Below the pieces are notes generated by a model. It had not been told where the DNA came from. It saw only the letters and a program-made list of their open reading frames with translations, and searched no databases. The position numbers and the translations under genes were made by a program. A stretch of DNA of 64,000 nucleotides from Lepidodermella squamata (taxonomy: Eukaryota; Animalia; Gastrotricha): NCBI GenBank assembly GCA_047495785.1, contig JBLDXI010000009.1, positions 3,162,001 through 3,226,000 of the forward strand. Direction: 5' to 3'. Below are positions 1-64,000 of this stretch, one piece after another. Positions within the stretch are counted from its first letter, which is position 1. Every line of letters starts with the position of its first letter.

Positions 1-11
1 GGGCGTCGGCT

Positions 12-2442
12 ATGATGACCCTGTTCGGCACTAAAGGAAATTTCGTCATTTTCGACGCTATCATCTCCGTTGCCGCCCTAATTGCCCATTGCCTAATTAT
101 CGGCCCAACTCTACGCTGCAAATTGCGACTCATCGGCTACCGGCGGCTGCTTATCAATCTTACCATCGCCGATATTTGGGCTAGTACCGTGAATTTAGCC
201 TTTTTAGCCTACCAGCTTGGTAATGAGTACAAGCCTGATTTGGTTCCTTACCAGAAGTGCGGCGCTAATTTACTGCGCAGCCTTCAGCTCACTGCCTACT
301 GCATTAACCTATTCATTTTAATCGGCATGAGCTTCGATCAATTTGTTGGCCTGTCTTACCCGATGAGATACTCATACGTAAGTGATGAACTGCATAAGTG
401 TAACCATCACTTGTTGATTGTTTCTTTCCCACAGCTTCTCAACACTCCATTGGCTAAATCATTGCCTTATGTCGCGTGGTTCATATCGCTTTGCATAGGT
501 ATGCATATCACAATCCCAAGAATAGTCAAATTCCGAAGACTCGAAGACTGAAAAAATTACAAAATCCTCGGAATTAGCTACTTTCGAAAGTTTCATCTTT
601 CAAAATTTTCAATGGAAAATTCAAGTTTTAGGATACAACATTTCCTTCCGATGGGCTTTTCAAGATTCTATTCCTCTCCCCTGAATCTCAATTTTTCTGT
701 GTTAATGCCTAACCAGTAATTAATCTCAATATTGCACGCATTTTTCGGCATCAGCACGCATTTTTCAGCGGTAATTTTATGAGTAATACTCATCGATATC
801 GATTTTTGGTATCGATTTTACAAATCAGCGATATTTCCAATATCACCGCCGAAATTGAGGTCCCATTATTATAAATTTTCTTATTTTTCACAATTTCCAC
901 TCCAGTTTCCTAGCACCCTATGCATGTCGGAGAATTTTAGAGGTAAGCTTATTGGATAGCTGAAATTAAAAAAGCAAGGATTTGTAAACTCAATAATGAA
1001 AATCGATATCGGTTATAACTTGCGAATACCGTCGATAGCCCAAAATATCGAATGCCGAAAATTTTTGATAAACACGATAATGAAAATGCCTGTTGAACGT
1101 GATGGCAGACAAATCTTTAGGAATCAAAATTTTTTTTAAATTAAAAAAGAATAAAAAATAAATCAACTTTATTGGTTTAATCATGTATTTGAACCTTAGG
1201 CATTGTTTTGACCATAATTGCTCATTTCTTTTTTTGGGTAACCATTATTGTTGACTTTTTTATAGCATTTGCTGGATATCCAATAAATGCCCTTAGCTAT
1301 TTTGCCGCAAATGGGGAAAATGTCGACTTTCGAGGTAGGTTCCATTTTCAGAGATAGAACTTGGTAGAACTTGAACCTTATTTTCCATCTCTGTATTCAG
1401 AAACTATGATCGAAAATGGACTCGACGTTAGAGAACAGCGCTTTCGAACTTTAATCGGACTACAGCAAGATTCTGGCAAAATGAGCTTGCCAAAACTGCC
1501 GTTAAACTTATCAGCCGCAGACTTATTGGATCACTTGGCCCCAGATAACAAACGGCGAGAATTCTGCGACTTCAACCTTCAGAGTAAAATTATGCAAGAA
1601 TGCTTCGTCATGCTGCTGACTGGCATCAGCTTCCTGATATTGCCGGTTACGAGCGGCATAACGATCCGCAAAATTCGAAACCATTTAGGAGCACTACAAC
1701 AAAGTACATCGAAGCTTTTCGTAACTACGTTCCTGCTCATTGGATGCTTCATTTTATGGTAAGAATTTCTGTGGTTTCAAAATTCTCTATAATTTTGTTC
1801 TCAATTTCAGTTGGGTGCCCTGTAAGTTTAGGCCTGATCACGTTTTCATGACAGAATTGTTTTCCTTTACAGTTATCGTTTTCGAATTTGGCCTGCTCAT
1901 AAGTTATAGTTCTAAGAGTGGAGACGGCTCGAAATGGCCACTCGACAAACTTCTTCCTTTCCAGAACTTTCTTCACTCGCTCAACATGTGTTACCCTCTA
2001 TTCGACGCTTTTATCTATGCATCACGAGTTCAGTCAATTAAAACGTATAGGAATTTTGTTTATCAATTTATTCAGCTTTATCGAAACTTAATTCCAGGGA
2101 GATTTTTGTAGCTTACGGCATTGATAAGTGCTTCAAAGTTGCACCTAGACCGGAAAACCCCGAAAGCCACTGCAGACAGGCGACGATTAGAATGGAGAGC
2201 TTGACCTATGATTCGAGGCTTCGATCTGTAAAATCGGTGGATCCTGAAAAATCGGTTTCCGAATTTAATGCGAAATGGGGTAAGATTACACCAGACTTTT
2301 AAGCAATGCAGCTGATTTTTCCTATTTAGATTTTGCTTCAGAATTTCCGTCATCGCCAAATCTAAGCAGACCTAAACGACAGGTCAGATCAAGTTTGATG
2401 CCAATATACTGCAATGGAAACGATAATCCGGTGCAAATGTGA
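12..2442 (+). CDS. Class A GPCR, array copy 1 (spliced)
   Basis: TM1-3 in ORF 12..551 (GYRRLLINL, ADIW, KCGAN, MSFDQF). TM5-6 in ORF 1361..1762. CWVP is completed by the 11-nt exon 1811..1821. TM7 YPLFDAFIYASR. C-tail reconstructed through GT-AG introns to TGA at 2440-2442 (least certain part). Confidence 0.9.
795..865. repeat. Fragment of dispersed repeat/MITE family A in intron of copy 1
   Basis: gatatcgattt..gtatcgatttt.caaatc.g.gat.tttcc.atatca resembles ~31716-31770 and ~34876-34930. caccgccgaaattgaggtcc resembles the family A terminal inverted repeat (TIR). Confidence 0.55.
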
Positions 2443-2669
2443 AGCCACTGCTCCTTCGTAATTGATGATAATGAAATCTCTCGATTTTATTTGACGAATT
2501 TCTTTGAAATTAAATGGAACTGTTCGATGAATGAAAATTGGTCGATTTTTGCTTTATATTTCACATATCTAAATTCATTCGGCTGGAGTTTCCGGCAGTA
2601 CGCAGTATGGTTCAGACAGGGCGCCCGATAAGGTCTAGTTGTGTAACGCGCTACACGAGTGCTCGAAAA

Positions 2670-2748
2670 GTGTCGTACCCGGGGATCGAACCCGGGCTGC
2701 CTTTCTGAGAAGGCACGGCTCTAACCTTTGAGCCACCATGGCCGACAC
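2670..2748 (-). ncRNA. tRNA-like / tRNA-derived Pol III element (pseudo-tRNA or SINE head)
   Basis: Minus strand reads GTGTCGGCCATGGTGGCTCAAAGGTTAGAGCCGTGCCTTCTCAGAAAGGCAGCCCGGGTTCGATCCCCGGGTACGACAC-TTTT. It has an A-box, D stem GCTC/GAGC, T arm CCGGG-TTCGATC-CCCGG (B-box) and a T4 terminator. Acceptor stem and anticodon loop are non-canonical. Confidence 0.7.
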
Positions 2749-5414
2749 ACACTCCGTGTTCGCTTACGCGGTTGTAAGGGGACCAGGAGGAGAGATGGGA
2801 GGTGGACTCGCTCCCTATAAGTTGTATTTATAGTTGGTTTAGGACGGGATTTTCGAGGGTGACTTTTCTCATCAGACATCAGACATATATGTCTTCTTTT
2901 ATCAGTATTATTTCATCCGCCATTCTAAAATGTTATCTTAATTACTCGACAAGACTTTTCATTCGGAACCAAGTTTCACTGAATTTTAGCAAATGAAGAG
3001 TGAATTTTTGGAAGGACTTGATGACCGTGGTTTTGGGAATATTTTTGATCTAGAAAAAACAGTTCAAAGTCAGGCTTCCGAACAGCATTGAACCCTTTTA
3101 ACGTGAAAAGAAATAATTTTGAAGTCCCAAATCCACTAACTCATGGGTCCCTCAAAAGATGTGTAGCTCTTGAATCGATTGGAACCACTGGTCGAATGTG
3201 AAGAACTGAGTTTTCAGGTTCCTGAGCTTGACAATCGGGCAGAGAGGGTTGGCAAAGTTTGAATTTAGGCACAATTATGATATCGGATGAAGTAAGAGAA
3301 ATGTCAGATTTCTCTCGGCAGTTTTAAAAGTTCGGAAACCTTTGAAGATTCCTCGAATGCTTCCGCCTGAAACTAATGCTATTGTTCTTCCTTATAGTTC
3401 TTTGAGATTTGAAGTCGATGGATTGGATTCGATGAAGCATTATGGTATTTATTTTGCTTGTGTTATCAGATTTATTAGTCCAATTTTCAACTTTTTATAT
3501 CTTTTTTTGCACGAACATTTTTTCGAGTCGCGCTGACTTGGAAACATTTCGCGTAAAAACATCATCCCTGCACATGACTTGAGCGCTGTATTTGGGCAAA
3601 TTTGTTCCTCAGTGATGTGTGTCGTAATCTCAATATTTGAAGGTTACATTTTCTGACATCGCCTGGATTTCCGACATAGGTGTCTTCACGATCGCTCTTC
3701 TATTGAGATAAAATTGACAGAAACCAGACTTTCTTGCTGGAAAAGTGGAAAAATGCAACTTAATAACAGACAATTGATAGATCTGTCGCAGACTCTCTAT
3801 TACACAATTTCAATCTATTAGGTACAATAAGGGTCTGCGGGACGTGCCGCGCGTTTTAGCGTCTATATCTATCAGAGTCTGAATATAATGTGTTAGGAAG
3901 AGTAACGATGTGAAGATAGGCTCGAGGACTACGTACTAGATCCTAGATTTACTTTAACTCGGACCTCTGTTGGATTTCATTTTCATCTGTTATGGATGTC
4001 CACGGAGCTTAATGGTGCGTCCGCAAACTAACTTCGGAGAGGGTGTGAAACTTCGGAACACTCAATCAAAACTTCGGCGACGTTATCAGTGACGATTTCC
4101 GAGCGCGCGAAATGATTCGACCGAAAGTTGCTATTGTTTGCGGGCCGAAGATTTTGAGCTATTATTTTGATTTTGAAATTAAATTAATATTTTTTAATAC
4201 ACATCAACAGCTTTTTTTAATGGCGCCCGATACTTTTTTATATTGGATTGTTTGTCAAAAGAAGGATTATTTTACTGCGCGCGCTTCATATACTTGAAAT
4301 TTACGTCATTATGGTAAATTATAGTCAATAATAGGAATTAAAGATACCACAGGAACAGTTAATTTATGTCGTCGCCCTACCATGCACCGTCAAGTGGCGC
4401 GTGCGTACCCAGTAACTGACGAACCACAACTGCTCCTCCGAAGCGTCCCTTGTTTTCACTTCAGGCGCGCAGTCCAAAGTGCGCGCGTTTGAGAACGAAA
4501 ATCTACGACTTCGGTCAGCGATTACGAAACTTGGGACGTGCAGTTTAGACACGTCTCCAAAGCCGTTTGTGAACGTAACAAAAGACTACAAAATTATATA
4601 GTCAACCCACTAGATTATCACTCGAACAAGTATTCGAATTTATTTAGTTCTCATTCATTAGTACGTAATTCATTAGTAAGATTGTCATACCTTTAAAATC
4701 GTGCTTTTTGTACTAACGCTATTCTGATGGGCTTAACCTTCTTTGAGAAACATATGGTTGATGTAAATCTCCTTGGCTATTTCAACCGCAAAAAATGGTT
4801 AGCCTTACCAGTGCTATGCGATAGGATTTTTACTATGGGACTGCGTACTAGAGTTGAGAGCTTTTCAATGCCACTCGAAGAACAAAGGCTAGTGAATAAA
4901 ATTAGAGATAACGGAGTCCTTTTGAATTATACGGTGACCAATGTGATTCGACATTCAAGTCTTGCCGAGACGCTTATTCACTACTCTCAAAATTCTCGAG
5001 TGTAAATCTCGAGTTGTCAAGATCTAACCTATCGATTCTGTCACTGATTCGACTACGCGTAATCAAGTGCCCGTTGAGTATTTCAGCGCACTTGCGCACG
5101 AGGTTGCTATTCATAAGGGAAAATGCGCACACACTTTGTCCATGTGACCGCTATGCAGGAAGTTACATTGTCTAAAATAAGTCCCAGGTGGCGAAGATTT
5201 AACGAACCAAACTAATATTCCCCCAGAGTTCATTTGATTTGGAACCCGCACTATTATAAAGTACCAGTCTAATTCAATTTGACCATCCTCGAAATTGATT
5301 CGAACAGACACATCGTAACTCCTGGGTATGATCATCATAATTCCGTTATTAAGACAGTTCCTTTTTTAATGTTAACGTACATGTTAAAACCTCATTTCAC
5401 GCCCTGAAACGACG

Positions 5415-7256
5415 ATGCTATTCGGCCCGAAAGGTAACTTCGTAATCATCGACGTTCTGCTCTCAATCACCGCGCTGCTCCTCAATTGCCTCATTATTGG
5501 ACCCACAATACGATGCAAAATGCGACTCATCGGCTATCGGCGGTTTCTTATAAATCTCATCTTCGCCGATATTTGGTCCAGTGCCGTCAATCTTGCTTAC
5601 CAGTTGTATCAGATGGGAAATGAATATGATCCCAACTTGGTTCCTTATCAAAAATGCGGGGCAAATCTACTTCGGAGTTTGCAACTATCCGGCTACTGTG
5701 TTAATCTGTTCATCCTCATCGGCATGAGCATCGACCAGTTTGTTGGATTGACCTATCCTATGAAATACGCATACGTAAGCAAAATCCGCATGTATACCCA
5801 GCTTAAAATTAGTATTCTTAGCTTCTCAACACAAAATTTGCAAGAGCCATGCCGATTTTAGTATGGACATTGTCGATTTGCATAGGTAATTTGAGTTCGA
5901 ATCGTGCAAATATAAGCGTAAACCTTTGAATATTTTTCAGCTTTCATCAATTATCCAATCAACCTGCTAAGCTACGTCGCTGAAACCCGTGAATGTAAGT
6001 TGAACTTTACCATCCATATCCACTGATTACTGTTATTTTGTTGATCAATTTTAGTTAATGATGTTTCAAGCGAGCAAAAAATGCGATTTTTCATTGACTC
6101 GGTTAAGAAACAAGTTGAACAGACAACAATGGCACCTTATGATTCACAGTTTGATGGGGACATGTCAATTTCTAGGTCTGATTCCGGGTTTTCAATGGCT
6201 GACTTTCTAGAGCAATTTGCATCGGACGTTAAGCCGCGAGAATTTTGCGATTTTCATCTTCCGAGTAAAATCATGCAAGAATGCTGCGTAATGCTATTAA
6301 CCATCATCAGCTTCTTCATCCTGCCAATCACAAGCGGGATCACTTTTCACAAAATTCATGCCCAATTCGGAGCATTGCACCGGAATACCTCGAAACTCGT
6401 CGTAACAACACTTCTTCTAATTGGATGTTTCACAATATGGTGAGTCCGTGATAGAGGTTCATGCATTGTCCTAACTTGATCTTATTACTTTCATATAGCT
6501 GGGTGCCTTGTAAGTTTAAGTCTCATTATCCTTTCGACCTATATATCTATTTCAATGTTCGCAGTCATAGTTTTCGAGTTTTGCCTACTTGTTGCATACA
6601 ACACGAATGACGATAACGGCGATGGCTCAAAATGGCTGTTAGCGAAACTGCTGCCTTTTCAAAACTTTCTTCATTCTCTTAATTTGTGTTACCCTCTTTT
6701 TGACGTATTCATCTACGCATCGAGAGTTCAAGCTTTAAGAATGTGAGGAGTATTCGATATTATCATAACCTCTCTAAAGCGTCCTGCATTTCAGTTGTAT
6801 CGCCGAGACATATGGCCTTTCGTTCATTGCCTCAAGAATCAGCAAACGAGCTGAGACTAATTCAGCATCGAATATGGGAAGGTCGGTTAGAATGGAGAAC
6901 TTGCCGATTGAGCCTGCGATATCGCCAAGGAATAATGCTGCTGAAAGTTTGGCTCTGGCCGTGATATGCAATACCGCATCTCCAGACAGATCTGGTGAGC
7001 ATTTCCATCATGCCGCTCAATCGTATCATGATTTCGTTTTAAAGGACTGCTTTTTCGGCTGACTTTTTCTACACCGGACGACACCACCAGATCGGAAAGA
7101 AAATCAATTTCATCTCAAGTTACATCTGATACTTCAGCAGGTGAAAGTGGGCCATTACTATTTCGAATGGATCAAGAAGAAACAGCCGTGAGAAGAGTTT
7201 CGAACCTTGCCGTGATCTGTGATGAATTTGATGAATCTCCCGTGGAGACCTCGTGA
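5415..7256 (+). CDS. Class A GPCR, array copy 2 (closest paralog of copy 1)
   Basis: MLFGPKGNF..GYRRFLINL..KCGAN..MSIDQF. 11-nt exon 6499..6509 (CWVP). TM7 YPLFDVFIYASR. Stop TGA 7254-7256 followed by AATAAA. Confidence 0.92.
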
Positions 7257-7690
7257 CCAAAAAGTAACTAGTCCTTTCTGAAATAAAATATACCTGTCCG
7301 TGGGAAATTGTTGCCGAAAATCTTACGTCTGCGTTAATCTATTGGAGCATATCGAAAATTGAATCAACAAAAATATGCTGCATTTCGCTGACAGGACATC
7401 GATCTTCCTCAAAAGAAGGGGTAAAGACTGTCATCATCAATCAATTACTAAAATTTGGCTGGGAGCCAATAACAATGCGAGTGTTTCTGCGCGAGTTGTT
7501 TTTTTACCCCTAACCTCAAGTTTGGGTCCTCACATCTCACAAACAACTGAAGTTGATCAATTTTTCTACTAAAAGAGGTCTGGTTTTAAGGACAGCAAGA
7601 AGCTCGTGTGAAATCGCAGGCCGAATCTACATATGTATTATTTCAAAATCTACACAGCCGGTAAGTTGAAACCATAAGTCATATATCCTC

Positions 7691-7706
7691 TGACTCACGT
7701 GACGTA
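7691..7706. promoter_or_regulatory. Overlapping AP-1 / E-box / CRE half-site composite upstream of copy 3
   Basis: TGACTCACGTGACGTA contains TGACTCA, CACGTG and TGACGT, about 225 bp upstream of the ATG at 7930. Confidence 0.3.
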
Positions 7707-7929
7707 AAAGGTCGCTGGTCCCTAATAAATGGAAATTATCACCCTTTTCCTGGTTCAAGTTTCAGCCATTCCGAGCTGCGATAGATGAAATGCAGTTAGT
7801 GATGATTGGAATTCATACTTATCTTTATTAAACGCGCGAAATCCCCCTCCTGATCGAAGTAAGCAACGGGTAGATAGAAAAATGCTTCAAAATTAGAGCT
7901 GCGATATAAGCAAATATCGAAATCTTCTA

Positions 7930-9782
7930 ATGGACCTGCGATTTAATCAAGGCTCGAAAGGATGGTTCGTCGTTGTGGACTATGCAGTTTTACTGGCCGC
8001 GTTACTCGCCAACTGCATGGCCCTGCACAGTGTCGTAAAAACCCATTTCGGCCTGAAAGCTTACCGCCGCTTCTTACTAAGCCTGGTTGCTTCTGATCTG
8101 CTCGTCTGCTTTATCAACCTGCTGAACTTCATCAATCAATCGTTCGGCGATCTACTCAATATCGGAGACGAGGTTCAGCCATGCATAACCAACTTCCTTC
8201 GAAGCCTTTTGATATTCGGGGTCTTCGCTAATCTTTACAACCTGTGCGGTATGAGTATCGATCATTACATCGGAATTGTAAGTGCTTGCTAGTTTAAAGA
8301 CAACTCCATGACATTCAATGGTTATTTCTAGATTTATCCTATCCGATACAGCTATGTAAGCATAATTTCCTTCCTCAGAACATTCTCTACTTAATTCCGG
8401 TTTAGATAACTAATCAAGGCCTGGCAAAGTGCGCTGTTGTCATCACGTGGGTCGCTGCTTTAATCTGCGGCTTTGTTGATATTCCAATCGTTTCGCTGCT
8501 ATACTGGGCAAGCAGCCATCAAGAAAGCTCCCCACCTTGGAGATCTGAGTTTCCAAATAACAGTTGTAATGAAACTTCAGATGAGTTCACGCACGAAATG
8601 GTTCGAAGGGAAGCTGCAGCTTATACCTCGCTGCCCGATCTCGAGCATGTTGACCTACATGAACTGACGAAAATCATTCAGGACAACATTGGATTCCTGA
8701 ACAGGTTTGTCCAAATTGTTCAATTTTACGAAAATGAGTTATTTACTTTTCTATTAGGTCATTACTAAATAAGTCTCCCTGTGATGGGGACGAAGCGTTT
8801 TTTCAACGTGAGACACAATTTATCAATGAACTGAAAGATTTCGAATCGCGACTCGACCATGACATAACAAACAGCTGGTGTTTGTTCTCGAATAGCCAAA
8901 AAATATGGCTGGAACTTTTCGTCGTCTTCTGCACCGTCGTTTGCTTCGTCTTCCTTGTCCTGTGCTACGGCAGAATTTTTCGAGCTGTGAGTAATTGCGT
9001 GATCAATCTTCGCTAATTGCACGCTGTTTTTCCCATAACAGGTCGCTCTCGAAATTCGCGAGAGGAGCATACGCAAATTAGTAATCACCACTCTGCTTTT
9101 ACTCGGTAATTTCGCTGTGTGCTGGCTGCCGCTGATGTGCCTCGAGATAACTATGTGGATCATTGTCGCGCAGGAGCCGAATTACCAGAATGGACCCCAG
9201 CCAGACAGGTATATTAATCGGCTGAATGCTGAAAGCTGAATTAATATTGAAAAATCATATAGCTTGCTTATCGCGCACAACGTTTTCAACACAATGTTTC
9301 TATCCCATCCATTGCTTGACCCGATCGTCTACGTCGCCCGGTTGCCGAATGTTCAGCGCTACGTTCTGCGAAACTACAGCTGGCTATGGTGTAGGAAGCA
9401 TCGAACTCTAGACAACGACCGCCCGCGTTGCGAATCGAAGGCTACGAGCCAAATTACGAACGTGGCGAGAACAGCAGTTACGCGAAATTGCTCTCTTCTA
9501 TCGTATCAACACGAAGCTGAGAACTTTATCGACGGAGAAGTACCGGTGAACTATGGAGTTTCGCTGAAACCGATTAAATCGTACACATCTGCTAAAAGGA
9601 ACCAACTCCGTGCCAACTTCTATCAGGGCTTATCGAATGATAGCACTAGACCGGCATTAACCAGTTTCTCTGGAATCGCTTTTGATCCTTCTCTGATATA
9701 TATGCGGGAAGATAATGTGTACTACAACCATGAACTTGAAGAGGATACGACTGAACGGACACAGAGGATTACTAGTTCGTAA
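7930..9782 (+). CDS. Class A GPCR, array copy 3
   Basis: AYRRFLLSLVASDL, MSIDHY, 24-nt exon 8332..8355, WC..KIWLE, CWLP, HPLLDPIVYVAR. Stop at 9782, AATAAA at 9802 and 9818. Confidence 0.93.
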
Positions 9783-10075
9783 AATATAAATCTATGATCA
9801 AAATAAAACTTTCGGTGAATAAAAATATGTGTTATTTTTTGGCTATTTCTGGTAGACTCTTAGTAGATTAGTCCGTTCTTACCGAAGTGACGTCGCGCAT
9901 GATTATAACGCCTTCATGCTACCGCCCTTTTAAGCTGATTAAATGCGTATCGATTTTAGACACCCTAATCCGGTCTAAGTGGAAAATTCTCGAGCAGGTA
10001 CACAGGCTAGTTTCTAATTCAATTCAGTTTTGATTTTTTCGCCTGACACAACAAAATGGCCAATTTCATTTCGCA

Positions 10076-12073
10076 ATGAATCCAACTGGTCAGCGAACGC
10101 TTTATTTCGAAATCGGAACCTCAGTTCTCGCGGTGCTCGGCAATCTATTTGCCCTTCAAGGCATTGTTGGCGGTAAATTCATTCTTAAAAACTACCGACG
10201 CTTCTTGCTAAGCTTGGTAGCAAGTGATGTCCTAATTTGTATCGTCCGGCTACTCAACGGGTCTTGCCACCTGTTCTACCGGCAAACCGAGGAAAACTAC
10301 ACAGCTTCAGGCAGATACGGAGGTGACTACTCAGACAAATGTTACTCGGCCGTTTTTCGAAGCCTTCTCACATTCGGCCTCCTCTGCAATCTTTTCAACA
10401 TCTTAGGAATGAGCATCGAGCACTTCATCGGAATTGTGAGTTCTAAGAGAATTCCTCCTTAATTTATAATATTCTTTCCTTTACTTTTATTCTCTCAGGT
10501 CTATCCAATGAAGTACAGAATTGTAAGTTTTCCTACATAATTTGCCTTTTCGATTTTTATTCGATATTTTTGAAACGCAGATAATGGCAAAAGGTATCGC
10601 ACGCAAATCGATAGCATTAGTTTGGTGCTCGGCTTTCTGCTTTGGTTTGTTCTATATTTTCCAATCTGGATCAGTTGCTTAATCCTGTCCCTCTATCACA
10701 GCTTTCACTGACGTGTTAATCGCGACAGCGGTTTTCCACGGCAAATCTCAGGTTTCTTCATTTGCACAGAACCCATGCAATGCAAGTGAGCTGAAAACAA
10801 CACCCGGCTTGGCCCCTAGAAGCAAAATATCGCTGGAAAGCCATTTTTCCCGTGGAGGCGGTATTCATTTGAATAAAAAAGCGAGTAACAATTCCCGGAA
10901 AAAGCGGAGGAATTCCACGCGGTCACGTATCGTACACTTGTTACCCAGTACCCCTAATCCGATTTTGCTGTCAAGTTTGAATGACGACGACCTAGTCATG
11001 CTCCATTCTTTCATCAAAAGCGAGCTTCATTACATAAATCGGTCAGTGTTCAATGTCACAATCTATTCCAGTTGATGATATTATTCCAATACAGGTCTAA
11101 CGATGTGTCTTGCGTGGAGAATGAATCGTACTTGCGAGGGATCGACAGCCCTCAGCCGAGCGGTCAATCATTCGATGACGTGTGGCACTTCATTAATTCG
11201 AACAAAATTTGGACCGAGGCGATTCTCGAGATAACCGCCGTCTTGTGTTTCGTTTTCCTAAGCATTTTTTATGGCAAAAGTTTCCGCGAAGTTGACATAA
11301 CCTCTTCAGCATGTGATAATGCTAAGAGGAGTATGAGAAAGCTCGCCCTTACGACCTGGCTTTTACTTGGAGTTTTTGCAATTTGCTGGTTACCGTTAAT
11401 GCTGTTCGAAGTGTCTATGCTCGCCATTGCAATCTCGACTAAGCGAATGTTTTTATCCTCCTCAATGTATGAATTGATTAGGCTAATTATTCAATGTCTT
11501 AATCTATATCTATCCCACACAGATCGTTCCTGGTCTATGATCTCCTAAACCTCCTCTTCCTCTGCAGTCCCCTACTCGACCCTGTAATTTACGTAATTAG
11601 GATTAATCAAGTTCAGAAGTCTCTAAGGAAGAAATATGGGCGCATCTTGCAATGTCTGGGGCTGTCCTCGAAGGAAGAACTAGGCGTTAGCGTACTGGCT
11701 CGGCAAGTAATGCAAATCACCATCGTAAAAGCTGTTTCCGTGGAACCCACCGCCCCAAATCAGAGTCCAATTCGACAATCAATGTCAGGAACTGCAAGTC
11801 TGTCCAATTCAGGTAAGAATCCCTTCATTAGCTGATGAATTTAATAGCCAATATATTGCCTTCTATTCAGCATATTCTGATAACATCTCACGGAGAGGAA
11901 CTCGCTTCAACCACAATAGGAAATTGCGCAGAAGTTTGGGAAGTGCTCTGGAGGAGGAGTCTCGTTACAACCGAAGCAATAGCGCAGCAGATGAAATGTT
12001 CAACGAGACGCAGCTGACCCCGCTATCTGCCGCAGCTAGTAGATCTTTTGTCAGCTCATTATCACATACGTGA
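10076..12073 (+). CDS. Class A GPCR, array copy 4
   Basis: NYRRFLLSLVASDV, MSIEHF, KIWTE, CWLP, spliced TM7 SPLLDPVIYVIR. Last exon from 11871 reads open to TGA 12071-12073. Confidence 0.9.
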
Positions 12074-12683
12074 TGATTTGACTTTACTATAACTGCTTCT
12101 TTGAATGAATAAAATATCATGGCTTCTCGCCAGAAGGTATTTCCTAAGAGCCTCTTTGATCCCTTTCTAACGTAAACAACGAGACTACACCGTCTTTTGC
12201 CAAGTCTTTATAGTCCGGATTTTATTCTGGAAGCAGCATTTTCAAGCTTCGTTTTCCCATCGGAGCGTTATTGGAATCAAATATCAGCTCAAAAACCTAG
12301 ACCTTGGAGTCGATAGTACAAATACACAGAGACGATTATACAGGAACAAATAAGGCGATTTCTCCCGCGCTTTGATAATTTTTTTTCCATATGCTGAGGC
12401 TCTATGCATCAAACGCACCCATTCGAATGATCAACGCCGTATCATTGATTATCATCATCCCAAGTGCTCATCATAAAATCACCGCGCGTTTGTTGTTGAT
12501 AGTATGGCATTACACAGTAAGTGGGTTGAAATCGTTTTTAATTCAATCAACAATTAGATGTTGTTTTAGGCCTCGCCAGTAGTTGTAGAATACGACTATT
12601 CACTTGTAATTGATTATTATTTTTTCGCTCCAGACCTCCTTCGAACTGATTATTTCGGACAACAATGGGAATTTGAAGGAGAA

Positions 12684-14448
12684 ATGAGCGCGCTGCTGAA
12701 CAGCCCAGAGGGTTGGTTTCTGATCGTTGATTCTGCTATTCTGCTATTCTCGCTGGTCGCTAACCTACTAGCCCTTCATGGCGTTTGGATGACCACGTTC
12801 CGCCTGATGGGTTACAAACGCTTCCTAATCAGCCTCGTTGTCGGAGATCTGTTCCTAATTTGCGTCCATTTATTCGATAAGGCCAATCAAATTCTCGTCG
12901 CCGAATCGATAGGAAAATGCTGCCGGTGTGCCACTTACTTCATTCGAAGCCTTATTGTGGTCGGAGTGTTCGTCAATCTATTCAACTTGTGTGGTATGAG
13001 TGTGGACCATTACATTGGAATTGTCTACCCATTGCGATATCGATACGTAAGCTAATTTTCCCATCCCAACTTCATCCTAACTAACTTAATATTCTTAACA
13101 GATGATGAGAAAGAAACTAGCTCGATGGGTGTTGCTTGTCATTTGGATTGGAGCGTTCTTCTGTGGTTTCATTGACACTCCGTTCCTGATGATGGGTTAC
13201 TACCAAGAATCAGCAGCGCTAGAATCTAGAATGGCGCATTCCTTCCTAGCCGATTCCATGCCAGAAAAGTTGGCGCTGAAAACTTCAAATCTGACCTACC
13301 TCAGTCGCTATTTTCCTAATGATCCTTACTTCTACAACCTGGAGCATAAGCTTAAGATAAAAGGGAGTATCAACAGTACCCGCCAGCTTAGGATCGCAGT
13401 CGAAACTCATGAATTTGGTCCGATGCCAGAGTCACAATCTCTTAGAAGCCCCGCAACAGATACGTAAGTTTGAGAAGCATTTTGGTCCATTCCTATTAAT
13501 CCAATCCTCTTATTTTAGGACATCCCCGAAGCTCCAGGTGAAAGTTCAAAACAAGCGACAGTTTATAAATGAAATAAGGAACAAATCCTGGGGTCTGTAT
13601 GTCGAGCAACGGGACAATTGGTGCTTGTATCTGAGCCCTCGAAAAAAGTGGCTCGAGATGATAAGTGGCCTTTGTGTCCTAATCTCCTTCGTATTTATCA
13701 CCGCTTTTTACGGGAAAACCTTTTCTGAGGTAATTTGGATGCTACCTATATTGAATAAGCCCCTACCTCTGATATTACAGGCCTCGATCGCTCTGAACAG
13801 GAGAAGCATCAAGAAGCTGACTATAACCACATGCTTACTGCTAGGCGTTTTTGCAATTTGCCTACTGCCTTTTGTGATATTTGAACTGGTGACAAGTACA
13901 ACTTTTTTCGGTGATTTTTCTCGCGATTACAGCGAATGGTAAGGAAACAGATTTTTAAACCGGACTTCTCTACTTTATTCCCATCCTAGGCTGCTCATAA
14001 TTCATAAAGTTTTCTACTCAATTTTTCTGTTGAACCGTATTCTCGATCCGATAGTTTATGTTGCAAGACTGCCGAATGTTCAAAGGTCAGTCCCACTGGA
14101 ATTTTCCTAATTGCCTTATGATTTGTGATTATTCTTAGAACTCTAATCAGAAAATATGCATCGTGCTTTCCGTGCCTCGGCAATTTGAAGCTCGCAATCG
14201 ATGAGCGCAATTCAGATGCTCGGAATGCGAGTGCCTTGGGTGGCAGCATCCACGATCGCCTGAGCAAGCGAGGTAGCACGATGACGGCGAAAGACCTCGC
14301 GCTGCCGATGCTCGAAGAAGCTATGCTGAGGTCTGCGATCGTCGTTATGACATCGAGTAACAATATGACATCTTTAGAGTTGCAACCTTGTATAAATCGC
14401 GAATCAGAGGGGCGTTCCCCGCTCTCATCCGCGGTCGAGAGTGAATAA
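12684..14448 (+). CDS. Class A GPCR, array copy 5
   Basis: SPEGWF, GYKRFLISLVVGDL, MSVDHY, KKWLE, CLLP (W6.48 replaced), NRILDPIVYVAR. C-tail in ORF 14125..14448. Confidence 0.92.
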
Positions 14449-14817
14449 CAAATAAATTAGCCACTGGAAACGTGTTTGACGCGAACTTTTATCCCGGGAA
14501 AAAAATCAATGGTTAGCCTTTAGGGGAAAAATGGATGCTGAATGCCGACACTACTGAGTTTTCCCTTGAGCTCGTGATTATTGTGTCATTCCGACCCATC
14601 GCTGCAATTGAGTCCCTGGCGTTGCATACTTACTCATCGATAAATCTCAGATGGCTACCCTCATCCTATTCTCGTTATTTAGAGCAGATACATCCGCTGA
14701 AAAACTTAATTTCAATATCCGCATCACAATATCCTTACATGAGGTGTTATCTTAAAAACTTGTTTCTGACTAGAATATTCTAAATAGCAGATATTATACG
14801 ATGTCAGGTTTACTAAG

Positions 14818-16838
14818 ATGCTGACAACGAGTGAAACAAATGGGTTCACAGTGTTCAATTACTGCATCATCGCCCTGGCCATTGTCGGTAACTGTTTTGC
14901 GCTTCAAGGAACAATGGGCGGCAAGTTCAGCCTGGTCGGCTATCGACGTTTCCTGATCTCCCTTATTGCTTCAGACTTTTTCATTTGTGCTATTCGTGTT
15001 TTCATGTACATCAGTGCGAATCTGGCTGAGAAGAACCACTTTCATGAAGTTCACTACCAGTGCAGTTTGGCCATTTCGAGAAGCTTCCTAACCCTGGGAT
15101 TATTCACTAATTTACTCAATCTTTGCGCTATGAGCATTGACCACTTCATAGGCATTGTCTACCCCATGAGATATCGATATGTAAGTCAAATCCTATTGAA
15201 TATTTGAAGCCTAATAGAACTGTTGAGCTCTTAGATAATGGAGAAGGGAATCGCTAGACGATCAGTCGCCATTGTATGGTCCTTATCGGTACTAGTTGGT
15301 AAGACATTCCCTTGTGAGACTTGTCCCTTTTACGTTAGTGTTACCATGACAGCTTTCACTGACGTTTTTGTCTCATTCGGAGTTTATTATGGCAGACAAA
15401 GCTCTGCAAAGTCTGATCAGAATCTAAATACACCGACCCAAATAAGTACAACGCCGTCAAATATGGACTGCTCACATTGGCTGTTGGTTACGGCTCACTC
15501 CAAAATTTCGGCTCCAGCAACAACTCCGCGGACTAAACTCCCTAAATCACAGCGGAAACCGACAACTAAAAGAACTAAGACATCGCGAAGGAAGCCGGTC
15601 GACTCGAGAACAACTACTCAGAAAATTACTTCTACGACAACTGGTTTTGTCTTTGAAAACTTTGAGAGTATAGTTGAGAGTTTTGACTCGTCGGATTGGT
15701 TGGACCTAGATAAATTCTTTGGCGATGAATTTTCAAGGTAAGTCGATCACTGAGCCGGATACATTGGTTGTAATATTTTCTACAGCATTAAGACATGCCC
15801 GGAGTATCAGAACATTACGATGGATGAATCATCAATGGATTCGGTTGGTGTGATAACCAGGTTTGATTCCGTGACTCATGACCCTCGCGCTGAGAAGAAA
15901 AGCGTTTGCCACTTTATGAACGCTAACAAAATGTGGACGGAGGCCGTTATCGTCGTATGGGCTTTACTCTCCTTCGTAATTCTCACAATAACCTACGGCA
16001 AGTCTTACGCAAGTCTCTGCCCTAAAAACTTGGATAAAACCAGACGGAGTATCAAAAAGCTAGTTGTTACAACATGGTTACTATTAGCTGTTTACGCGAT
16101 CACGTGGCTTCCAGTTATGATTTTCGAACTGACGATGTTCTTCGTTGCTCTTTTCGTGAAGAAGAACGCGCTGCTAGCGCCGTCGACATACTACTTCCTT
16201 CACGACGTCCTCAACTCCATTTTCCTATGCAATCCTTTCCTTGATATCGTTATTTATGTCGCGAGAGTCAGTCCTGTTCAAAAGTGAGGAATCGTTGAAA
16301 TTTCCATGGCCCTCCTTATATTATTGCTTGATTTAGAGCTTTAATTGCGAAATACGCACATATGATGCCATGCTGTATTTCCAAGGAAAAGCGGAATCCT
16401 ACTGTTCGTCATTTTATTTACCGATTGGCCAGACCAATAAACTGCTCCCAGCCCAATGTGCTCAGCGGGGTCAAAGAGCTCAAAAGACTCGGGTCTTTCA
16501 TGGATCCAAACGGTAAGGCTCTCTCAAACTGTCAAGATATGCTTTATTTCATTTTCATCACAGATTTTATGAAAGAAGAAGCTCGCTTGCTGAATTGGAG
16601 AACTTTAAAGATTCGACCCAGTTTGGAGATTGCTCTTCGCGAGGAAGCAGCGTTTGCTCGTAAAAGTGGTCGAGACAGCCTACCGCTGAGTTCAGCTCGA
16701 TCCTACGACGGATCCGGAACTGTAAAAACCCCGGTTTTAGACGATCTACAAGAAGAGGCGAGTATCAACAGTCGGTCTGCCAGTATCGCCACTTTCAGAC
16801 AATTCGCTGAAGACCACGATAAAATATATAACGTTTGA
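14818..16838 (+). CDS. Class A GPCR, array copy 6
   Basis: GYRRFLISLIASDF, MSIDHF, Thr/Lys-rich ECL2, VCHF..KMWTE, TWLP, NPFLDIVIYVAR. C-tail in ORF 16362..16838. Confidence 0.92.
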
Positions 16839-17362
16839 AGGAAAAATAAAGTGAACAAATGGGAGTAACACAAATAATCATATCGGACATAATCATAACA
16901 TGGTTGAAAGCGAACGCTGATTACTCAGGATTGGCAGGAAAAAAATCCTCCAGCTGTGGCTTTGAACTGGTACAATTCATAGGGCAAGACGTGCTTGTTT
17001 ATGGATATATTTGTTCAAACCATAAATAGACTTCTCTTTTGCGGGTCATTTCCGGTGTTCGTTTAGCATAAGGGCTGTTTCATATATCGAGAAGTGCAAG
17101 ACCTTATAAGCTGAAATTCTTTTGTCCCACAAACGTTTATTTGCATCCGAGACATATTATATCGTATTACGCAAATCTGTCGTGTTTGGGATAATCCGTT
17201 TTACATGCTCAATTCATAATTAGCAGCAATGACGTGCATTCCTGAAGTGTTATCAAAGCTGAATGTTAATAACCAACATCCCACGACATTAGGTGAAGTT
17301 TTGTCCATGCTAAGGATACTGTGTGAATGCTACAAACCTTGGTCACTGTTTACTGTCACCTA

Positions 17363-17452
17363 CATTGTGTGACCACTTGCGCGTTCTAATTTTTTTCTCC
17401 AATGCTTTTGTATGGAGAAGTCATGCACATAGCAAAAAGTGGTCACACAATG
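17363..17452. mobile_element. 90-bp Tc1/mariner-type mini-MITE
   Basis: Perfect 16-bp TIR CATTGTGTGACCACTT / AAGTGGTCACACAATG flanked by TA on both sides. Confidence 0.7.
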
Positions 17453-18086
17453 TAAGGATTACGTGTGGTCTGCTCGATCGATTGTCCTGCCTCGAGATTC
17501 TATTGATAATACCTGATGGTAAATTTTGACAACATTTGCAACAATATGTTTGCTTTCGATATATTAAAATGTTCTCCTAAAGGGTGGATAGTTCAGGGTC
17601 TCATCTAATTTCCTTCATCCCCCTCCTCTCTTGAACATTCTCCAATATAGGGCAATATAGGTAATGGCGTAGCGTGTTTTTAATGCGTTTTCGTCCGATA
17701 TTTCATTATTAAGATAGCAAGATTTAGAGGTGAACACGGCTTTTGCAAGGAGAACTTCCTAGAGCCTTTATTCGTCGTCCAATTTTTACTCAAATAATTT
17801 AGCAGTTGTGTTTCCGGTAGAAAAAAACAGCCTGTAATCATTCCTAACTAGCACATCCTCGCAATTGATATTTTGTTTGACGATCAAAATTTAATTTATA
17901 AATCTATAATTTTGATTTATACCGCGTGATCAACTGTCCGGAAAATTGCACTGCCTGACAGGCTTATAGGAAACATCCATGACTCATCATCTGTAATCAT
18001 GAATGGATTCCTTGTCTTTTCAAATTACTTGATTCAGTTCATTTTGAGCTTAGGAATTATTATATTCGAGTCGAAGATGGTTTATC

Positions 18087-20313
18087 ATGGATGAAGATAC
18101 AGTTAACCCTTTCGCTTTACTTGCCGAGGTGAAAGGTGGATTTGTCATTGTCGATCTCATCATTCTGTTTGTAGCCCTCATCGGCAATATCTTGGCTTTA
18201 TGTGGCATCCTCCACTGCAAATTCGCCCTGGCAGGATACCGTCGCTTTCTAACTTCACTGGTGGTCTCCGACATCTTCCTATGTTGCGTTCAAATCGCAT
18301 TTCTCGTCGATCAATACATATCAGTGCTACCTATTGACTCGGTGACATCAGATCGGCAGGAATTTGCCATGATTCAACAATGCATGGCAACTAGTCTAAG
18401 AAGCCTTTCGATGGTCGGCGTATTCGCAATTCTTCTCAACCTATGCGGCATGAGCATTGATCATTTCATTGGCATGGTAATTTGTTTGCTTTTACACTTT
18501 GAACAAAATTAAGCCTTCTTATTTAACAGACATATCCTATAAAGTATCACTCCGTAAGTGGACAATTTTAATTAAATTCATTTTTAAAAAATAATTAATT
18601 ATAGTGGATGAATTCGAGCATGGCGAAATGGTCAATTGCTCTGATATGGGTCGCTGCGTTCTTTCTAGGTCTGATTTAGCACTTATTGCATATCAGTCGA
18701 TAAATGTCCCTTTTTAGGATTTGGGGACATACCAGTGGCCGCGGTGACCTACTTCGCAAATGAAGGTGCTGCAAAATCGCCGCAACTTACAAAAACTGGT
18801 CAAACATCTGCTGAGTCCGTCTTGAGGACTTCGACCGTAGGGAAGGGAATACAGTTCACTTTTGGCGTTGTTGATCAGCACGCCGTCTCAATGGCCCCGA
18901 CTGTCAGGAATGAACTGCTGGCCACAATGGCGTCAAATTTTTATTTATACTCAGCACAAGGCAGCAACGCTTATGATACTTTTGATGAAGACCTCGTGAC
19001 AACCACGCCTAATAAGCCTAATGACAAGGCCGTTCTCGCGCACTTATACAACGCAGTCCGTGACGCAAAATCATCTCAGGATATCCTGGAGGCATTTCAG
19101 AAAAGCCATCAACAACTACGAGAGCTTTCTGGCAAGGCGCAGAGCGCTAATGTTCGATCGGCAGTTGAAGCCTTCCTGAGCATCGCCGGGCCTGAGGGTT
19201 TGGCCCCGATAGAAGTAGACCCAAGTGACAAATCAATTGAGGACGTGGATCCTACGCCACATGGAGGATCAAGCCCAGCTGTAGGGCTGTGTTCCCACCT
19301 CAACTCTCAAAAAATCTACATTGAACTATTCGCTGTTGTTTTCACGCTGATTTCTTTCGTTTTCCTCACATTTTGCTACGGTGCTATGTTCAAAAATGTT
19401 AAAAGGAGCCTTGGATTCTCGCGGAAGAGGCACAGTCTTCGAAAATTAGCTTTAACTACGATATTTCTTTTGGCGGCTTTCGCTATTTGCTGGCTACCGA
19501 TGGTGTTGTCGGAAATCATCGGTTTTCTTGCCGTTTCATTAAATCTCAACATTTCAATATCATCAACCACGTAAGTTTTCCTAAATGTAATTTACGCTGT
19601 TTAACGAAGTTATCGGATATCCTTTTTCTAGTTTCTTGCGTTTGCAATGGAGTTTCAACTCGTTATTCTTACTTCATCCATTGATCGATTGCTGTGTTTA
19701 CGTCACTCGAGTGCCGTCGCTACGGCTTTACGTAATGCGAGTACTTTGCTGCTGCACGCCACGAATCGAGCAAACAGCGACGAAAGTCCTAGTCTCAAAT
19801 ACCATTAAGTTCCTTACCACTCCTACTACAAAGATTTTGCATACGATGAGCTCAACGGCGACCAACAACACGTCCCTTAAACTGGACTCGCCCAAATCAA
19901 TAAGAGATCTAGAAAAAATACCCAGCATTATCACTGAGCTTGGAAATAATGACGGCGAGGAAGTTTTTAAGGAGGTTCTATCACCGACTGGGAGTGGCCT
20001 GTCACGTCGACCCAGCGTCCGAGACTTGGAGATACGTGAAAGTGTCGATATACTAGAGGATCTGAAGCTAATATCGGCCGGCCAAGCCCCTACACCCCGG
20101 CCAGTTAGGAAGAAGAAAGTTGTCGAAAATTTCAGCTACGTCGGCTCCGATGACTTTCATTTCGAGCCCAGCAGTCATTATTCCGCTGAAGATGCCGAAA
20201 CGTTGAACCGGATGCTGCGGGCGGCAAAACGAGCGTCCCGCAAGAAACTCGCCGCTCGATTGAAGAAAAAAGACCTGATCAAAGTGCCTGAAATTGATAT
20301 TAATTTCGTCTAG
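18087..20313 (+). CDS. Class A GPCR, array copy 7 (ECL2 ~195 aa)
   Basis: GYRRFLTSLVVSDI, MSIDHF, 24-nt exon 18530..18553. ORF 18735..19574 holds ECL2-TM6 (CWLP). HPLIDCCVYVTR and a long C-tail. Confidence 0.93.
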
Positions 20314-23288
20314 ACTTACAAGTAAAGTTGAAGAGCATTGGCTGATTGGATTTCAAAATTTTCATATCTTTTTCATTTCCGTATGAAATCAATTGAGACT
20401 GGCACTAAGAAAAGGTATAATAAATTTCATGTTTAAGCAGCATTTGGCGCGCGGTCACAAGGGCAAAAAACCGCTTTTCTTATTGAAAAATTCGGTACGT
20501 TTCTATGAGTTCTAAAATGCCAAATTTGCTAGTAGTTGATTGACTGAACTTTTTGCTTACCCATTCACTGCTCCGGAAGAGCTTACAGTAATCGCCTTCG
20601 ATCAATGGGAACTCAGTTAACTAATATCCGCACAGCTAGGACGAACATTTGCCGATATTTTTTGCCGATTAAATATCCTAATAGTGGCAGGTTTACGGAA
20701 TATACGGAACAATCTGTGAATAAATTTTGACATATTTGCATCCACATTTTTGGCTTTCAGATATTAGTCTTTCCCGCCACGAATAAATCGCGCATGTAGT
20801 TGTGCATGTGCGTTATTACTACGAAAGACAGCTGACTAAACAGCTCTTACCATTATCGCTATTCCGTAGTGGCGGTAGTCGAGACCTCGTAGCTACATAC
20901 TCTTGGCTCTTGTAACTATTCCCTAATGACAAAATGACGCTGGTGTATGTTGTTTGTAAGACTTGACAACGCACTAATATGAACAAGAGTGTCGCTCTTG
21001 TTAAGAAATACCATCCAGGGTATGATTATACATACTTTGGCTCGTAGACAATGCCTATTTTAATGATTTCGCCCCAGTTTTACAGATATATCAATTCCTA
21101 GTCTTATTGATTTCTAACCCATCACGTTTACAGCATCCTTAAATTGCATGAATCGCTCAAAATTTAATCCACGCTTCAGCCTTGTTAGAAATGACACTTA
21201 ATCATGATACAAGACATAGGTTAACAGTCACTTTCTTCTTTGAGAAATCAATTAGAAGAGATGAGACATCTGAAGTTAAGCGAAGCCAAGAATGAAAGGC
21301 TATTGCGTGCTGTGTCTCGCGTTCAGCTTGACCATCAGTCGCCGTAGCATAGAAATTAGTCAAAATACGCGCTCAAATTAGCGAGCAAGCGGTGGAATTT
21401 TAATTACAAAACTAGCCACCTAGTTTTTCGCGGGTTATAACACGGCACCCACTTCTATCACACAGCCAGTTGCTATTGCTCATTAGTGAATGCATGCCGT
21501 ATTTAGCTTCATAACAGCTCAAACACAGCTTCCCAAGTAGAATTATGCGTTGCTTTCAATATTTTAGTCACTGCAGCAGCATTAGGAATTGAAGACTTTC
21601 AGAGATTCACTGCCCTATTGAGCTTCTCCTGACTCTGGAATCATTTTTTCCCTTGAGTAACAATAACTTTTTCAAGCACTGAGGAGAAAGCTTTAACGTA
21701 ATCTACTGTGTTGTAGAAATTAGGCGTAAAACGCGTTTTCCTATTACAACAACGCAGTATTTTGCTTGCTCTTCAGAAATGCTAACCGCGCAATAAACCT
21801 ATCCAATGCGGCTGAAAATTGCATAATAATGTTGCGCGAGTAATCGAAAACATTCATAGCAAAAAACAACAGTTATAGGATGGGAACGCGTTAATGTTAC
21901 TTGGCTTTATATTCTTAATACATCCCCACCGTGAAAGAACCTTACTGAGAACAAGAAAAAGATTGTGCAGGTATATCGCACAGCGTGCATCGGGGCACGC
22001 GGCACGCGACACGAATGCAATGTGTTCCCCATCTATTTTTAGGTGCGTTTCATTTCGCGGACACACCGTATACTGCACACTATAGGAAGAAACTGAACTA
22101 TACCTAGATATAAGAAATCTCGTGACTAACCTGAGCCAGAAGATCGATATTTATCATCAATTGCGTGCGAAAGAATTTCGAAGCTATTTTACTGGCTTCG
22201 AAGGTTGTTTCTATGCTACAGCTCAATCTTCTGGCTGTCACCCAGTTGGTAAATAGATTGCATTAGCATAGAACCAGGGGTATCAGACAGATTCCGCATC
22301 TCACTTAATCTGTCTATAATTTGGCGTCGACTCGAGGTAGGAAAACACCTTTTTGATCGATCACATTTTTGTCGCTGCCGTTGTTGCTTATGCACTGGGA
22401 TGATTTCGCTTCATCTTCTTACATCCTTTCTTACTTTAATGCGTTCCACTAATACTTACCCAACCGAAAACATGTCTTGCAGTTGCAAATCGCTAATGCT
22501 GTGCGCGGAATTTATTTTTTCGAGCCCGACCTTTTTGCACACGATATACCCGCGGGATTGCTGAATTTCTTATCAGCGAATTTTCTAAAACTCGCATGTA
22601 AATAATAATATCGAACATCGCGCGCGCTCTTCTCAAAAAAAAATCAACCATATGCGGCGCTTATACGTGCGGTTAAATAATGAAAAGTTCAATAAGAAGT
22701 GTACACGTGTTTTTTCTTACACATAAATACGGATTAGTTCTCATACACTAGGCGACGTACTAGTAGAAATAGAAATCGTGAGATCGATCGGATACGAAAT
22801 AGCGATTCACTTGAGAGTTGAGCAGCTAGATTTCATTAGCTGAGAAGTTGTTTCCATGGGGTAATGGATCATGAAATTACTCGTTATTTCTTCGACTTCT
22901 ATGTCTGCGTCACTAGTTTTCCCACTCAAACGTCGTGCACACCGTATGATTTGTAAGTAATGCTACTTTAATATTTTCATCTCATTTAATTGCTCCGACG
23001 ATTTAATTACTTCTCACAGGTAAACCAGAGTAAAATGAAAGGCTAGACTAATAATTTTAATTAACGGATGGGGGCAAAAGCAAAGCTCCACAAGCCTCCG
23101 CACCTTACCTAAATATTATTGATCTGGAACTTGAACTAATTGAAAAAGTGTCGCACGATTTTCAGTTAGCGTCCTTAAACCAAGACATAACTGTTCAATT
23201 TTCCTAATGGCTTACTTGTAGATGAAGCATCTTAAGATAGATTAGTACGCCATCTTAAAATGTCGCTCGATTTTCGGAGTCTCTGATC

Positions 23289-25148
23289 ATGGGATACCAC
23301 TCTTTTCAAGACGGCGTTCTCGGCTTCTTCGTCATTTTTGATCTGGTCGTACAAATTCTGGCCATTCTCGGCAACTGCCTAGTCCTACTCGCCGTGGTGA
23401 ATGTTAAAATAGGCCTGGCTGGTTACCGACGTTTCCTCGTAAGTCTGCTGGCCAATAACATTTTTCTAAGCGTCGCCCAAGTGTTAATCGCCATCTACCT
23501 CGAATGCGACGAAAACATCGATAGGAAGCATTCATGCATCGGAACCTTCCTCGACAGCCTCAAACTCTTCGCTGTTTTCGCAGCCCTTTTCAATCTATGC
23601 GGAATGTCAGCAGACCATCTTATAGGCATCATTCAGCCACTTAAATACGACTACGTAAGTTTGACAATATACGACCTGAGTAGATCTATAGTTTTTGTCA
23701 ATAGCTGATGAACACAAAAATGGCTAAGGCTGCTCCTTTCATCATCTGGGTTTTCGCCTTTATATTTGGTAATTTTTCAGGATTTTACCGAATTTTTTCC
23801 GAATTGTTGTTATTAGGCTTTGCTGATATACCGATAGCTGCCTTGGTGTACTACATGTACAGCTACCGCCCTGTGACCACAGGCGCGTCGTATTTGGCCC
23901 TGTTCGAGGCTTTGATGAACTCTTCATCGTCAGCAGCAGCTCTCGTCGCTAAAAATCCGCAACCGTTCTTCGAGCCTCAGACTACCTTGGCCCCATACCC
24001 AACGATTATCCACTTCAAAAACCCCGATTTGTTCGAAACCACCCCAATGGCTACGCCATCATTCGATATGGACGATGCGTTTCTCGGAGACCCGTTTTCT
24101 GAGCTGAATACCCTGAAAGATATCGACGTCGATCTGTTACAGGAAGAGACAGATTGGTGCTTGATCTCGTTTTCTTACAAGCTCTACTGGGTTCAATGGT
24201 TTCGTCTAATTTGCACTGTGGTTGTTTTCGTGTTTCTACTATTATGCTATGGTAGAATTTTCGGGAAAATCCGGAAAAATCATTCGCTGTTGAAAGGCTC
24301 CCGCTCTGTCGATACGCGGCAAAGGGTGAAACGGCAGCGGCGGTCGTCCAGCAATACATCCCAAAGCAAGAGTGCAACGAGTACGCTAGCCGCTAACGCA
24401 GCTCTACTCGCGACTTCGAGCAACGCGAGCCAAATCAACTATGCCCTAGTAACCCGCAGACAATCGACTTCGATGCACAGACGAAGCTCGAGAAAATTCA
24501 TCATGACAACGCTGCTCCTGCTGAATGTTTTCGCTGTCTGCTGGTTGCCTTTCATCTTTTTCGAAATTTCCGTAAATCCCGAACTGGTGATGGCGTCGGC
24601 GCCAGAGGGGGATGAATCCAGTATAACTAGGTAAGGATTGTTTGATATTTCATAGCGAAACGTCTACCTGAATTTTCAAAGGCTTCATTTTCTACAACAT
24701 CTGTTCAATTCGCTGTTTTTGTCGTATCCGTTACTCGACTCGATAATTTGCGTCGCGAGGGTCTGCTCCGTACGAAGGTGAGACTAATTTCGCTTGATTG
24801 ATTTCCTGGGTGATTACTCGTAAATACAATAGGTACATCCATCTCATGCTGCTTGTTCCGCTCAAATGCCGCTCGGCTGGCTTCAAAAACAGCATCGGCC
24901 GCGAATCGACCTCGTTCACCCCGGTAAATCACAACATCATCAATGCGAATATCGAAGTCCTCAACTCACCCGGTAATCTCAACAACAATCGATCGACTGG
25001 CAGCGTCGGCTCCAGCGGCAGCCTCAGCCTTCAGAAATCAACCGGCCTCGCCCTGGCCAGGCCGTTGATCGCCGAAAATAATGCCAGAAAGGCCAGTGAT
25101 AGCGGCTTCATATACGCGGCGCCAAACCAGTCCCCAAGTAATGTGTGA
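23289..25148 (+). CDS. Class A GPCR, array copy 8 (long ICL3)
   Basis: GYRRFLVSLLANN, MSADHL, WC..KLYW, long basic/Ser-rich ICL3, CWLP, YPLLDSIICVAR. Ends PSNV*. Confidence 0.92.
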
Positions 25149-25415
25149 TCTCTCAATCTACTTTGAATAGTTGAAAATAATCACTTCTCTGTGTACAACT
25201 AACAATTACACGCCAGTGAATTCTTTTTATTTTTATCTGCTATATTTTCTCACTATTTTCCGACTTGAGGTCGCATTTTTCAAGCAATGCGACAGTCTTT
25301 CTCCCGTTCGATTAACACCATGAAAAAAACAGCTATCAAATGAGAAATCAAAAGACATGATTCAATAAAACATAAACGTTCTATGAGTCACTGATGTTTT
25401 CAATCGATCGATCTT

Positions 25416-26218
25416 TCAGTTGAACAATCGCCGGGCCGGACTGATCGATGAATGCGCCAACTGATAAAAAATAAAGCTAGGGATTATCTACAACTGATCG
25501 TAACTAAACCCACCTGTTGAACGCGACTTCGGAGGAAACGATTTTCCAGCTCAATCAAAGTTAAATCTTCAACGTTTCTGCCAGATGACTCGGATATTAT
25601 CTTATCCTTATCCGCTTCAATCACTTTCGTCAGCCGATCGTTCTCGGCCGCTAATGCACTGACAACTTTCTCGAAAGAACTTTTCGTTTCTTCTTCTCGA
25701 TCTTCAAGTTGGTGGGCTTTATCGATAGCCACTTGGAGTTGGGTTAGTAAGTCGCTTCTTTCAGACCGCATCTTCAACAAAGCAGCCATGTTTTTCTCAC
25801 TCAAATGATCAGGACCATTGTCGGATTTCTTCTTCAAGTCGGATAATTCAGCTTTCAGCTGCTGAATTTCCAAGCCTCGGAATTTCAGCTCGTCGGACAA
25901 CTTTCGCTGCAGACGACTGGCGGCTGATTTGGTCTTCTCAAGTTCCCAATCTTTCACAGCTAACTGGCTCTGAATAGCGTAGTAAGCGTCAGAAACTTGC
26001 GAGATGTACGTCAGCGTTTCCCGGGACATGACGGAATGCCTAATGGCGTCGATATCGGCTTTCAAGCCAAGGTTCTGTTTCAGCAGTGATGACATGTTAA
26101 GGCGGCTGTGGAGTAGCTGTCGTTTCAGGCGGTACGTGCGTTTTTTCAGAAAATTCAGCGTGAAGGTACTATTTTTAATACCAGAGGAAGCACGGCGGGG
26201 AATGTCAGGTTGCATCAT
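25416..26218 (-). CDS. Coiled-coil protein of unknown function (2 exons visible)
   Basis: Long open frame rich in heptad L/E/K/Q (ELEKTKSAASRLQRKLSDELK..LKAELSDLKK..). GT-AG intron 25461..25513 leads to LAHSSISPARRLFN*. Likely ATG at 26218 follows a pyrimidine-rich AG. An upstream exon is possible. Confidence 0.7.
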
Positions 26219-26489
26219 TAGCTCACTAGAAGACAGGAAAAACTCGGTCTCAGAATTTGCTAATTGATATAGTGGGATAGACAGTTCATTGTTGAGTAAG
26301 CGGGAGTGCACTGAGGGGTGCACTTTCCCGCACTTTTTTGGATCAAAATCCGGCCGACATTGGGAGACATCATTTAACAGAATGACTCCTTGCGAACATT
26401 GTTCGGGGCGCTATCGTTAGTGCCGTTGATAACCCGGGGATTTACGCTTTTATACGTGAAATTGGAGTTGAAAGAAAATGCGAAGGTTG

Positions 26490-27150
26490 AAATGTGAAAA
26501 GTTGGGGGTTTGACAGTATTTTCGTCAGATTTTGATGCCGCTCTCAAGATCAATGAGCCAGCAGTCCAACCATACCAGAACCAGTTTTTACCCAGTGAAA
26601 AAAGCTGTTGAAAAACCGATTTTTTATGATTTCGTATCAAGTCGTATCAAGTCAAGAAGACGAACGATATCTAAAATAGGTTGATGGTGGTCACGGTTGC
26701 TGAGAAAATGGGCTTCTAAGTTTCGGGTAAAAATTGCCAATTTCGAAAAATTCGCGCTTAAAAATTTAGCTTTTTATTGCATCAATTAATTCCGATCATT
26801 TATTTTCTTATGCACATTTGACGCTTTCTCAGGGTAATCTGAGGTGAGGAATATTGCTAGATATTCAAAAATATTCAAATATTCGAAGATATTCAAGCTA
26901 GTGATCACGCGTCAACCTAATCGATAAGACTTTTCGGCGATACGTTTCCCGACTTTTGAGGTAGATAGGAACCTTCTTCTGAATTTCAACAATTCAAAAT
27001 CCTCAAAGAAAACTGAGTAAATAAGGACATCTAAGAATCCAAGAATCTTCCGTCTTCAAATCAACACACGTTTTGCCATTTGCTGGAAAACACGGAAATT
27101 ACGCCAAATCTCACTTATCAATTTTCAACGGTCATTTTACATGCGCAATC
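26490..27150. repeat. Dispersed repeat family B, copy 1
   Basis: Colinear blocks shared with 34260-34830: gatgccgct.tcaaga, ggttgctgagaaaat.ggcttc, gggtaatctgagg.gaggaat, cgtcaacctaa, ttttcggcgatac, acgttttgccatt.gctggaaaa.acggaaa. Confidence 0.8.
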
Positions 27151-29843
27151 GTAATTTTTGGCCAATCTCAGATGAGGAGTCTCGCTGGAAATTCGAAAAT
27201 TCACGTAATTTACGGAAAAAGTCTTGTTTCTCCCATTCAACCTGAATCGATAAGGCCTTTCGTCGACACTTTTTGGTTTCACGAGAGATGGGAGCCTCCC
27301 AGAGGTCTGAGGAATTCGTAACTTCAACACCCTCAAAACCGCTGACCTACTGACTAAAAACATGGGAATATCCGATTTGCGGAGAAGAAACGACACTCGT
27401 TTCCCTTGTCACTGCGTTTTGCCTTCCATTCACATGAAGAACGCCACTTTTTTATTTGCCAGCCATAACCTTGAAATGTTGGGAATCCATATGACTATTT
27501 CGATTTCGGGTGTCTTGACAAATTCCGAATTCTAAATCCAGTTAGTTGAGGAAAGGTTTTGTCAAGTTAATTCCAAATCCCTGTCGTTATTAGGTGCACC
27601 GGCAACCCCTGAGATGTCTGCGCAACGACAAGGCCGACTTTTTTAAACTGAATTTCAGCGTTTGAGAAGGACACGTCCGGTTATTGTTTTTCAAAGTGGC
27701 CCTCTTTACTTTTCATTAATTCTACGAAATTAAATTGTAACAGAATGCAGAGGAATTTTAGTGATTTGATTAGAATCTAAATTGGCCATCGTTCTCGGTG
27801 GGGGGTGTGGCAGCAAATAAAATTTAAAACGCCGAACTGAATTACTCATGTGAAATTAGCATGCTGTCATGGCGCGACTACTACTGGACGAAATGTCCAC
27901 CTAGAATTAAGAGAATAATTGGAGCGAGGCATTTTTTTTTACTTTCAAATGTCCCGATTTGAAGGTGGTGTAACTTCATTTTGAAGGCATTAAATGACCA
28001 TAGTTCCAAAACAGTGCGAGACAGCAGTCTGCCAGAGTGATATTCCTCGACAGGGCGATCAAAAACTAATCAAACTTAAATTGAGGATCTTTTTAAACAA
28101 CGCTCCCATGCGGCTGAGCAGCAAATTTCGAATGTCGACTAATAACAGGGCAAGGCTGTCGGCTTTTTCGCCGTGTTGCGTTAGAACTCTTAAACTTGTG
28201 GCGCCTTTACGCATTCACCTTTCAAATGATGTCGCTTATTATAATGAATTATATTGCCTGGACCTGCTTCGTAAACATGACAGAAAGGGTGAAGTTGATA
28301 CGTCCCAAACTCGGGTTTTCCGACTAGATTTCAGCTTATTGAAAGACATGTCGGGTTTTTCCTTCGAAAGCATGATCCTCTTTATTTTCCATGACGCAAA
28401 CTTTCCAAAAAAATATGGAATTTTAAATAATGCGGGGGAATTATCATCGATATGATTAGAATCTAATAAACTGCCCGCAGTCCGTGATTGAAGCATGGTA
28501 TTACGGCAGTTTACTTCGAGCGAGCAGAGGACGAGGTAAACTATAAAAATTCGAATTACATATTATGTGGGGAATTGAATTATCCACTTTAGAAACCATG
28601 CTGCCAGGGCTCGAATAATCCTGGAGGACACTTCATCTACTCTAAAATTAAGATAATTATCCGAACCAGACTTTTTTCAACTGTCCGAGGTTAAAGGCAA
28701 TCACACTTTCTTTTGAACGCATTTTCTACTGGAAAATTGTCCGGTGCAACACGTTTAATCTTAATCAAAATGTAAGAGTAATTTGATGTTTTTTCTTGCT
28801 TATTTGGAGCAAATAAGTTGTAGGGCTTCTTTCTTTCGCATTTTTCAACATTTCGTTTGAGGACTAATTCAATGTGAAGATCCTGCCCGGGTGGTATAAC
28901 GCCTCCTTAATAATTAGCCATCTTAAATAGCAGTATCACACTCTGCGACGGATTTATCGACCTTGTCCATATATTTTTTTTCTACATTCTTTTGAGTATC
29001 ACATTATGGAGCCTTGCATCAAACAATTTGTATATATGCAGCCATATCGCTGGGCTGCTCGCCAAATTTCTGCGGTCAAATATTGACCCTTCGCTTTTTG
29101 GTCTAGAGACTCAATCAACAATGCACATTAAATGATGATCAACTCCATGAATAATGCTACGCCGCGTTCGAATTCCAAGACAAATCAACGGCGTTAGATA
29201 GTGTTAGATCAATTGCAATGACAGCGGTTGGTTTGCACCTAATTTGATAGAGTAGCTTTTACAGCTCGAGATCGCGCGTTAACCGAAGCGTTATTACAAT
29301 AATGCGAAATAAACGATTCGCCCGCGTGTAATTATTTTCGCAGACAGCAAAAAAACTGCGCATATATCTTTCCGCGCTCATGTCAAATATTATGCGCTCG
29401 CCTACCGCGCGCGAGTCAATCATCTCGCCGTAAAAGAGATGAAGAAAAACTTGGCGGAGAATCATCTATCATCTCTCATCCCGGCGCCGCGCGCTATCTT
29501 ATTCTAGCTTACTACAACATCTATTTATTATTGATGTCATTACACCAGAAGTCCACGTCGTAAACAAAAGCGCGCCCACAATTATTGTTGAAGCTGTCCT
29601 CGCTGAAAATGTCCGGTCGCCTTTTGTGCGATAATAGGTATGACGTATCTTGGGTGCGAAGTGGTCATCCATCACAGGCCATACACAAAAATCGATGTAA
29701 TTTACGCGCCCATCTAAGCCTCGCTAATCCAATCGATCAATAAGGCTGAAATTGAGCGTAATAAATACCCAGTTTTTTCTAGTGATATTATTATATAAAT
29801 GCGGCCGTCGATTTCGAAATTTTTCATTATTTTACGCCGATAA

Positions 29844-32800
29844 ATGGATCGAATTTTGCAAGGTCCTAAAGGTTCACTGGTGATTTTCGACTACACCGTG
29901 TTGGTGTTGGCGGTGATTTTCAACCTGTTCGCGCTGCTCGGCACAGTCAAGGGCCGGTTTGTGTTGAAAAACTACCGCCGCTATTTGATATCTCTGGTTG
30001 TTTCAAATTTGTTCCTCTGCTGTGTTAACGCGGCGTCGTTTGCGAATCAGGCGCTGACGGCGCTCGAACTCGGGCCCGATGTCGAGTTTCAACGGTGCGC
30101 GGCAAATTTTCAACGCAGTGCGCTGCTTTTCGGAATTTTCGCGAATTTATTCACAATTTTTGGAATGAGCGTCGAGCATTACATTGGAATAGTAAGCGAA
30201 TCGGACATTTTTTTATTAATCGCTTTATTTTTTCTATTTTTATCTAGATGTATCCGTTGAGATATGGTTCGGTAAGTCCTTTGGGATTTTTTGTGAAAGA
30301 AGTTTGACACACCACGCTGATTCAATTTATTCCCATGACACTTCGGGGGTGGGAAAGCTAGTTCTAGAAAAAAATGCATCGATCACGCATCACTAAAGCG
30401 ATGAATTAAAAGTAGAATTGTCCAAGTAAAAATAGAAAAAAATGAGTAGGTTACAGTGGAAAATATGCTGTTACAGATCGGAATATTTTGAGCTATCTTG
30501 GTCTGATTGAGTAAAATTCTGGCAGCATTTAACCCTATTTGAGCAAGGAAGCATAAAAGGCAAAGAAATAACAGGATTCCGAAACTCCTGCGAATTTGCG
30601 AATTCAATTTTATTGCTTTAAAATGAGGTAAAAGTCTGAAAAATGGAAAAGCGAGCAAATCCCGCCAAAAAGGAGAAGCAAGTTGGTCGAGCCATTTGCC
30701 ATCTTACGTTTCGAATGTTGCCGATCCCATATATTTCGTACATTAGTCGCTCGGAAGGGATCTCTTATCACTTCCTAATGACCATGAAACCTTACAGGTA
30801 TTTATTGTTGACGCGGCAATAATTAAAATTAGGCAAACTAGAACAGATCTCTCGATTAAGTAATCAGCGCGGGACGGATGCAAGGACTTATTCCTAAAGC
30901 TGAACCCACACCTCAGTCACTCAGTAAGGCCCTCAAGAGGTCCCTTGTCCCCCGCATGTCACCTGGGCTTCTCGAATTGAGGATCGCGGCCCTTTTCGCG
31001 TGGGTTGCACGATCGCGGGAGTCACCTGATAATTTTGATAAAATTGCTGAGATTTTTCTTCTAATTTTGTGCTACTCTTCAAGAAAAATCTTCGAAAATA
31101 GCGCCAGCTAAAACTCGTTGCGCTTTTGTCCCACGGTATTTAACCGAAAACCGGCTGAAAATTCGGCAAAATGTTTTAAGAAATTATTTGAAAAATGGAG
31201 GTAAGTTGGACGCGGAATTTCGGAATTTTGACAGTATTTTTCTCTAATGAGAAATGGATAGGTAATGAAGAATGTGGTAAGGGTCACAGCCCGGTAAGAA
31301 TTTCGATTCTGGGATTCGCGAAGGGTTATATGTGAGAAGCCCTGGTTAACCCTTCGGGTAACAGTTCTCTTCTGATATGCAAGTACTATAGTTTTTGAAC
31401 TATTATTTATGATTTGATTAGGCTGGAAATTTAAATCTCAAATTTTAGGACGACGTTTGACTAGCATTTCGAAATCCACATACGACATGACTTTGTTAAT
31501 TTTTGGGTGTGCCAAGTGCGCACCCTAAATTTAGGGTTCCAGTGCTAACTTTGAGACTCAAAGACTAGATTTCCACTAAATATGGTTTTTTGAGTTTCGT
31601 GTTCTTACTAGAATCGGAATGTTTTACTATTATGCCTAACGGATAGATCTTCATATTACATTTATTTTGCGCTATAAGCGGACAGTTTACAAGTTGTATT
31701 ACATCCTACAGAGCCGATATCGATTGCAAGTATCGATTTTTCAAATCGGTGATTTTTCCGATATCAGCATGTCGTGGAACCCAACATCCATAATTTTCCT
31801 TCGTAGCTTAGGGCACCATTCGGCTAAAATAAAAAATCCTAGGTTCAAGGAGAGCATTAATATCGATCAAAAAACGAAAACACCGAAATCGCAAAGAATC
31901 TGAAAAATTTAGTACCAGGACGATTAAACTTAGTGCTGGAACCTCAATTTTAGTGGTGCAAAAATTTGAAACCTTAATTTGTTTCAGATTGTCAAGACAA
32001 TTTGGCTTCGAAATTCGCTAACTATCATCTGGATAGCTTCCTTTTTCCTGGCATTCGGCGACATGATCATCGGAGTCAGCATCTACTTCCTAATTCAAAA
32101 TTTATTCAGCACAACCCGGTCGAATGAGCGGCTAAACTGCGTGCTAGATCGCCGAAATGCCACTACAACACCGCCTGTAACTCGGCACAAAATCTCAGCC
32201 CAACTGCTACCGAAAACAACCGAACAATACTCGTTCAACAATCGAATTCAGGAGGCTGAAACAACGCCGTGGTCGCCTGTTACCTCGTACGACCAACAAA
32301 AACTGGCCCTTCAACCCGCTGCGTTGAAGAACTTCGAACTCCTCGACCTTCACAACGCCATCAGCCACAACCAGCTGGCGAAAAGCGCTGAATCAGCCTC
32401 CGAGTCTTACTTGTCCTGCTTCGAACGGCGGGTCGACGATCTGGAGCAGGAGAATTCGAATTGGTGTACTTTTATTCTGGAGAACAAAATTTGGCCAGAA
32501 GGATTTGCTACAATAGTTACAGTTTCCTGCTTCTTTTTCCTAACTTTTTTCTACGGCCGGATAATCAAACAAATGTTGCGGAAAAATCGGCGCATTTTCC
32601 GCGAGTGGATTGTTACTACTGTTTTGTTACTAGCGACCTTTGTCATTTGCTGGCTGCCCTTCATGCTGCTGGAATTTATCGCCGTTGTAGTCGCGTATCA
32701 GGTGCATCATTACGGGCCGAGTTGGACGGCGATGCAGTTGTCGCTGCGGTTGGTCTACGTTCACAACATGTTTCACTCGGTTTTTCTGTGCTTTCCTCTT

Positions 32801-35800
32801 CTCGATCCTATCCTACACGTCACGCGCGTTTCTGCAGTTAGGAAGTAAGTGAAAATAATTGATTCGTCTGTGAAATTTCGCGCAAAAAAGATAGCTTAAA
32901 ATTTGTATAAACAATTTGTATATAATATATAATAATAAGGAATCCTGGCAAAGGGTGTGTTCAAAAAGTCTCAGAGCTTCAGAACGCTGTTCTTTCAGAA
33001 TTACTCGATAATTGCGTTTTTTAATGTTCAGAGCGATTTTTCGCATTGTTTAGTTTCAGAGGAAAGGGACACAGATGCTCTTGATTACGCTTTCAGGCGA
33101 TTTTTTAATGCTCAGAACGTTCAGTGAGGGACAAGCATTGTTCGAAGTTTCAGGCTGCTCGAGCAGTCTGAAACTTTCCCTGATTACTCACGTGCGTCAT
33201 GATTAGTCACAATGGTTCGATATGAATTTTATTTTTATCAATTTTTTGACGGCAAAGCGTTTCTACGTCTGCAAAGTGGGAAAATTATTCGGAAACCTTG
33301 CGGAACACCTTGGAACGCCTCTACGGCACATTTCTACTTCACAGCTATTAAAAATTTATCAATTTTCAAGTTTGAATAAATGAATTTCTTTAATTAATCA
33401 ATGCAAAAAAATAGCAAATGAAATGCCGAATGGTACCACTTCTTCCTTTCCCCTTTTTCAGGAAAACACATAAGGCTCAGGTCAATTTTTAATTTTTCCT
33501 TTCCAAAAATTGAAAATTAAATTAAAAAATTAAAAATTAAAAATTTTGGGCGGCATCACATATTTTCAATTTCACAACTGCTAATTTTCGAAGCCTTCCC
33601 AAAACATTTTGAAAAATACCTTTACTTTTATCGGGAGGGTGATAGCTGCAGCTTTCAATTAAAAATCAAGAGTCGTTTGATGAACAATTCCCAAAAATTC
33701 ATTCAGATCGAGACCGATTCCAAACTTTCTCGCAGCATGTATAATTTATGCCGATAAAATCGCGGCGACACTGTGGCGGTCTAGATTCTAGATTGTTCTC
33801 TATCGTCGTAAACCGAAAAAACGGGTTGAAAATCAATCGACAATCCGTCAGGTCGCTATTATTTGCCTTTTGGTGGGAAATTATTACAAAAATGTTCCCA
33901 AAAAATCAAAATTGAAGAGAGACTGTTGGGCGCAAATTCCTAACAATTTTCCCACAATTTATTGCAATATTTAAAAAATTTCCCGAGGTGAATAAGCTTT
34001 CCGCGTTAGACTGCGATAAAAAGAAATAAAAGTTAAAGTTTCGTTGAAACACTATTGCGCAATGAGTGAACAAAGCCTGTAATCAAGAATGTGCATTCAG
34101 TGGCGCTGAGACTTTTTGAACACACCCAAAGCAAGATTTTCTCGAAAGAATTGTCCTTTGTTCTCGAATTTAGGGTTACACTCCTAAATTTGAGGTTTCA
34201 GCACAAGTTTTCCACAAATCTTGGGTTTGCGATCCCATGCTTGCACAAATGACCGGAACCAAGTGAAAAGTGGGGTTTGGCGATATTTTTGACATCGTGA
34301 GATTTGATGCCGCTTTCAAGACCAATGAACGATATCAAAAAAAGGTCGATAGCAATCAGGGTTGCTGAGAAAATCGGCTTCAAAGTTTACAGGTGGAAAT
34401 TTCTAAAAAATGCGCGCTTAAGAAATCAAGTTTTTTATTACATCATTAAATAATTCTTCGCGCAATACATGCTGCTGCTATTTTCTTATGCTATTTTTTG
34501 GGGTAATCTGAGGCGAGGAATCTTGCGAAATGTTCAACAATTTGGATGGAATCAAGCCAGTGATTCCACGTCAACCTAAAGCGATGAGCCTTTTCGGCGA
34601 TACTTTGGGGTTATCCCGTCTATTGAGGTGCATGGGAGCCTCCTGGAGATCTGAAGTTTGAAAATAAAAAATCCTCCAGAAAAATGACTAAGAACATCTA
34701 GGAATCCCTGAATCGTCCCGCTCCAAGTCAACTACGTTTTGCCATTAGCTGGAAAATACGGAAAATTCACCACACCCCACTTTTCACTTGTTTCAGGTCA
34801 AATAGCTTTCACAATTAAGCGTAATTTGCGCTCTAGGCAGTCATTTACCCATTCGTATTTCAGCCTTCAGCCTTCGATATCGATTTCAAATACGTATCGA
34901 TTTTTTAACATCAGTGATATTTCCGATACTTGCGAATACCTATTATTGGGTTAGTGGCCTGAAATCCTTTTTCGGATATTTCTTGAAAGCGTAGAATCAT
35001 TTTAAAAGAGACTCTGGGCAAATTTGGTTCCGCTACTGAAAATTTACTGGTTTCGTTAAAAGTACAGAGGAACCCCGATTTCCCGTCATCTACGGTGCCA
35101 CGAAAATCCTGACGGGAAATCTATGCAATTATGAGTGTAATTGCCCTCTGCGGGTCCAAGTCGCTCCTTAAAATTTACATATCGTTATTTCCCGTCAGAC
35201 GGGAAATCTGGGTTCCACTGTATTCTGTTTTTTAATATTCGGATAGATTCAATTCTAGAACCTCAATTTTAGTGGTGGAAATACCTTGACGCATTTTCCA
35301 TTTCAGACTTTCTAAGGTGCTGATCGTAGCTTTTAAAATCGATGAAAAATCGGAATCAGATGGCTAAGATGGTTAGAATTCAGAGAAGCGAGATCAACTT
35401 GAGAAACCATAATTTCTGGAACAATTTTCTTTTAGCGGAACCAAAATTGTCCGTATATAGTTGAGGATCCAAATTTTAAAACTTGGCACCGAACTCAGAA
35501 ACCGAACTGAAGTCCACATTTTGAAATTACTTCAACAACTGAAATTCAACCTGTATAATAAATAATCACATCGCTGATTTACCTGAAAAACCTGAGCGCA
35601 GCGAGCAAAAGGTTTGCCTTAAAAATGCGTTCAAATGCGCAATGCTTGGAAATTTCAAAAGTTTTGAACGCGCGTTCTCCATTTTTGCTTTGCAGCAATG
35701 AATCATGATAGCATGATGATTTTGGAAGGTAATTTGTGGGACCTCATTCATAATTAACTTCCGCTTTAATGCGACTAAAAATAGGACTTCAGTGTTTCAA

Positions 35801-36486
35801 GCCGGAAATTTAATTCAGTCTGTTCCTATAAATATTGAGCTTTCCGTTTCAGTAGTTCCAAGGTTAAGTTCAACATGTTATTATATTGCAGATATTTCAA
35901 GTCGTGGCCTTGCTTCAACGCGCGCGCCCTTGACAAGACGCTGTCGTACACGATCCACCAACAACTGCTGCTCACGCACCAGCGATCGCGGCGCACCGAT
36001 AGCCAGCGCTCTGCACCAGGCAAAGAAACCATTCCATCAGCCGCCGCTAAAAAGCTGAGCCAGGCCAACGCCGCCGTTCGCCTGCTCAGCGGCGACTACT
36101 CGGACCAGTCGCGCGAAGAAACGAATATCGTCGATGTGGGCGCGCTGTCTAGCCCGGACACTACATCACCGCCTACTTCAATTCTCAACAGCAGCATAGA
36201 CAATAATAATAATAGTAAAAATAATAACAATAATTACCAGCAAAAATACGCGGAAATGAGTGAAACTAAACGAACAGCCTTAGCGGCGTTGCACGGCGTT
36301 GCGATGCTGGTCGGCGCCACGGCGGCGCCATGCGCCACTAAAACAGCGGCAACACCCGACTGGGCGGACGATGCCGAAGAAATGATTATCGCCAAAGAAA
36401 TTCAGCGGCTAAACAGCGGCGGTAAAAACCTCCATCAGCAGCAGCGAAATCAACGCGTCGCTAGGCAATTTGTTTCCGTAGTTTGA
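29844..36486 (+). CDS. Class A GPCR, array copy 9 (two large TE-filled introns)
   Basis: GPKGSL, NYRRYLISLVVSN, MSVEHY, 24-nt exon 30248..30271. TM4-7 in ORF 31979..32848 (CWLP, FPLLDPILHVTR). Introns ~30272..31987 and ~32845..35891. C-tail in ORF 35875..36486 with a poly-Asn tract. Confidence 0.9.
31521..31958. mobile_element. MITE family A (~440 bp) with ~32-bp imperfect TIRs
   Basis: Left end caccctaaatttagggttccagtgctaacttt vs reverse complement of right end caccactaaaattgaggttccagcactaagttt. An inverted, internally deleted copy lies at ~37778-38024. Confidence 0.7.
32953..34127. mobile_element. Non-autonomous DNA transposon, PIF/Harbinger-like (1175 bp)
   Basis: Perfect 22-bp TIR GGGTGTGTTCAAAAAGTCTCAG at both ends, 3-bp AAA flanking both sides, no transposase ORF. 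Confidence 0.8.
34260..34830. repeat. Dispersed repeat family B, copy 2
   Basis: Same-orientation homolog of 26490-27150. Bracketed by family A-like ends at ~34178 and ~35258-35278. Confidence 0.8.
35065..35220. mobile_element. pogo/Tigger-like MITE (156 bp)
   Basis: TIR CAGAGGAACCCCGATTTCCCGTC / GACGGGAAATCTGGGTTCCACTG, TA on both sides, internal repeats of TTTCCCGTC/GACGGGAAA. Confidence 0.8.
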
Positions 36487-36779
36487 GTCTCGGTTGCAAT
36501 TTCCTCGGCAAACCAACCTTTATTTCCTGAATTTTCAATAATTTTTTTTTCATTTCAAATTATCGGTGCAGAAAGTTGAATAAAAAAAGAAGTTTTGTTG
36601 AGTCCTGCAAATTAAATATTCCGGTTATTTTTTTTCTCACGCTTCTTTAGTCGCCAGGCTCTTATAACCATACAAAATGTGACCTGAAATTAGTCACGCT
36701 TAACCGAATATTGCGCCAGTCATGTGGTTATTCGCAATTTGATTGACAGTTTTTCGCACATTTTTCGTCAAATTTTTCA

Positions 36780-39700
36780 ATGTATTTCAATACAATGCTG
36801 CCTACTTATCGCGAGAAACCTCAGGAGTCGGCGACAACAAGCCTTGTAATAGCCTGGGTTGATTTTTCCGTCCTAATCACCGGGCTGATTCTCAACCTGG
36901 TCGCGTTACAAGGCGTTATTTACGGAAAATTTGTCTTAACATGCTACCGGCGGTTTCTACTCAGCCTAATTGCGTCTGATATTTTGATGATTGGGCTGAA
37001 TCTTGTGTCTTTGGGTGATTTCGGCGCGATTGAACGGCTGTCGAATGTTGTCAGCCCCGGCTCGGCTGTTTCGATGCAGCAGTGCGTGGCGGCAATTATC
37101 CGCAATTTCACGCTGGCCTGCGTTTTCGCGAACCTCTTCAACCTATGCGCCATGAGTGTTGACCACTTCATCGGAATTGTAAGTTTTTTGCCGTTGCCTT
37201 TCCCTAGCAAACTTTATGTCTTCGAATGATCGTTACATAATTCAATTTTTCTGTTTTAATTTTTTTTTTTATTAAAATTATGATTATTTCTGTTTTTTAA
37301 ATTAAATTAATTGATTAGGATTGATTAGGATTAATTAGGATTCTGTTTTAAATATTCTGGTTACCTTCTTGGAATGGTCTTGAATTATGACAATAAGTTA
37401 TTCGGGGTGGGAAAAGAGTCGACGATTGCCGTTGCGAGATGATTTATCATCGATATTATCGCCATTATTCGAGCGTGAAATCGGCGCACTGAAGCGGGGG
37501 CTCGAAATGGAAATACGTTGAGATTGTCCGACTTCCTAATGAATTTTTTCAGCTTTGCGACAGCAACTAGAGCGTGATATTTAAGCGTGAAGAAAGCTAT
37601 AGAAATTTATTAAATTTTTTACATAAAACATTATTCATCGGTTCTACGACAACCAAGACCGGTAAACCGATTAGGCTAACTATTTTATTTTTTGTCATTC
37701 TAGACAGCGACATCGGAGACTGCGGTTAAATGAATTCAAATTCAAGTAATTGAGGCAAAAATATTCGTAAATATTTACACTACCAAAAATGAGGTTCCGA
37801 CTGTAAAATTAACCGTATGTTGGGTTCTAAGACGGTTTATATTGGAAAATAATCACCGATTTGTAAAATCGATACTTGGAATCGATATCGATTGACGTCG
37901 TAAACTGACCGCTCGTGGCGCAAAATACGGTTAATAAGTAGATCCATCGGTTATTAGTCATGAAACAAAAGCAATCGAGATTCTAGGAAGACGTGAAACT
38001 CGAAAAACCTGAATTTAGGGTGTGTGCTTAACACACCCATTAACTAGAGCCTCGCTTGGAGAAGATCCTTACACTGAAATTCTAAATGAATATCAGGAGA
38101 AAAAGAATTTTTTTTCCAATAAATTTTTATTTTCGGTAATAATTTCGAAGAGCAGTTTTAATAATTTTGCCTCGGCGGTTATCTAGGCTCGGTTATCAAA
38201 TCTGAGTAGTCGTGGTCTCAGTTTCCGGCGTCCGTATCAATAGATTACTGACTATTCAATAATTCTATAAATCATAAAAAAAATCGAATTTAATTTAATT
38301 TAATTCGGAGCCCCGAATTTTTCGAGGTCTTAGAATGATATTGCGAGTCATTAATTTTTTCGTCCCAAGCTAATGAATGTTTTTTCCTTATTCCCAAGTC
38401 ATACCCGCTCCGTTACCGACTGGTAAGTTGAATGGAAAGTCCGAAATTAACTCGATCTAACCTAATGTCGTAATCCTAAAAAAATCAGCTGATGGATAAG
38501 CGCATTATTCGATATGCCGTGCCACTAATCTGGCTGTTAGCTTTCCTGCTTGGCTTTGTCGACAGCATTTTCACGACAATCAACCACCTGGTGGCGCGGG
38601 CGAGTCGCGCTTGCGTCGTGTCCAACGACTATTTCGAGTCTTTCATCGAGGTGTTGCACAATTCGACGGCTAAAAATGACCTGGTTTCGTCCGGAGACGG
38701 CATTATGGTGCCGAAATCGCGAGAAATCATGGCTAATAGCAGCGCAGAGGAGGAAGAGATGTACGTTGATTCGTTCTACGACGAACTGAAACGACTGCTC
38801 AAATCAATCGAGGAAGAAAAGTATACATTCATCCTTCATCCTCATGAAAATGATTAATAACTAATTTAATAGGATGAAAGCTGAGTCACTGTCGATTCCA
38901 GACCCATCAGGCGACGGGCCACCAACAGCTACAGAGGCGTATTTGCGGACTTTGCAAACAACAGAGCATTACAGCCGGTTTCAGGCCAGCTGTGATTTGT
39001 GCCTATCTATGCTTTCGAACAAACTCTGGCTGGAAATTGTTGCCGTTGGCCTGTCGATTGTGTCGTTTTTCTTCCTCGCCATTTGCTACGGCAAGATTTT
39101 TCGCAAGGTTTCTGAGAATTTGAATAAACATTCGAAAAAGTGCAAATCGATACGAAAGCTCATTACTACAACCATTTTGCTCATCGGCGCCTTTGCCCTC
39201 ACTTGGCTTCCTTTCAGTTGGTAAGGATATTTTTGGAAAAATAATAGAACTTCTATTTTATTGAAAAGACCACCAGAATAAAAAGTTGGGAAAAGAATTT
39301 TTATGATTTTCAGCACCTGAAAGATGCAAATTTCGGGAAAATCACTGATTCAAAAAGTTGATAATTAAAATCGATAACAACTGCTCTTCCAAGTGAAAAT
39401 AATTCGATGGTATACAAAATACGCGAGAATGAAGATATAGAAATCTAAAAATATCATTTCGTGTCATTTTTTTGGAGGAGCCTCAAATTTAGCGCTTGGC
39501 CCGAAGTTTAGGGTGCCAACTTGGATTTTCGAATTCCGCCATACCTTTGAATTTTCGAATACGGTTTCATAACGGAAAAATAGAACAATTTTGCGTGCTC
39601 AGTCCCCATAACCTATAACCGATAAGATTTGCTCGTACGTGAAAGAATTAGATTATTTGGCGGCCTTGGGTCGCGTGGATTTAAGCTGGAATTAGGCTGA

Positions 39701-40416
39701 ACCCCAGAATAAATATAAGCGTTTAGACGTATTGGTTCCAGTAGTGTTAATTATTATCCCTTTTAAACTGAAGTATGAATAATAAAATAATTTTATTAAT
39801 TAAAAGTGATAGTCGATGGAGGATTCAATAGGTACGCAAAAAACAAAGAGGAAGAATCATGATTTTTGAAAACATTAAGGAGGACTAATTTTGATTAATT
39901 TTTATGATTTCAGCTTCGAAATTGGTGTTCTGTTATTTATTCATGTTTACGGCCAACCGATTCCTGTTGAAAAGTTGGTTGAAAATAATTCAATAATTCC
40001 GAGCCTTATTTTAATCGCGATGTCTCCTATTTTTCAGGCTGATGTTAGCTCACGACATTTTGAGGTCGCTTTTTATTACCTTCGCAATCATTCACCCTGT
40101 CGTCTACGTATCCGGCGTTCCAGCTGTCCGCCGATATATGGCCGAGCGCTACGGCTGCGTGTTAATTTTCGGCAAGCCGCCATCAGACGCGCGAATATCA
40201 ACGCCTGACGCGTCGTACTCAGAACGGCTGTACAGCCGGTCGGCGAGTCGAAGCAGTCGCCCGTTCGCCTCGATATCGTACCGCCACACACTACCGGCAA
40301 GTGCGTCGTACGTCCTAACGCCGATCGGCCCCAGCCTGTCGATCGCGTCATCGGTTTTCAACTACAACTGCGAAATTCCAGAAATTCTTATATCGGCGTG
40401 CAACGGCAATCCATAG
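36780..40416 (+). CDS. Class A GPCR, array copy 10
   Basis: CYRRFLLSLIASDI, MSVDHF, 24-nt exon 38399..38422, LC..KLWLE, TWLP, divergent TM7 FAIIHPVVYVSG. Confidence 0.9.
37778..38024. mobile_element. MITE family A, inverted deleted copy
   Basis: Starts cactaccaaaaatgaggttcc and ends gaatttagggtg. Interior is reverse-complement similar to 31580-31790. Confidence 0.7.
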
Positions 40417-40708
40417 CCGCCGATGACGATTGATTTTTTTATGCATGTCTGTCTCGAAACAATAATAAAAATATGAGCGGCTTTTTGAACACAAGTCACT
40501 ATCAATCACGACGTCATCAATCACACGTTGCCGCGCGACTTGCTTCTCCAAGAAGCTGCGCGGAAGAAATTTTATATCATCGCGAGATAAAAAAATCAAG
40601 ATCATCATTATGCGGCGGCATAAAATGCCCTGGGCGCGTCTTTCGGTGAAAACGAGGTCATCACCTAAATTACCTATTATGAAGCTGTCTAGCTGATAGG
40701 TACCACAA

Positions 40709-43598
40709 ATGATCCTATTGCAGAGTCCGAAAGGCTCTTTCATTTTTTTCGACTACGGCGTCGTATTTTTGGCCGTTATCGCCAATATTGTTGTGCTGTC
40801 TGCCGTTGTCGGGGCTAAATTCGGACTCTCAGGCTACCGGCGATTTTTGATCAGGTATATAATCGATTAATCAATATTTCTTTAAAAATCCATTTCAGCC
40901 TAACGGTGTCTGATTTATACATTTGCCTGGTTAACGTGCTAACGTTTTGCTATCAAATCTGGATGCTTTACTCGTCGACGTCGAGTGCCGAAAAATGTGG
41001 GGCGAATTTTTTGCGTGCTCTCCAGCTGGCTGGATTTTTCGGTAAAAAAAATAATTTTAAGCTGGATTTTTTCCTGATTTTTACCAATTTTTCAGCGAAT
41101 TTACTGAATTTATGCGGAATGAGTGTTGATCACTTTTGCGGAATCGTCTATCCTATGCAATATCGATACGTAAGCCATTAATTTTTTTGGTATATTTTCG
41201 CTAATTTTTTGTCGATAGTTCATGAGCGGAAGAGTCGCTCGCCTTGCTGTTGTGTTCATTTGGATTATCTCATTTTCACTCGGTGAGTCGTTAAAAATTG
41301 TTTTAATTTCAATTTTAATTTTGCCATAATCTTACAATTTAATTTAATTTTTTTATTTTTTATTTCACAGCATTTGTCGATTTTCCTTTCAACTGGATTC
41401 TATACGTAAATTTTGTCGCTCAAACCGATCAATCGTCTTCCCGGTTGGATTTACCCCTCAAGCGAAGTTCTTCCAGTAAAAATTTAGAAATTTTTCAATT
41501 TAACTAAACCAAAACCCCGAAATTTCAGATTCGTCAAATTACAACGATGAGGATTCATCTCTCAGCGCTATCAGCGCTCTTCTGGCTAGGAAGCACGGCA
41601 CTCTGCAAATAAATTACCAATTCGAGGAGAACTCTACCGAGCCTTATACGTCCCAAAAACTCCGTCTCGCTTCGTTCAACAGAGGCGGCCTGCCGCGAAT
41701 GAACGTGTCATCGCCGCTCGGCAATAAATTCATCGACCTCGACGCGACCTCGGCGCCTTTTGTCTCTACACCGGCGACAAATTTCAACAACCTCCTCAGC
41801 CAGTTTTACGACGACGAAACCGGCAAAAGTGCGTTCGATTCGCTGAGCTTAGAAGCTGCAGATCTCGAGTCGTTCATTGAATCGATGATCAACCCTAACA
41901 ACCCGCTTGATCTGAGGCTTGAAAATGAAAGCAACACATCAAGTACGCTGAACAGGATTTGGCAGGTTCTGCAGACGGAGAACCAGCAGACCGATTGGTG
42001 CACGTACTTTTCAGCCAATAAAATGTGGCTTGAAGTCTGCGTTATGATCCTCACCCTGGCCTGTTTCATCTTCCTTATCATCTGCTATGGGATTATCTTC
42101 AAAAAAGTTTCGGATAGCGTCGATACTTCGGGTAGAAGCACGAGAAAATTGATAATTACAACAATCATCCTGCTTTCAGCCTTCGCTATTTGGTGATTTT
42201 TTTATTTTTTTTCAAATTTGAGATTTCCAGTTGTAACTTGAAAGATTTGAAATATTTGTTGTTATTAATTTCGAAAATTATTTAATTTCAAAATTCAGAT
42301 TTTTTCCATTTTCTGAATTTTTAAAAATTTGAAAAATTTGGATTTTCTAAACTTTCTAAAATTTCATAATTTGGATTTTTTGAATTTTTGAAATTTTTGA
42401 AATTTTAATTTTTTCGTTTTTTTATTCAGTTCAAGTAAAAAGGAAAATTCAATAATCTCTGAATTTTAATAAATGTTTTGAAAATTTGGATAAATTAAAA
42501 AAATTGAAATTGAAATTTTTCAGCTGGCTTCCCTTCATGACGTTCGAAACGGCGATGCTCTTGATTTTTCAATACGATCGAGAGGCTAAAAACCATCAAA
42601 CCAAAAGCTTCCTAATAAAGTAAGGATTAATTCGAATTTTCTTGTTCCATTAACCCTTTATTTTAGCTTCTTCTTCCTCCACAATATGTTCAACTCACTT
42701 TTGATGACCTATCCTTTAGTCGGCAAGTTTTTGAGGTCATTGCCTAATTTTAGTTCAATTTTAGTTATTTATAGACCCAATAATTTATGCAGTTCGAGTG
42801 CCGGCAGTTCAAAAGTACATTATAATAACTTACTGTCGCTACATTCCATGCTGCCGACCCCTGGCGAGACGTATCAGCAACAGATCGCTGCATAGTACCA
42901 ACCACCGAATCGTCGTTTCCGAGGCTGATGATCTCCATGTTACAAGCTCTACCAATATCGACGGTTCATCGAGTAGTAACAGCCGAAGTCGGACTGAAAA
43001 CTCAACCCATCATCAGGGACAATCAACGATTAGGCGGAACCACGTCCGGCTGGATGGTTACCAACTCCACGTCCCGACCTCTTCCTACCCAGGCCGGAGC
43101 ATGGCCGAGAGTCGTAAGGCGCTTAGCTCGTCGAATTGTTACCACAACAAAGCAGCTGGGACGTCGGACGAGGCCGCCGAGCATAGGCATAGCATTCTGT
43201 CGGCTTCCCTAGCGAATCTTCGCCGGCTGAGCCAGGTGGCGATTCACCCGCGGCTGAGTGTCCGCAATAGCCTAGCGAATCTCCGCAACAGCATCCTGAA
43301 CCGGCCGAGTGTTTGCATGTCCTGCGTTAGGAACTCGACGAAGGGGTCGAAAGACTCGGTTGTTGAGATGGAAAGTGTTATTACGGCTAAAATGAGCCAG
43401 CCTGAAGTTAGCCCACCTGTTGCGATCGAGTCTCCTTCTAATAGATGTGTTACAGTCGTACCAACTGGCCTGCCTTTCGTTAAGCAGAACTCGAGCGATA
43501 ACGTGCGGCAGAAAGATTTCGCCGTTGGCGAGGATGGGCTCGACGAAACTGTTTTCGGCTACTACGGCGCTAGTGAGGTGTTCACCATGGATTTATAG
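40709..43598 (+). CDS. Class A GPCR, array copy 11
   Basis: ATG 40709 MILLQSPKGSF..GYRRFLI|SLTVSDL, KCGANFLRALQL, MSVDHF, WC..KMWLE, CWLP, YPLVDPIIYAVR (via GC-AG intron 42723..42774). C-tail in ORF 42798..43598. Confidence 0.92.
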
Positions 43599-43811
43599 TC
43601 GAGAAATTATAGAATTAGGCGTTATTATTTTTAAATTGCAGGCAGAGTTGTAATAAAACAGGGCTGTTTCAGCAAGCTTCCAGCTTTTGCCGACTCTTTT
43701 TCAATTGTAAACTATTGAAAGTTTCCAATTTCAGGTGAATTTCAAAATATTTCTCCGTTGATCTTATGGTGTGGGCGGCGAAAATTGTCTCGAATTCTAG
43801 AATCAGAAATC

Positions 43812-44272
43812 CAGCCACGAATTTTTAGTACATAAAACATGGATAAGTATCAGTCATCAGTCAGCCAATATACCAGATCGCATTTTGACCACTATTGCAT
43901 GGTACCAAAAATCGGCTGTAAATGGTTTTCAAGTGATGGATCCGTAAAAACCCACTCATTTCGAACTTCACAAATGTCCCAATCATTCAATTTATTCTCC
44001 AAAAATATTTCTCATCCTGCCTTGGTTCTACTTCATATTTCTCGAATGAGTACGGCTCGAAAACATATCGCTCAGGTAGCTGAAAGCTGAAATCAGAAAT
44101 TCTAGGACTATAGAAGTTAAGAATTACGAAAAAGATCAGAAAAAATCGAGATCGCGCAAACAGTTGGCAAAATTGATTGCTATTATGTCGCTGGAAACTC
44201 CGAAATATCGAAATATTCATGTCCGACTAGCTTCGCCACTCTTCCAGTCGCATTCAGCAAAATTCGTGGCTG
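43812..44272. repeat. Possible MITE with 14-bp inverted termini
   Basis: CAGCCACGAATTTT at 43812 and AAAATTCGTGGCTG ending at 44272. No clear target-site duplication (TSD). Confidence 0.4.
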
Positions 44273-45444
44273 AAAAGCTTCAGCCAGCTAGAAAATATTC
44301 CTGAATTGCAAGTTCCAATCGCCTTCCAATCGCTTCAATCGGTCTTCAAACTTGTCGATACTATAAACAACGTGTCCCAGAAGTTGCGCAACTATTTTTT
44401 AATTTGGCATTTTTTGTAGGAATTTTACTAAATCAAGCCTACGGAGAGAATATTCCATCTCTTATCCGCGATTCAACCGAAGAAAAAGAAAATTTACCTG
44501 AGAAAATCCGGAAACCACCAATGGTGACTGGTTTGGTAATTTTCGGTATTTTACCTGGTTGGACCCAAATTTCTCCGGACTTTTTTAGTCCCATTAACAA
44601 GTGACATAATTGATTACTATTCTCGTGATTTTTTTTTAATTTTTCGTACCTTTTTCTAGCCATCAGATGTGACTTCGCATCTCATTTTATAGCTTTTGGG
44701 GCTTTTGAAACTATAATTCGGATTCTAGCGTCAAAATCGAAATCGATAAACAAATTGAAAAATACAACCGAATGCCCCTGTGGCTTGAGTTTTGGTCAAC
44801 AAATTATTTGTCCAAGGCATGGTGGATGCGCTAGTTATTGTTTCCAATTTTAATTCATTTAACAGACCACGTGGCAGGAAATAAAACACACACCGCAAAT
44901 GCCCTACAATAATTCGCACCACACCAGCAAAAGTACGCAAAAGATAACTAACATTTTGCGCGCCGAACTGCGTCATATAATTCAGGCCTTGCTGGCGGCG
45001 CCACGCCCCGACTATAATAAAACAACCACGGACCTTGATTGCTGCCGATACTAAAAAAATGTTCATCGCACAGCGCGGCGAGGTAAGATAAAAAAAACTT
45101 GGCGGTTGTGTTACATACGTAAGCAGCAATAAAGATACTCATCATCAACGCTGCTTTGTTTACTTATTTGCTGTTGTAATAGCCTAGAGAAATGAACAGC
45201 GCATAACTCTTAACACTCTCAACGCGGTTTTTTATCGATGACGCCTTGATTTGCCTCGCCGTTGTAGTGCTCCCCTTCAAGAGTCAATTTCGATCACGGA
45301 GTCATCAATCATCTGACGCTTGCAAGCGTACACGCCGCCCGCCGCACAGCCTACATATTTTTTCAGCATTAGATTTTTTGTGCCAAAAAAGTTGAAACAG
45401 ACTGAACACTGGAATATTGTTAGATATTTTTATATTTGAGAGCA

Positions 45445-47769
45445 ATGGCTTTTATTGCAAAGGGCCCGATTTTGATCTACGACTTTGCTGTTGAAGTCGC
45501 CGCTGTTGTTGCAACAACCATCATGTTAACGGCAGTTTTGGGCTGCCGGCTCGAATTCTCCAGCTATCGACAATTTTTGATCAGGTTTCAGAGAAATCCT
45601 GGTAATTATTCAATTTTTTTAATTAATTTTTTAACAGTCTTTTCATCGCCAATATTTACATCTGCTTCGGCAATTTTCTGTCTACTGCTCATCAGACTGT
45701 CGTTTTGTTCAATACCGACTGGTACTTTTCACAGGAATGTCCTTTCATCATACTTCGGTCTCTCAATCTCGCTGGTTACCTTGGTATTTATTTCAAGAAA
45801 AAATGTGTCAAAAATTCTTAATATTTTTCGAATTTTCAGCAAGTGTTTTCACCCTATTCGGAATGACGCTAGACCACTTTTTGACAGTTCTTCACCCAAA
45901 TCAATACCGAAATGTAATTGAAAATTTCCCAAAAAAACTGTGAAATCGTGAATTTTTGTGCTTTTCTTTAGCTGATCAGCAAATCTGCGACAAGAGCTAC
46001 TATCCTGTTGATTTGGGTCGCAGCTTTTCTCCTTGGTATGCAAATAAAATTGAAAAAAGTCGGAAAATAATTTTTTAATTTTGCAGCTTTCATCGACTTC
46101 CCGATAAATTTGATTTACTACACGAATTATCGATCGCTAACTACCTCACCGATGAAAACCGAAGCAATTAAACCGTCCGGTTATAGCGCTGATAAAATCG
46201 GTAATTTTCAAGTAATTTTCGAAACTGCGTCCTCCGCATTTTTACGGCTTAATTAAATTCGAACGATGGGGAGTCATCTACATTTTACTTTGACACAAAA
46301 ACCGCCGAGCTATTTGGAATTAGCCCTTTGACATCACCACACGCGGTCGAAACCTCAAAAGTTGAAATCCGCGTTCGCGCACAAGCCGTCATTAATTATT
46401 CTAGCGGTCTAATTTTTTTTCATTTTTATTCCGAATTTTGCAGACACTCTTCCGTTTCCTTCCGACGTCGGAGCTGAGAGTTCTGCGTTTTTGCGAACCG
46501 AGCAAAAGCAGCCGTTATTTCTCCGCGTCGGCGAGTGGCAAATCGAGCACGAAGACCTACCCGCTCCACCGTTGGAGGGCAATGAGGATGACCTACTACC
46601 GAGTGCAATTATTGACCAAATAAGTTTCATGGCCATTGAAGACCTGCAAACTGGCTACGGTCCTGTCGCCACCACTCACCAAGCGACGCCAGGTTTGATA
46701 GCAGTTGGCGAGAATATACCGAAAACCTGGTGCCATTACGTCATTGCCAACCGGCTTTGGATGGAAATTTATTCGATATCTCTCGTCGGCTTTTGTATCT
46801 TTGTACTGGCTGTTGGGTATCTGGTTATAGCTCGAGGCCTGGTGAAAGGCGATGACCACAGCCGCAATGAAGTTGCGAAGAAACTTGTCGCTACAACTGC
46901 CATTGAGATAGCTTGCTTCGCTTTAATGTAAGGAAGAAAATAATTTTTTAACCTCAAAAATTTCTGTATCCTATTATTCCAAAATGGTATTTTTTCACAG
47001 GTGGTTACTTAAAATTTTGGTCCAATGGGTTAGAATTTGATAAAATAGGGAAATATATTATAGTCCCACTTTATTTTTTTATCCTCTTGAAAATTGCTTT
47101 AACGAAAATAGCAAAATAAGCAAACACAAATAGACCGATGAAATTCCTCTTCAGCGGCACTTCATCCGATTTTAGGTTGGTTTAGAGACATTTTTATATT
47201 GACGATCACGTGATTTATAGCTAAATTTGGTTTCCTCGCGGGTACGATGAAGAAAAAGGGGCCTAAAATCGAGGGTTCGAGGTAGGGCTGGTATGCCAAA
47301 AATAGCTTATTTTGCCCCTTCGGATTATCTATAGGCTTATTGGCCCAATAATTGAAATATTGATAGGACAAAAAAAGAATAAAAATTCTGAGATTTTTCC
47401 TAATTTTTTTGTAAATTATTAAGGTGGCTTCCTATATCAATTTACGACCTTTGGAAGGTAATAACAAACAAACCTGATCGGGATTATGAGCGAGCTATTC
47501 ACCTCACTTTCCACTCGGTGCTAATATCCTATCCTTTGATTGGTAAGACACAACAGATTTCGGAACAATTTCGCCTAATGTTACTTGTGATTTCAGTCCC
47601 AGTTATCGTTGCGTTCAGAATCCCGGCCGTTCAGCGGCATTTACTACGATCTTACTTCCCCTGTTGCCAACGCCGAGTCAACATGCAACATGCAGTGCTG
47701 AAAGCTAATCGTTCAGCTGAAACCCAACCGTTCACTTCTCAAGCAGAGGACATTAGCTACTTGAATTAG
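45445..47769 (+). CDS. Class A GPCR, array copy 12 (most degenerate motifs)
   Basis: MAFIAKGPI..YD, SYRQFLI|SLFIAN, ECP..LRSLNL, MTLDHF, WC..RLWME, LMWLP, YPLIVPVIVAFRIP. Short C-tail. ECL2 exon boundaries are less certain. Confidence 0.85.
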
Positions 47770-48708
47770 ATCTTGAAAGATCATGATATATTCTCATAAA
47801 ATACTCAACATAGGAATACTTGAATGAAATCGTCAATAGTAAACCAGTGAGACGTCCTTTCCTTATATATTTTTTGAAAGGCACTGACGTTAATAGATAA
47901 TACGTCTATATCGTATTGATGACTAATGAGTTTTTCTCGGCAATTGAGAGCACAGCATTCAGACGCATCACCGTCTCCCCGATTTGAAAACTATCAATGG
48001 CTATATGTGTGTATTTACCGGGTGCGAGAAGCAATGTTTTCTTATACCCTCAAATAAAAAAAAACTGAGATGCGGCCACGCTGTCAAAATAATTTGATTC
48101 CTGCATAAATTTTGCCATAATGTACCCTGTTTAGCAATGCGATAGATATGACAGCTCATAAGCGATTTCCCCCTCTCTACAACTGAAGAGCTTGACTAAT
48201 TTATATCGCCCGCGAGGCGTCAGGAGGATCACACGCATTCGGGTAATTCAATCCAAATTAAACTATAGCAAAACGAGACGGCCTCATTTTACGACTACTA
48301 AATACTCTAGCAAAGCATCTTATCACGGGGGAAATTTCAGAAAAATGCCGGCACATAATGCACATTGTTATCTATTGCGTTTACCCGCATCTTAATGGGC
48401 TCCAGGCTCGTGCGAAATGGCTTATAATGGCTTACTTTCCCACTTTTCCCGCTAAGGACCAGTGTGTTATTTTATGATTTCATGGTTAGCAGAGAACGAA
48501 CCTATGGTTAATGGCATACCGCGGGTATATACCGAAGAAAAAATCTTCTACTCAGTAGCGGCTAAGAAATCAAAATACGCCCAATATTTTGCCCTAATTT
48601 TTTTCTGCATATCTATTTTTTTTTAGAATTTATTTTAGGAACAATTGCAATATGGAAATAACATAACTGGAATTCTGTTGAATTTTTGTTCATGCCGAGA
48701 CAGGATTA

Positions 48709-51023
48709 ATGAGTTACCAGGCTCAACATCCCAAAGGCTACTTTGTCTACTTCGACCATGCCGTTTTAGTTATAGCCATCATCTGCAATATTATTGTCCT
48801 ATCTGCAGTTATCAAAGGACGCTTTGCATTACATGGTTATAGACGATTTTTGATTAGGTAAAAAAAAATTAAGGAGGAGTTTATCATTATTATTTTTTCA
48901 TTTTTTAGCCTCGCAGTGTCGGATCTTTATGTTTGTCTCGTGAATGTAGCGACGATGATTTATCAAATCCAAATGGCCCAGTCGAACCAGGAAGCAGATC
49001 AAAGCAGTCCTAATCAAGCGTCGTCGATGATGCTGTGTGGTGCAAAGGTTCTTCGAACGCTTCAACTCGTCGGCTTTTTCGCCTCTTTGCTCAACATTGT
49101 AGGCATGAGTGTGGACCATTTTTTCGGCATCGTCTATCCGATGAATTACCAAGCGGTAAATTATTAGCCTTAATTAAATTAAATGTTATCCTCAATTCCT
49201 CCATTCATCGCAGTTGATGAGCAAGAATGCAGCGAGAAATGCAGTTATAGCAATATGGTAAGTTGAACGGACTTTTTCTTGTTCTTATTTAATTCAATTA
49301 TAAAATTTCCTATAGGGTGATATCGTTCTCGTTAGGTGAGGCATAATGATGCAATTTCCTGAGATTTTTAATCAGCGACACATTGTCCAGCTTTCCTTGA
49401 GATTCCGATAAATATCGTCTTATTCCGCGAGATTGAAAATGCTCAAATCGAAGATGGTAGGTCTATTACATGCCGTGGGATTTTTATCGCTAATGAAGTG
49501 TGCTAATCATGTGATACAGAAGCTCAGAATCCAACTCCCACTCTTTCAACAAAACAACTATTTACATCGATAGGCCCAAAGCTCGCTCAGCCGCGTTTCA
49601 CTAACTCGCATGGTCGTTTGTCGAGAGCAGTCGGAATCGATTCTGCTGAGTCTATTAACACAACAACAGTGTTACCGCTTAGCATGGATGCGTTTGAAGA
49701 GGAAGAGAATGACGAGGACGGGCGTCCTATGGATGCTTTTGATATTTTTCTCAAACAATTAAAAGGTCGCGATCACAACAGAACTGGCAACAGGTATGAC
49801 TACGTCACCTGACCTAATTCCTGACCCCATGCATTTTTCCCAGGACTTTAACCATCGAGGACATCCTGTCAGTGCTGCGTGATGACGAGAAGCAAATGGC
49901 AATTAAGGACGATGTCTGCACGTTTTTCAGCCTCAGTAAAATGTGGTTTGAAATGTGCGTTATCGGCCTGGCGCTGCTCTGTTTCGCCTTTCTCATCATC
50001 TGCTACGGGGTGATTCTTAACAGGGTTTCGAATCGCATGGATGCGCGGAAAAAGACTACGCGCAAGCTCATCCTTACCACTGTCATTCTACTCAGTGCTT
50101 TCATGGTTTGGTAAACATTTAGCCCAAATACGCTCAATTCGAGGCCATTGTAATTGCGTCCAATCCAAAGTTCAGAGGGTACTAAGGTTTTGTAACACTC
50201 CAACTGCTTAACAGGAGCTTTCAGGAGGACGCGACTACAATGGGCCCGAAATTGAGTTTTTGATTTCCTATGTCCTAACTAAACTTTATCTCTAACAGTT
50301 GGTTGCCTTTCATGGTTTTCGAATTCTCTATGCTGCTGGTATTTCAATCTGGGAACGATGCTTCGGAGAGTAAAGAAGCGGAAATATTCCTTGCTAAGTA
50401 ATATAAGCAGAATCCTTATAGCCTATATTCGATCGAACTAATTTTCAAATTTTACAGTTCATTTCATTTGCACAATGTATTCAATTCTCTGCTGATGTGT
50501 TACCCCCTTGTCGGTGAGTACTATACAGGTTCCACTCTGTTAATTTCATGGTTTTATTCACTTAACAGATCCTATCATATATGCAGTTCGCATTCCGGCT
50601 GTTCAACAGCCGATTTTGATATTAGTTGTCAAGTTATTTCCGTGCTGCTCTTCGACAACCTTCCGCTGGCTAAACAAGGCGAACCAACGCACTTTGTCGT
50701 CGAAAATGCCCAAATTAGCTAAAATGTTGAGTGCGGGAGGATCGATGCGCATAACTCACGGCAACAGTTTCAGCGGCTACTACGACCCAGTTCAGCGGAC
50801 TAGGAGCAACAGTATTAGGAATCCGTCATTAAGGTTACAACACGACTCAAGTACATTACGGAAGGAGAGGAAGGCGATGATTGACGTCAGTGACACTGCG
50901 GCATCTAATAATCGCGATGATACTTCCGCGGGTTGCTACAATGGAGGCGGTGAGATACTTGTTTGCGTTGATGAAGAGGAACGAACTCCTCAGACACCGA
51001 GGGATTCGCCGAGGCAAGCCTAG
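48709..51023 (+). CDS. Class A GPCR, array copy 13
   Basis: ATG 48709 MSYQAQHPKGYF..GYRRFLI|SLAVSDL, CGAKVLRTLQL, MSVDHF, 20-nt exon 49316..49335, KMWFE, CWLP, YPLVDPIIYAVRIP. Confidence 0.92.
50133..50256. mobile_element. Small foldback/MITE in intron of copy 13
   Basis: ctcaattcgaggccattgtaattgcgtcc vs reverse complement of right end ctcaatttcgggcccattgtagtcgcgtcc (~30-bp imperfect inverted repeat). Confidence 0.6.
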
Positions 51024-51759
51024 GTTCAGGTTGCCGTATTTTTTTATGTGAAATCCGATAAATTAATGATGAACGATGATTGATAATAAATCGCATACCA
51101 AGAATACACTTTTGCCGCTGTTTTTATATCCATTGATGCATAAAAATCGAGCTAGGGTTCTTGATGGCAAGTTGCTCTAAAATGGAAATAACATCATTGT
51201 ATCCTATGCATAACGAATGAATACAACCTGTTATTTGTTTTGCAAAGTGTTTAATCGGACAAATTTTTCAAGGGACCGCTCAGAGGATTGGGAGTATTCG
51301 CAAGGTTTTGGGGGAAAATGGATGCGCACCCTGCAACTTTTTTTCCAATGGTTTTGCATGACAATTAGATTTGATGAATGGTGGAGTGAAATTTTCCACT
51401 ATTGAATCAGCCTTTATTAAATCAAAATCAGTATCTGTAATACTTCACGATAAGACCTAACGCTCATTACTGTTTTGAACTACTACTCCTACTACTAGCC
51501 CAACATTGTCCAAACTACAAGACATCAATAACATATTAGCTAAGAAATGCGCTAATTTTCTTAGCATCAACCTCCAGGGCCTGTAAGTCGTGTCCTTAAC
51601 GTTCAGAGGAATGACGCTTGAGACATAAATATCCGAACAGATTGACGTGCAGAGGCCATGTGACGCGCAGAGAGTAATTAGCTGGTAGTATTTAGACTAA
51701 GAATATTTTCGTTCTCACATCTTCAAGTCGATTTTCCTTTAAACTTCACTTCAAACATA

Positions 51760-52183
51760 CCGTATTTTCTGAAAAACTAACCCCCGTTTAGTGCGCTGTC
51801 TTATTTAAAAGCCTAGGTAAATATAATTTTTCAAATGCATAGCCCTACCTTAAATAGTAACCTGGGCGTATAGGCCGCGTGGATATAGCCATCTCCGCTG
51901 CACTAGCGCACATGATTACAGGTGATAAAATGCACCGTAACGCACCTGGAGGTCTGCTCGAGATTCAGACGTCGCGCTGTCACCTGATTGCATGAGATTT
52001 GAATGCTGGACTAAGTGGATTAAAGCTTGATTACTTAAATTTGACACCGCCGTCGACGCGCCACATGTGGCAGTGGTGCCTGCTTTTCTATTTCCGGGTT
52101 CCATAGCCCTATCTCGAATGAAAGCCTACTTTTTGCTAGTTTTCAATTTTGAATAGTCTGGGTTAGTATTTCAGAAAATACGG
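51760..52183. mobile_element. Tc2/pogo-like MITE (424 bp)
   Basis: 24-bp TIR CCGTATTTTCTGAAA(A/T)ACTAACCC with one mismatch, TA on both sides. Confidence 0.85.
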
Positions 52184-52445
52184 TATATCTGTTAGAAAGT
52201 ATTCATTTCTATTTAACATGTATTACTGCGTTTGGAATCGGCCCTAGTGTTTTAAGAGGCTGCTATAGCTCGTTCTCTTTTTCAACTCTTGATGAACGCT
52301 ATTAAGCAATAAAATCTATACGGAAAAAACAGGCCTTGCATTTTTTCATTTCCGGCTTTTCTCAATATTTTTGACTTTTTTAGGTATTTTCATTTCCAGA
52401 CCAGACATTTTTGGGGTATTGTGTACTCGTTCTTTGTCTGGCAAT

Positions 52446-52524
52446 CACGTGCGCGAAAACGAACAGCCGCACGTGCCATTTTCAAAACTTCATTTCCCTA
52501 TCGTTTCGAATTCAAAGTCACGTG
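52446..52524. promoter_or_regulatory. Cluster of three CACGTG E-boxes upstream of copy 14
   Basis: CACGTG at 52446, 52470 and 52519 (the last as GTCACGTGA). Confidence 0.3.
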
Positions 52525-53402
52525 AGGGATCATTCAGTTCGCTTTTGGCTATAAGCCTGCGATTTATCCGCTCTGGGACATATAGCAAAGACTCTTCTGT
52601 TGGATTTGTATCGAAAATCATTGTTCATTAATGAGCGAAGACAGAACTCTCCATCCACGGCTTAAAAATGGCTGTTTTGATTCCCATGAGTTGACACAGA
52701 AAAACAAGAACATTTAATGAGATATTTGTCTTTCATTTTAAAAAATTGGCTCTCGATATTTGCATCGAATATATTAAGTTTGGAATCGTATTCCACTTCT
52801 AATAAAAAGTGCGCATTAGGAAATTTCCGTTTTCCGTTGCCTTTTTGAAATCAATGCATCTTTTTGCATCAGCGGAAGCTTTGGTGCGATAAACTTACCG
52901 CGCATCGCATTCACGAGCACAAAACATCAGATTGCCCCCATGGAGGGCCCGTTTCTTGTAATCCACTCACTCAAGCACGATGCTGTAAATCACGTTAGTA
53001 AATAAGCGCAAAAGCCATTACGCGATCGCATAGTTCTAGGCCCACCAGTATAGTACTAGGTCTTAGGTGGTCCTTGTGAGGAAGAAAATGTTTTGTAAAT
53101 GAAGTTATGCGAAAAAACCAACTCGTTATTCAGCCCGAGGGGAATGCGCTTTTCGGGCAATCAATAATTTTTATCTCCCAATTGTCATCACTTGCCTTAC
53201 AACAGTCCTCGATTAATTTCAGGACGGCATAAGTATTCGAAAACAACCACATTCATGCGAAATATCTCATTATATCCTCGCAAATCCATTTATTGCGTGT
53301 GCAAGTGGGCGAGAATAGGCCTGTCTAAATTGAGTTAATTCTAATCACGCATTATCGCCTACTTCATACTAATCCAAGTATCATGTTTGTAGGGAAATAG
53401 TC

Positions 53403-55290
53403 ATGTCACTTTTAAATAGCCCAAAGGGTGCCTTCGCAGTGTTTGACCTTACCGTTGTCTTGATGGCAATGCTCGCAAACTGCGTCGTCCTAGCCGCTGT
53501 GATACGAGGCAAGTTCAGTCAAACACAAAAGGGCGGATATCGAAGTTTCCTGATCAGCCTCGCCTCGTGCGACTTATTTTCTTGTGTCGTCAACTTGTTG
53601 ACAATGGTCTACCAAATTTACATGGCATCGATTGCCAACAGCAACTCGCCATCTTTCCTTAAATGTGGCGCTAATGTCCTTAGGACGCTGCAATTGGCCG
53701 GATTCTTCACCAATCTTCTAAATCTAAGCGCTATGAGCCTAGATCACTTCTTCAGTGTCGTAAGTTTTCAATTGAGCTCTCTTGCAACTCCAGCTAATCG
53801 AATTACATAGGTTTATGCTGTAAAATACCGTCAATTGATGAATGACAGAATATCTAGAATGGCCATCGTGTCCATATGGATCTCAGCCTTCATGATGGGT
53901 AAGACTATAATTTTAGCATTTCCGTATCCGATCTAACAAATGAATTCCAGCATCGCTAGACATTCCGATCAATGTCCTAATCTACAGAGACATTGCCTCA
54001 ACAAATGCTGAGACCTATCAACCCCCGGTACCTAATAATCAAGGTCAGCTTGTTGATGATTCATGCTAATTAAATACTTATTCTATTGTAATTTATCAGA
54101 TCAATTATTGCGGGGCAATTTCCTTGAGATGAAGCCTTCCTCCGATGCCCTTTTGCTTCGAATGGGATCAATCCCTAGAGCGATAGGGCATCAATCCTCA
54201 ACTGTAGTGCCTCTTGCTTACTCGACTGTCACTACAGCTGCCCCTCGAACCCCAAGAAGGTCAAAGTCCAAAATGAAGAGGATCGCTAAAACTTCTTTTG
54301 GGGAGCTTAATGCTGCTACTTCGTTGAGGAAACCAGAAAACGAGTCAGAGATACTCTCAATCGATCCAGCAGCCCCGACTAGGAATAAAACGAATACGAA
54401 GGAGATGCTCAACAAAATTTTGTTAATGCTGCGCGAAGATGAAGAACAGCGGATGATGGCGGAGCAACAACAGCAACATGCCTGCACATTTTTCTCAGTC
54501 AAAAAATTCTGGTTCGAAATGTGTATATTCTGCCTGGTCATCATTTGTTTCACACTTCTCATCGTATGCTATGGAGTCATCTTTCAGCGAGTGACCGGCA
54601 GATTCGACTCGTCAGGCAGGCGGACGAAACGCTTGATTGTCACCACGGTCATCTTTTTAGGAGCTTTCGCAATATGGTGAGAGATTGACGATTGAGCGAT
54701 TCAATTTTCACGGATTTCTTTTCTAATTAGCTGGCTTCCCTTTATGATTTTCGAATTTTCAATGTTGCTGATTTTTCAAAATATGGCCGAAGCGTCTAAC
54801 GAGTCTGGCTTGCAAAATGAAACAAGTGGCCTAGTTTAGTAAGTCCTCGCCTCTTCTGAGTTTTCTTGATCGAACTTTCGAAAAATTATAGCTTCTTTTT
54901 TACTCAAAATCTATTCAATTCTCTACTATGGTGCTATCCTTTATGTGATCCTCTCATCTACGCTTTCCGAGTTCCTGTTGTTCAGACGTAAGTCAAATCT
55001 TTACACATAATACAGTTTAATATTTTTTCCGTTAACTCAGGTTCATTTTGACCCACGTGGCTGAGATTTTCCCGTGTTGCGCCCCAGCAGCTTTCCGTTA
55101 CCTCGCTCGCCGTAAAAATACCCTCGCGCCCACCTCCAGCTTGAGGGACCCCAAGGCTTTGCTCCAGCCGTGCACAGATGGAGATGGCGCAAAATCGCCA
55201 CCCGGTAATAGGTATTCTATCGTTTGCCGATCTCGTGAGATGGATAACGAGAAAGTGACCAGTGTGAAAACCGGTGTTGTTGCTATCTAA
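53403..55290 (+). CDS. Class A GPCR, array copy 14
   Basis: SPKGAF, GYRSFLISLASCDL, KCGANVLRTLQL, MSLDHF, KFWFE, CWLP, YPLCDPLIYAFRVP. Confidence 0.93.
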
Positions 55291-58200
55291 TAGAAGGTTG
55301 ATTTTCTAGAGCGAAACGACAATTAACTTTTACCGCTGATATATGGATTATACTAATTCTTCTTAACCTGAAAGGGAATAAAGATGAGATTTTCATCTAA
55401 TCTTGGTATAGTTTTTGAACATTTTTTTATTTATAGAACTACTCCGTTTTCAATGAAATCTTGTCAAAAACCGCCGAGTCGGCCGTTATCTCTCATTCAA
55501 TTCATGATTGATCAAAGCTAAATAGCACCTGTAAATATTTTGAAAAGCTACAGCACTGTGTAGCTATCTTGATTGAGTCTCGTTTGGTCTTGTAAGTGCT
55601 CAAAGAATAAAGAAAATGTAATGTAGGTCTTGCAACCCGCATGATGGACAAGGACAGCAGTGCCACGCTATGCTGCTTCAGTGGCAAGGGCCGCATAGAG
55701 TTTTCTCGACGTTTGCTCGCCAATGTTGGCAAAGACTTCAAAGATTCAACAAGACTATAGGAGATGGGAGATTGGCCGGATTTTAAACCACAGGGCCTTT
55801 TACAGCATATGCCAGTTCTAGAATTGACGAATAAAGGTGGAAATTTCGTAATGCTTCCGCAAAGCAATGCTATTGTCCTTATACTCCGGCTCTAATCTTC
55901 GGATTGAACAAAAATACCTTGCTGCCACAGGCTCGTGCTATCGAGTTGATGGAAGCTAAGCGCTATGGCCACTTTTGAAAAAGACCATGTGAAAAGAGAG
56001 CTGAAAGTCGTCCGAAGTAGGAAATCGATGGCTTCCGTGCAAAATCTCCATTCATCTGCGAACTCGGAAAGGAAAGCCTAGACAACCCCGGAGTCAATAC
56101 TATTTGTCCTATCGACCTAAAAGTCAGAGTTCTGTCAATAACAAACTCTCAAATTTTCGAATCTATGATCGTGAATAATCTGGCCTAATTGTTAAAGATG
56201 GAGTAAGAAGTTGATGGAACCGGTAAAGGGTTCTTATTTACCTTGAAAATTCGCCATAAAAATCATTTTCTGATTTTTAATCGAATTCTCACTAAATAGA
56301 ATATCCTTTATCCTATATGCTGCTAAACACAAACACCAACCATATGTGATTCACTATAACGAGATAAATGCCTCATTTTGCGCAATAGAGAACACTTGAA
56401 TGTGACGATTTCATTGGAAATTCTGACGAGGCGCCGTTATAGCTGTGAAATATATGAATGATTTGGTCATCAATAGAATGCCGCACAGCTATTAGTGACC
56501 TCATTTCGCAGAGCGGCCGACTGCTTCTGAGAGGAGCATTATTAGCTTCATAAATTCTCAGATAGCGTGAAAGCGGACTCGCGAGTAATAATGCCTCGAT
56601 GCTATCTAGCAATATAGGAGTAAAAAAATCGACGTGTCATACTTTTACTGAAAAAAATGTGCGATAAATTGATTAGATTTCCTTATTGACGTTCATACAC
56701 CCCCCGAATTTATTTAATTTTAGTATATGTCCCTCTCCATCCAAGTTACGACTATTCACGGCAGAAATTAGGCAAGAAAACATTTTATTTTTTCGCCTCG
56801 CCTCGTCTGAAGCCGATCAACGTCAACGCGGGCTTTCAATAAAATTAGCACGTTAATTATTGAATATTACGGCTTGCAATTTACTTCTCATTCAAAGATC
56901 GATGTAGGATGAAACGTATTTATCCAACCCAACACCTCATATCTAGCTCGTCTCTATTACTTGAAAAAACAACCGCCATAAAATGCGTCTGAGCCAGCTT
57001 AACTTTACATCAATAACTTATATTGTGCTTGAGTGCTGAATTTAGTCACGTTGATGCATGCTGCTGTTGCTGATTGCTGAACTCGTGATTTACACCGCTA
57101 TAAAATCCGATAGCTTGAACTCGAAAAACAACAGCCATGCAGCTGTGTGCCTTGCAACCCGACCTGCTAAATATTGCTTGTCGTGCACGAGAAGGTGATC
57201 GCGATAGGATGCTATTGCGAACACATCTTTTCAATGCATGTTCACTCCTTCGCGTTCTTATCGAGGCTTTGTAATAACATCATCATGAGTTTTTTGCTAA
57301 CATTATTTCTATTTGCTTAGGGCCAAAATAATGGTTTAATGAAATTTCAGTTCATCTCCTTATTTCCTAGATTTTTGAATTCCTCTGGGACTAGTCGAGA
57401 ATTAGCAGCCATGTCGAGGCCTGGCAAATGTTGAGCTAATTATTTGTCTATTGAAAAAAACTGGGCGTATCCAGAATGTTGTGGCATAGCCATCGATTTT
57501 GTAATCTGCAATATAAACCTTCCTCTCCTAGACGATTTTCGTGCGAATATTATTGAGTGCAAATAACTGATTCCAGAGCTTTTTCAATCGTAATAGATCT
57601 TCTCTTGGCTCAGTCGCATTATACTTGAGTCGTATTTCGCATGCGCAGTTAGCTAAGTTATTTTTTCTGCAATAATCATCAGTGCGTGAAACGCGACAAA
57701 ACTCGTTCAATTTTTTGGGCCGCGCGCTCACACGAGATGAGTATCATCAAATCGCCTCTGCTGATCAACGCCTTCAATTTACCATACTTATAGAGGAAAT
57801 CGAACTTTCGGCCGACAGTTTTTGCGGCTTCCCCAAAACTTGAGCCGAATTTTGGAGTTGGCCCGGACAATAATATTAGTCTACCATTTTTATATGTTAA
57901 TGTTATTTTTCTGAATTAACAATGTCCCTAATGACAACGGATAATTTTACAATAATCTTTATAATACAATAATTACAATGCCTTTTGAATCCTATAATTG
58001 TTATTCTATTAAATTTTTGCTTGTTAATTTATCTCATTGCGATCTATGCTTTTTCGAAATCACCCATCGTTACCAGCCGAGGGTATAATGAGTGATGTCT
58101 ATGCATACCCAGCATTTTTCATCTCCACCTCTCGACCAGCTGATTGAACTAATTTTGTGTTTTCTGATTTTTATCTCGCAAATGGAAACAGCTGTGAGTT

Positions 58201-58807
58201 CGATTATTAACTGCGCAAAAATTTTGATTAGCCCACCTGATATTCGTTCAAATACAAATATTGCAAATAACATAACTTGTTAGTTAGATGATCCAAATAA
58301 GCACACACGCGTTTTTGTCTCTGCATTGTAGAATAGCAAAATTTGACACGTAGAGATTCAGCTTTAGAGGGGCATTCATTGAAAACCTCGAAATGTTCTT
58401 ATAAGTTTTAAGCGGATGAAAACTTTGAATTTTGAAAATCTCTAAGCTAATGCGATTTTCATTCACAATCCTTTCTCAATTTTCTAGGACAATTTTTCAA
58501 TTTACCCGAATATTTCCTCAATACTGACAATTTTTATATTGCTAAATGTAAACCTACCTACAATATAGATACAGTCACCACATAGATCTATTCAGTATTG
58601 CGCTGTAGCATTCATCCTGGGAACAAACCGCTATATGAGTCCGGGTTCCAATGTCTGTTTAGAGCCAGCAGCGCACATTATTAAAAATCTGTGAACCGTA
58701 AAAATGAGTGCTTTTTTGGAAATTTTCGATTTTTAGTATAATTTTAGTATTGGCATGCCAGATACCTGCTACTGAAAATGGTTCGACGGTGATATTTCCT
58801 GGAGAAA

Positions 58808-61070
58808 ATGGACAGCATCCTGTACGGCAATAAGGGCTACTTTGTGATCTTCGACTACACCGTGGCTTTTTTCGCTATTATCGCTAACTGTCTTATCCTG
58901 TTTGCAATCACCCGATGCCACTTCAGCCTTCCCGGTTACAGGCGTTTCTTACTCAGCCTTACTGCAGCGGATCTTTACGTGGTACGTGCTTTTATAATTG
59001 CGGAAACGCTTTAGAGATATATCGCATTTAATTGCAGTGTTGTGTCAATGTCCTGACGCTGATATTTCAAATTTTCACCTCGCTCAACACCTCAGCAACG
59101 CCTATGATCGATCATCCTTACTTCAACTGCGGGGCGAATGTCCTCCGAACCTTACAGCTAGCCGGCTTCTTCACAAACCTACTAAGCTTATGTGGCATGA
59201 GCCTGGATCACTTTGTCGGCCTAATTTATCCGCTGAAATACCGATATGTAAGCATTTTTCCTTTTTAAGGTGGATTTTTAATATTTCTCGAATTTAAGTG
59301 GATGAGTCAAAATATGGCCAGGTTGGCCGTTGTAGCCATTTGGATAGTTTCTTTCGCCCTAGCATTTATGGATATTCCAATAAACGTTATTCTCTACCAA
59401 AACGTTGCCGATGCAAAAGCTGCTCCGCATGAAATGGAAGACCGCTCTGGGGAAACTTCCGACTTCAAGCGGCTGAGCCTATCGTTGAGAGCGCTCATGT
59501 CTGTTGAATCGACAACAGAGCCTGTGGTATCAAATGCGCATTCAATAACTGCATCCTTACGACCTCCCTCGACCGCTGCTGTTACCGCGTCTATTTCATA
59601 CGTGCTGTCTTCCGGTGACAAAGTAATCCGATCTAAAGGCAACGCCCACACTGTATCATCTTCTTCTCGAATAAGGTTTAAACAATTAAAATCCCCGCAT
59701 CCCATTCCATTTTCTATCCTAGTGTTAATGCAAAACTGCTTGGTCCATCTCCGAGTGAGGTGGAACTCACCACTCCGCTGTTTATCAATGGTGATTCCGA
59801 CAACATAACCACGACGAAAAATCCGGCTGAGCTGTTGAATAGAATATTCATGCTGCTACAGGAAGAAGAAGAAGCGTTGAGGATAAATCAAACTACAGGT
59901 CTGTAAGCTTTCGCATCGATTTTTGTTTTCAATTTCAGTGTCCTTAGATATATGCACGTTTTATCACGAAACAAAGATGTGGTTTGAAATATCAACTCTG
60001 GTCCTTGCGATTCTGTGCTCAGTATTTTTAACAATCAGCTATGGAATAATCGTTAAAAAGGTAACTCTTACTTCCGTGCGATCCGTAGCCTATCGATCTA
60101 ACTTTGCTTCGCTCAGGTTTCTGACAGCACGGATGTGTCCGGTAAACGCACAACTCGCAAGCTCATCTTCACGACTGCGATGCTCCTGGGAGTTTTCATG
60201 ATTTGCTGGATGCCTTTCATTTCATTCGAGCTAGTTATGCTGGTTCTCTTCCAGCGAAGCAACAGCTACATTAGCGAGACCCACAAAGAAAGTGTCCTAA
60301 TCCAGTACGCCATTTTCCTTTCCGATTTTCATGCATATAATTTTGGACATTTCAGATCTCTCTTGGTGCAACAAATTCTGAACTCACTACTTCGTACTTA
60401 CCCTTTGATTGGTTTGTTGGAGATAAATGTGTCCTCATTAAATTTAGATGTCTCTTTTTCACTAGATCCTTTGATTTACGCTGTTCGGATACCGGCTATT
60501 CAACAGCAGTTCGCAATTTGGTTTATCAAGACTTTTCCAAAATGCTGCGGCCCGTTCTGCCTGAAATACATAAGACCCCGCAATACCAGCCAACGTATAA
60601 TGATGGCTAAGCTATCTCGGAACTGCAGCATGCCAAGCATAGCGGCTCTCGAGATGACAAAAGAAACAGCTGTGGCTCTGCTAGCTCAAAGCCGTTTGCA
60701 ATCCAGTTACTCCAGTAGCGGCACGCCAGTGAGCATGCCGACGAAAATCAACCATCAACAAGTCGGCTATTACCCGGCTAAATCACTGTCGAAAAACTCG
60801 AGCGGTAGAAGTCTGAAAAACGAACCCGTTGTATCGAACGGAAAGGCCAAGAAGGTGAAAGTTGTCGATAGCCCCAAAACCAAAAGGACAAGTCTGTTTG
60901 TTCGACAGGCGTCGCAAGCTACGGAGAAGTCTCGATACAGCGATTCAGCTGATTTTGCGATTTCGCCAAACTATTTGAAGCAATCATGCTCGTCGCCTCG
61001 CCTGCCGTTAACGCGGCAACAAAACTTTTTCGACAGTTTTACCTCTGATAGTGAAGGTTCAAGAGTGTGA
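58808..61070 (+). CDS. Class A GPCR, array copy 15
   Basis: GNKGYF, GYRRFLLSLTAADL, CGANVLRTLQL, MSLDHF, KMWFE, CWMP, YPLIDPLIYAVRIP. Ends GSRV*. Confidence 0.93.
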
Positions 61071-61738
61071 TTTATCCTCCCAGACGCAATAAAGTATTTT
61101 CGAAATTTTTATCGATTAAATAGATGTTTTTCTACCGCATGCCGAGTAATGTTGAAACGGCTTAAGGATTCTTTCCGAGGCAAGTTGAGATCCTAAATCC
61201 CTGTTTTTAATGGATCTCACGCTGCAGACTCAATAAGGAACGTAGGATTTGGAGTGATGATTTCCCATTGCCAATGCGTTGCCATTACCAAACGAGGCGT
61301 TGAAATTAATTAGGAAGCTGTTTTCATTTCCAGTTTATGCCGCCTGAATAATTCCGTATTATCACGTGATTTATCCATAAATTTAGCAAACTTCTCCTGT
61401 TCAGTTTCGTTTTGTGCTGAAACATCAACTGGACCAGTCTCGGATATTCCTATGTGTAACGCTTTAGCGAATTTTATGTTCTGGACGCAATTTTTAGCCA
61501 CTCAGTGTCATTGCATTCGGGGACAAAGCCGATCCCTTGAGATGCTGATCATCTCTTTCTACATTCCGCCTGACAGCGCAGAAATATGTATGTGCATTCA
61601 TTGGAACGAGTTCTAGTTTCTCCTTGACGATGTCAAAATTCTCATGCGATACATCACCATTCCTAACTGTAGGGTATATTTTTGTCTAACAGTCTTTTTG
61701 AACTTAATTAAAACTTGAAAGCTTATATAATTAAGACT

Positions 61739-62180
61739 AAAGCATAGAATTGTCTTCAAAAATATAGATAAATTAGCTTGGCCAATTCGATATTTCACGA
61801 TATAACATTCGTAAATCATTTATATTTGAACTCGCCGCACTCAAAGCACTCGTATAGATCTCGTAAAACACATTCACCTCGTAAAATCTCGTCTCCACTC
61901 ACCTACCGGCTCGTTCCGCCTCGGTTTCACTCGTTTCATTCGTTTTACTCGATCTATATTTCGAGCTACACTCAAATATATATTTCTACTCATGTTATAA
62001 CATACAAAGATAGAATTGCCCTAAATTATATAGGCCGAGTAGCTTGGCCAATTCAATATTTTACGATATAACATTCATAAATCGTTTATATTTGAACTCC
62101 GCCATGCTCGATTTACTCATCTCAACTCGTCGCCGATTCGCCTCCGATTCGTTTCGATTCGTAAATCTCGGCCGGCTCCG
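61739..62180. repeat. Tandem direct duplication (~267-bp period) upstream of copy 16
   Basis: atagaattg..agcttggccaattc.atattt.acgatataacattc.taaatc.tttatatttgaactc at ~61739-61842 and ~62006-62110, each followed by a CTCGT/TTCG-rich tract. Confidence 0.8.
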
Positions 62181-62256
62181 TTCTGATATTAACTCATATT
62201 ATAGCATACAAATATTACATGCTTGCGTTAGGATCATAGGTTTAAGCGGAAATCCG

Positions 62257-63981
62257 ATGCCGAATGACAGCCAATCGAGCTTTTTCACAGTTTTCGACAT
62301 TACCGTCGTGTTCCTCGCTCTGCTAGCCAATAGCTGTATTTTAAAGGCCGTACTCAAATGCCATTTCAATTTGACCGGCTACAGACGTTTCCTCATCAGC
62401 TTGATCGCAGGAGACCTATACTTCGTGAGTCACATTTGTTAATAAGTTGATTTCGAAAAACTGCCATCCTTTAGTGTGGGGTCAATGTGTTGACCTTTCT
62501 ATTCCAGCTGCTAGTCGATCTGAGTGCGACTGATTCGACTCGCCAGCTGAGTGCAGTTTTGGATCATGTATATTTCAAATGTTGGGCTAATATTCTACGC
62601 ACTCTGCAATTGGTTGGATTCTTCCTGAACTTGCTCAATTTGTGCGGCATGAGTGCGGACCACTTCATCGGTGTTGTGTACCCAATCAAATACAGATATG
62701 TGAGTTCATTATAGGACTGAAAGGTTTAAGGGTGAAGCTTCGAATTAATTTCAGATTATGAGTAAATCCGCTGCGAGGCTCGCTGTAGCTGCGGTTTGGG
62801 TCTTTTCCTTCCTCTTCGGTCTGTATCTAATAATTGATCAGATGAAAGTAATGCGATCAGCGTTTTTCATTTTTTCAGCTTTCGTTGACTTACTTATCAA
62901 AGCGATCACTTTGAACAGAACTTCTGATACTGTCGTAGCAAACCAGAACGATTTTTTACCTCCTGAGGATCTTACTAAGCCATTCTTTCAAAATTCTCAT
63001 CAAAGTCGAGATGAAAAGTTAGCATTTCTACTTGAAATGCTCCAACGAGAAGACGAGAGTTCTAAGGAAATCGGTATATCATTCAAACTAGCTTTTAGAG
63101 CCATTTTAATTTACTATAATAGAAGCTTGTATATTCCATCATGATACTAAAATGTGGTTCGAGTGCGTAATCATCTCGTTAGCCATCGTATGCGGAACGT
63201 TCCTCGTAATCTGTTACACAGTAGTGGTCAAAAGAGTCTCAGATGCAACTCGAAAAAACTCTTCGACTAAAAAACTCATTGGAACAACGGTACTGCTCAT
63301 TGGCGTCTTCGTTGTCTGGTAAATTTTGAGCTGTAAGATGACTGCTGGAATTTTAATCTCTTCAAATTCAGCTGGATTCCTTTTGTAATCTGGGAATTAA
63401 CCATGTATGTGATCTTCAAATCCGGAAGCGCTACGTCAAATTACAGTCCGATGGAAATTCCATACAAGGAGCAGCTATTGTCTAAGTTTGTCTGATTCGA
63501 TCACAGAGCGGCTTTTCTTTGAAATATCTGTTACTAGATCCCTGCTGATCCAGCAAATTTTGAGCTCACTTCAGCGGACCTATCCGTTAATTGATCCGAT
63601 CATTTATGCCGCTCGCATGCCTTCAGTTCAGCAGTAAGTTGCACATTTTCAAAAGCTTCCTTTCATGTAAATTAAATTTTCTTAAGGCAGATTCTGGTCC
63701 GTTTTGTCCGGCTGTTTCCTTGCTGCACTAATTTGTGCCTCAAGTTTCTAAGCAAACAGTCACACAAATCATTGCTGACCAGTTCAAACAACTTTTTCAT
63801 GTCAAAGACTAAATCTGGAAACTCACTCTCTGGGCTCAGTTACCGCGAGGGGGTGTTCAATATTAGGAGCCAGGCTGAGCAAAGTGTCGATCTCAAACCG
63901 GATATCGGTCCCACGTCTCCGACTGAGAAGCAATATTATTACAAGAATAATTTGCACTTGGGCACTTCCCACGATAGTTGA
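62257..63981 (+). CDS. Class A GPCR, array copy 16 (short ECL2, ~65 aa)
   Basis: MPNDSQSSFF..FD, GYRRFLISLIAGDL, KCWANILRTLQL, MSADHF, KMWFE, CWIP, YPLIDPIIYAARMP. Stop at 63981. Confidence 0.92.
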
Positions 63982-64000
63982 GGATATCGATCGCAAAACT

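Follow-up and report, generated by a model that had tools for sequence, protein, structure and literature searches.

A tandem array of 16 class A receptor genes with histidine or glutamine at the position of the DRY arginine

The window, by which we mean the whole 64,000-nucleotide stretch of DNA that was analysed, is best explained (at a probability of roughly 0.6) as an old array of 16 tandem, functional class A receptor genes that form a branch of a family with an inherited histidine at position 3.50. R3.50, the arginine of the DRY motif, is among the most conserved class A residues and is used in signalling, and to our knowledge the natural exceptions found so far are single, mostly atypical receptors. 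In the window, the residue at 3.50 is His in 14 copies, Gln in two and Arg in none, and the list of 3.49–3.51 residues given in an earlier note on this sequence is exactly what we find (Table 1). The array would be a lineage-specific branch whose family ancestor already had His for R3.50, and His, Gln or Asn would have been retained since, despite the fact that every His codon (CAT in 6 copies, CAC in 8) and Gln codon (CAA and CAG) at this position is one transition from Arg.

All 16 genes are multi-exon, match Pfam 7tm_1 and lie on the plus strand, and the first coordinate given for each in Table 1 is that of its start codon. Fifteen of the models have a complete open reading frame, and the remaining one, copy 9, has an open 7TM core with a provisional 3′ end because its ORF stops right after TM7. 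We detected no pseudogene in the set of 16. Core identity between paralogs ranges from 22 to 62%, with copy 2 at 62% identity to copy 1 and copy 12 as the most divergent, having the longest branch in the tree, so the earlier description of co-oriented, strongly diverged paralogs stands. The splice structure is conserved only in part. The copies have 5–10 coding exons with intron loss and gain between them. Introns occur at two sites downstream of DH[FY], which flank a 24-nt microexon in copies 3, 4, 7, 9 and probably 10; copies 11–13, 15 and 16 have an extra TM2 intron, and copy 11 has a single GC-AG intron. The array was also said to fill the window, which is nearly so: a minus-strand coiled-coil ORF sits among the receptor copies, and several kb of non-receptor DNA separate copies.

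Table 1. Receptor genes and other features of the window, with positions counted from its first nucleotide
Feature	Position	Strand	Gene model	Residues 3.49–3.51	TM7 motif	Other
Copy 1	12..2442	+	8 coding exons, ~440 aa	DQF, 336-344	DAFIY	TM4 interrupted by 767-nt intron
Copy 2	5415..7062	+	7 exons, ~439 aa	DQF, 5733-5741	DVFIY	
Copy 3	7930..9782	+	6 exons, 528 aa	DHY, 8260-8268	DPIVY	24-nt microexon 8332-8355
Copy 4	10076..12073	+	~7 exons, ~550 aa	EHF, 10418-10426	DPVIY	
Copy 5	12684..14448	+	7 exons, 481 aa	DHY, 13005-13013	DPIVY	introns joined in run X2: 13047-13101, 13939-13989, 14086-14138
Copy 6	14818..16838	+	5 exons, 603 aa	DHF, 15139-15147	DIVIY	intron joined in run X2: 15299-15352
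Copy 7	18087..20313	+	5 exons, 670 aa	DHF, 18459-18467	DCCVY	ECL2 ~176 aa; intron 18477-18529 and microexon 18530-18553 supported by run X2
Copy 8	23289..25148	+	5 exons, ~551 aa, 3′ end approximate	DHL, 23613-23621	DSIIC	long insert in ICL3
Coiled-coil ORF	25484-26323	-				
Copy 9	29844..32848	+		EHY, 30174-30182	DPILH	modelled large introns of 628 and 1064 nt
Copy 10	36780..40416	+	~7 exons, ~520 aa	DHF, 37161-37169	HPVVY	several introns of 0.5-0.7 kb
Copy 11	40709..43598	+	10 exons, 704 aa	DHF, 41128-41136	DPIIY	GC-AG intron 42723-42774
Copy 12	45445..47769	+	8 exons, 437 aa	DHF, 45872-45880	VPVIV	
Copy 13	48709..51023	+	10 exons, 521 aa	DHF, 49114-49122	DPIIY	
Copy 14	53403..55290	+	7 exons, 519 aa	DHF, 53742-53750	DPLIY	
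Copy 15	58808..61070	+	6 exons, 608 aa	DHF, 59206-59214	DPLIY	
Copy 16	62257..63981	+	8 exons, 450 aa	DHF, 62658-62666	DPIIY	

The Pfam search was run exon by exon on the exon translations. Window exons matched 7tm_1 with E values from 1e-5 to 2e-8, three exons, each taken singly, scored above the 30.5-bit gathering threshold (31.4, 30.7 and 34.5 bits), and no window exon matched a nematode Sr family (7TM_GPCR_Sr*), in agreement with the earlier view that these genes are not sr*-like; a weak Srx match was seen on one relative's ORF. The absence of arginine at 3.50 leaves membership in the class A superfamily intact, the arginine being a conserved motif and not a strict criterion. In the HMMER alignment, the window His aligns with the DRY arginine of MC2R/MC3R, and the 78 nt encoding DH are the best-conserved DNA among the paralogs. 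W4.50 and the ICL1/TM2 motif Y[RK][RSQ][FLY]L, which the earlier note had described as shared, are present in all 16 copies, and the basic residues at the cytoplasmic end of TM2 (YRRFL) are invariant. D2.50 is found in 13 of the 16 copies, and it is copies 8, 9 and 12 that lack both this residue and Y7.53. Most copies keep D/E3.49, F6.44 and Y5.58, the last missing in copies 1 and 2, and CW.P is seen in 12/16, the others having CLLP, TWLP (two copies) or MWLP. The DPxxY reported earlier for TM7 is exact in eight copies, while the other eight carry variants. No acidic residue occurs at 6.30 in any of the 16 copies, so there is no ionic lock. The helix-8 region has a conserved PCC palmitoylation-type motif, and the C-tails are long and Ser/Thr-rich.

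The array genes are under strong purifying selection. Among paralogs, synonymous sites are saturated (pS 0.75–0.86) compared with a pN of 0.27–0.45, and the dN/dS of about 0.08 between copies 1 and 2 is far below 1. When the window is compared with public runs over copies 5–7, there are 27 synonymous and 0 nonsynonymous differences, plus 12 non-coding ones. Copies 5–7 are also transcribed and spliced. The evidence consists of contigs of a cDNA-like run, X2, whose RNA nature is presumed and is backed by GT..AG splice joints in these three copies, with introns of 51–55 nt (Table 1). A SMART cDNA oligo is present in X2, and two intergenic bins, 14600-14799 and 16800-17999, are not covered by this run. 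The expression proposed as a check is thus seen for the three copies that the evidence covers, and a dN/dS near 1 without expression, which had been named as grounds against a maintained repertoire, is not what we find. The saturated sites, the 27:0 polymorphism, the spliced copies and the one-to-one orthologs described below bear out the proposal of an old, selectively maintained, lineage-expanded repertoire.

Relatives of the window genes were collected by a profile search that gave 171 matches among 1.84 billion representatives. Because the profile contains His, it is mildly biased towards DH proteins, and with it we found 46 representatives of close relatives, all of them from unannotated assemblies, with His at 3.50 in 35, Asn in 7, Gln in 3, Leu in 1 and Arg in none. 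A group from molluscs and annelids has His in 87 representatives, Arg in 1 and another residue in 5, with DHY in 87 of the 93, and DHY and DPIIY also occur in full-length mollusc proteins that were retrieved independently of the profile. The contigs of a relative carry tandem arrays too, with DH, DQ or EH. Most window copies pair one-to-one with orthologs of another organism (SH-aLRT 95–100); P0006, the ortholog of copy 9, keeps the copy-specific oddities EH and DPILH, and P0032, the ortholog of copy 14 (DHF), has DQF. In the tree, which is unrooted and based on 114 columns, the mollusc/annelid proteins form a separate clade (SH-aLRT 98). Together with the score differences, this unrooted tree suggests that the window family and the mollusc/annelid clade are sisters. 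As part of the best explanation and with the confidence given to it, H3.50 would be a family character that goes back to a much larger clade, one to which the mollusc/annelid DHY, DPxxY proteins also belong. The earlier note had described the array copies as having lost the DRY arginine, and this has to be revised: with H, N, Q or L in the relatives and DHY in the mollusc/annelid proteins, the residue change appears to predate the array. Our search turned up no orthologous family that is well characterised and known to carry DH and, in the literature, no paper describing the DH family. Within the best explanation, the host would be a protostome with small introns, probably a spiralian, a reading based on the best named matches of the family and of a PLC-epsilon gene next to a relative's array, which resembles mollusc and annelid proteins most; no named sponge protein was among the matches looked up.

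Melanocortin receptors MC1R–MC5R belong to the class A alpha group (MECA cluster) and have a minimal ECL2 and no TM3–ECL2 disulfide. The earlier hint at these receptors was a good one, since they are the best solved matches both by sequence and by fold. The exon-1 profile matched MC2R/MC3R with an E value of 6e-6, and the relative P0028 matched MC4R with an E value of 2e-9. When an AlphaFold2 model of P0028 (pLDDT 80.8, pTM 0.81) was searched against the PDB with Foldseek, the top matches were MC5R, MC4R, MC3R and MC1R with target-normalised TM-scores of 0.79–0.87, and melanocortin receptors made up eight of the nine matches at ranks 1–9. Like the window family, they have DPxxY instead of NPxxY in TM7 and no Pro at 5.50. 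Within the best explanation, and again as likely as the whole, the window genes would belong to the class A alpha branch with the melanocortin receptors as their nearest neighbours. Orthology to melanocortin receptors was rejected: identity is about 16–18%, the window family has DH, DQ or EH where melanocortin receptors have DRY, and it differs from them in its long ECL2 and its TM3 and ECL2 cysteines. The mollusc/annelid proteins are closer to the window family than any solved receptor is (65–74 bits by BLASTP to P0028). They are called ‘melanocortin receptor 5-like’ or ‘ACTH receptor-like’ in Pecten, Argopecten and Argonauta and are unnamed in Owenia, Pinctada and Nucella. They share DH[YF], DPxxY, CWLP and the basic residue of the ICL1/TM2 motif with the window family, from which they differ by a short ECL2, at about 21–22% identity. 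No paper on these DH proteins was found in the literature, and the automatic name ‘melanocortin receptor 5-like’ in mollusc genomes misleads. Counting the 16 window genes, at least 46 representative relatives and about 90 mollusc/annelid clusters, this is a class A family without the arginine under strong purifying selection. Because His, Gln or Asn was kept under such selection, the DH family is a natural experiment on class A function without arginine, and it offers a concrete gene panel for coupling assays and H-to-R swaps.

The extracellular side of the window receptors is also unusual. The N-terminus has only 10–30 residues, and ECL2 has about 52–176 residues across copies and is acidic and hypervariable, its end forming an amphipathic helix that is conserved. 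An invariant cysteine in TM3 would face the ECL2 cysteine that is found in 15/16 copies, the exception being copy 4, where WH replaces WC. Identity in the ortholog pair of copy 9 and P0006 is about 16% in the middle of ECL2 versus 55–68% in the helices. Ligand discrimination would probably be placed in this very long loop. The pairing of an ECL2 of 50–180 residues and an almost absent N-terminus stands out as a second peculiarity and may be another ectodomain design for ligand binding.

From the retention of D/E3.49, W4.50, Y5.58 (in most copies), F6.44, CWxP, the TM7 motif, the PCC of helix 8 and the tails, we infer that the array receptors still signal, and they would do so via a rewired cytoplasmic switch that has no ionic lock, His, Gln or Asn at 3.50 and an invariant basic TM2 end. 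Counting against this, the change goes beyond one residue, several copies also lacking Y7.53, D2.50 or Y5.58. The non-canonical activation or coupling mechanism proposed earlier is plausible. Coupling is probably weaker or different, by analogy with human GPR1 (CMKLR2, chemerin receptor 2), which is natively DHY; it binds Gi, its H3.50 touches the G-alpha helix, and its Gi signal is weak (PMC11515964). Unlike the window family, to which it has no sequence relationship, GPR1 is one gamma-group chemoattractant receptor that is neither tandemly expanded nor equipped with a giant ECL2. A live alternative is that G-protein coupling has been lost, because R3.50H (R138H) in a canonical receptor, melatonin MT2, abolishes signalling while ligand binding is kept (PMC9281605) and because GPR1 is mainly arrestin-biased or scavenging (PMC8429170). 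The array would then consist of atypical receptors working through arrestin, through constitutive internalisation or scavenging, or as co-receptors or decoys, like ACKRs, C5aR2 and largely GPR1. We regard this as rather unlikely but a serious contender, since R3.50 is absent in 16/16 copies and 46/46 close relatives, 6.30 is never acidic, some copies lack Y7.53 or D2.50, the C-tails are long and Ser/Thr-rich, the MT2 mutant does not signal, and GPR1, C5aR2 and ACKRs all have altered DRY motifs (PMC8429170). However, the lack of a G-protein signal in GPR1, C5aR2 and ACKR2 is reportedly not due to their altered DRY (PMC8429170), H3.50 touches G-alpha in the GPR1–Gi structure, CWxP, F6.44, Y5.58 and D/E3.49 are kept in most copies, and a repertoire of at least 16 decoys, each kept as an ortholog, would be unusual. 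Another interpretation, which we consider speculative and quite improbable, is that the DH family has stably evolved an alternative class A activation in which the invariant basic pair of YRRFL takes part of the role of R3.50, the TM3 arginine being dispensable because the cytoplasmic switch was rebuilt. The window branch would use the hypervariable part of ECL2 to recognise the cue, and the conserved amphipathic helix that closes this loop would serve as a lid of its own or as a tethered ligand. Intracellular pH could also influence coupling, through the protonatable His at the G-protein interface.

Whether the array is decaying or neutral, with the lost key residue marking non-functional relics, can be judged from the same data. 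Copy 12 fits such decay, since its branch is the longest and its microswitches are degenerate (Asn at 2.50, MWLP, VPVIV), although its frame is open. For the array as a whole, decay is refuted and scarcely credible: 15 complete ORFs and the open core of copy 9 persist despite saturated synonymous divergence, nonsynonymous differences are absent against 27 synonymous ones, copies 5–7 give spliced transcripts, and orthologs are kept in another organism. It is also unlikely, though far less so, that the array is a chemosensory repertoire for external cues, that is, a tandem class A expansion of the lophotrochozoan type in which the variable ECL2 samples environmental ligands. Such expansions are documented in 238 lophotrochozoan genomes (PMC11886862) and resemble the array in being tandem, fast-diverged, found in spiralian genomes and proposed as chemoreceptors, and co-oriented, highly diverged paralogs with a hypervariable extracellular loop are what this explanation would lead one to expect. 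The published expansions differ, however, in being defined by the lack of one-to-one orthologs, which most window copies have, in an ECL2 of 25–30 residues, in lacking the TM3–ECL2 disulfide for which the cysteines are kept here, and in being said to keep DRY/NPxxY (PMC11886862); the lack of detected pseudogenes in the 16 copies also speaks against it. Tandem class A expansions in lophotrochozoans are already known. Adjacent clusters of 2–8 diverged class A paralogs in a compact genome resemble the array in their arrangement.

Position 3.50, the site of the Arg in the DRY motif, is occupied by His or Gln throughout the array. The residues at 3.49–3.51 are DQF in copies 1 and 2, DHY in copies 3 and 5, EHF in copy 4, DHF in copies 6, 7, and 10–16, DHL in copy 8, and EHY in copy 9, in exact agreement with the earlier note for all 16 copies. 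A HMMER alignment places the His opposite the Arg of DRY in MC2R and MC3R, with canonical spacing from the His to the ICL2 proline. The motif Y[RK][RSQ][FLY]L at the ICL1/TM2 border, also claimed for every copy, was found in 16/16, and the DPxxY that had been read in TM7 is exact in 8 copies but not in the remaining ones. Exon translations, searched singly, match Pfam 7tm_1 (E 2e-8 to 1e-5), and no nematode Sr family is among their matches, as the earlier note had supposed. The paralogs share 22–62% core identity and fall into three subgroups (copies 1–2, 3–10, and 11–16), with copy 12 as an outlier, and the best-conserved DNA among them is a 78-nt stretch that covers the end of TM3 with DH. 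His is encoded by CAT in 6 copies and by CAC in 8, so the codon was exchanged while the residue was kept; the Gln codons are CAA and CAG, and in all copies Arg (CGN) lies a single transition away from the codon used.

To place the family, we searched 1.84 billion representative proteins with a profile, A1, made from eleven window first exons, and only 171 proteins matched at E <= 1e-3. The best 51 matches form a close group, and the sources of the 20 members that we looked up are only unannotated ENA metagenome-type or Logan assemblies. At 3.50 this close group has H in 35, N in 7, Q in 3, L in 1, and R in none. Contigs of a related organism also bear tandem arrays, where each first exon encodes DH, DQ, or EH. 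In one of them, L004, the receptor array adjoins a PLC-epsilon gene, whose best local identities (65–69%) are to Capitella, Patella, Lottia, and Lymnaea. This gene, the window's introns of ~50 nt, and the named relatives of the family suggest a protostome host, probably a spiralian. A sponge origin, considered along with the AqRho clusters (Krishnan 2014), was rejected on the mollusc and annelid identity of the named relatives and on the protostome-like PLC-epsilon gene.

In an unrooted tree of the first-exon region (114 columns), from which the 3.50 column was taken out, six copies pair one-to-one with proteins of the close group: copy 8 with P0005 (support 100), copy 9 with P0006 (99), copy 10 with P0014 (99), copy 14 with P0032 (96), copy 5 with P0001 (95), and copy 13 with P0009 (95). 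These pairs indicate that most of the duplications are older than the split of the two organisms. Between orthologs the residue at 3.50 switches from H to Q or the reverse (copy 14 and P0032) and between H and N (copy 7 and P0008), never to R. The oddities of copy 9, EH and DPILH, are both kept in P0006, which was also the sole return when the large TM4–TM7 exon of copy 9 was searched against a collection without this genome's own proteins.

The A1 matches outside the close group are mollusc and annelid proteins (Owenia, Pinctada, Nucella, Pecten, Argopecten, and Argonauta) that group as a clade of their own (SH-aLRT 98); "melanocortin receptor 5-like" and "adrenocorticotropic hormone receptor-like" are among their automatic names. 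Here 3.50 is H in 87/93, R in 1, and another residue in 5. Profile A1 itself contains His, and DH proteins are thereby favored by a few bits; the DHY clade scores 10–30 bits over the best DRY-bearing solved receptors. Moreover, BLASTP of P0028, a close-group protein, against this clade gives 65–74 bits, and DHY and DPIIY recur in full-length homologs that a search independent of A1 gave for the Owenia protein. Taken together, His, Asn, or Gln in the close group and DHY in the mollusc/annelid clade argue that Arg was replaced before the window array expanded. Thus, these comparisons indicate that H3.50 is a family character older than the array's expansion, and the earlier description of 16 copies that had lost the Arg does not hold as an event within the array.

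The first exon of each of the 16 plus-strand genes encodes TM1–TM3 of a rhodopsin-class receptor, and the window has a G+C content of ~40–43%. Gene models came from a small dynamic-programming predictor followed by manual curation, which covered stop-free in-frame introns, the GC-AG intron of copy 11, two exons (TM4b in copy 1 and the long one of ECL2 in copy 4), and the C-terminal tails that the predictor over-split when its intron penalty was lowered. Complete ORFs of 437–704 aa were obtained in 15/16 models, with the 3′ end of copy 8 approximate; in copy 9 the 7TM core is open and the 3′ end of the model is uncertain. The spliced models served for alignment, identity, dN/dS, and the tree. 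Introns in the curated models are mostly 47–66 nt, and some in copies 1, 9, 10, 12, and 13 reach 0.2–1 kb. The earlier note had the array filling the window with a conserved splice structure. All 16 copies are present and intron positions are shared, but many introns have been lost or gained (5–10 coding exons per copy), and the run of copies is broken by a minus-strand ORF and several kilobases of non-receptor DNA. This ORF has only sub-threshold Pfam matches (ADIP, SAP), and the window gave no match in a tRNA or an Rfam scan. A microexon found in some copies encodes (I/V/T/M)YP.(R/K)Y.. and is flanked by two introns of ~50–60 nt; in the remaining copies the upstream intron is gone and the microexon is fused to exon 1. 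Where copy 11 has a GC donor, its paralog copy 13 has GT.

Features of the window and of related contigs (L002 and L004, metagenome-derived contigs of the related organism)
Feature	Positions	Strand	Remarks
Microexon, 24 nt	8332-8355, 10499-10522, 18530-18553, 30248-30271	+	Copies 3, 4, 7, 9 (probably copy 10); just after DH[FY]
GC-AG intron	42723-42774	+	Copy 11; donor GCAAGT; required to join YPLV to DPIIY in TM7
Coiled-coil ORF, 279 aa	25484-26323	-	Between copies 8 and 9
Non-receptor repeat pair, ~71% identical	26662-27123 and 34327-34789		Gaps after copies 8 and 9
Non-receptor repeat pair, ~71% identical, inverted	31584-31797 and 37805-38009		Large introns of copies 9 and 10
Direct repeat, 90 nt, 84% identity	61744-61833 and 62010-62099		Just upstream of copy 16
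Same-family tandem arrays	L002 1-20795; L004 1-17372		Six first exons in L002, all DH

Expression and selection were both named for checking in the earlier note, and we compared the window with a public DNA run (X1) and a public cDNA-like run (X2), whose presumed RNA nature is backed by its splice joints. Contigs from X2 contain GT..AG joints at 13047-13101, 13939-13989, 14086-14138, 15299-15352, and 18477-18529 as well as a SMART cDNA oligo, and X2 cover is absent from intergenic bins 14600-14799 and 16800-17999. From this we conclude that copies 5, 6, and 7 are transcribed and spliced as modeled. The microexon of copy 7 is backed by an X2 splice joint and by a loose end at 18553 that runs on into the next predicted exon. 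At 13507, X1 is 2 bases shorter than the window, and since this site lies inside the predicted intron 13464-13518 of copy 5, the reading frame is unaffected. Among paralog pairs pN is 0.27–0.45, well under a pS of 0.75–0.86 at which synonymous sites are saturated. Because pairwise dS is saturated in all pairs but copies 1 and 2 (dN/dS ~0.08), only pN versus pS and polymorphism are otherwise informative. The window differs from X1/X2 at 39 single bases in 12600-18599, and all 27 of the coding differences are synonymous; the neutral expectation is about a quarter to a third.

Among solved receptors, the melanocortin receptors are nearest in sequence, followed by amine, adenosine, and cannabinoid receptors. 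A profile search of the PDB gave no match at E 1e-6, and with the threshold relaxed to 0.01 melanocortin receptors came first. An AlphaFold2 model of P0028, built from a family alignment of 108 rows, window exons among them, reached pLDDT 80.8 and pTM 0.81; it is the structure of a relative rather than of a window receptor. Foldseek against the PDB ranked MC5R, MC4R, MC3R, and MC1R first for this model (target-normalized TM-score 0.79–0.87), and an ESM Atlas feature search of P0028 returned generic class A clusters only. The window family nevertheless departs from melanocortin hallmarks in that it is without DRY, has a conserved TM3 cysteine, and has a very long ECL2. The N terminus ahead of TM1 is ~10–30 residues, whereas ECL2 spans ~52–176 residues and is hypervariable, acidic (D+E 10–27%), and 8–30% Ser+Thr. 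Between copy 9 and P0006, identity is ~16% in mid-ECL2 versus 55–68% in the helices. ECL2 ends in a recognizable amphipathic helix, e.g., LLNRIFMLLQEEEE in copy 15, followed 10–25 residues later by a conserved Cys that is absent only in copy 4. ICL3 is short in all copies but copy 8, and an acidic residue is never present at 6.30. TM7 is followed by a VQ(K/R) motif and a conserved PCC motif, usually with an intron between the two, and beyond these many copies have Ser/Thr-rich tails.

The data show old and intact genes under strong constraint, with expression seen for three copies, and decay of the cluster is extremely improbable. The window proteins would be signaling receptors whose ECL2 would tune each one to its own ligand, with a cytoplasmic switch that would operate without R3.50. 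Two precedents bear on such a switch. In MT2, the natural variant R138H still binds melatonin but gives no signal (PMC9281605), which favors atypical receptors that do not use G proteins. Human GPR1, with a native DHY, is mainly arrestin-biased and scavenging, which favors the same reading, but its H3.50 contacts the Gi alpha5 helix and it signals weakly through Gi (PMC11515964, PMC8429170), which speaks against it. Because these precedents point in opposite directions, we give a probability of about 0.6 to functional receptors whose coupling is kept but rewired and consider atypical receptors rather unlikely.

An external chemosensory repertoire is less likely still, and this question is partly orthogonal to that of coupling. 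Tandem class A expansions are already known, and those of lophotrochozoans resemble the window family in their tandem, variable-loop pattern; however, they are reported to have DRY/NPxxY, an ECL2 of 25–30 residues, no TM3–ECL2 disulfide, and no one-to-one orthologs (PMC11886862), and the window family differs in each respect. Literature searches for the DHY motif, H3.50, and mollusc melanocortin-like receptors found no paper on the DH family, and family-wide maintenance of His, Gln, or Asn at 3.50 together with a giant ECL2 is undescribed in any paper found.

At 17200-17600, between copies 6 and 7, X1 depth rises 4–5 fold with many loose ends, one of which runs into a telomere-like (CCCTAA)n repeat, and this stretch is probably a dispersed repeat. 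The two ~71% identical pairs contain similar short ORFs starting MPFAGKHG and MPLAGKYG and may derive from old transposons or from a small repeated gene.

Follow-up and report, generated by a model that had tools for sequence, protein, structure and literature searches.

A 64,000-nucleotide window of the genome of the gastrotrich Lepidodermella squamata (contig JBLDXI010000009.1, positions 3,162,001 to 3,226,000) carries 16 divergent class A (rhodopsin-type) GPCR paralogues arranged in tandem. A tiny N-terminus of ~10–20 residues, together with an insertion of ~50–180 residues on the TM4 side of the conserved Cys of extracellular loop 2 (ECL2), characterises the family as a whole. We consider it probable, at roughly 60%, that this ECL2, which spans roughly 185 residues in copy 7, acts above the 7TM pocket as a paralogue-specific module for capturing or gating ligands, in place of an N-terminus.

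A tandem array of class A receptors with short N-termini and long ECL2s

Pieces of the copy 7 exons, used as tblastn queries, identify 16 copies of the TM1–3 exon in the 64 kb, all on the same strand. These exons start at 30, 5430, 7957, 10127, 12690, 14821, 18087 and 23316 (copies 1–8), and at 29868, 36858, 40715, 45460, 48733, 53406, 58832 and 62284 (copies 9–16). The array was delimited using tblastn, a listing of Met/TM1 starts, and a motif scan for TM5, TM6 and TM7:

12–63700, + strand: the 16 divergent class A GPCR paralogues, in tandem (end of copy 16 approximate)

The paralogues share 35–48% identity in TM1–3 and are thus old, and copy 12 is very divergent from the other copies. A first-pass gene finder gave good models for copies 3, 5–11, 14 and 15, albeit missing a 24-nt micro-exon in copy 7, and gave no whole-gene model for copies 1, 2, 4, 12, 13 and 16. 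Because whole-gene models failed for some copies, loops were measured between fixed TM4 and Cys anchors.

Relatives of the family are few. Only 53 proteins among 1.84 billion searched match at E≤1e-10; the family-range matches that were looked up are all un-named metagenome calls, with no named relative of the family among them, and ordinary class A receptors make up the matches from ~E 3e-11 downwards. Among named sequences, the closest relatives are ordinary class A receptors from the annelid Owenia fusiformis. Several of the database relatives are ORF run-throughs.

The original prediction that these receptors have almost no N-terminus holds throughout the array. The Met lies 8–18 residues upstream of TM1 in 16 of 16 copies, and in most of them an in-frame stop is present no more than 13 codons upstream of the Met. 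Splice-aware models give ECL2 lengths, counted between the end of the TM4 anchor and the Cys, of 65, 69, 106, 131, 121, 156, 178 and 101 residues for copies 1–8 and 125, 116, 179, 121, 125, 146, ~76 and 54 residues for copies 9–16, although only in copies 7, 8 and 9 is the loop open without splicing; the other 13 lengths are model-dependent, with one predicted intron within each of these loops (two in copy 13), and that of copy 15 is uncertain. A further ~8 residues lead from the Cys to TM5, so that copy 7 has ~185 residues between TM4 and TM5, and this range of 54–179 residues up to the Cys agrees with the ~65 to ~195 proposed originally. Three other loops illustrate the range:

15391–15906, + strand: copy 6 ECL2, ~156 residues, the most mucin-like, with TTP and TTT runs and a predicted intron at 15738–15785
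41409–41998, + strand: copy 11 ECL2, ~179 residues, matching the copy 7 loop in length, with a predicted intron at 41476–41528
62917–63127, + strand: copy 16 ECL2, ~54 residues, the shortest of the array

A long loop is kept in every family member seen, including the 16 copies and 19 family rows of an 86-sequence alignment (A2). The median distance from W4.50 to the Cys is 129 residues in the metagenome relatives as opposed to 28 in the 67 nearest ordinary class A receptors, whereas the median number of residues ahead of N1.50 is 29 in the former and 67 in the latter.

Assignment to class A is supported by both sequence and structure. Pfam PF00001 (7tm_1) matches exon 4 of copy 7 with 30.6 bits against a gathering cut-off of 30.5 (E=3e-7), a marginal score for a query that held TM5–6 only, and P0005, the orthologue of copy 9, has a precomputed PF00001 match. 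N1.50 is nearly invariant in an alignment of TM1–3 from 11 copies (A1), and position 2.50 is Asp in nine of these rows and Asn in copies 8 and 9. In A2, W4.50 (W179) is invariant and D2.50 (D68) nearly so; the columns of Cys3.25 and the ECL2 Cys are also invariant, the latter aligning with Cys45.50 of ordinary class A receptors and having Cys3.25 as its expected partner. Within the array this Cys pair is present in 15 of 16 copies, copy 4 having a His at the loop position. The motif scan finds C[WL]LP in TM6 of seven copies, including copies 3, 4, 5, 7, 8 and 9. For the fold, the AF2 model of P0005 (pTM 0.73, core pLDDT above 90) superimposes on NTSR1, MC3R, CB1 and A3AR with Z 25–26 and rmsd 2.6–3.3 Å over 250–270 residues.

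Some signature residues are altered. Arg3.50 is missing, with DHF, DHY or DHL in most copies, DQF in copies 1 and 2, EHF/EHY in copies 4 and 9, and DNL at the DRY position of the copy 7 orthologue; position 3.49 is still Asp or Glu and position 3.51 still hydrophobic or aromatic, and position 3.50 is His, Gln or Asn across the family. The nearest ordinary relatives likewise carry DHY. NPxxY is not present in TM7, where most copies have the variant DPxxY (PLLDPIVY), and both copy 7 (IDCCVY) and its orthologue (IDTVLY) are without Pro7.50. Given these last two cases and the absence of R3.50, coupling may be atypical.

Structure and transcript support of copy 7

The spliced copy 7 gene encodes a protein of 670 residues. 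Its features, with the evidence for each, are as follows:

18087–18476, + strand: exon 1, with the Met, a 16–18-residue N-terminus and TM1–TM3 (translation)
18477–18529, + strand: intron 1, 53 nt, GT..AG (run X1 joint 18475>18529)
18530–18553, + strand: micro-exon 2, 24 nt, TYPIKYHS, part of ICL2 (X1 joints on both sides; translation)
18554–18604, + strand: intron 2, 51 nt (X1 joint 18553>18605)
18605–18668, + strand: exon 3, first part of TM4 with W4.50 (translation; X1 joints)
18669–18717, + strand: intron 3, 49 nt (X1 joint 18665>18715, cut +3; splice scoring)
18718–19570, + strand: exon 4, with the end of TM4, the entire ECL2, TM5, ICL3 and TM6 (open frame; Pfam 7tm_1; X1 contig)
18756–19289, + strand: variable part of ECL2, 178 residues from the end of TM4 to the conserved Cys, covering most of 18735–19320 (splice-aware model)
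19023–19193, + strand: block within ECL2 kept in the orthologue (DKAVLAHLYNAV...AFLSIAGP), with three weakly predicted helices (blastp 1.8e-6; shuffle Z 9.3; alignment with L001:5666–6412)
19290–19292, + strand: conserved ECL2 Cys (45.50 equivalent), 8 residues ahead of the TM5 motif KIYIE (invariant column in A2)
19571–19631, + strand: predicted intron 4, 61 nt, GTAAGT..TAG (gene model; splice scores)
19632–20313, + strand: exon 5, with TM7 (HPLIDCCVY, without Pro7.50), helix 8, a cytoplasmic tail of ~200 residues and the stop (translation; X1 contigs over 19681–20293)

In exon 1 the N1.50 codon starts at 18186, that of D2.50 at 18270 and DHF, in place of DRY, at 18459, with Cys3.25 at 18381–18383. 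The stretch 18735–19320, originally read as a giant ECL2, is an open frame within exon 4 between the end of TM4, FGDIPVAAVTYF, and CSHLNSQKIYIE. Transcript evidence is available for copies 6 and 7 only, and consists of assembled contigs of run X1, the RNA nature of which is presumed. The first RNA-like contig of copy 7 begins at 18085, and a contig of 724 nt is colinear with 18843–19566, with no joint within exon 4. The copy 7 ECL2 is thus transcribed, in frame and not spliced out, as a single-exon loop between TM4 and TM5. At the predicted intron 4 the X1 contigs break off at 19566 and are present again by 19681, with a drop in depth and no listed joint. No X1 cover was found over 16857–17978 and no exon was seen upstream of copy 7. 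Telomere-type CCCTAA repeats are present in loose ends of run X2.

These data bear on whether the long loops could be an artefact of annotation, inflated by unrecognised in-frame introns or belonging to decaying pseudogenes. Stop-free in-frame introns do occur, at 15299–15352 in copy 6 (seen in RNA-like contigs) and at 23769–23816 in copy 8 (predicted), and the lack of the loop Cys in copy 4, the divergence of copy 12 and the run-throughs among database relatives would also fit such an account. However, for copy 7 it is largely refuted by the contigs that pass through the loop without a joint and by the nearly complete restriction of differences to synonymous ones: of the 13 differences that separate the window from the runs, 11 are synonymous, among them the two that fall in the loop, at 19055 and 19142 (run X1). 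Copy 8 is colinear with its orthologue, with gaps too short for introns, the loops of copy 9 and P0005 are both 125 residues long, and loops of 54–179 residues are still present after removal of predicted introns. We therefore regard an artefact as very improbable.

Topology, composition and conservation of the loops

The loop is placed outside the cell, as predicted from sequence, because Cys3.25 and the loop Cys are conserved, the charges are biased and there are no extra hydrophobic segments; an intracellular location does not agree with these features. In the joined copy 7 protein, ICL1–3 contain 3, 2 and 8 Lys and Arg residues, whereas the N-terminus, ECL1 and ECL3 contain one each. No TM-like stretch was found in the loops (top hydropathy 1.30), and the copy 7 ECL2 is net acidic.

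Ser, Thr and Pro together make up 12–35% of loop residues, and hydrophobic residues 26–44%. Only copies 6 (35%) and 15 (33%) have a clearly high S+T+P content; a mucin-like character is appropriate for these two and was overstated for most other copies. The Tandem Repeats Finder reported no repeats in loop coding sequence, and the loops are therefore not repeat-built. Searched against Pfam and PDB sequences, the loop gave noise only (CBM46 0.027, YtzH 0.14, Lmo0181 0.003); a word search with copy 7 exon 4 (284 aa) gave no match in the 156–497 aa range, and one with P0005 returned only itself. In the AF2 model of P0005, residues 226–281, which lie inside ECL2, have pLDDT below 50, and helices are predicted at 284–300 and 303–318, shortly before Cys324. 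Exon 4 of copy 7, modelled alone (one orthologue), gave pLDDT 42 and no usable loop fold, with helices at 102–114, 119–136 and 142–156 at a pLDDT of only ~50.

The residues nearest the Cys differ from the rest of the loop. The final 20 are 20% acidic and 18% S/T/P, compared with 14% and 25% elsewhere in the loop, and Trp directly precedes the Cys in 15 of 34 loops. Part of ECL2, such as this acidic, helical segment, might fold so as to enter or cover the orthosteric pocket and serve there as a tethered agonist or autoinhibitory plug, in the manner of the ECL2 of GPR52 and GPR21; such receptors would be active constitutively, or would be switched when something displaces the loop. ECL2 is established as a built-in agonist in some orphan class A receptors (PMC9839698, PMC12444479), and the composition of the segment, the Trp and the position of the two P0005 helices just ahead of Cys324 are all compatible with such an arrangement. 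We nevertheless think it unlikely: the trend in composition is soft, with no conserved motif, no model puts the loop in the pocket with confidence, and a tethered plug needs only ~15–25 residues, leaving 100–180 unexplained.

Comparison of the loops with one another and with those of related genes gives two different patterns. Between paralogues the loops are mostly unalignable, as had been claimed; copies 1 and 2 provide the only match in an all-against-all blastp (4e-5), and shuffle Z scores of paralogue pairs range from −1.5 to 1.4. Orthologue-like pairs, which are best tblastn matches with synteny (to L001) for copies 7–8 only, score 2.6–19.5, apart from the copy 14/P0007 pair at 1.7. By blastp, loops match those of their orthologues at 7.7e-15 (copy 8), 1.8e-6 (copy 7), 1e-4 (copy 3) and, marginally, 0.016 (copy 5). 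Orthologue loops are 16–36% identical, with 25–35% gap columns, so that constraint is weak over much of each loop. Between paralogues the cytoplasmic tails align no better than the loops, and in the orthologue pairs of copies 3 and 7 they have nothing in common past helix 8. At the 46–73% amino-acid identity of the orthologue cores synonymous sites are saturated, which precludes the use of dN/dS. Within clusters of at least 90% identity, loops differ at ~1.3% of residues, without indels, and other regions at ~0.3–0.5%, a rough estimate from variation too small and insufficiently independent for a test.

Judged by these alignments, each loop has diverged in place while remaining partly conserved with its own orthologue. 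The suggestion that the loops are swappable is not supported: no separate exon encodes them, the loop shares an exon with TM5–TM6 in copies 7–9, introns elsewhere cut at varying places, and there are neither loops common to paralogues nor coding tandem repeats. Exchange of loop cassettes or gene conversion was likewise rejected, no loop being common to non-adjacent paralogues. The description of the loops as hypervariable needs qualifying: the paralogues are old, their tails align no better than the loops, and loops within clusters of at least 90% identity show few differences and no indels.

The same observations raise the question of whether the loop is a tolerated spacer, a mostly unconstrained, disordered and perhaps glycosylated insertion that drifts freely, with specificity residing in the 7TM pocket and only a few residues around the Cys of importance, as a lid. 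Such a spacer would account for the low AF2 confidence in the loops, their low identity and many indels between orthologues, and the failure to match any known domain; all long non-membrane segments, including C-terminal tails, are unalignable between paralogues, and the ~1.3% loop difference, relative to ~0.3–0.5% elsewhere, looks like relaxed constraint and not targeted diversification. It does not readily account for orthologue-specific loop blocks that are significant (Z up to 19.5) where tails have none, for a hydrophobic content and predicted helices atypical of a pure spacer, or for retention of a long loop in all family members seen. We regard a spacer as rather doubtful.

Proposed role and comparison with known receptors

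In our preferred reading of ECL2 as a ligand-capturing or gating module, the part of the loop near TM4, which tends to be richer in Ser, Thr and Pro, may be flexible and glycosylated. Each loop would also carry paralogue-specific blocks, kept between species and predicted to be helical, and the final 20–25 residues before the Cys are acid-rich in most members. The module would capture or gate ligands as the C3a receptor (C3aR) loop does, giving receptors of differing specificities; a role in ligand recognition resembling that of the C3aR loop is plausible by analogy. More tentatively, it is possible that a clade of small spiralian animals has evolved, independently of C3aR, a class A family in which ectodomain function has moved to ECL2, with modules of 50–180 residues before Cys45.50 that are partly folded and kept between species, and which, on a core without Arg3.50, set recognition, possibly of proteins or glycans over small molecules.

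Should the loops prove to determine ligand specificity, the 16 genes would form a natural series in which every core bears a different outer module, and would permit direct tests of a loop standing in for an N-terminal domain. If they are only tolerated spacers, they are an annotation curiosity, although ORF-based surveys and loop-length filters can still miss such genes.

By structure, no one class A receptor stands out. Melanocortin receptors form the nearest structural clusters in the ESM Atlas for the family member P0023 (TM 0.78), and MC3R ranks high for the P0005 model by VIA-align (Z 25.1). Melanocortin receptors have a short N-terminus and a DPxxY-type TM7 motif; their ECL2 is very short and without the TM3–ECL2 disulfide, the opposite of the array family. 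The motilin receptor is the top Foldseek match of the P0005 model, but fold scores are tied with many class A receptors and indicate no specific kinship. Its ECL2 of 65 residues is the second longest among the class A GPCRs considered, with a helical element that supports a largely invisible loop (PMC10017046). The TM4–TM5 loop is longer than this in all copies except copy 16; counted up to the Cys, 14 of 16 copies are longer, copy 1 is equal and copy 16 shorter. In the self-activating orphans GPR52 and GPR21, ECL2 does the job usual for a ligand or N-terminus (PMC9839698, PMC12444479), although their ECL2s are of ordinary length, unlike those of the array.

The longest class A ECL2s described are those of C3aR (~172 residues) and the motilin receptor (PMC10017046). 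C3aR has a short N-terminus and a flexible ECL2 in which acidic residues and a sulfotyrosine are needed for C3a binding; this loop (~159–330) is glycosylated and has a TM3–ECL2 disulfide, with C172 at its start (PMC10518620). Like it, the array receptors combine a short N-terminus with a very long ECL2 on a class A core, the loops of copies 7 and 11 being as long or slightly longer. However, the insertion here lies between TM4 and the Cys, which is ~8 residues ahead of TM5, whereas in C3aR it lies between the Cys and TM5. Among tied class A structure matches C3aR (8zwg) ranks only 45th, so there is no specific kinship, and C3aR is a single gene, not an entire family; an independent origin therefore follows. 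The C3a and motilin receptors are isolated cases, whereas here an entire family, a 16-gene array with relatives in another species, has a new layout, consisting of a vestigial N-terminus and an ECL2 of 54–179 residues with an insertion site other than that of C3aR.

The array itself is of a known kind, a variant of the lineage-specific class A expansions. Those of lophotrochozoans are tandem, fast-evolving and taxon-restricted, with heterogeneous extracellular loops, and are candidate chemoreceptors; in the survey describing them, ECL2 is 25–30 residues long, there is no TM3–ECL2 disulfide, and there are no one-to-one orthologues between species (PMC11886862). The genes described here likewise form a tandem cluster of taxon-restricted class A receptors, but they differ in having an ECL2 of 54–179 residues with a conserved Cys pair, and in having orthologue-like genes in a related species, one pair of which (copies 7–8 with L001) is syntenic. 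If their loops do set ligand specificity, they add a new layout to the spiralian lineage-specific receptor expansions.

Array identity and the copy 7 transcript

The window is eukaryotic in character, with ∼41% GC and GT..AG introns of ∼50 nt. Searches by tblastn with pieces of the copy 7 exons recover the TM1–3 exon in 16 copies, all on the + strand and 2–7 kb apart, and the loop-holding exon of copy 7 matches Pfam 7tm_1 (E=3e-7). Alignment of 11 TM1–3 exons shows N1.50, the LxxxD motif of TM2, the invariant Cys topping TM3, and MS(I/V)DH(F/Y), which is DRY with His replacing Arg. Arg3.50 is absent array-wide (e.g. copy 7, 18459–18467), with His in most copies and Gln in copies 1 and 2; the copy-7 orthologue has Asn. 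DHY also occurs in the ordinary receptors closest to the family, from Owenia and metagenomes, so the lack of Arg3.50 extends to a wider class A clade. Pro7.50 is absent from TM7 of copy 7 (HPLIDCCVY, 19675–19700) and likewise from its orthologue (HPFIDTVLY, about 6500–6560 of L001, a metagenome contig of a related species), the other copies having DPxxY.

Copy 12 (45445–46931), a possible pseudogene, is far more divergent in TM1–3 (25–30% identity) and lacks N1.50; copy 4 has His (11186) in place of the loop Cys and keeps Cys3.25; and copies 9 and 10 have apparent introns of 1.3–1.8 kb after exon 1. Copies 8 and 9 are separated by a 279-residue coiled-coil-like ORF on the − strand (25484–26323), which breaks the array.

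The copy 7 product is 670 residues long when its five exons are joined.

Exons of copy 7
18087–18476, + strand, exon 1
18530–18553, + strand, 24-nt micro-exon (TYPIKYHS, ICL2), its flanking 53-nt and 51-nt introns confirmed by RNA-like contigs
18605–18668, + strand, exon 3
18718–19570, + strand, exon 4
19632–20313, + strand, exon 5

The ICL2 stretch of the micro-exon is fused to exon 1 in copies 5, 6 and 8, so intron positions differ between paralogues.

Contigs of X1, a sequencing run whose RNA nature is only guessed in its record, were compared with 14800–20400. X1 behaves as RNA, because exons are covered, the 1.1-kb intergenic stretch 16857–17978 is uncovered, and GT..AG joints are present. 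The copy 7 joints are 18475>18529, 18553>18605 and 18665>18715; a 724-nt contig is colinear with 18843–19566, and no joint inside exon 4 was found among the X1 contigs. The first contig of the gene begins at 18085, and the Met follows two bases later. The original prediction had named splicing out of the loop and an upstream coding exon as outcomes that would count against it, and neither is seen in the copy 7 contigs, within the limits of contig data and with RNA evidence covering copies 6 and 7 only. The window differs from the runs at 13 single bases; 11 of these differences are synonymous, among them both that lie in the loop.

Near copy 7 lies an element that looks like a MITE.

17361–17454, 94-bp element with 18-bp terminal inverted repeats (CACCTACATTGTGTGACC / GGTCACACAATGTAAGGT region)

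In the DNA run X2 it reaches ∼3–5 times the depth of the flanks, and contigs diverge at both its ends, one such contig carrying CCCTAA (telomere-type) repeats.

Length, topology and composition of ECL2

The observation of a short N-terminus with a long ECL2 of variable length was confirmed: the Met lies 8–18 residues ahead of TM1 in all 16 copies, and ECL2 spans 54–179 residues. Lengths were taken up to the Cys, along splice-aware paths running from a fixed TM4 anchor to a fixed Cys anchor. The loop is open without splicing in copies 7–9 only; the other 13 copies have predicted introns within it, and their lengths are model-dependent.

ECL2 lengths in residues, up to the Cys
Copies 1, 2, 3, 4: 65, 69, 106, 131
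Copies 5, 6, 7, 8: 121, 156, 178, 101
Copies 9, 10, 11, 12: 125, 116, 179, 121
Copies 13, 14, 15, 16: 125, 146, ∼76, 54

Open-frame reading adds false residues and can overestimate lengths, since short introns that stay in frame and contain no stop lie at the boundary of the TM4 exon: one of 54 nt in copy 6 (15299–15352, its joint seen in X1) and a probable, predicted one of 48 nt in copy 8 (23769–23816). The copy-8 orthologue (L001, 7823–8713) has no 48-nt insert and reads straight through.

An extracellular position of the loop is well supported by sequence features and a structural model. In copy 7 it runs from the TM4 end FGDIPVAAVTYF to a Cys that is followed, 8 residues later, by the TM5 motif KIYIE. 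When 86 sequences of the family and of ordinary class A receptors are aligned, the only invariant columns are Cys3.25, W4.50 and this Cys, which is thus the predicted usual ECL2 disulfide partner. Copy 7 has 3, 2 and 8 K+R in ICL1–3 versus one each in the N-terminus, ECL1 and ECL3, and its ECL2 has 14 K+R versus 21 D+E. No TM-like hydrophobic stretch was found in any of the 16 loops (top 19-residue hydropathy 1.30). P0005, a relative's protein orthologous to copy 9, has a 125-residue loop; its AF2 model (pTM 0.73, core pLDDT >90) matches solved class A receptors with Z of 25–26 and rmsd ∼3 Å over 250–270 residues. The Cys pair, charge bias, lack of TM-like stretches and class A fold together argue for the extracellular placement.

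Across the loops S+T+P make up 12–35% and hydrophobic residues 26–44%, with 0–5 N-glycosylation sequons per loop and TTP-type runs in copies 6–9, 14 and 15. The description 'mucin-like' clearly suits copies 6 and 15 only. In the 20 residues that precede the Cys, acidic residues are more frequent than in the rest of the loop (20% versus 14%) and S/T/P less so (18% versus 25%).

Divergence of the loops and origin of the layout

Among paralogues, loop similarity is seen between copies 1 and 2 only, other pairs giving shuffle Z of −1.5 to 1.4. Orthologue-like pairs share 46–73% identity in TM1–3 and 52–73% in TM5(–6); their ECL2 regions are 16–36% identical with 25–35% gap columns, and differ in length by 19–53 residues. 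Loop matches with orthologues are significant for copies 8 (7.7e-15), 7 (1.8e-6) and 3 (1e-4) and marginal for copy 5 (0.016), and shuffle Z values for orthologue-like loop pairs are 19.5, 9.3, 7.7, 5.6, 5.0, 3.2 and 2.6, with 1.7 for copy 14 and the relative's protein P0007. The block of copy 7 conserved with its orthologue (19023–19193, DKAVLAHLYNAV...AFLSIAGP) has three AF2 helices at pLDDT of only ∼50; in P0005, AF2 helices at 284–300 and 303–318 stand directly ahead of the Cys. These comparisons indicate fast-evolving, paralogue-specific loops with partly constrained islands, and do not support the proposal that they are swappable: they are not exchanged as cassettes. 'Hypervariable' applies with qualification. 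The loops are unalignable across paralogues other than copies 1 and 2, but they are not hypermutable: within clusters of at least 90% identity they differ at ∼1.3% of residues (a rough tally) with no indels. No tandem repeats were found in coding sequence.

Other parts of the receptors also vary. C-terminal tails of 100–240 residues are unalignable (long cytoplasmic parts at 19771–20310, 24260–24500, 42878–43598 and 60117–61070), the copy-3 and copy-7 orthologue pairs show no tail similarity beyond helix 8, and ICL3 of copy 8 is ∼90 residues, Ser- and Arg-rich.

A TM1–3 profile scored against 1.84 billion representative proteins gave 171 matches at E≤1e-3, of which 53 reached E≤1e-10, the best matches looked up being gene calls on ENA metagenome contigs; those spanning TM4–TM5 have the layout of the array. 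From W4.50 to the ECL2 Cys, the 19 family rows of the 86-sequence alignment have a median of 129 residues (range 48–179), versus 28 (24–33 in 64/67) in the 67 nearest ordinary class A receptors, two of them from the annelid Owenia; median residues before N1.50 are 29 and 67, respectively. The short N-terminus and long ECL2 therefore form a derived family trait: the loop has grown by roughly 100 residues, and the N-terminus has shrunk by ∼40.

L001 shows synteny with copies 7 and 8, and two further metagenome contigs, L004 and L008, carry orthologue-like counterparts of copies 5 and 3, respectively. On L004 (4147–9273) two genes in tandem for single-pass proteins (Cys-rich, FN3-like parts), not GPCRs, stand ahead of the copy-5 orthologue; on L008 (1704–3370) the copy-3 orthologue has as neighbours an MFS transporter and another paralogue, whose ECL2 is ~100 residues long. 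These differing neighbours show that array order is not conserved in the related species.

Comparison with known receptors

Overall, the original prediction stands as to a real giant extracellular ECL2 and a short N-terminus, but not as to cassette-like swapping. It is plausible that the loop serves as an ectodomain, at roughly even odds with its being a tolerated spacer. An alternative possibility, by analogy with GPR52 and GPR21, where ECL2 is a built-in agonist (PMC9839698, PMC12444479), is that the array loops act in the same way.

C3aR likewise combines a short N-terminus with a very long ECL2, of ∼172 flexible residues needed for C3a binding (PMC10518620). However, its ECL2 Cys is at the loop start (PMC10518620) whereas that of the array family is at the loop end, so the two layouts arose independently. 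The next-longest class A ECL2, that of the motilin receptor, has 65 residues (PMC10017046); measured to the Cys, 14 of the 16 copies are longer, copy 1 is equal and copy 16 shorter. Lophotrochozoan lineage-specific class A arrays have an ECL2 of 25–30 residues and no TM3–ECL2 disulfide (PMC11886862), and the array family departs from them in both respects.
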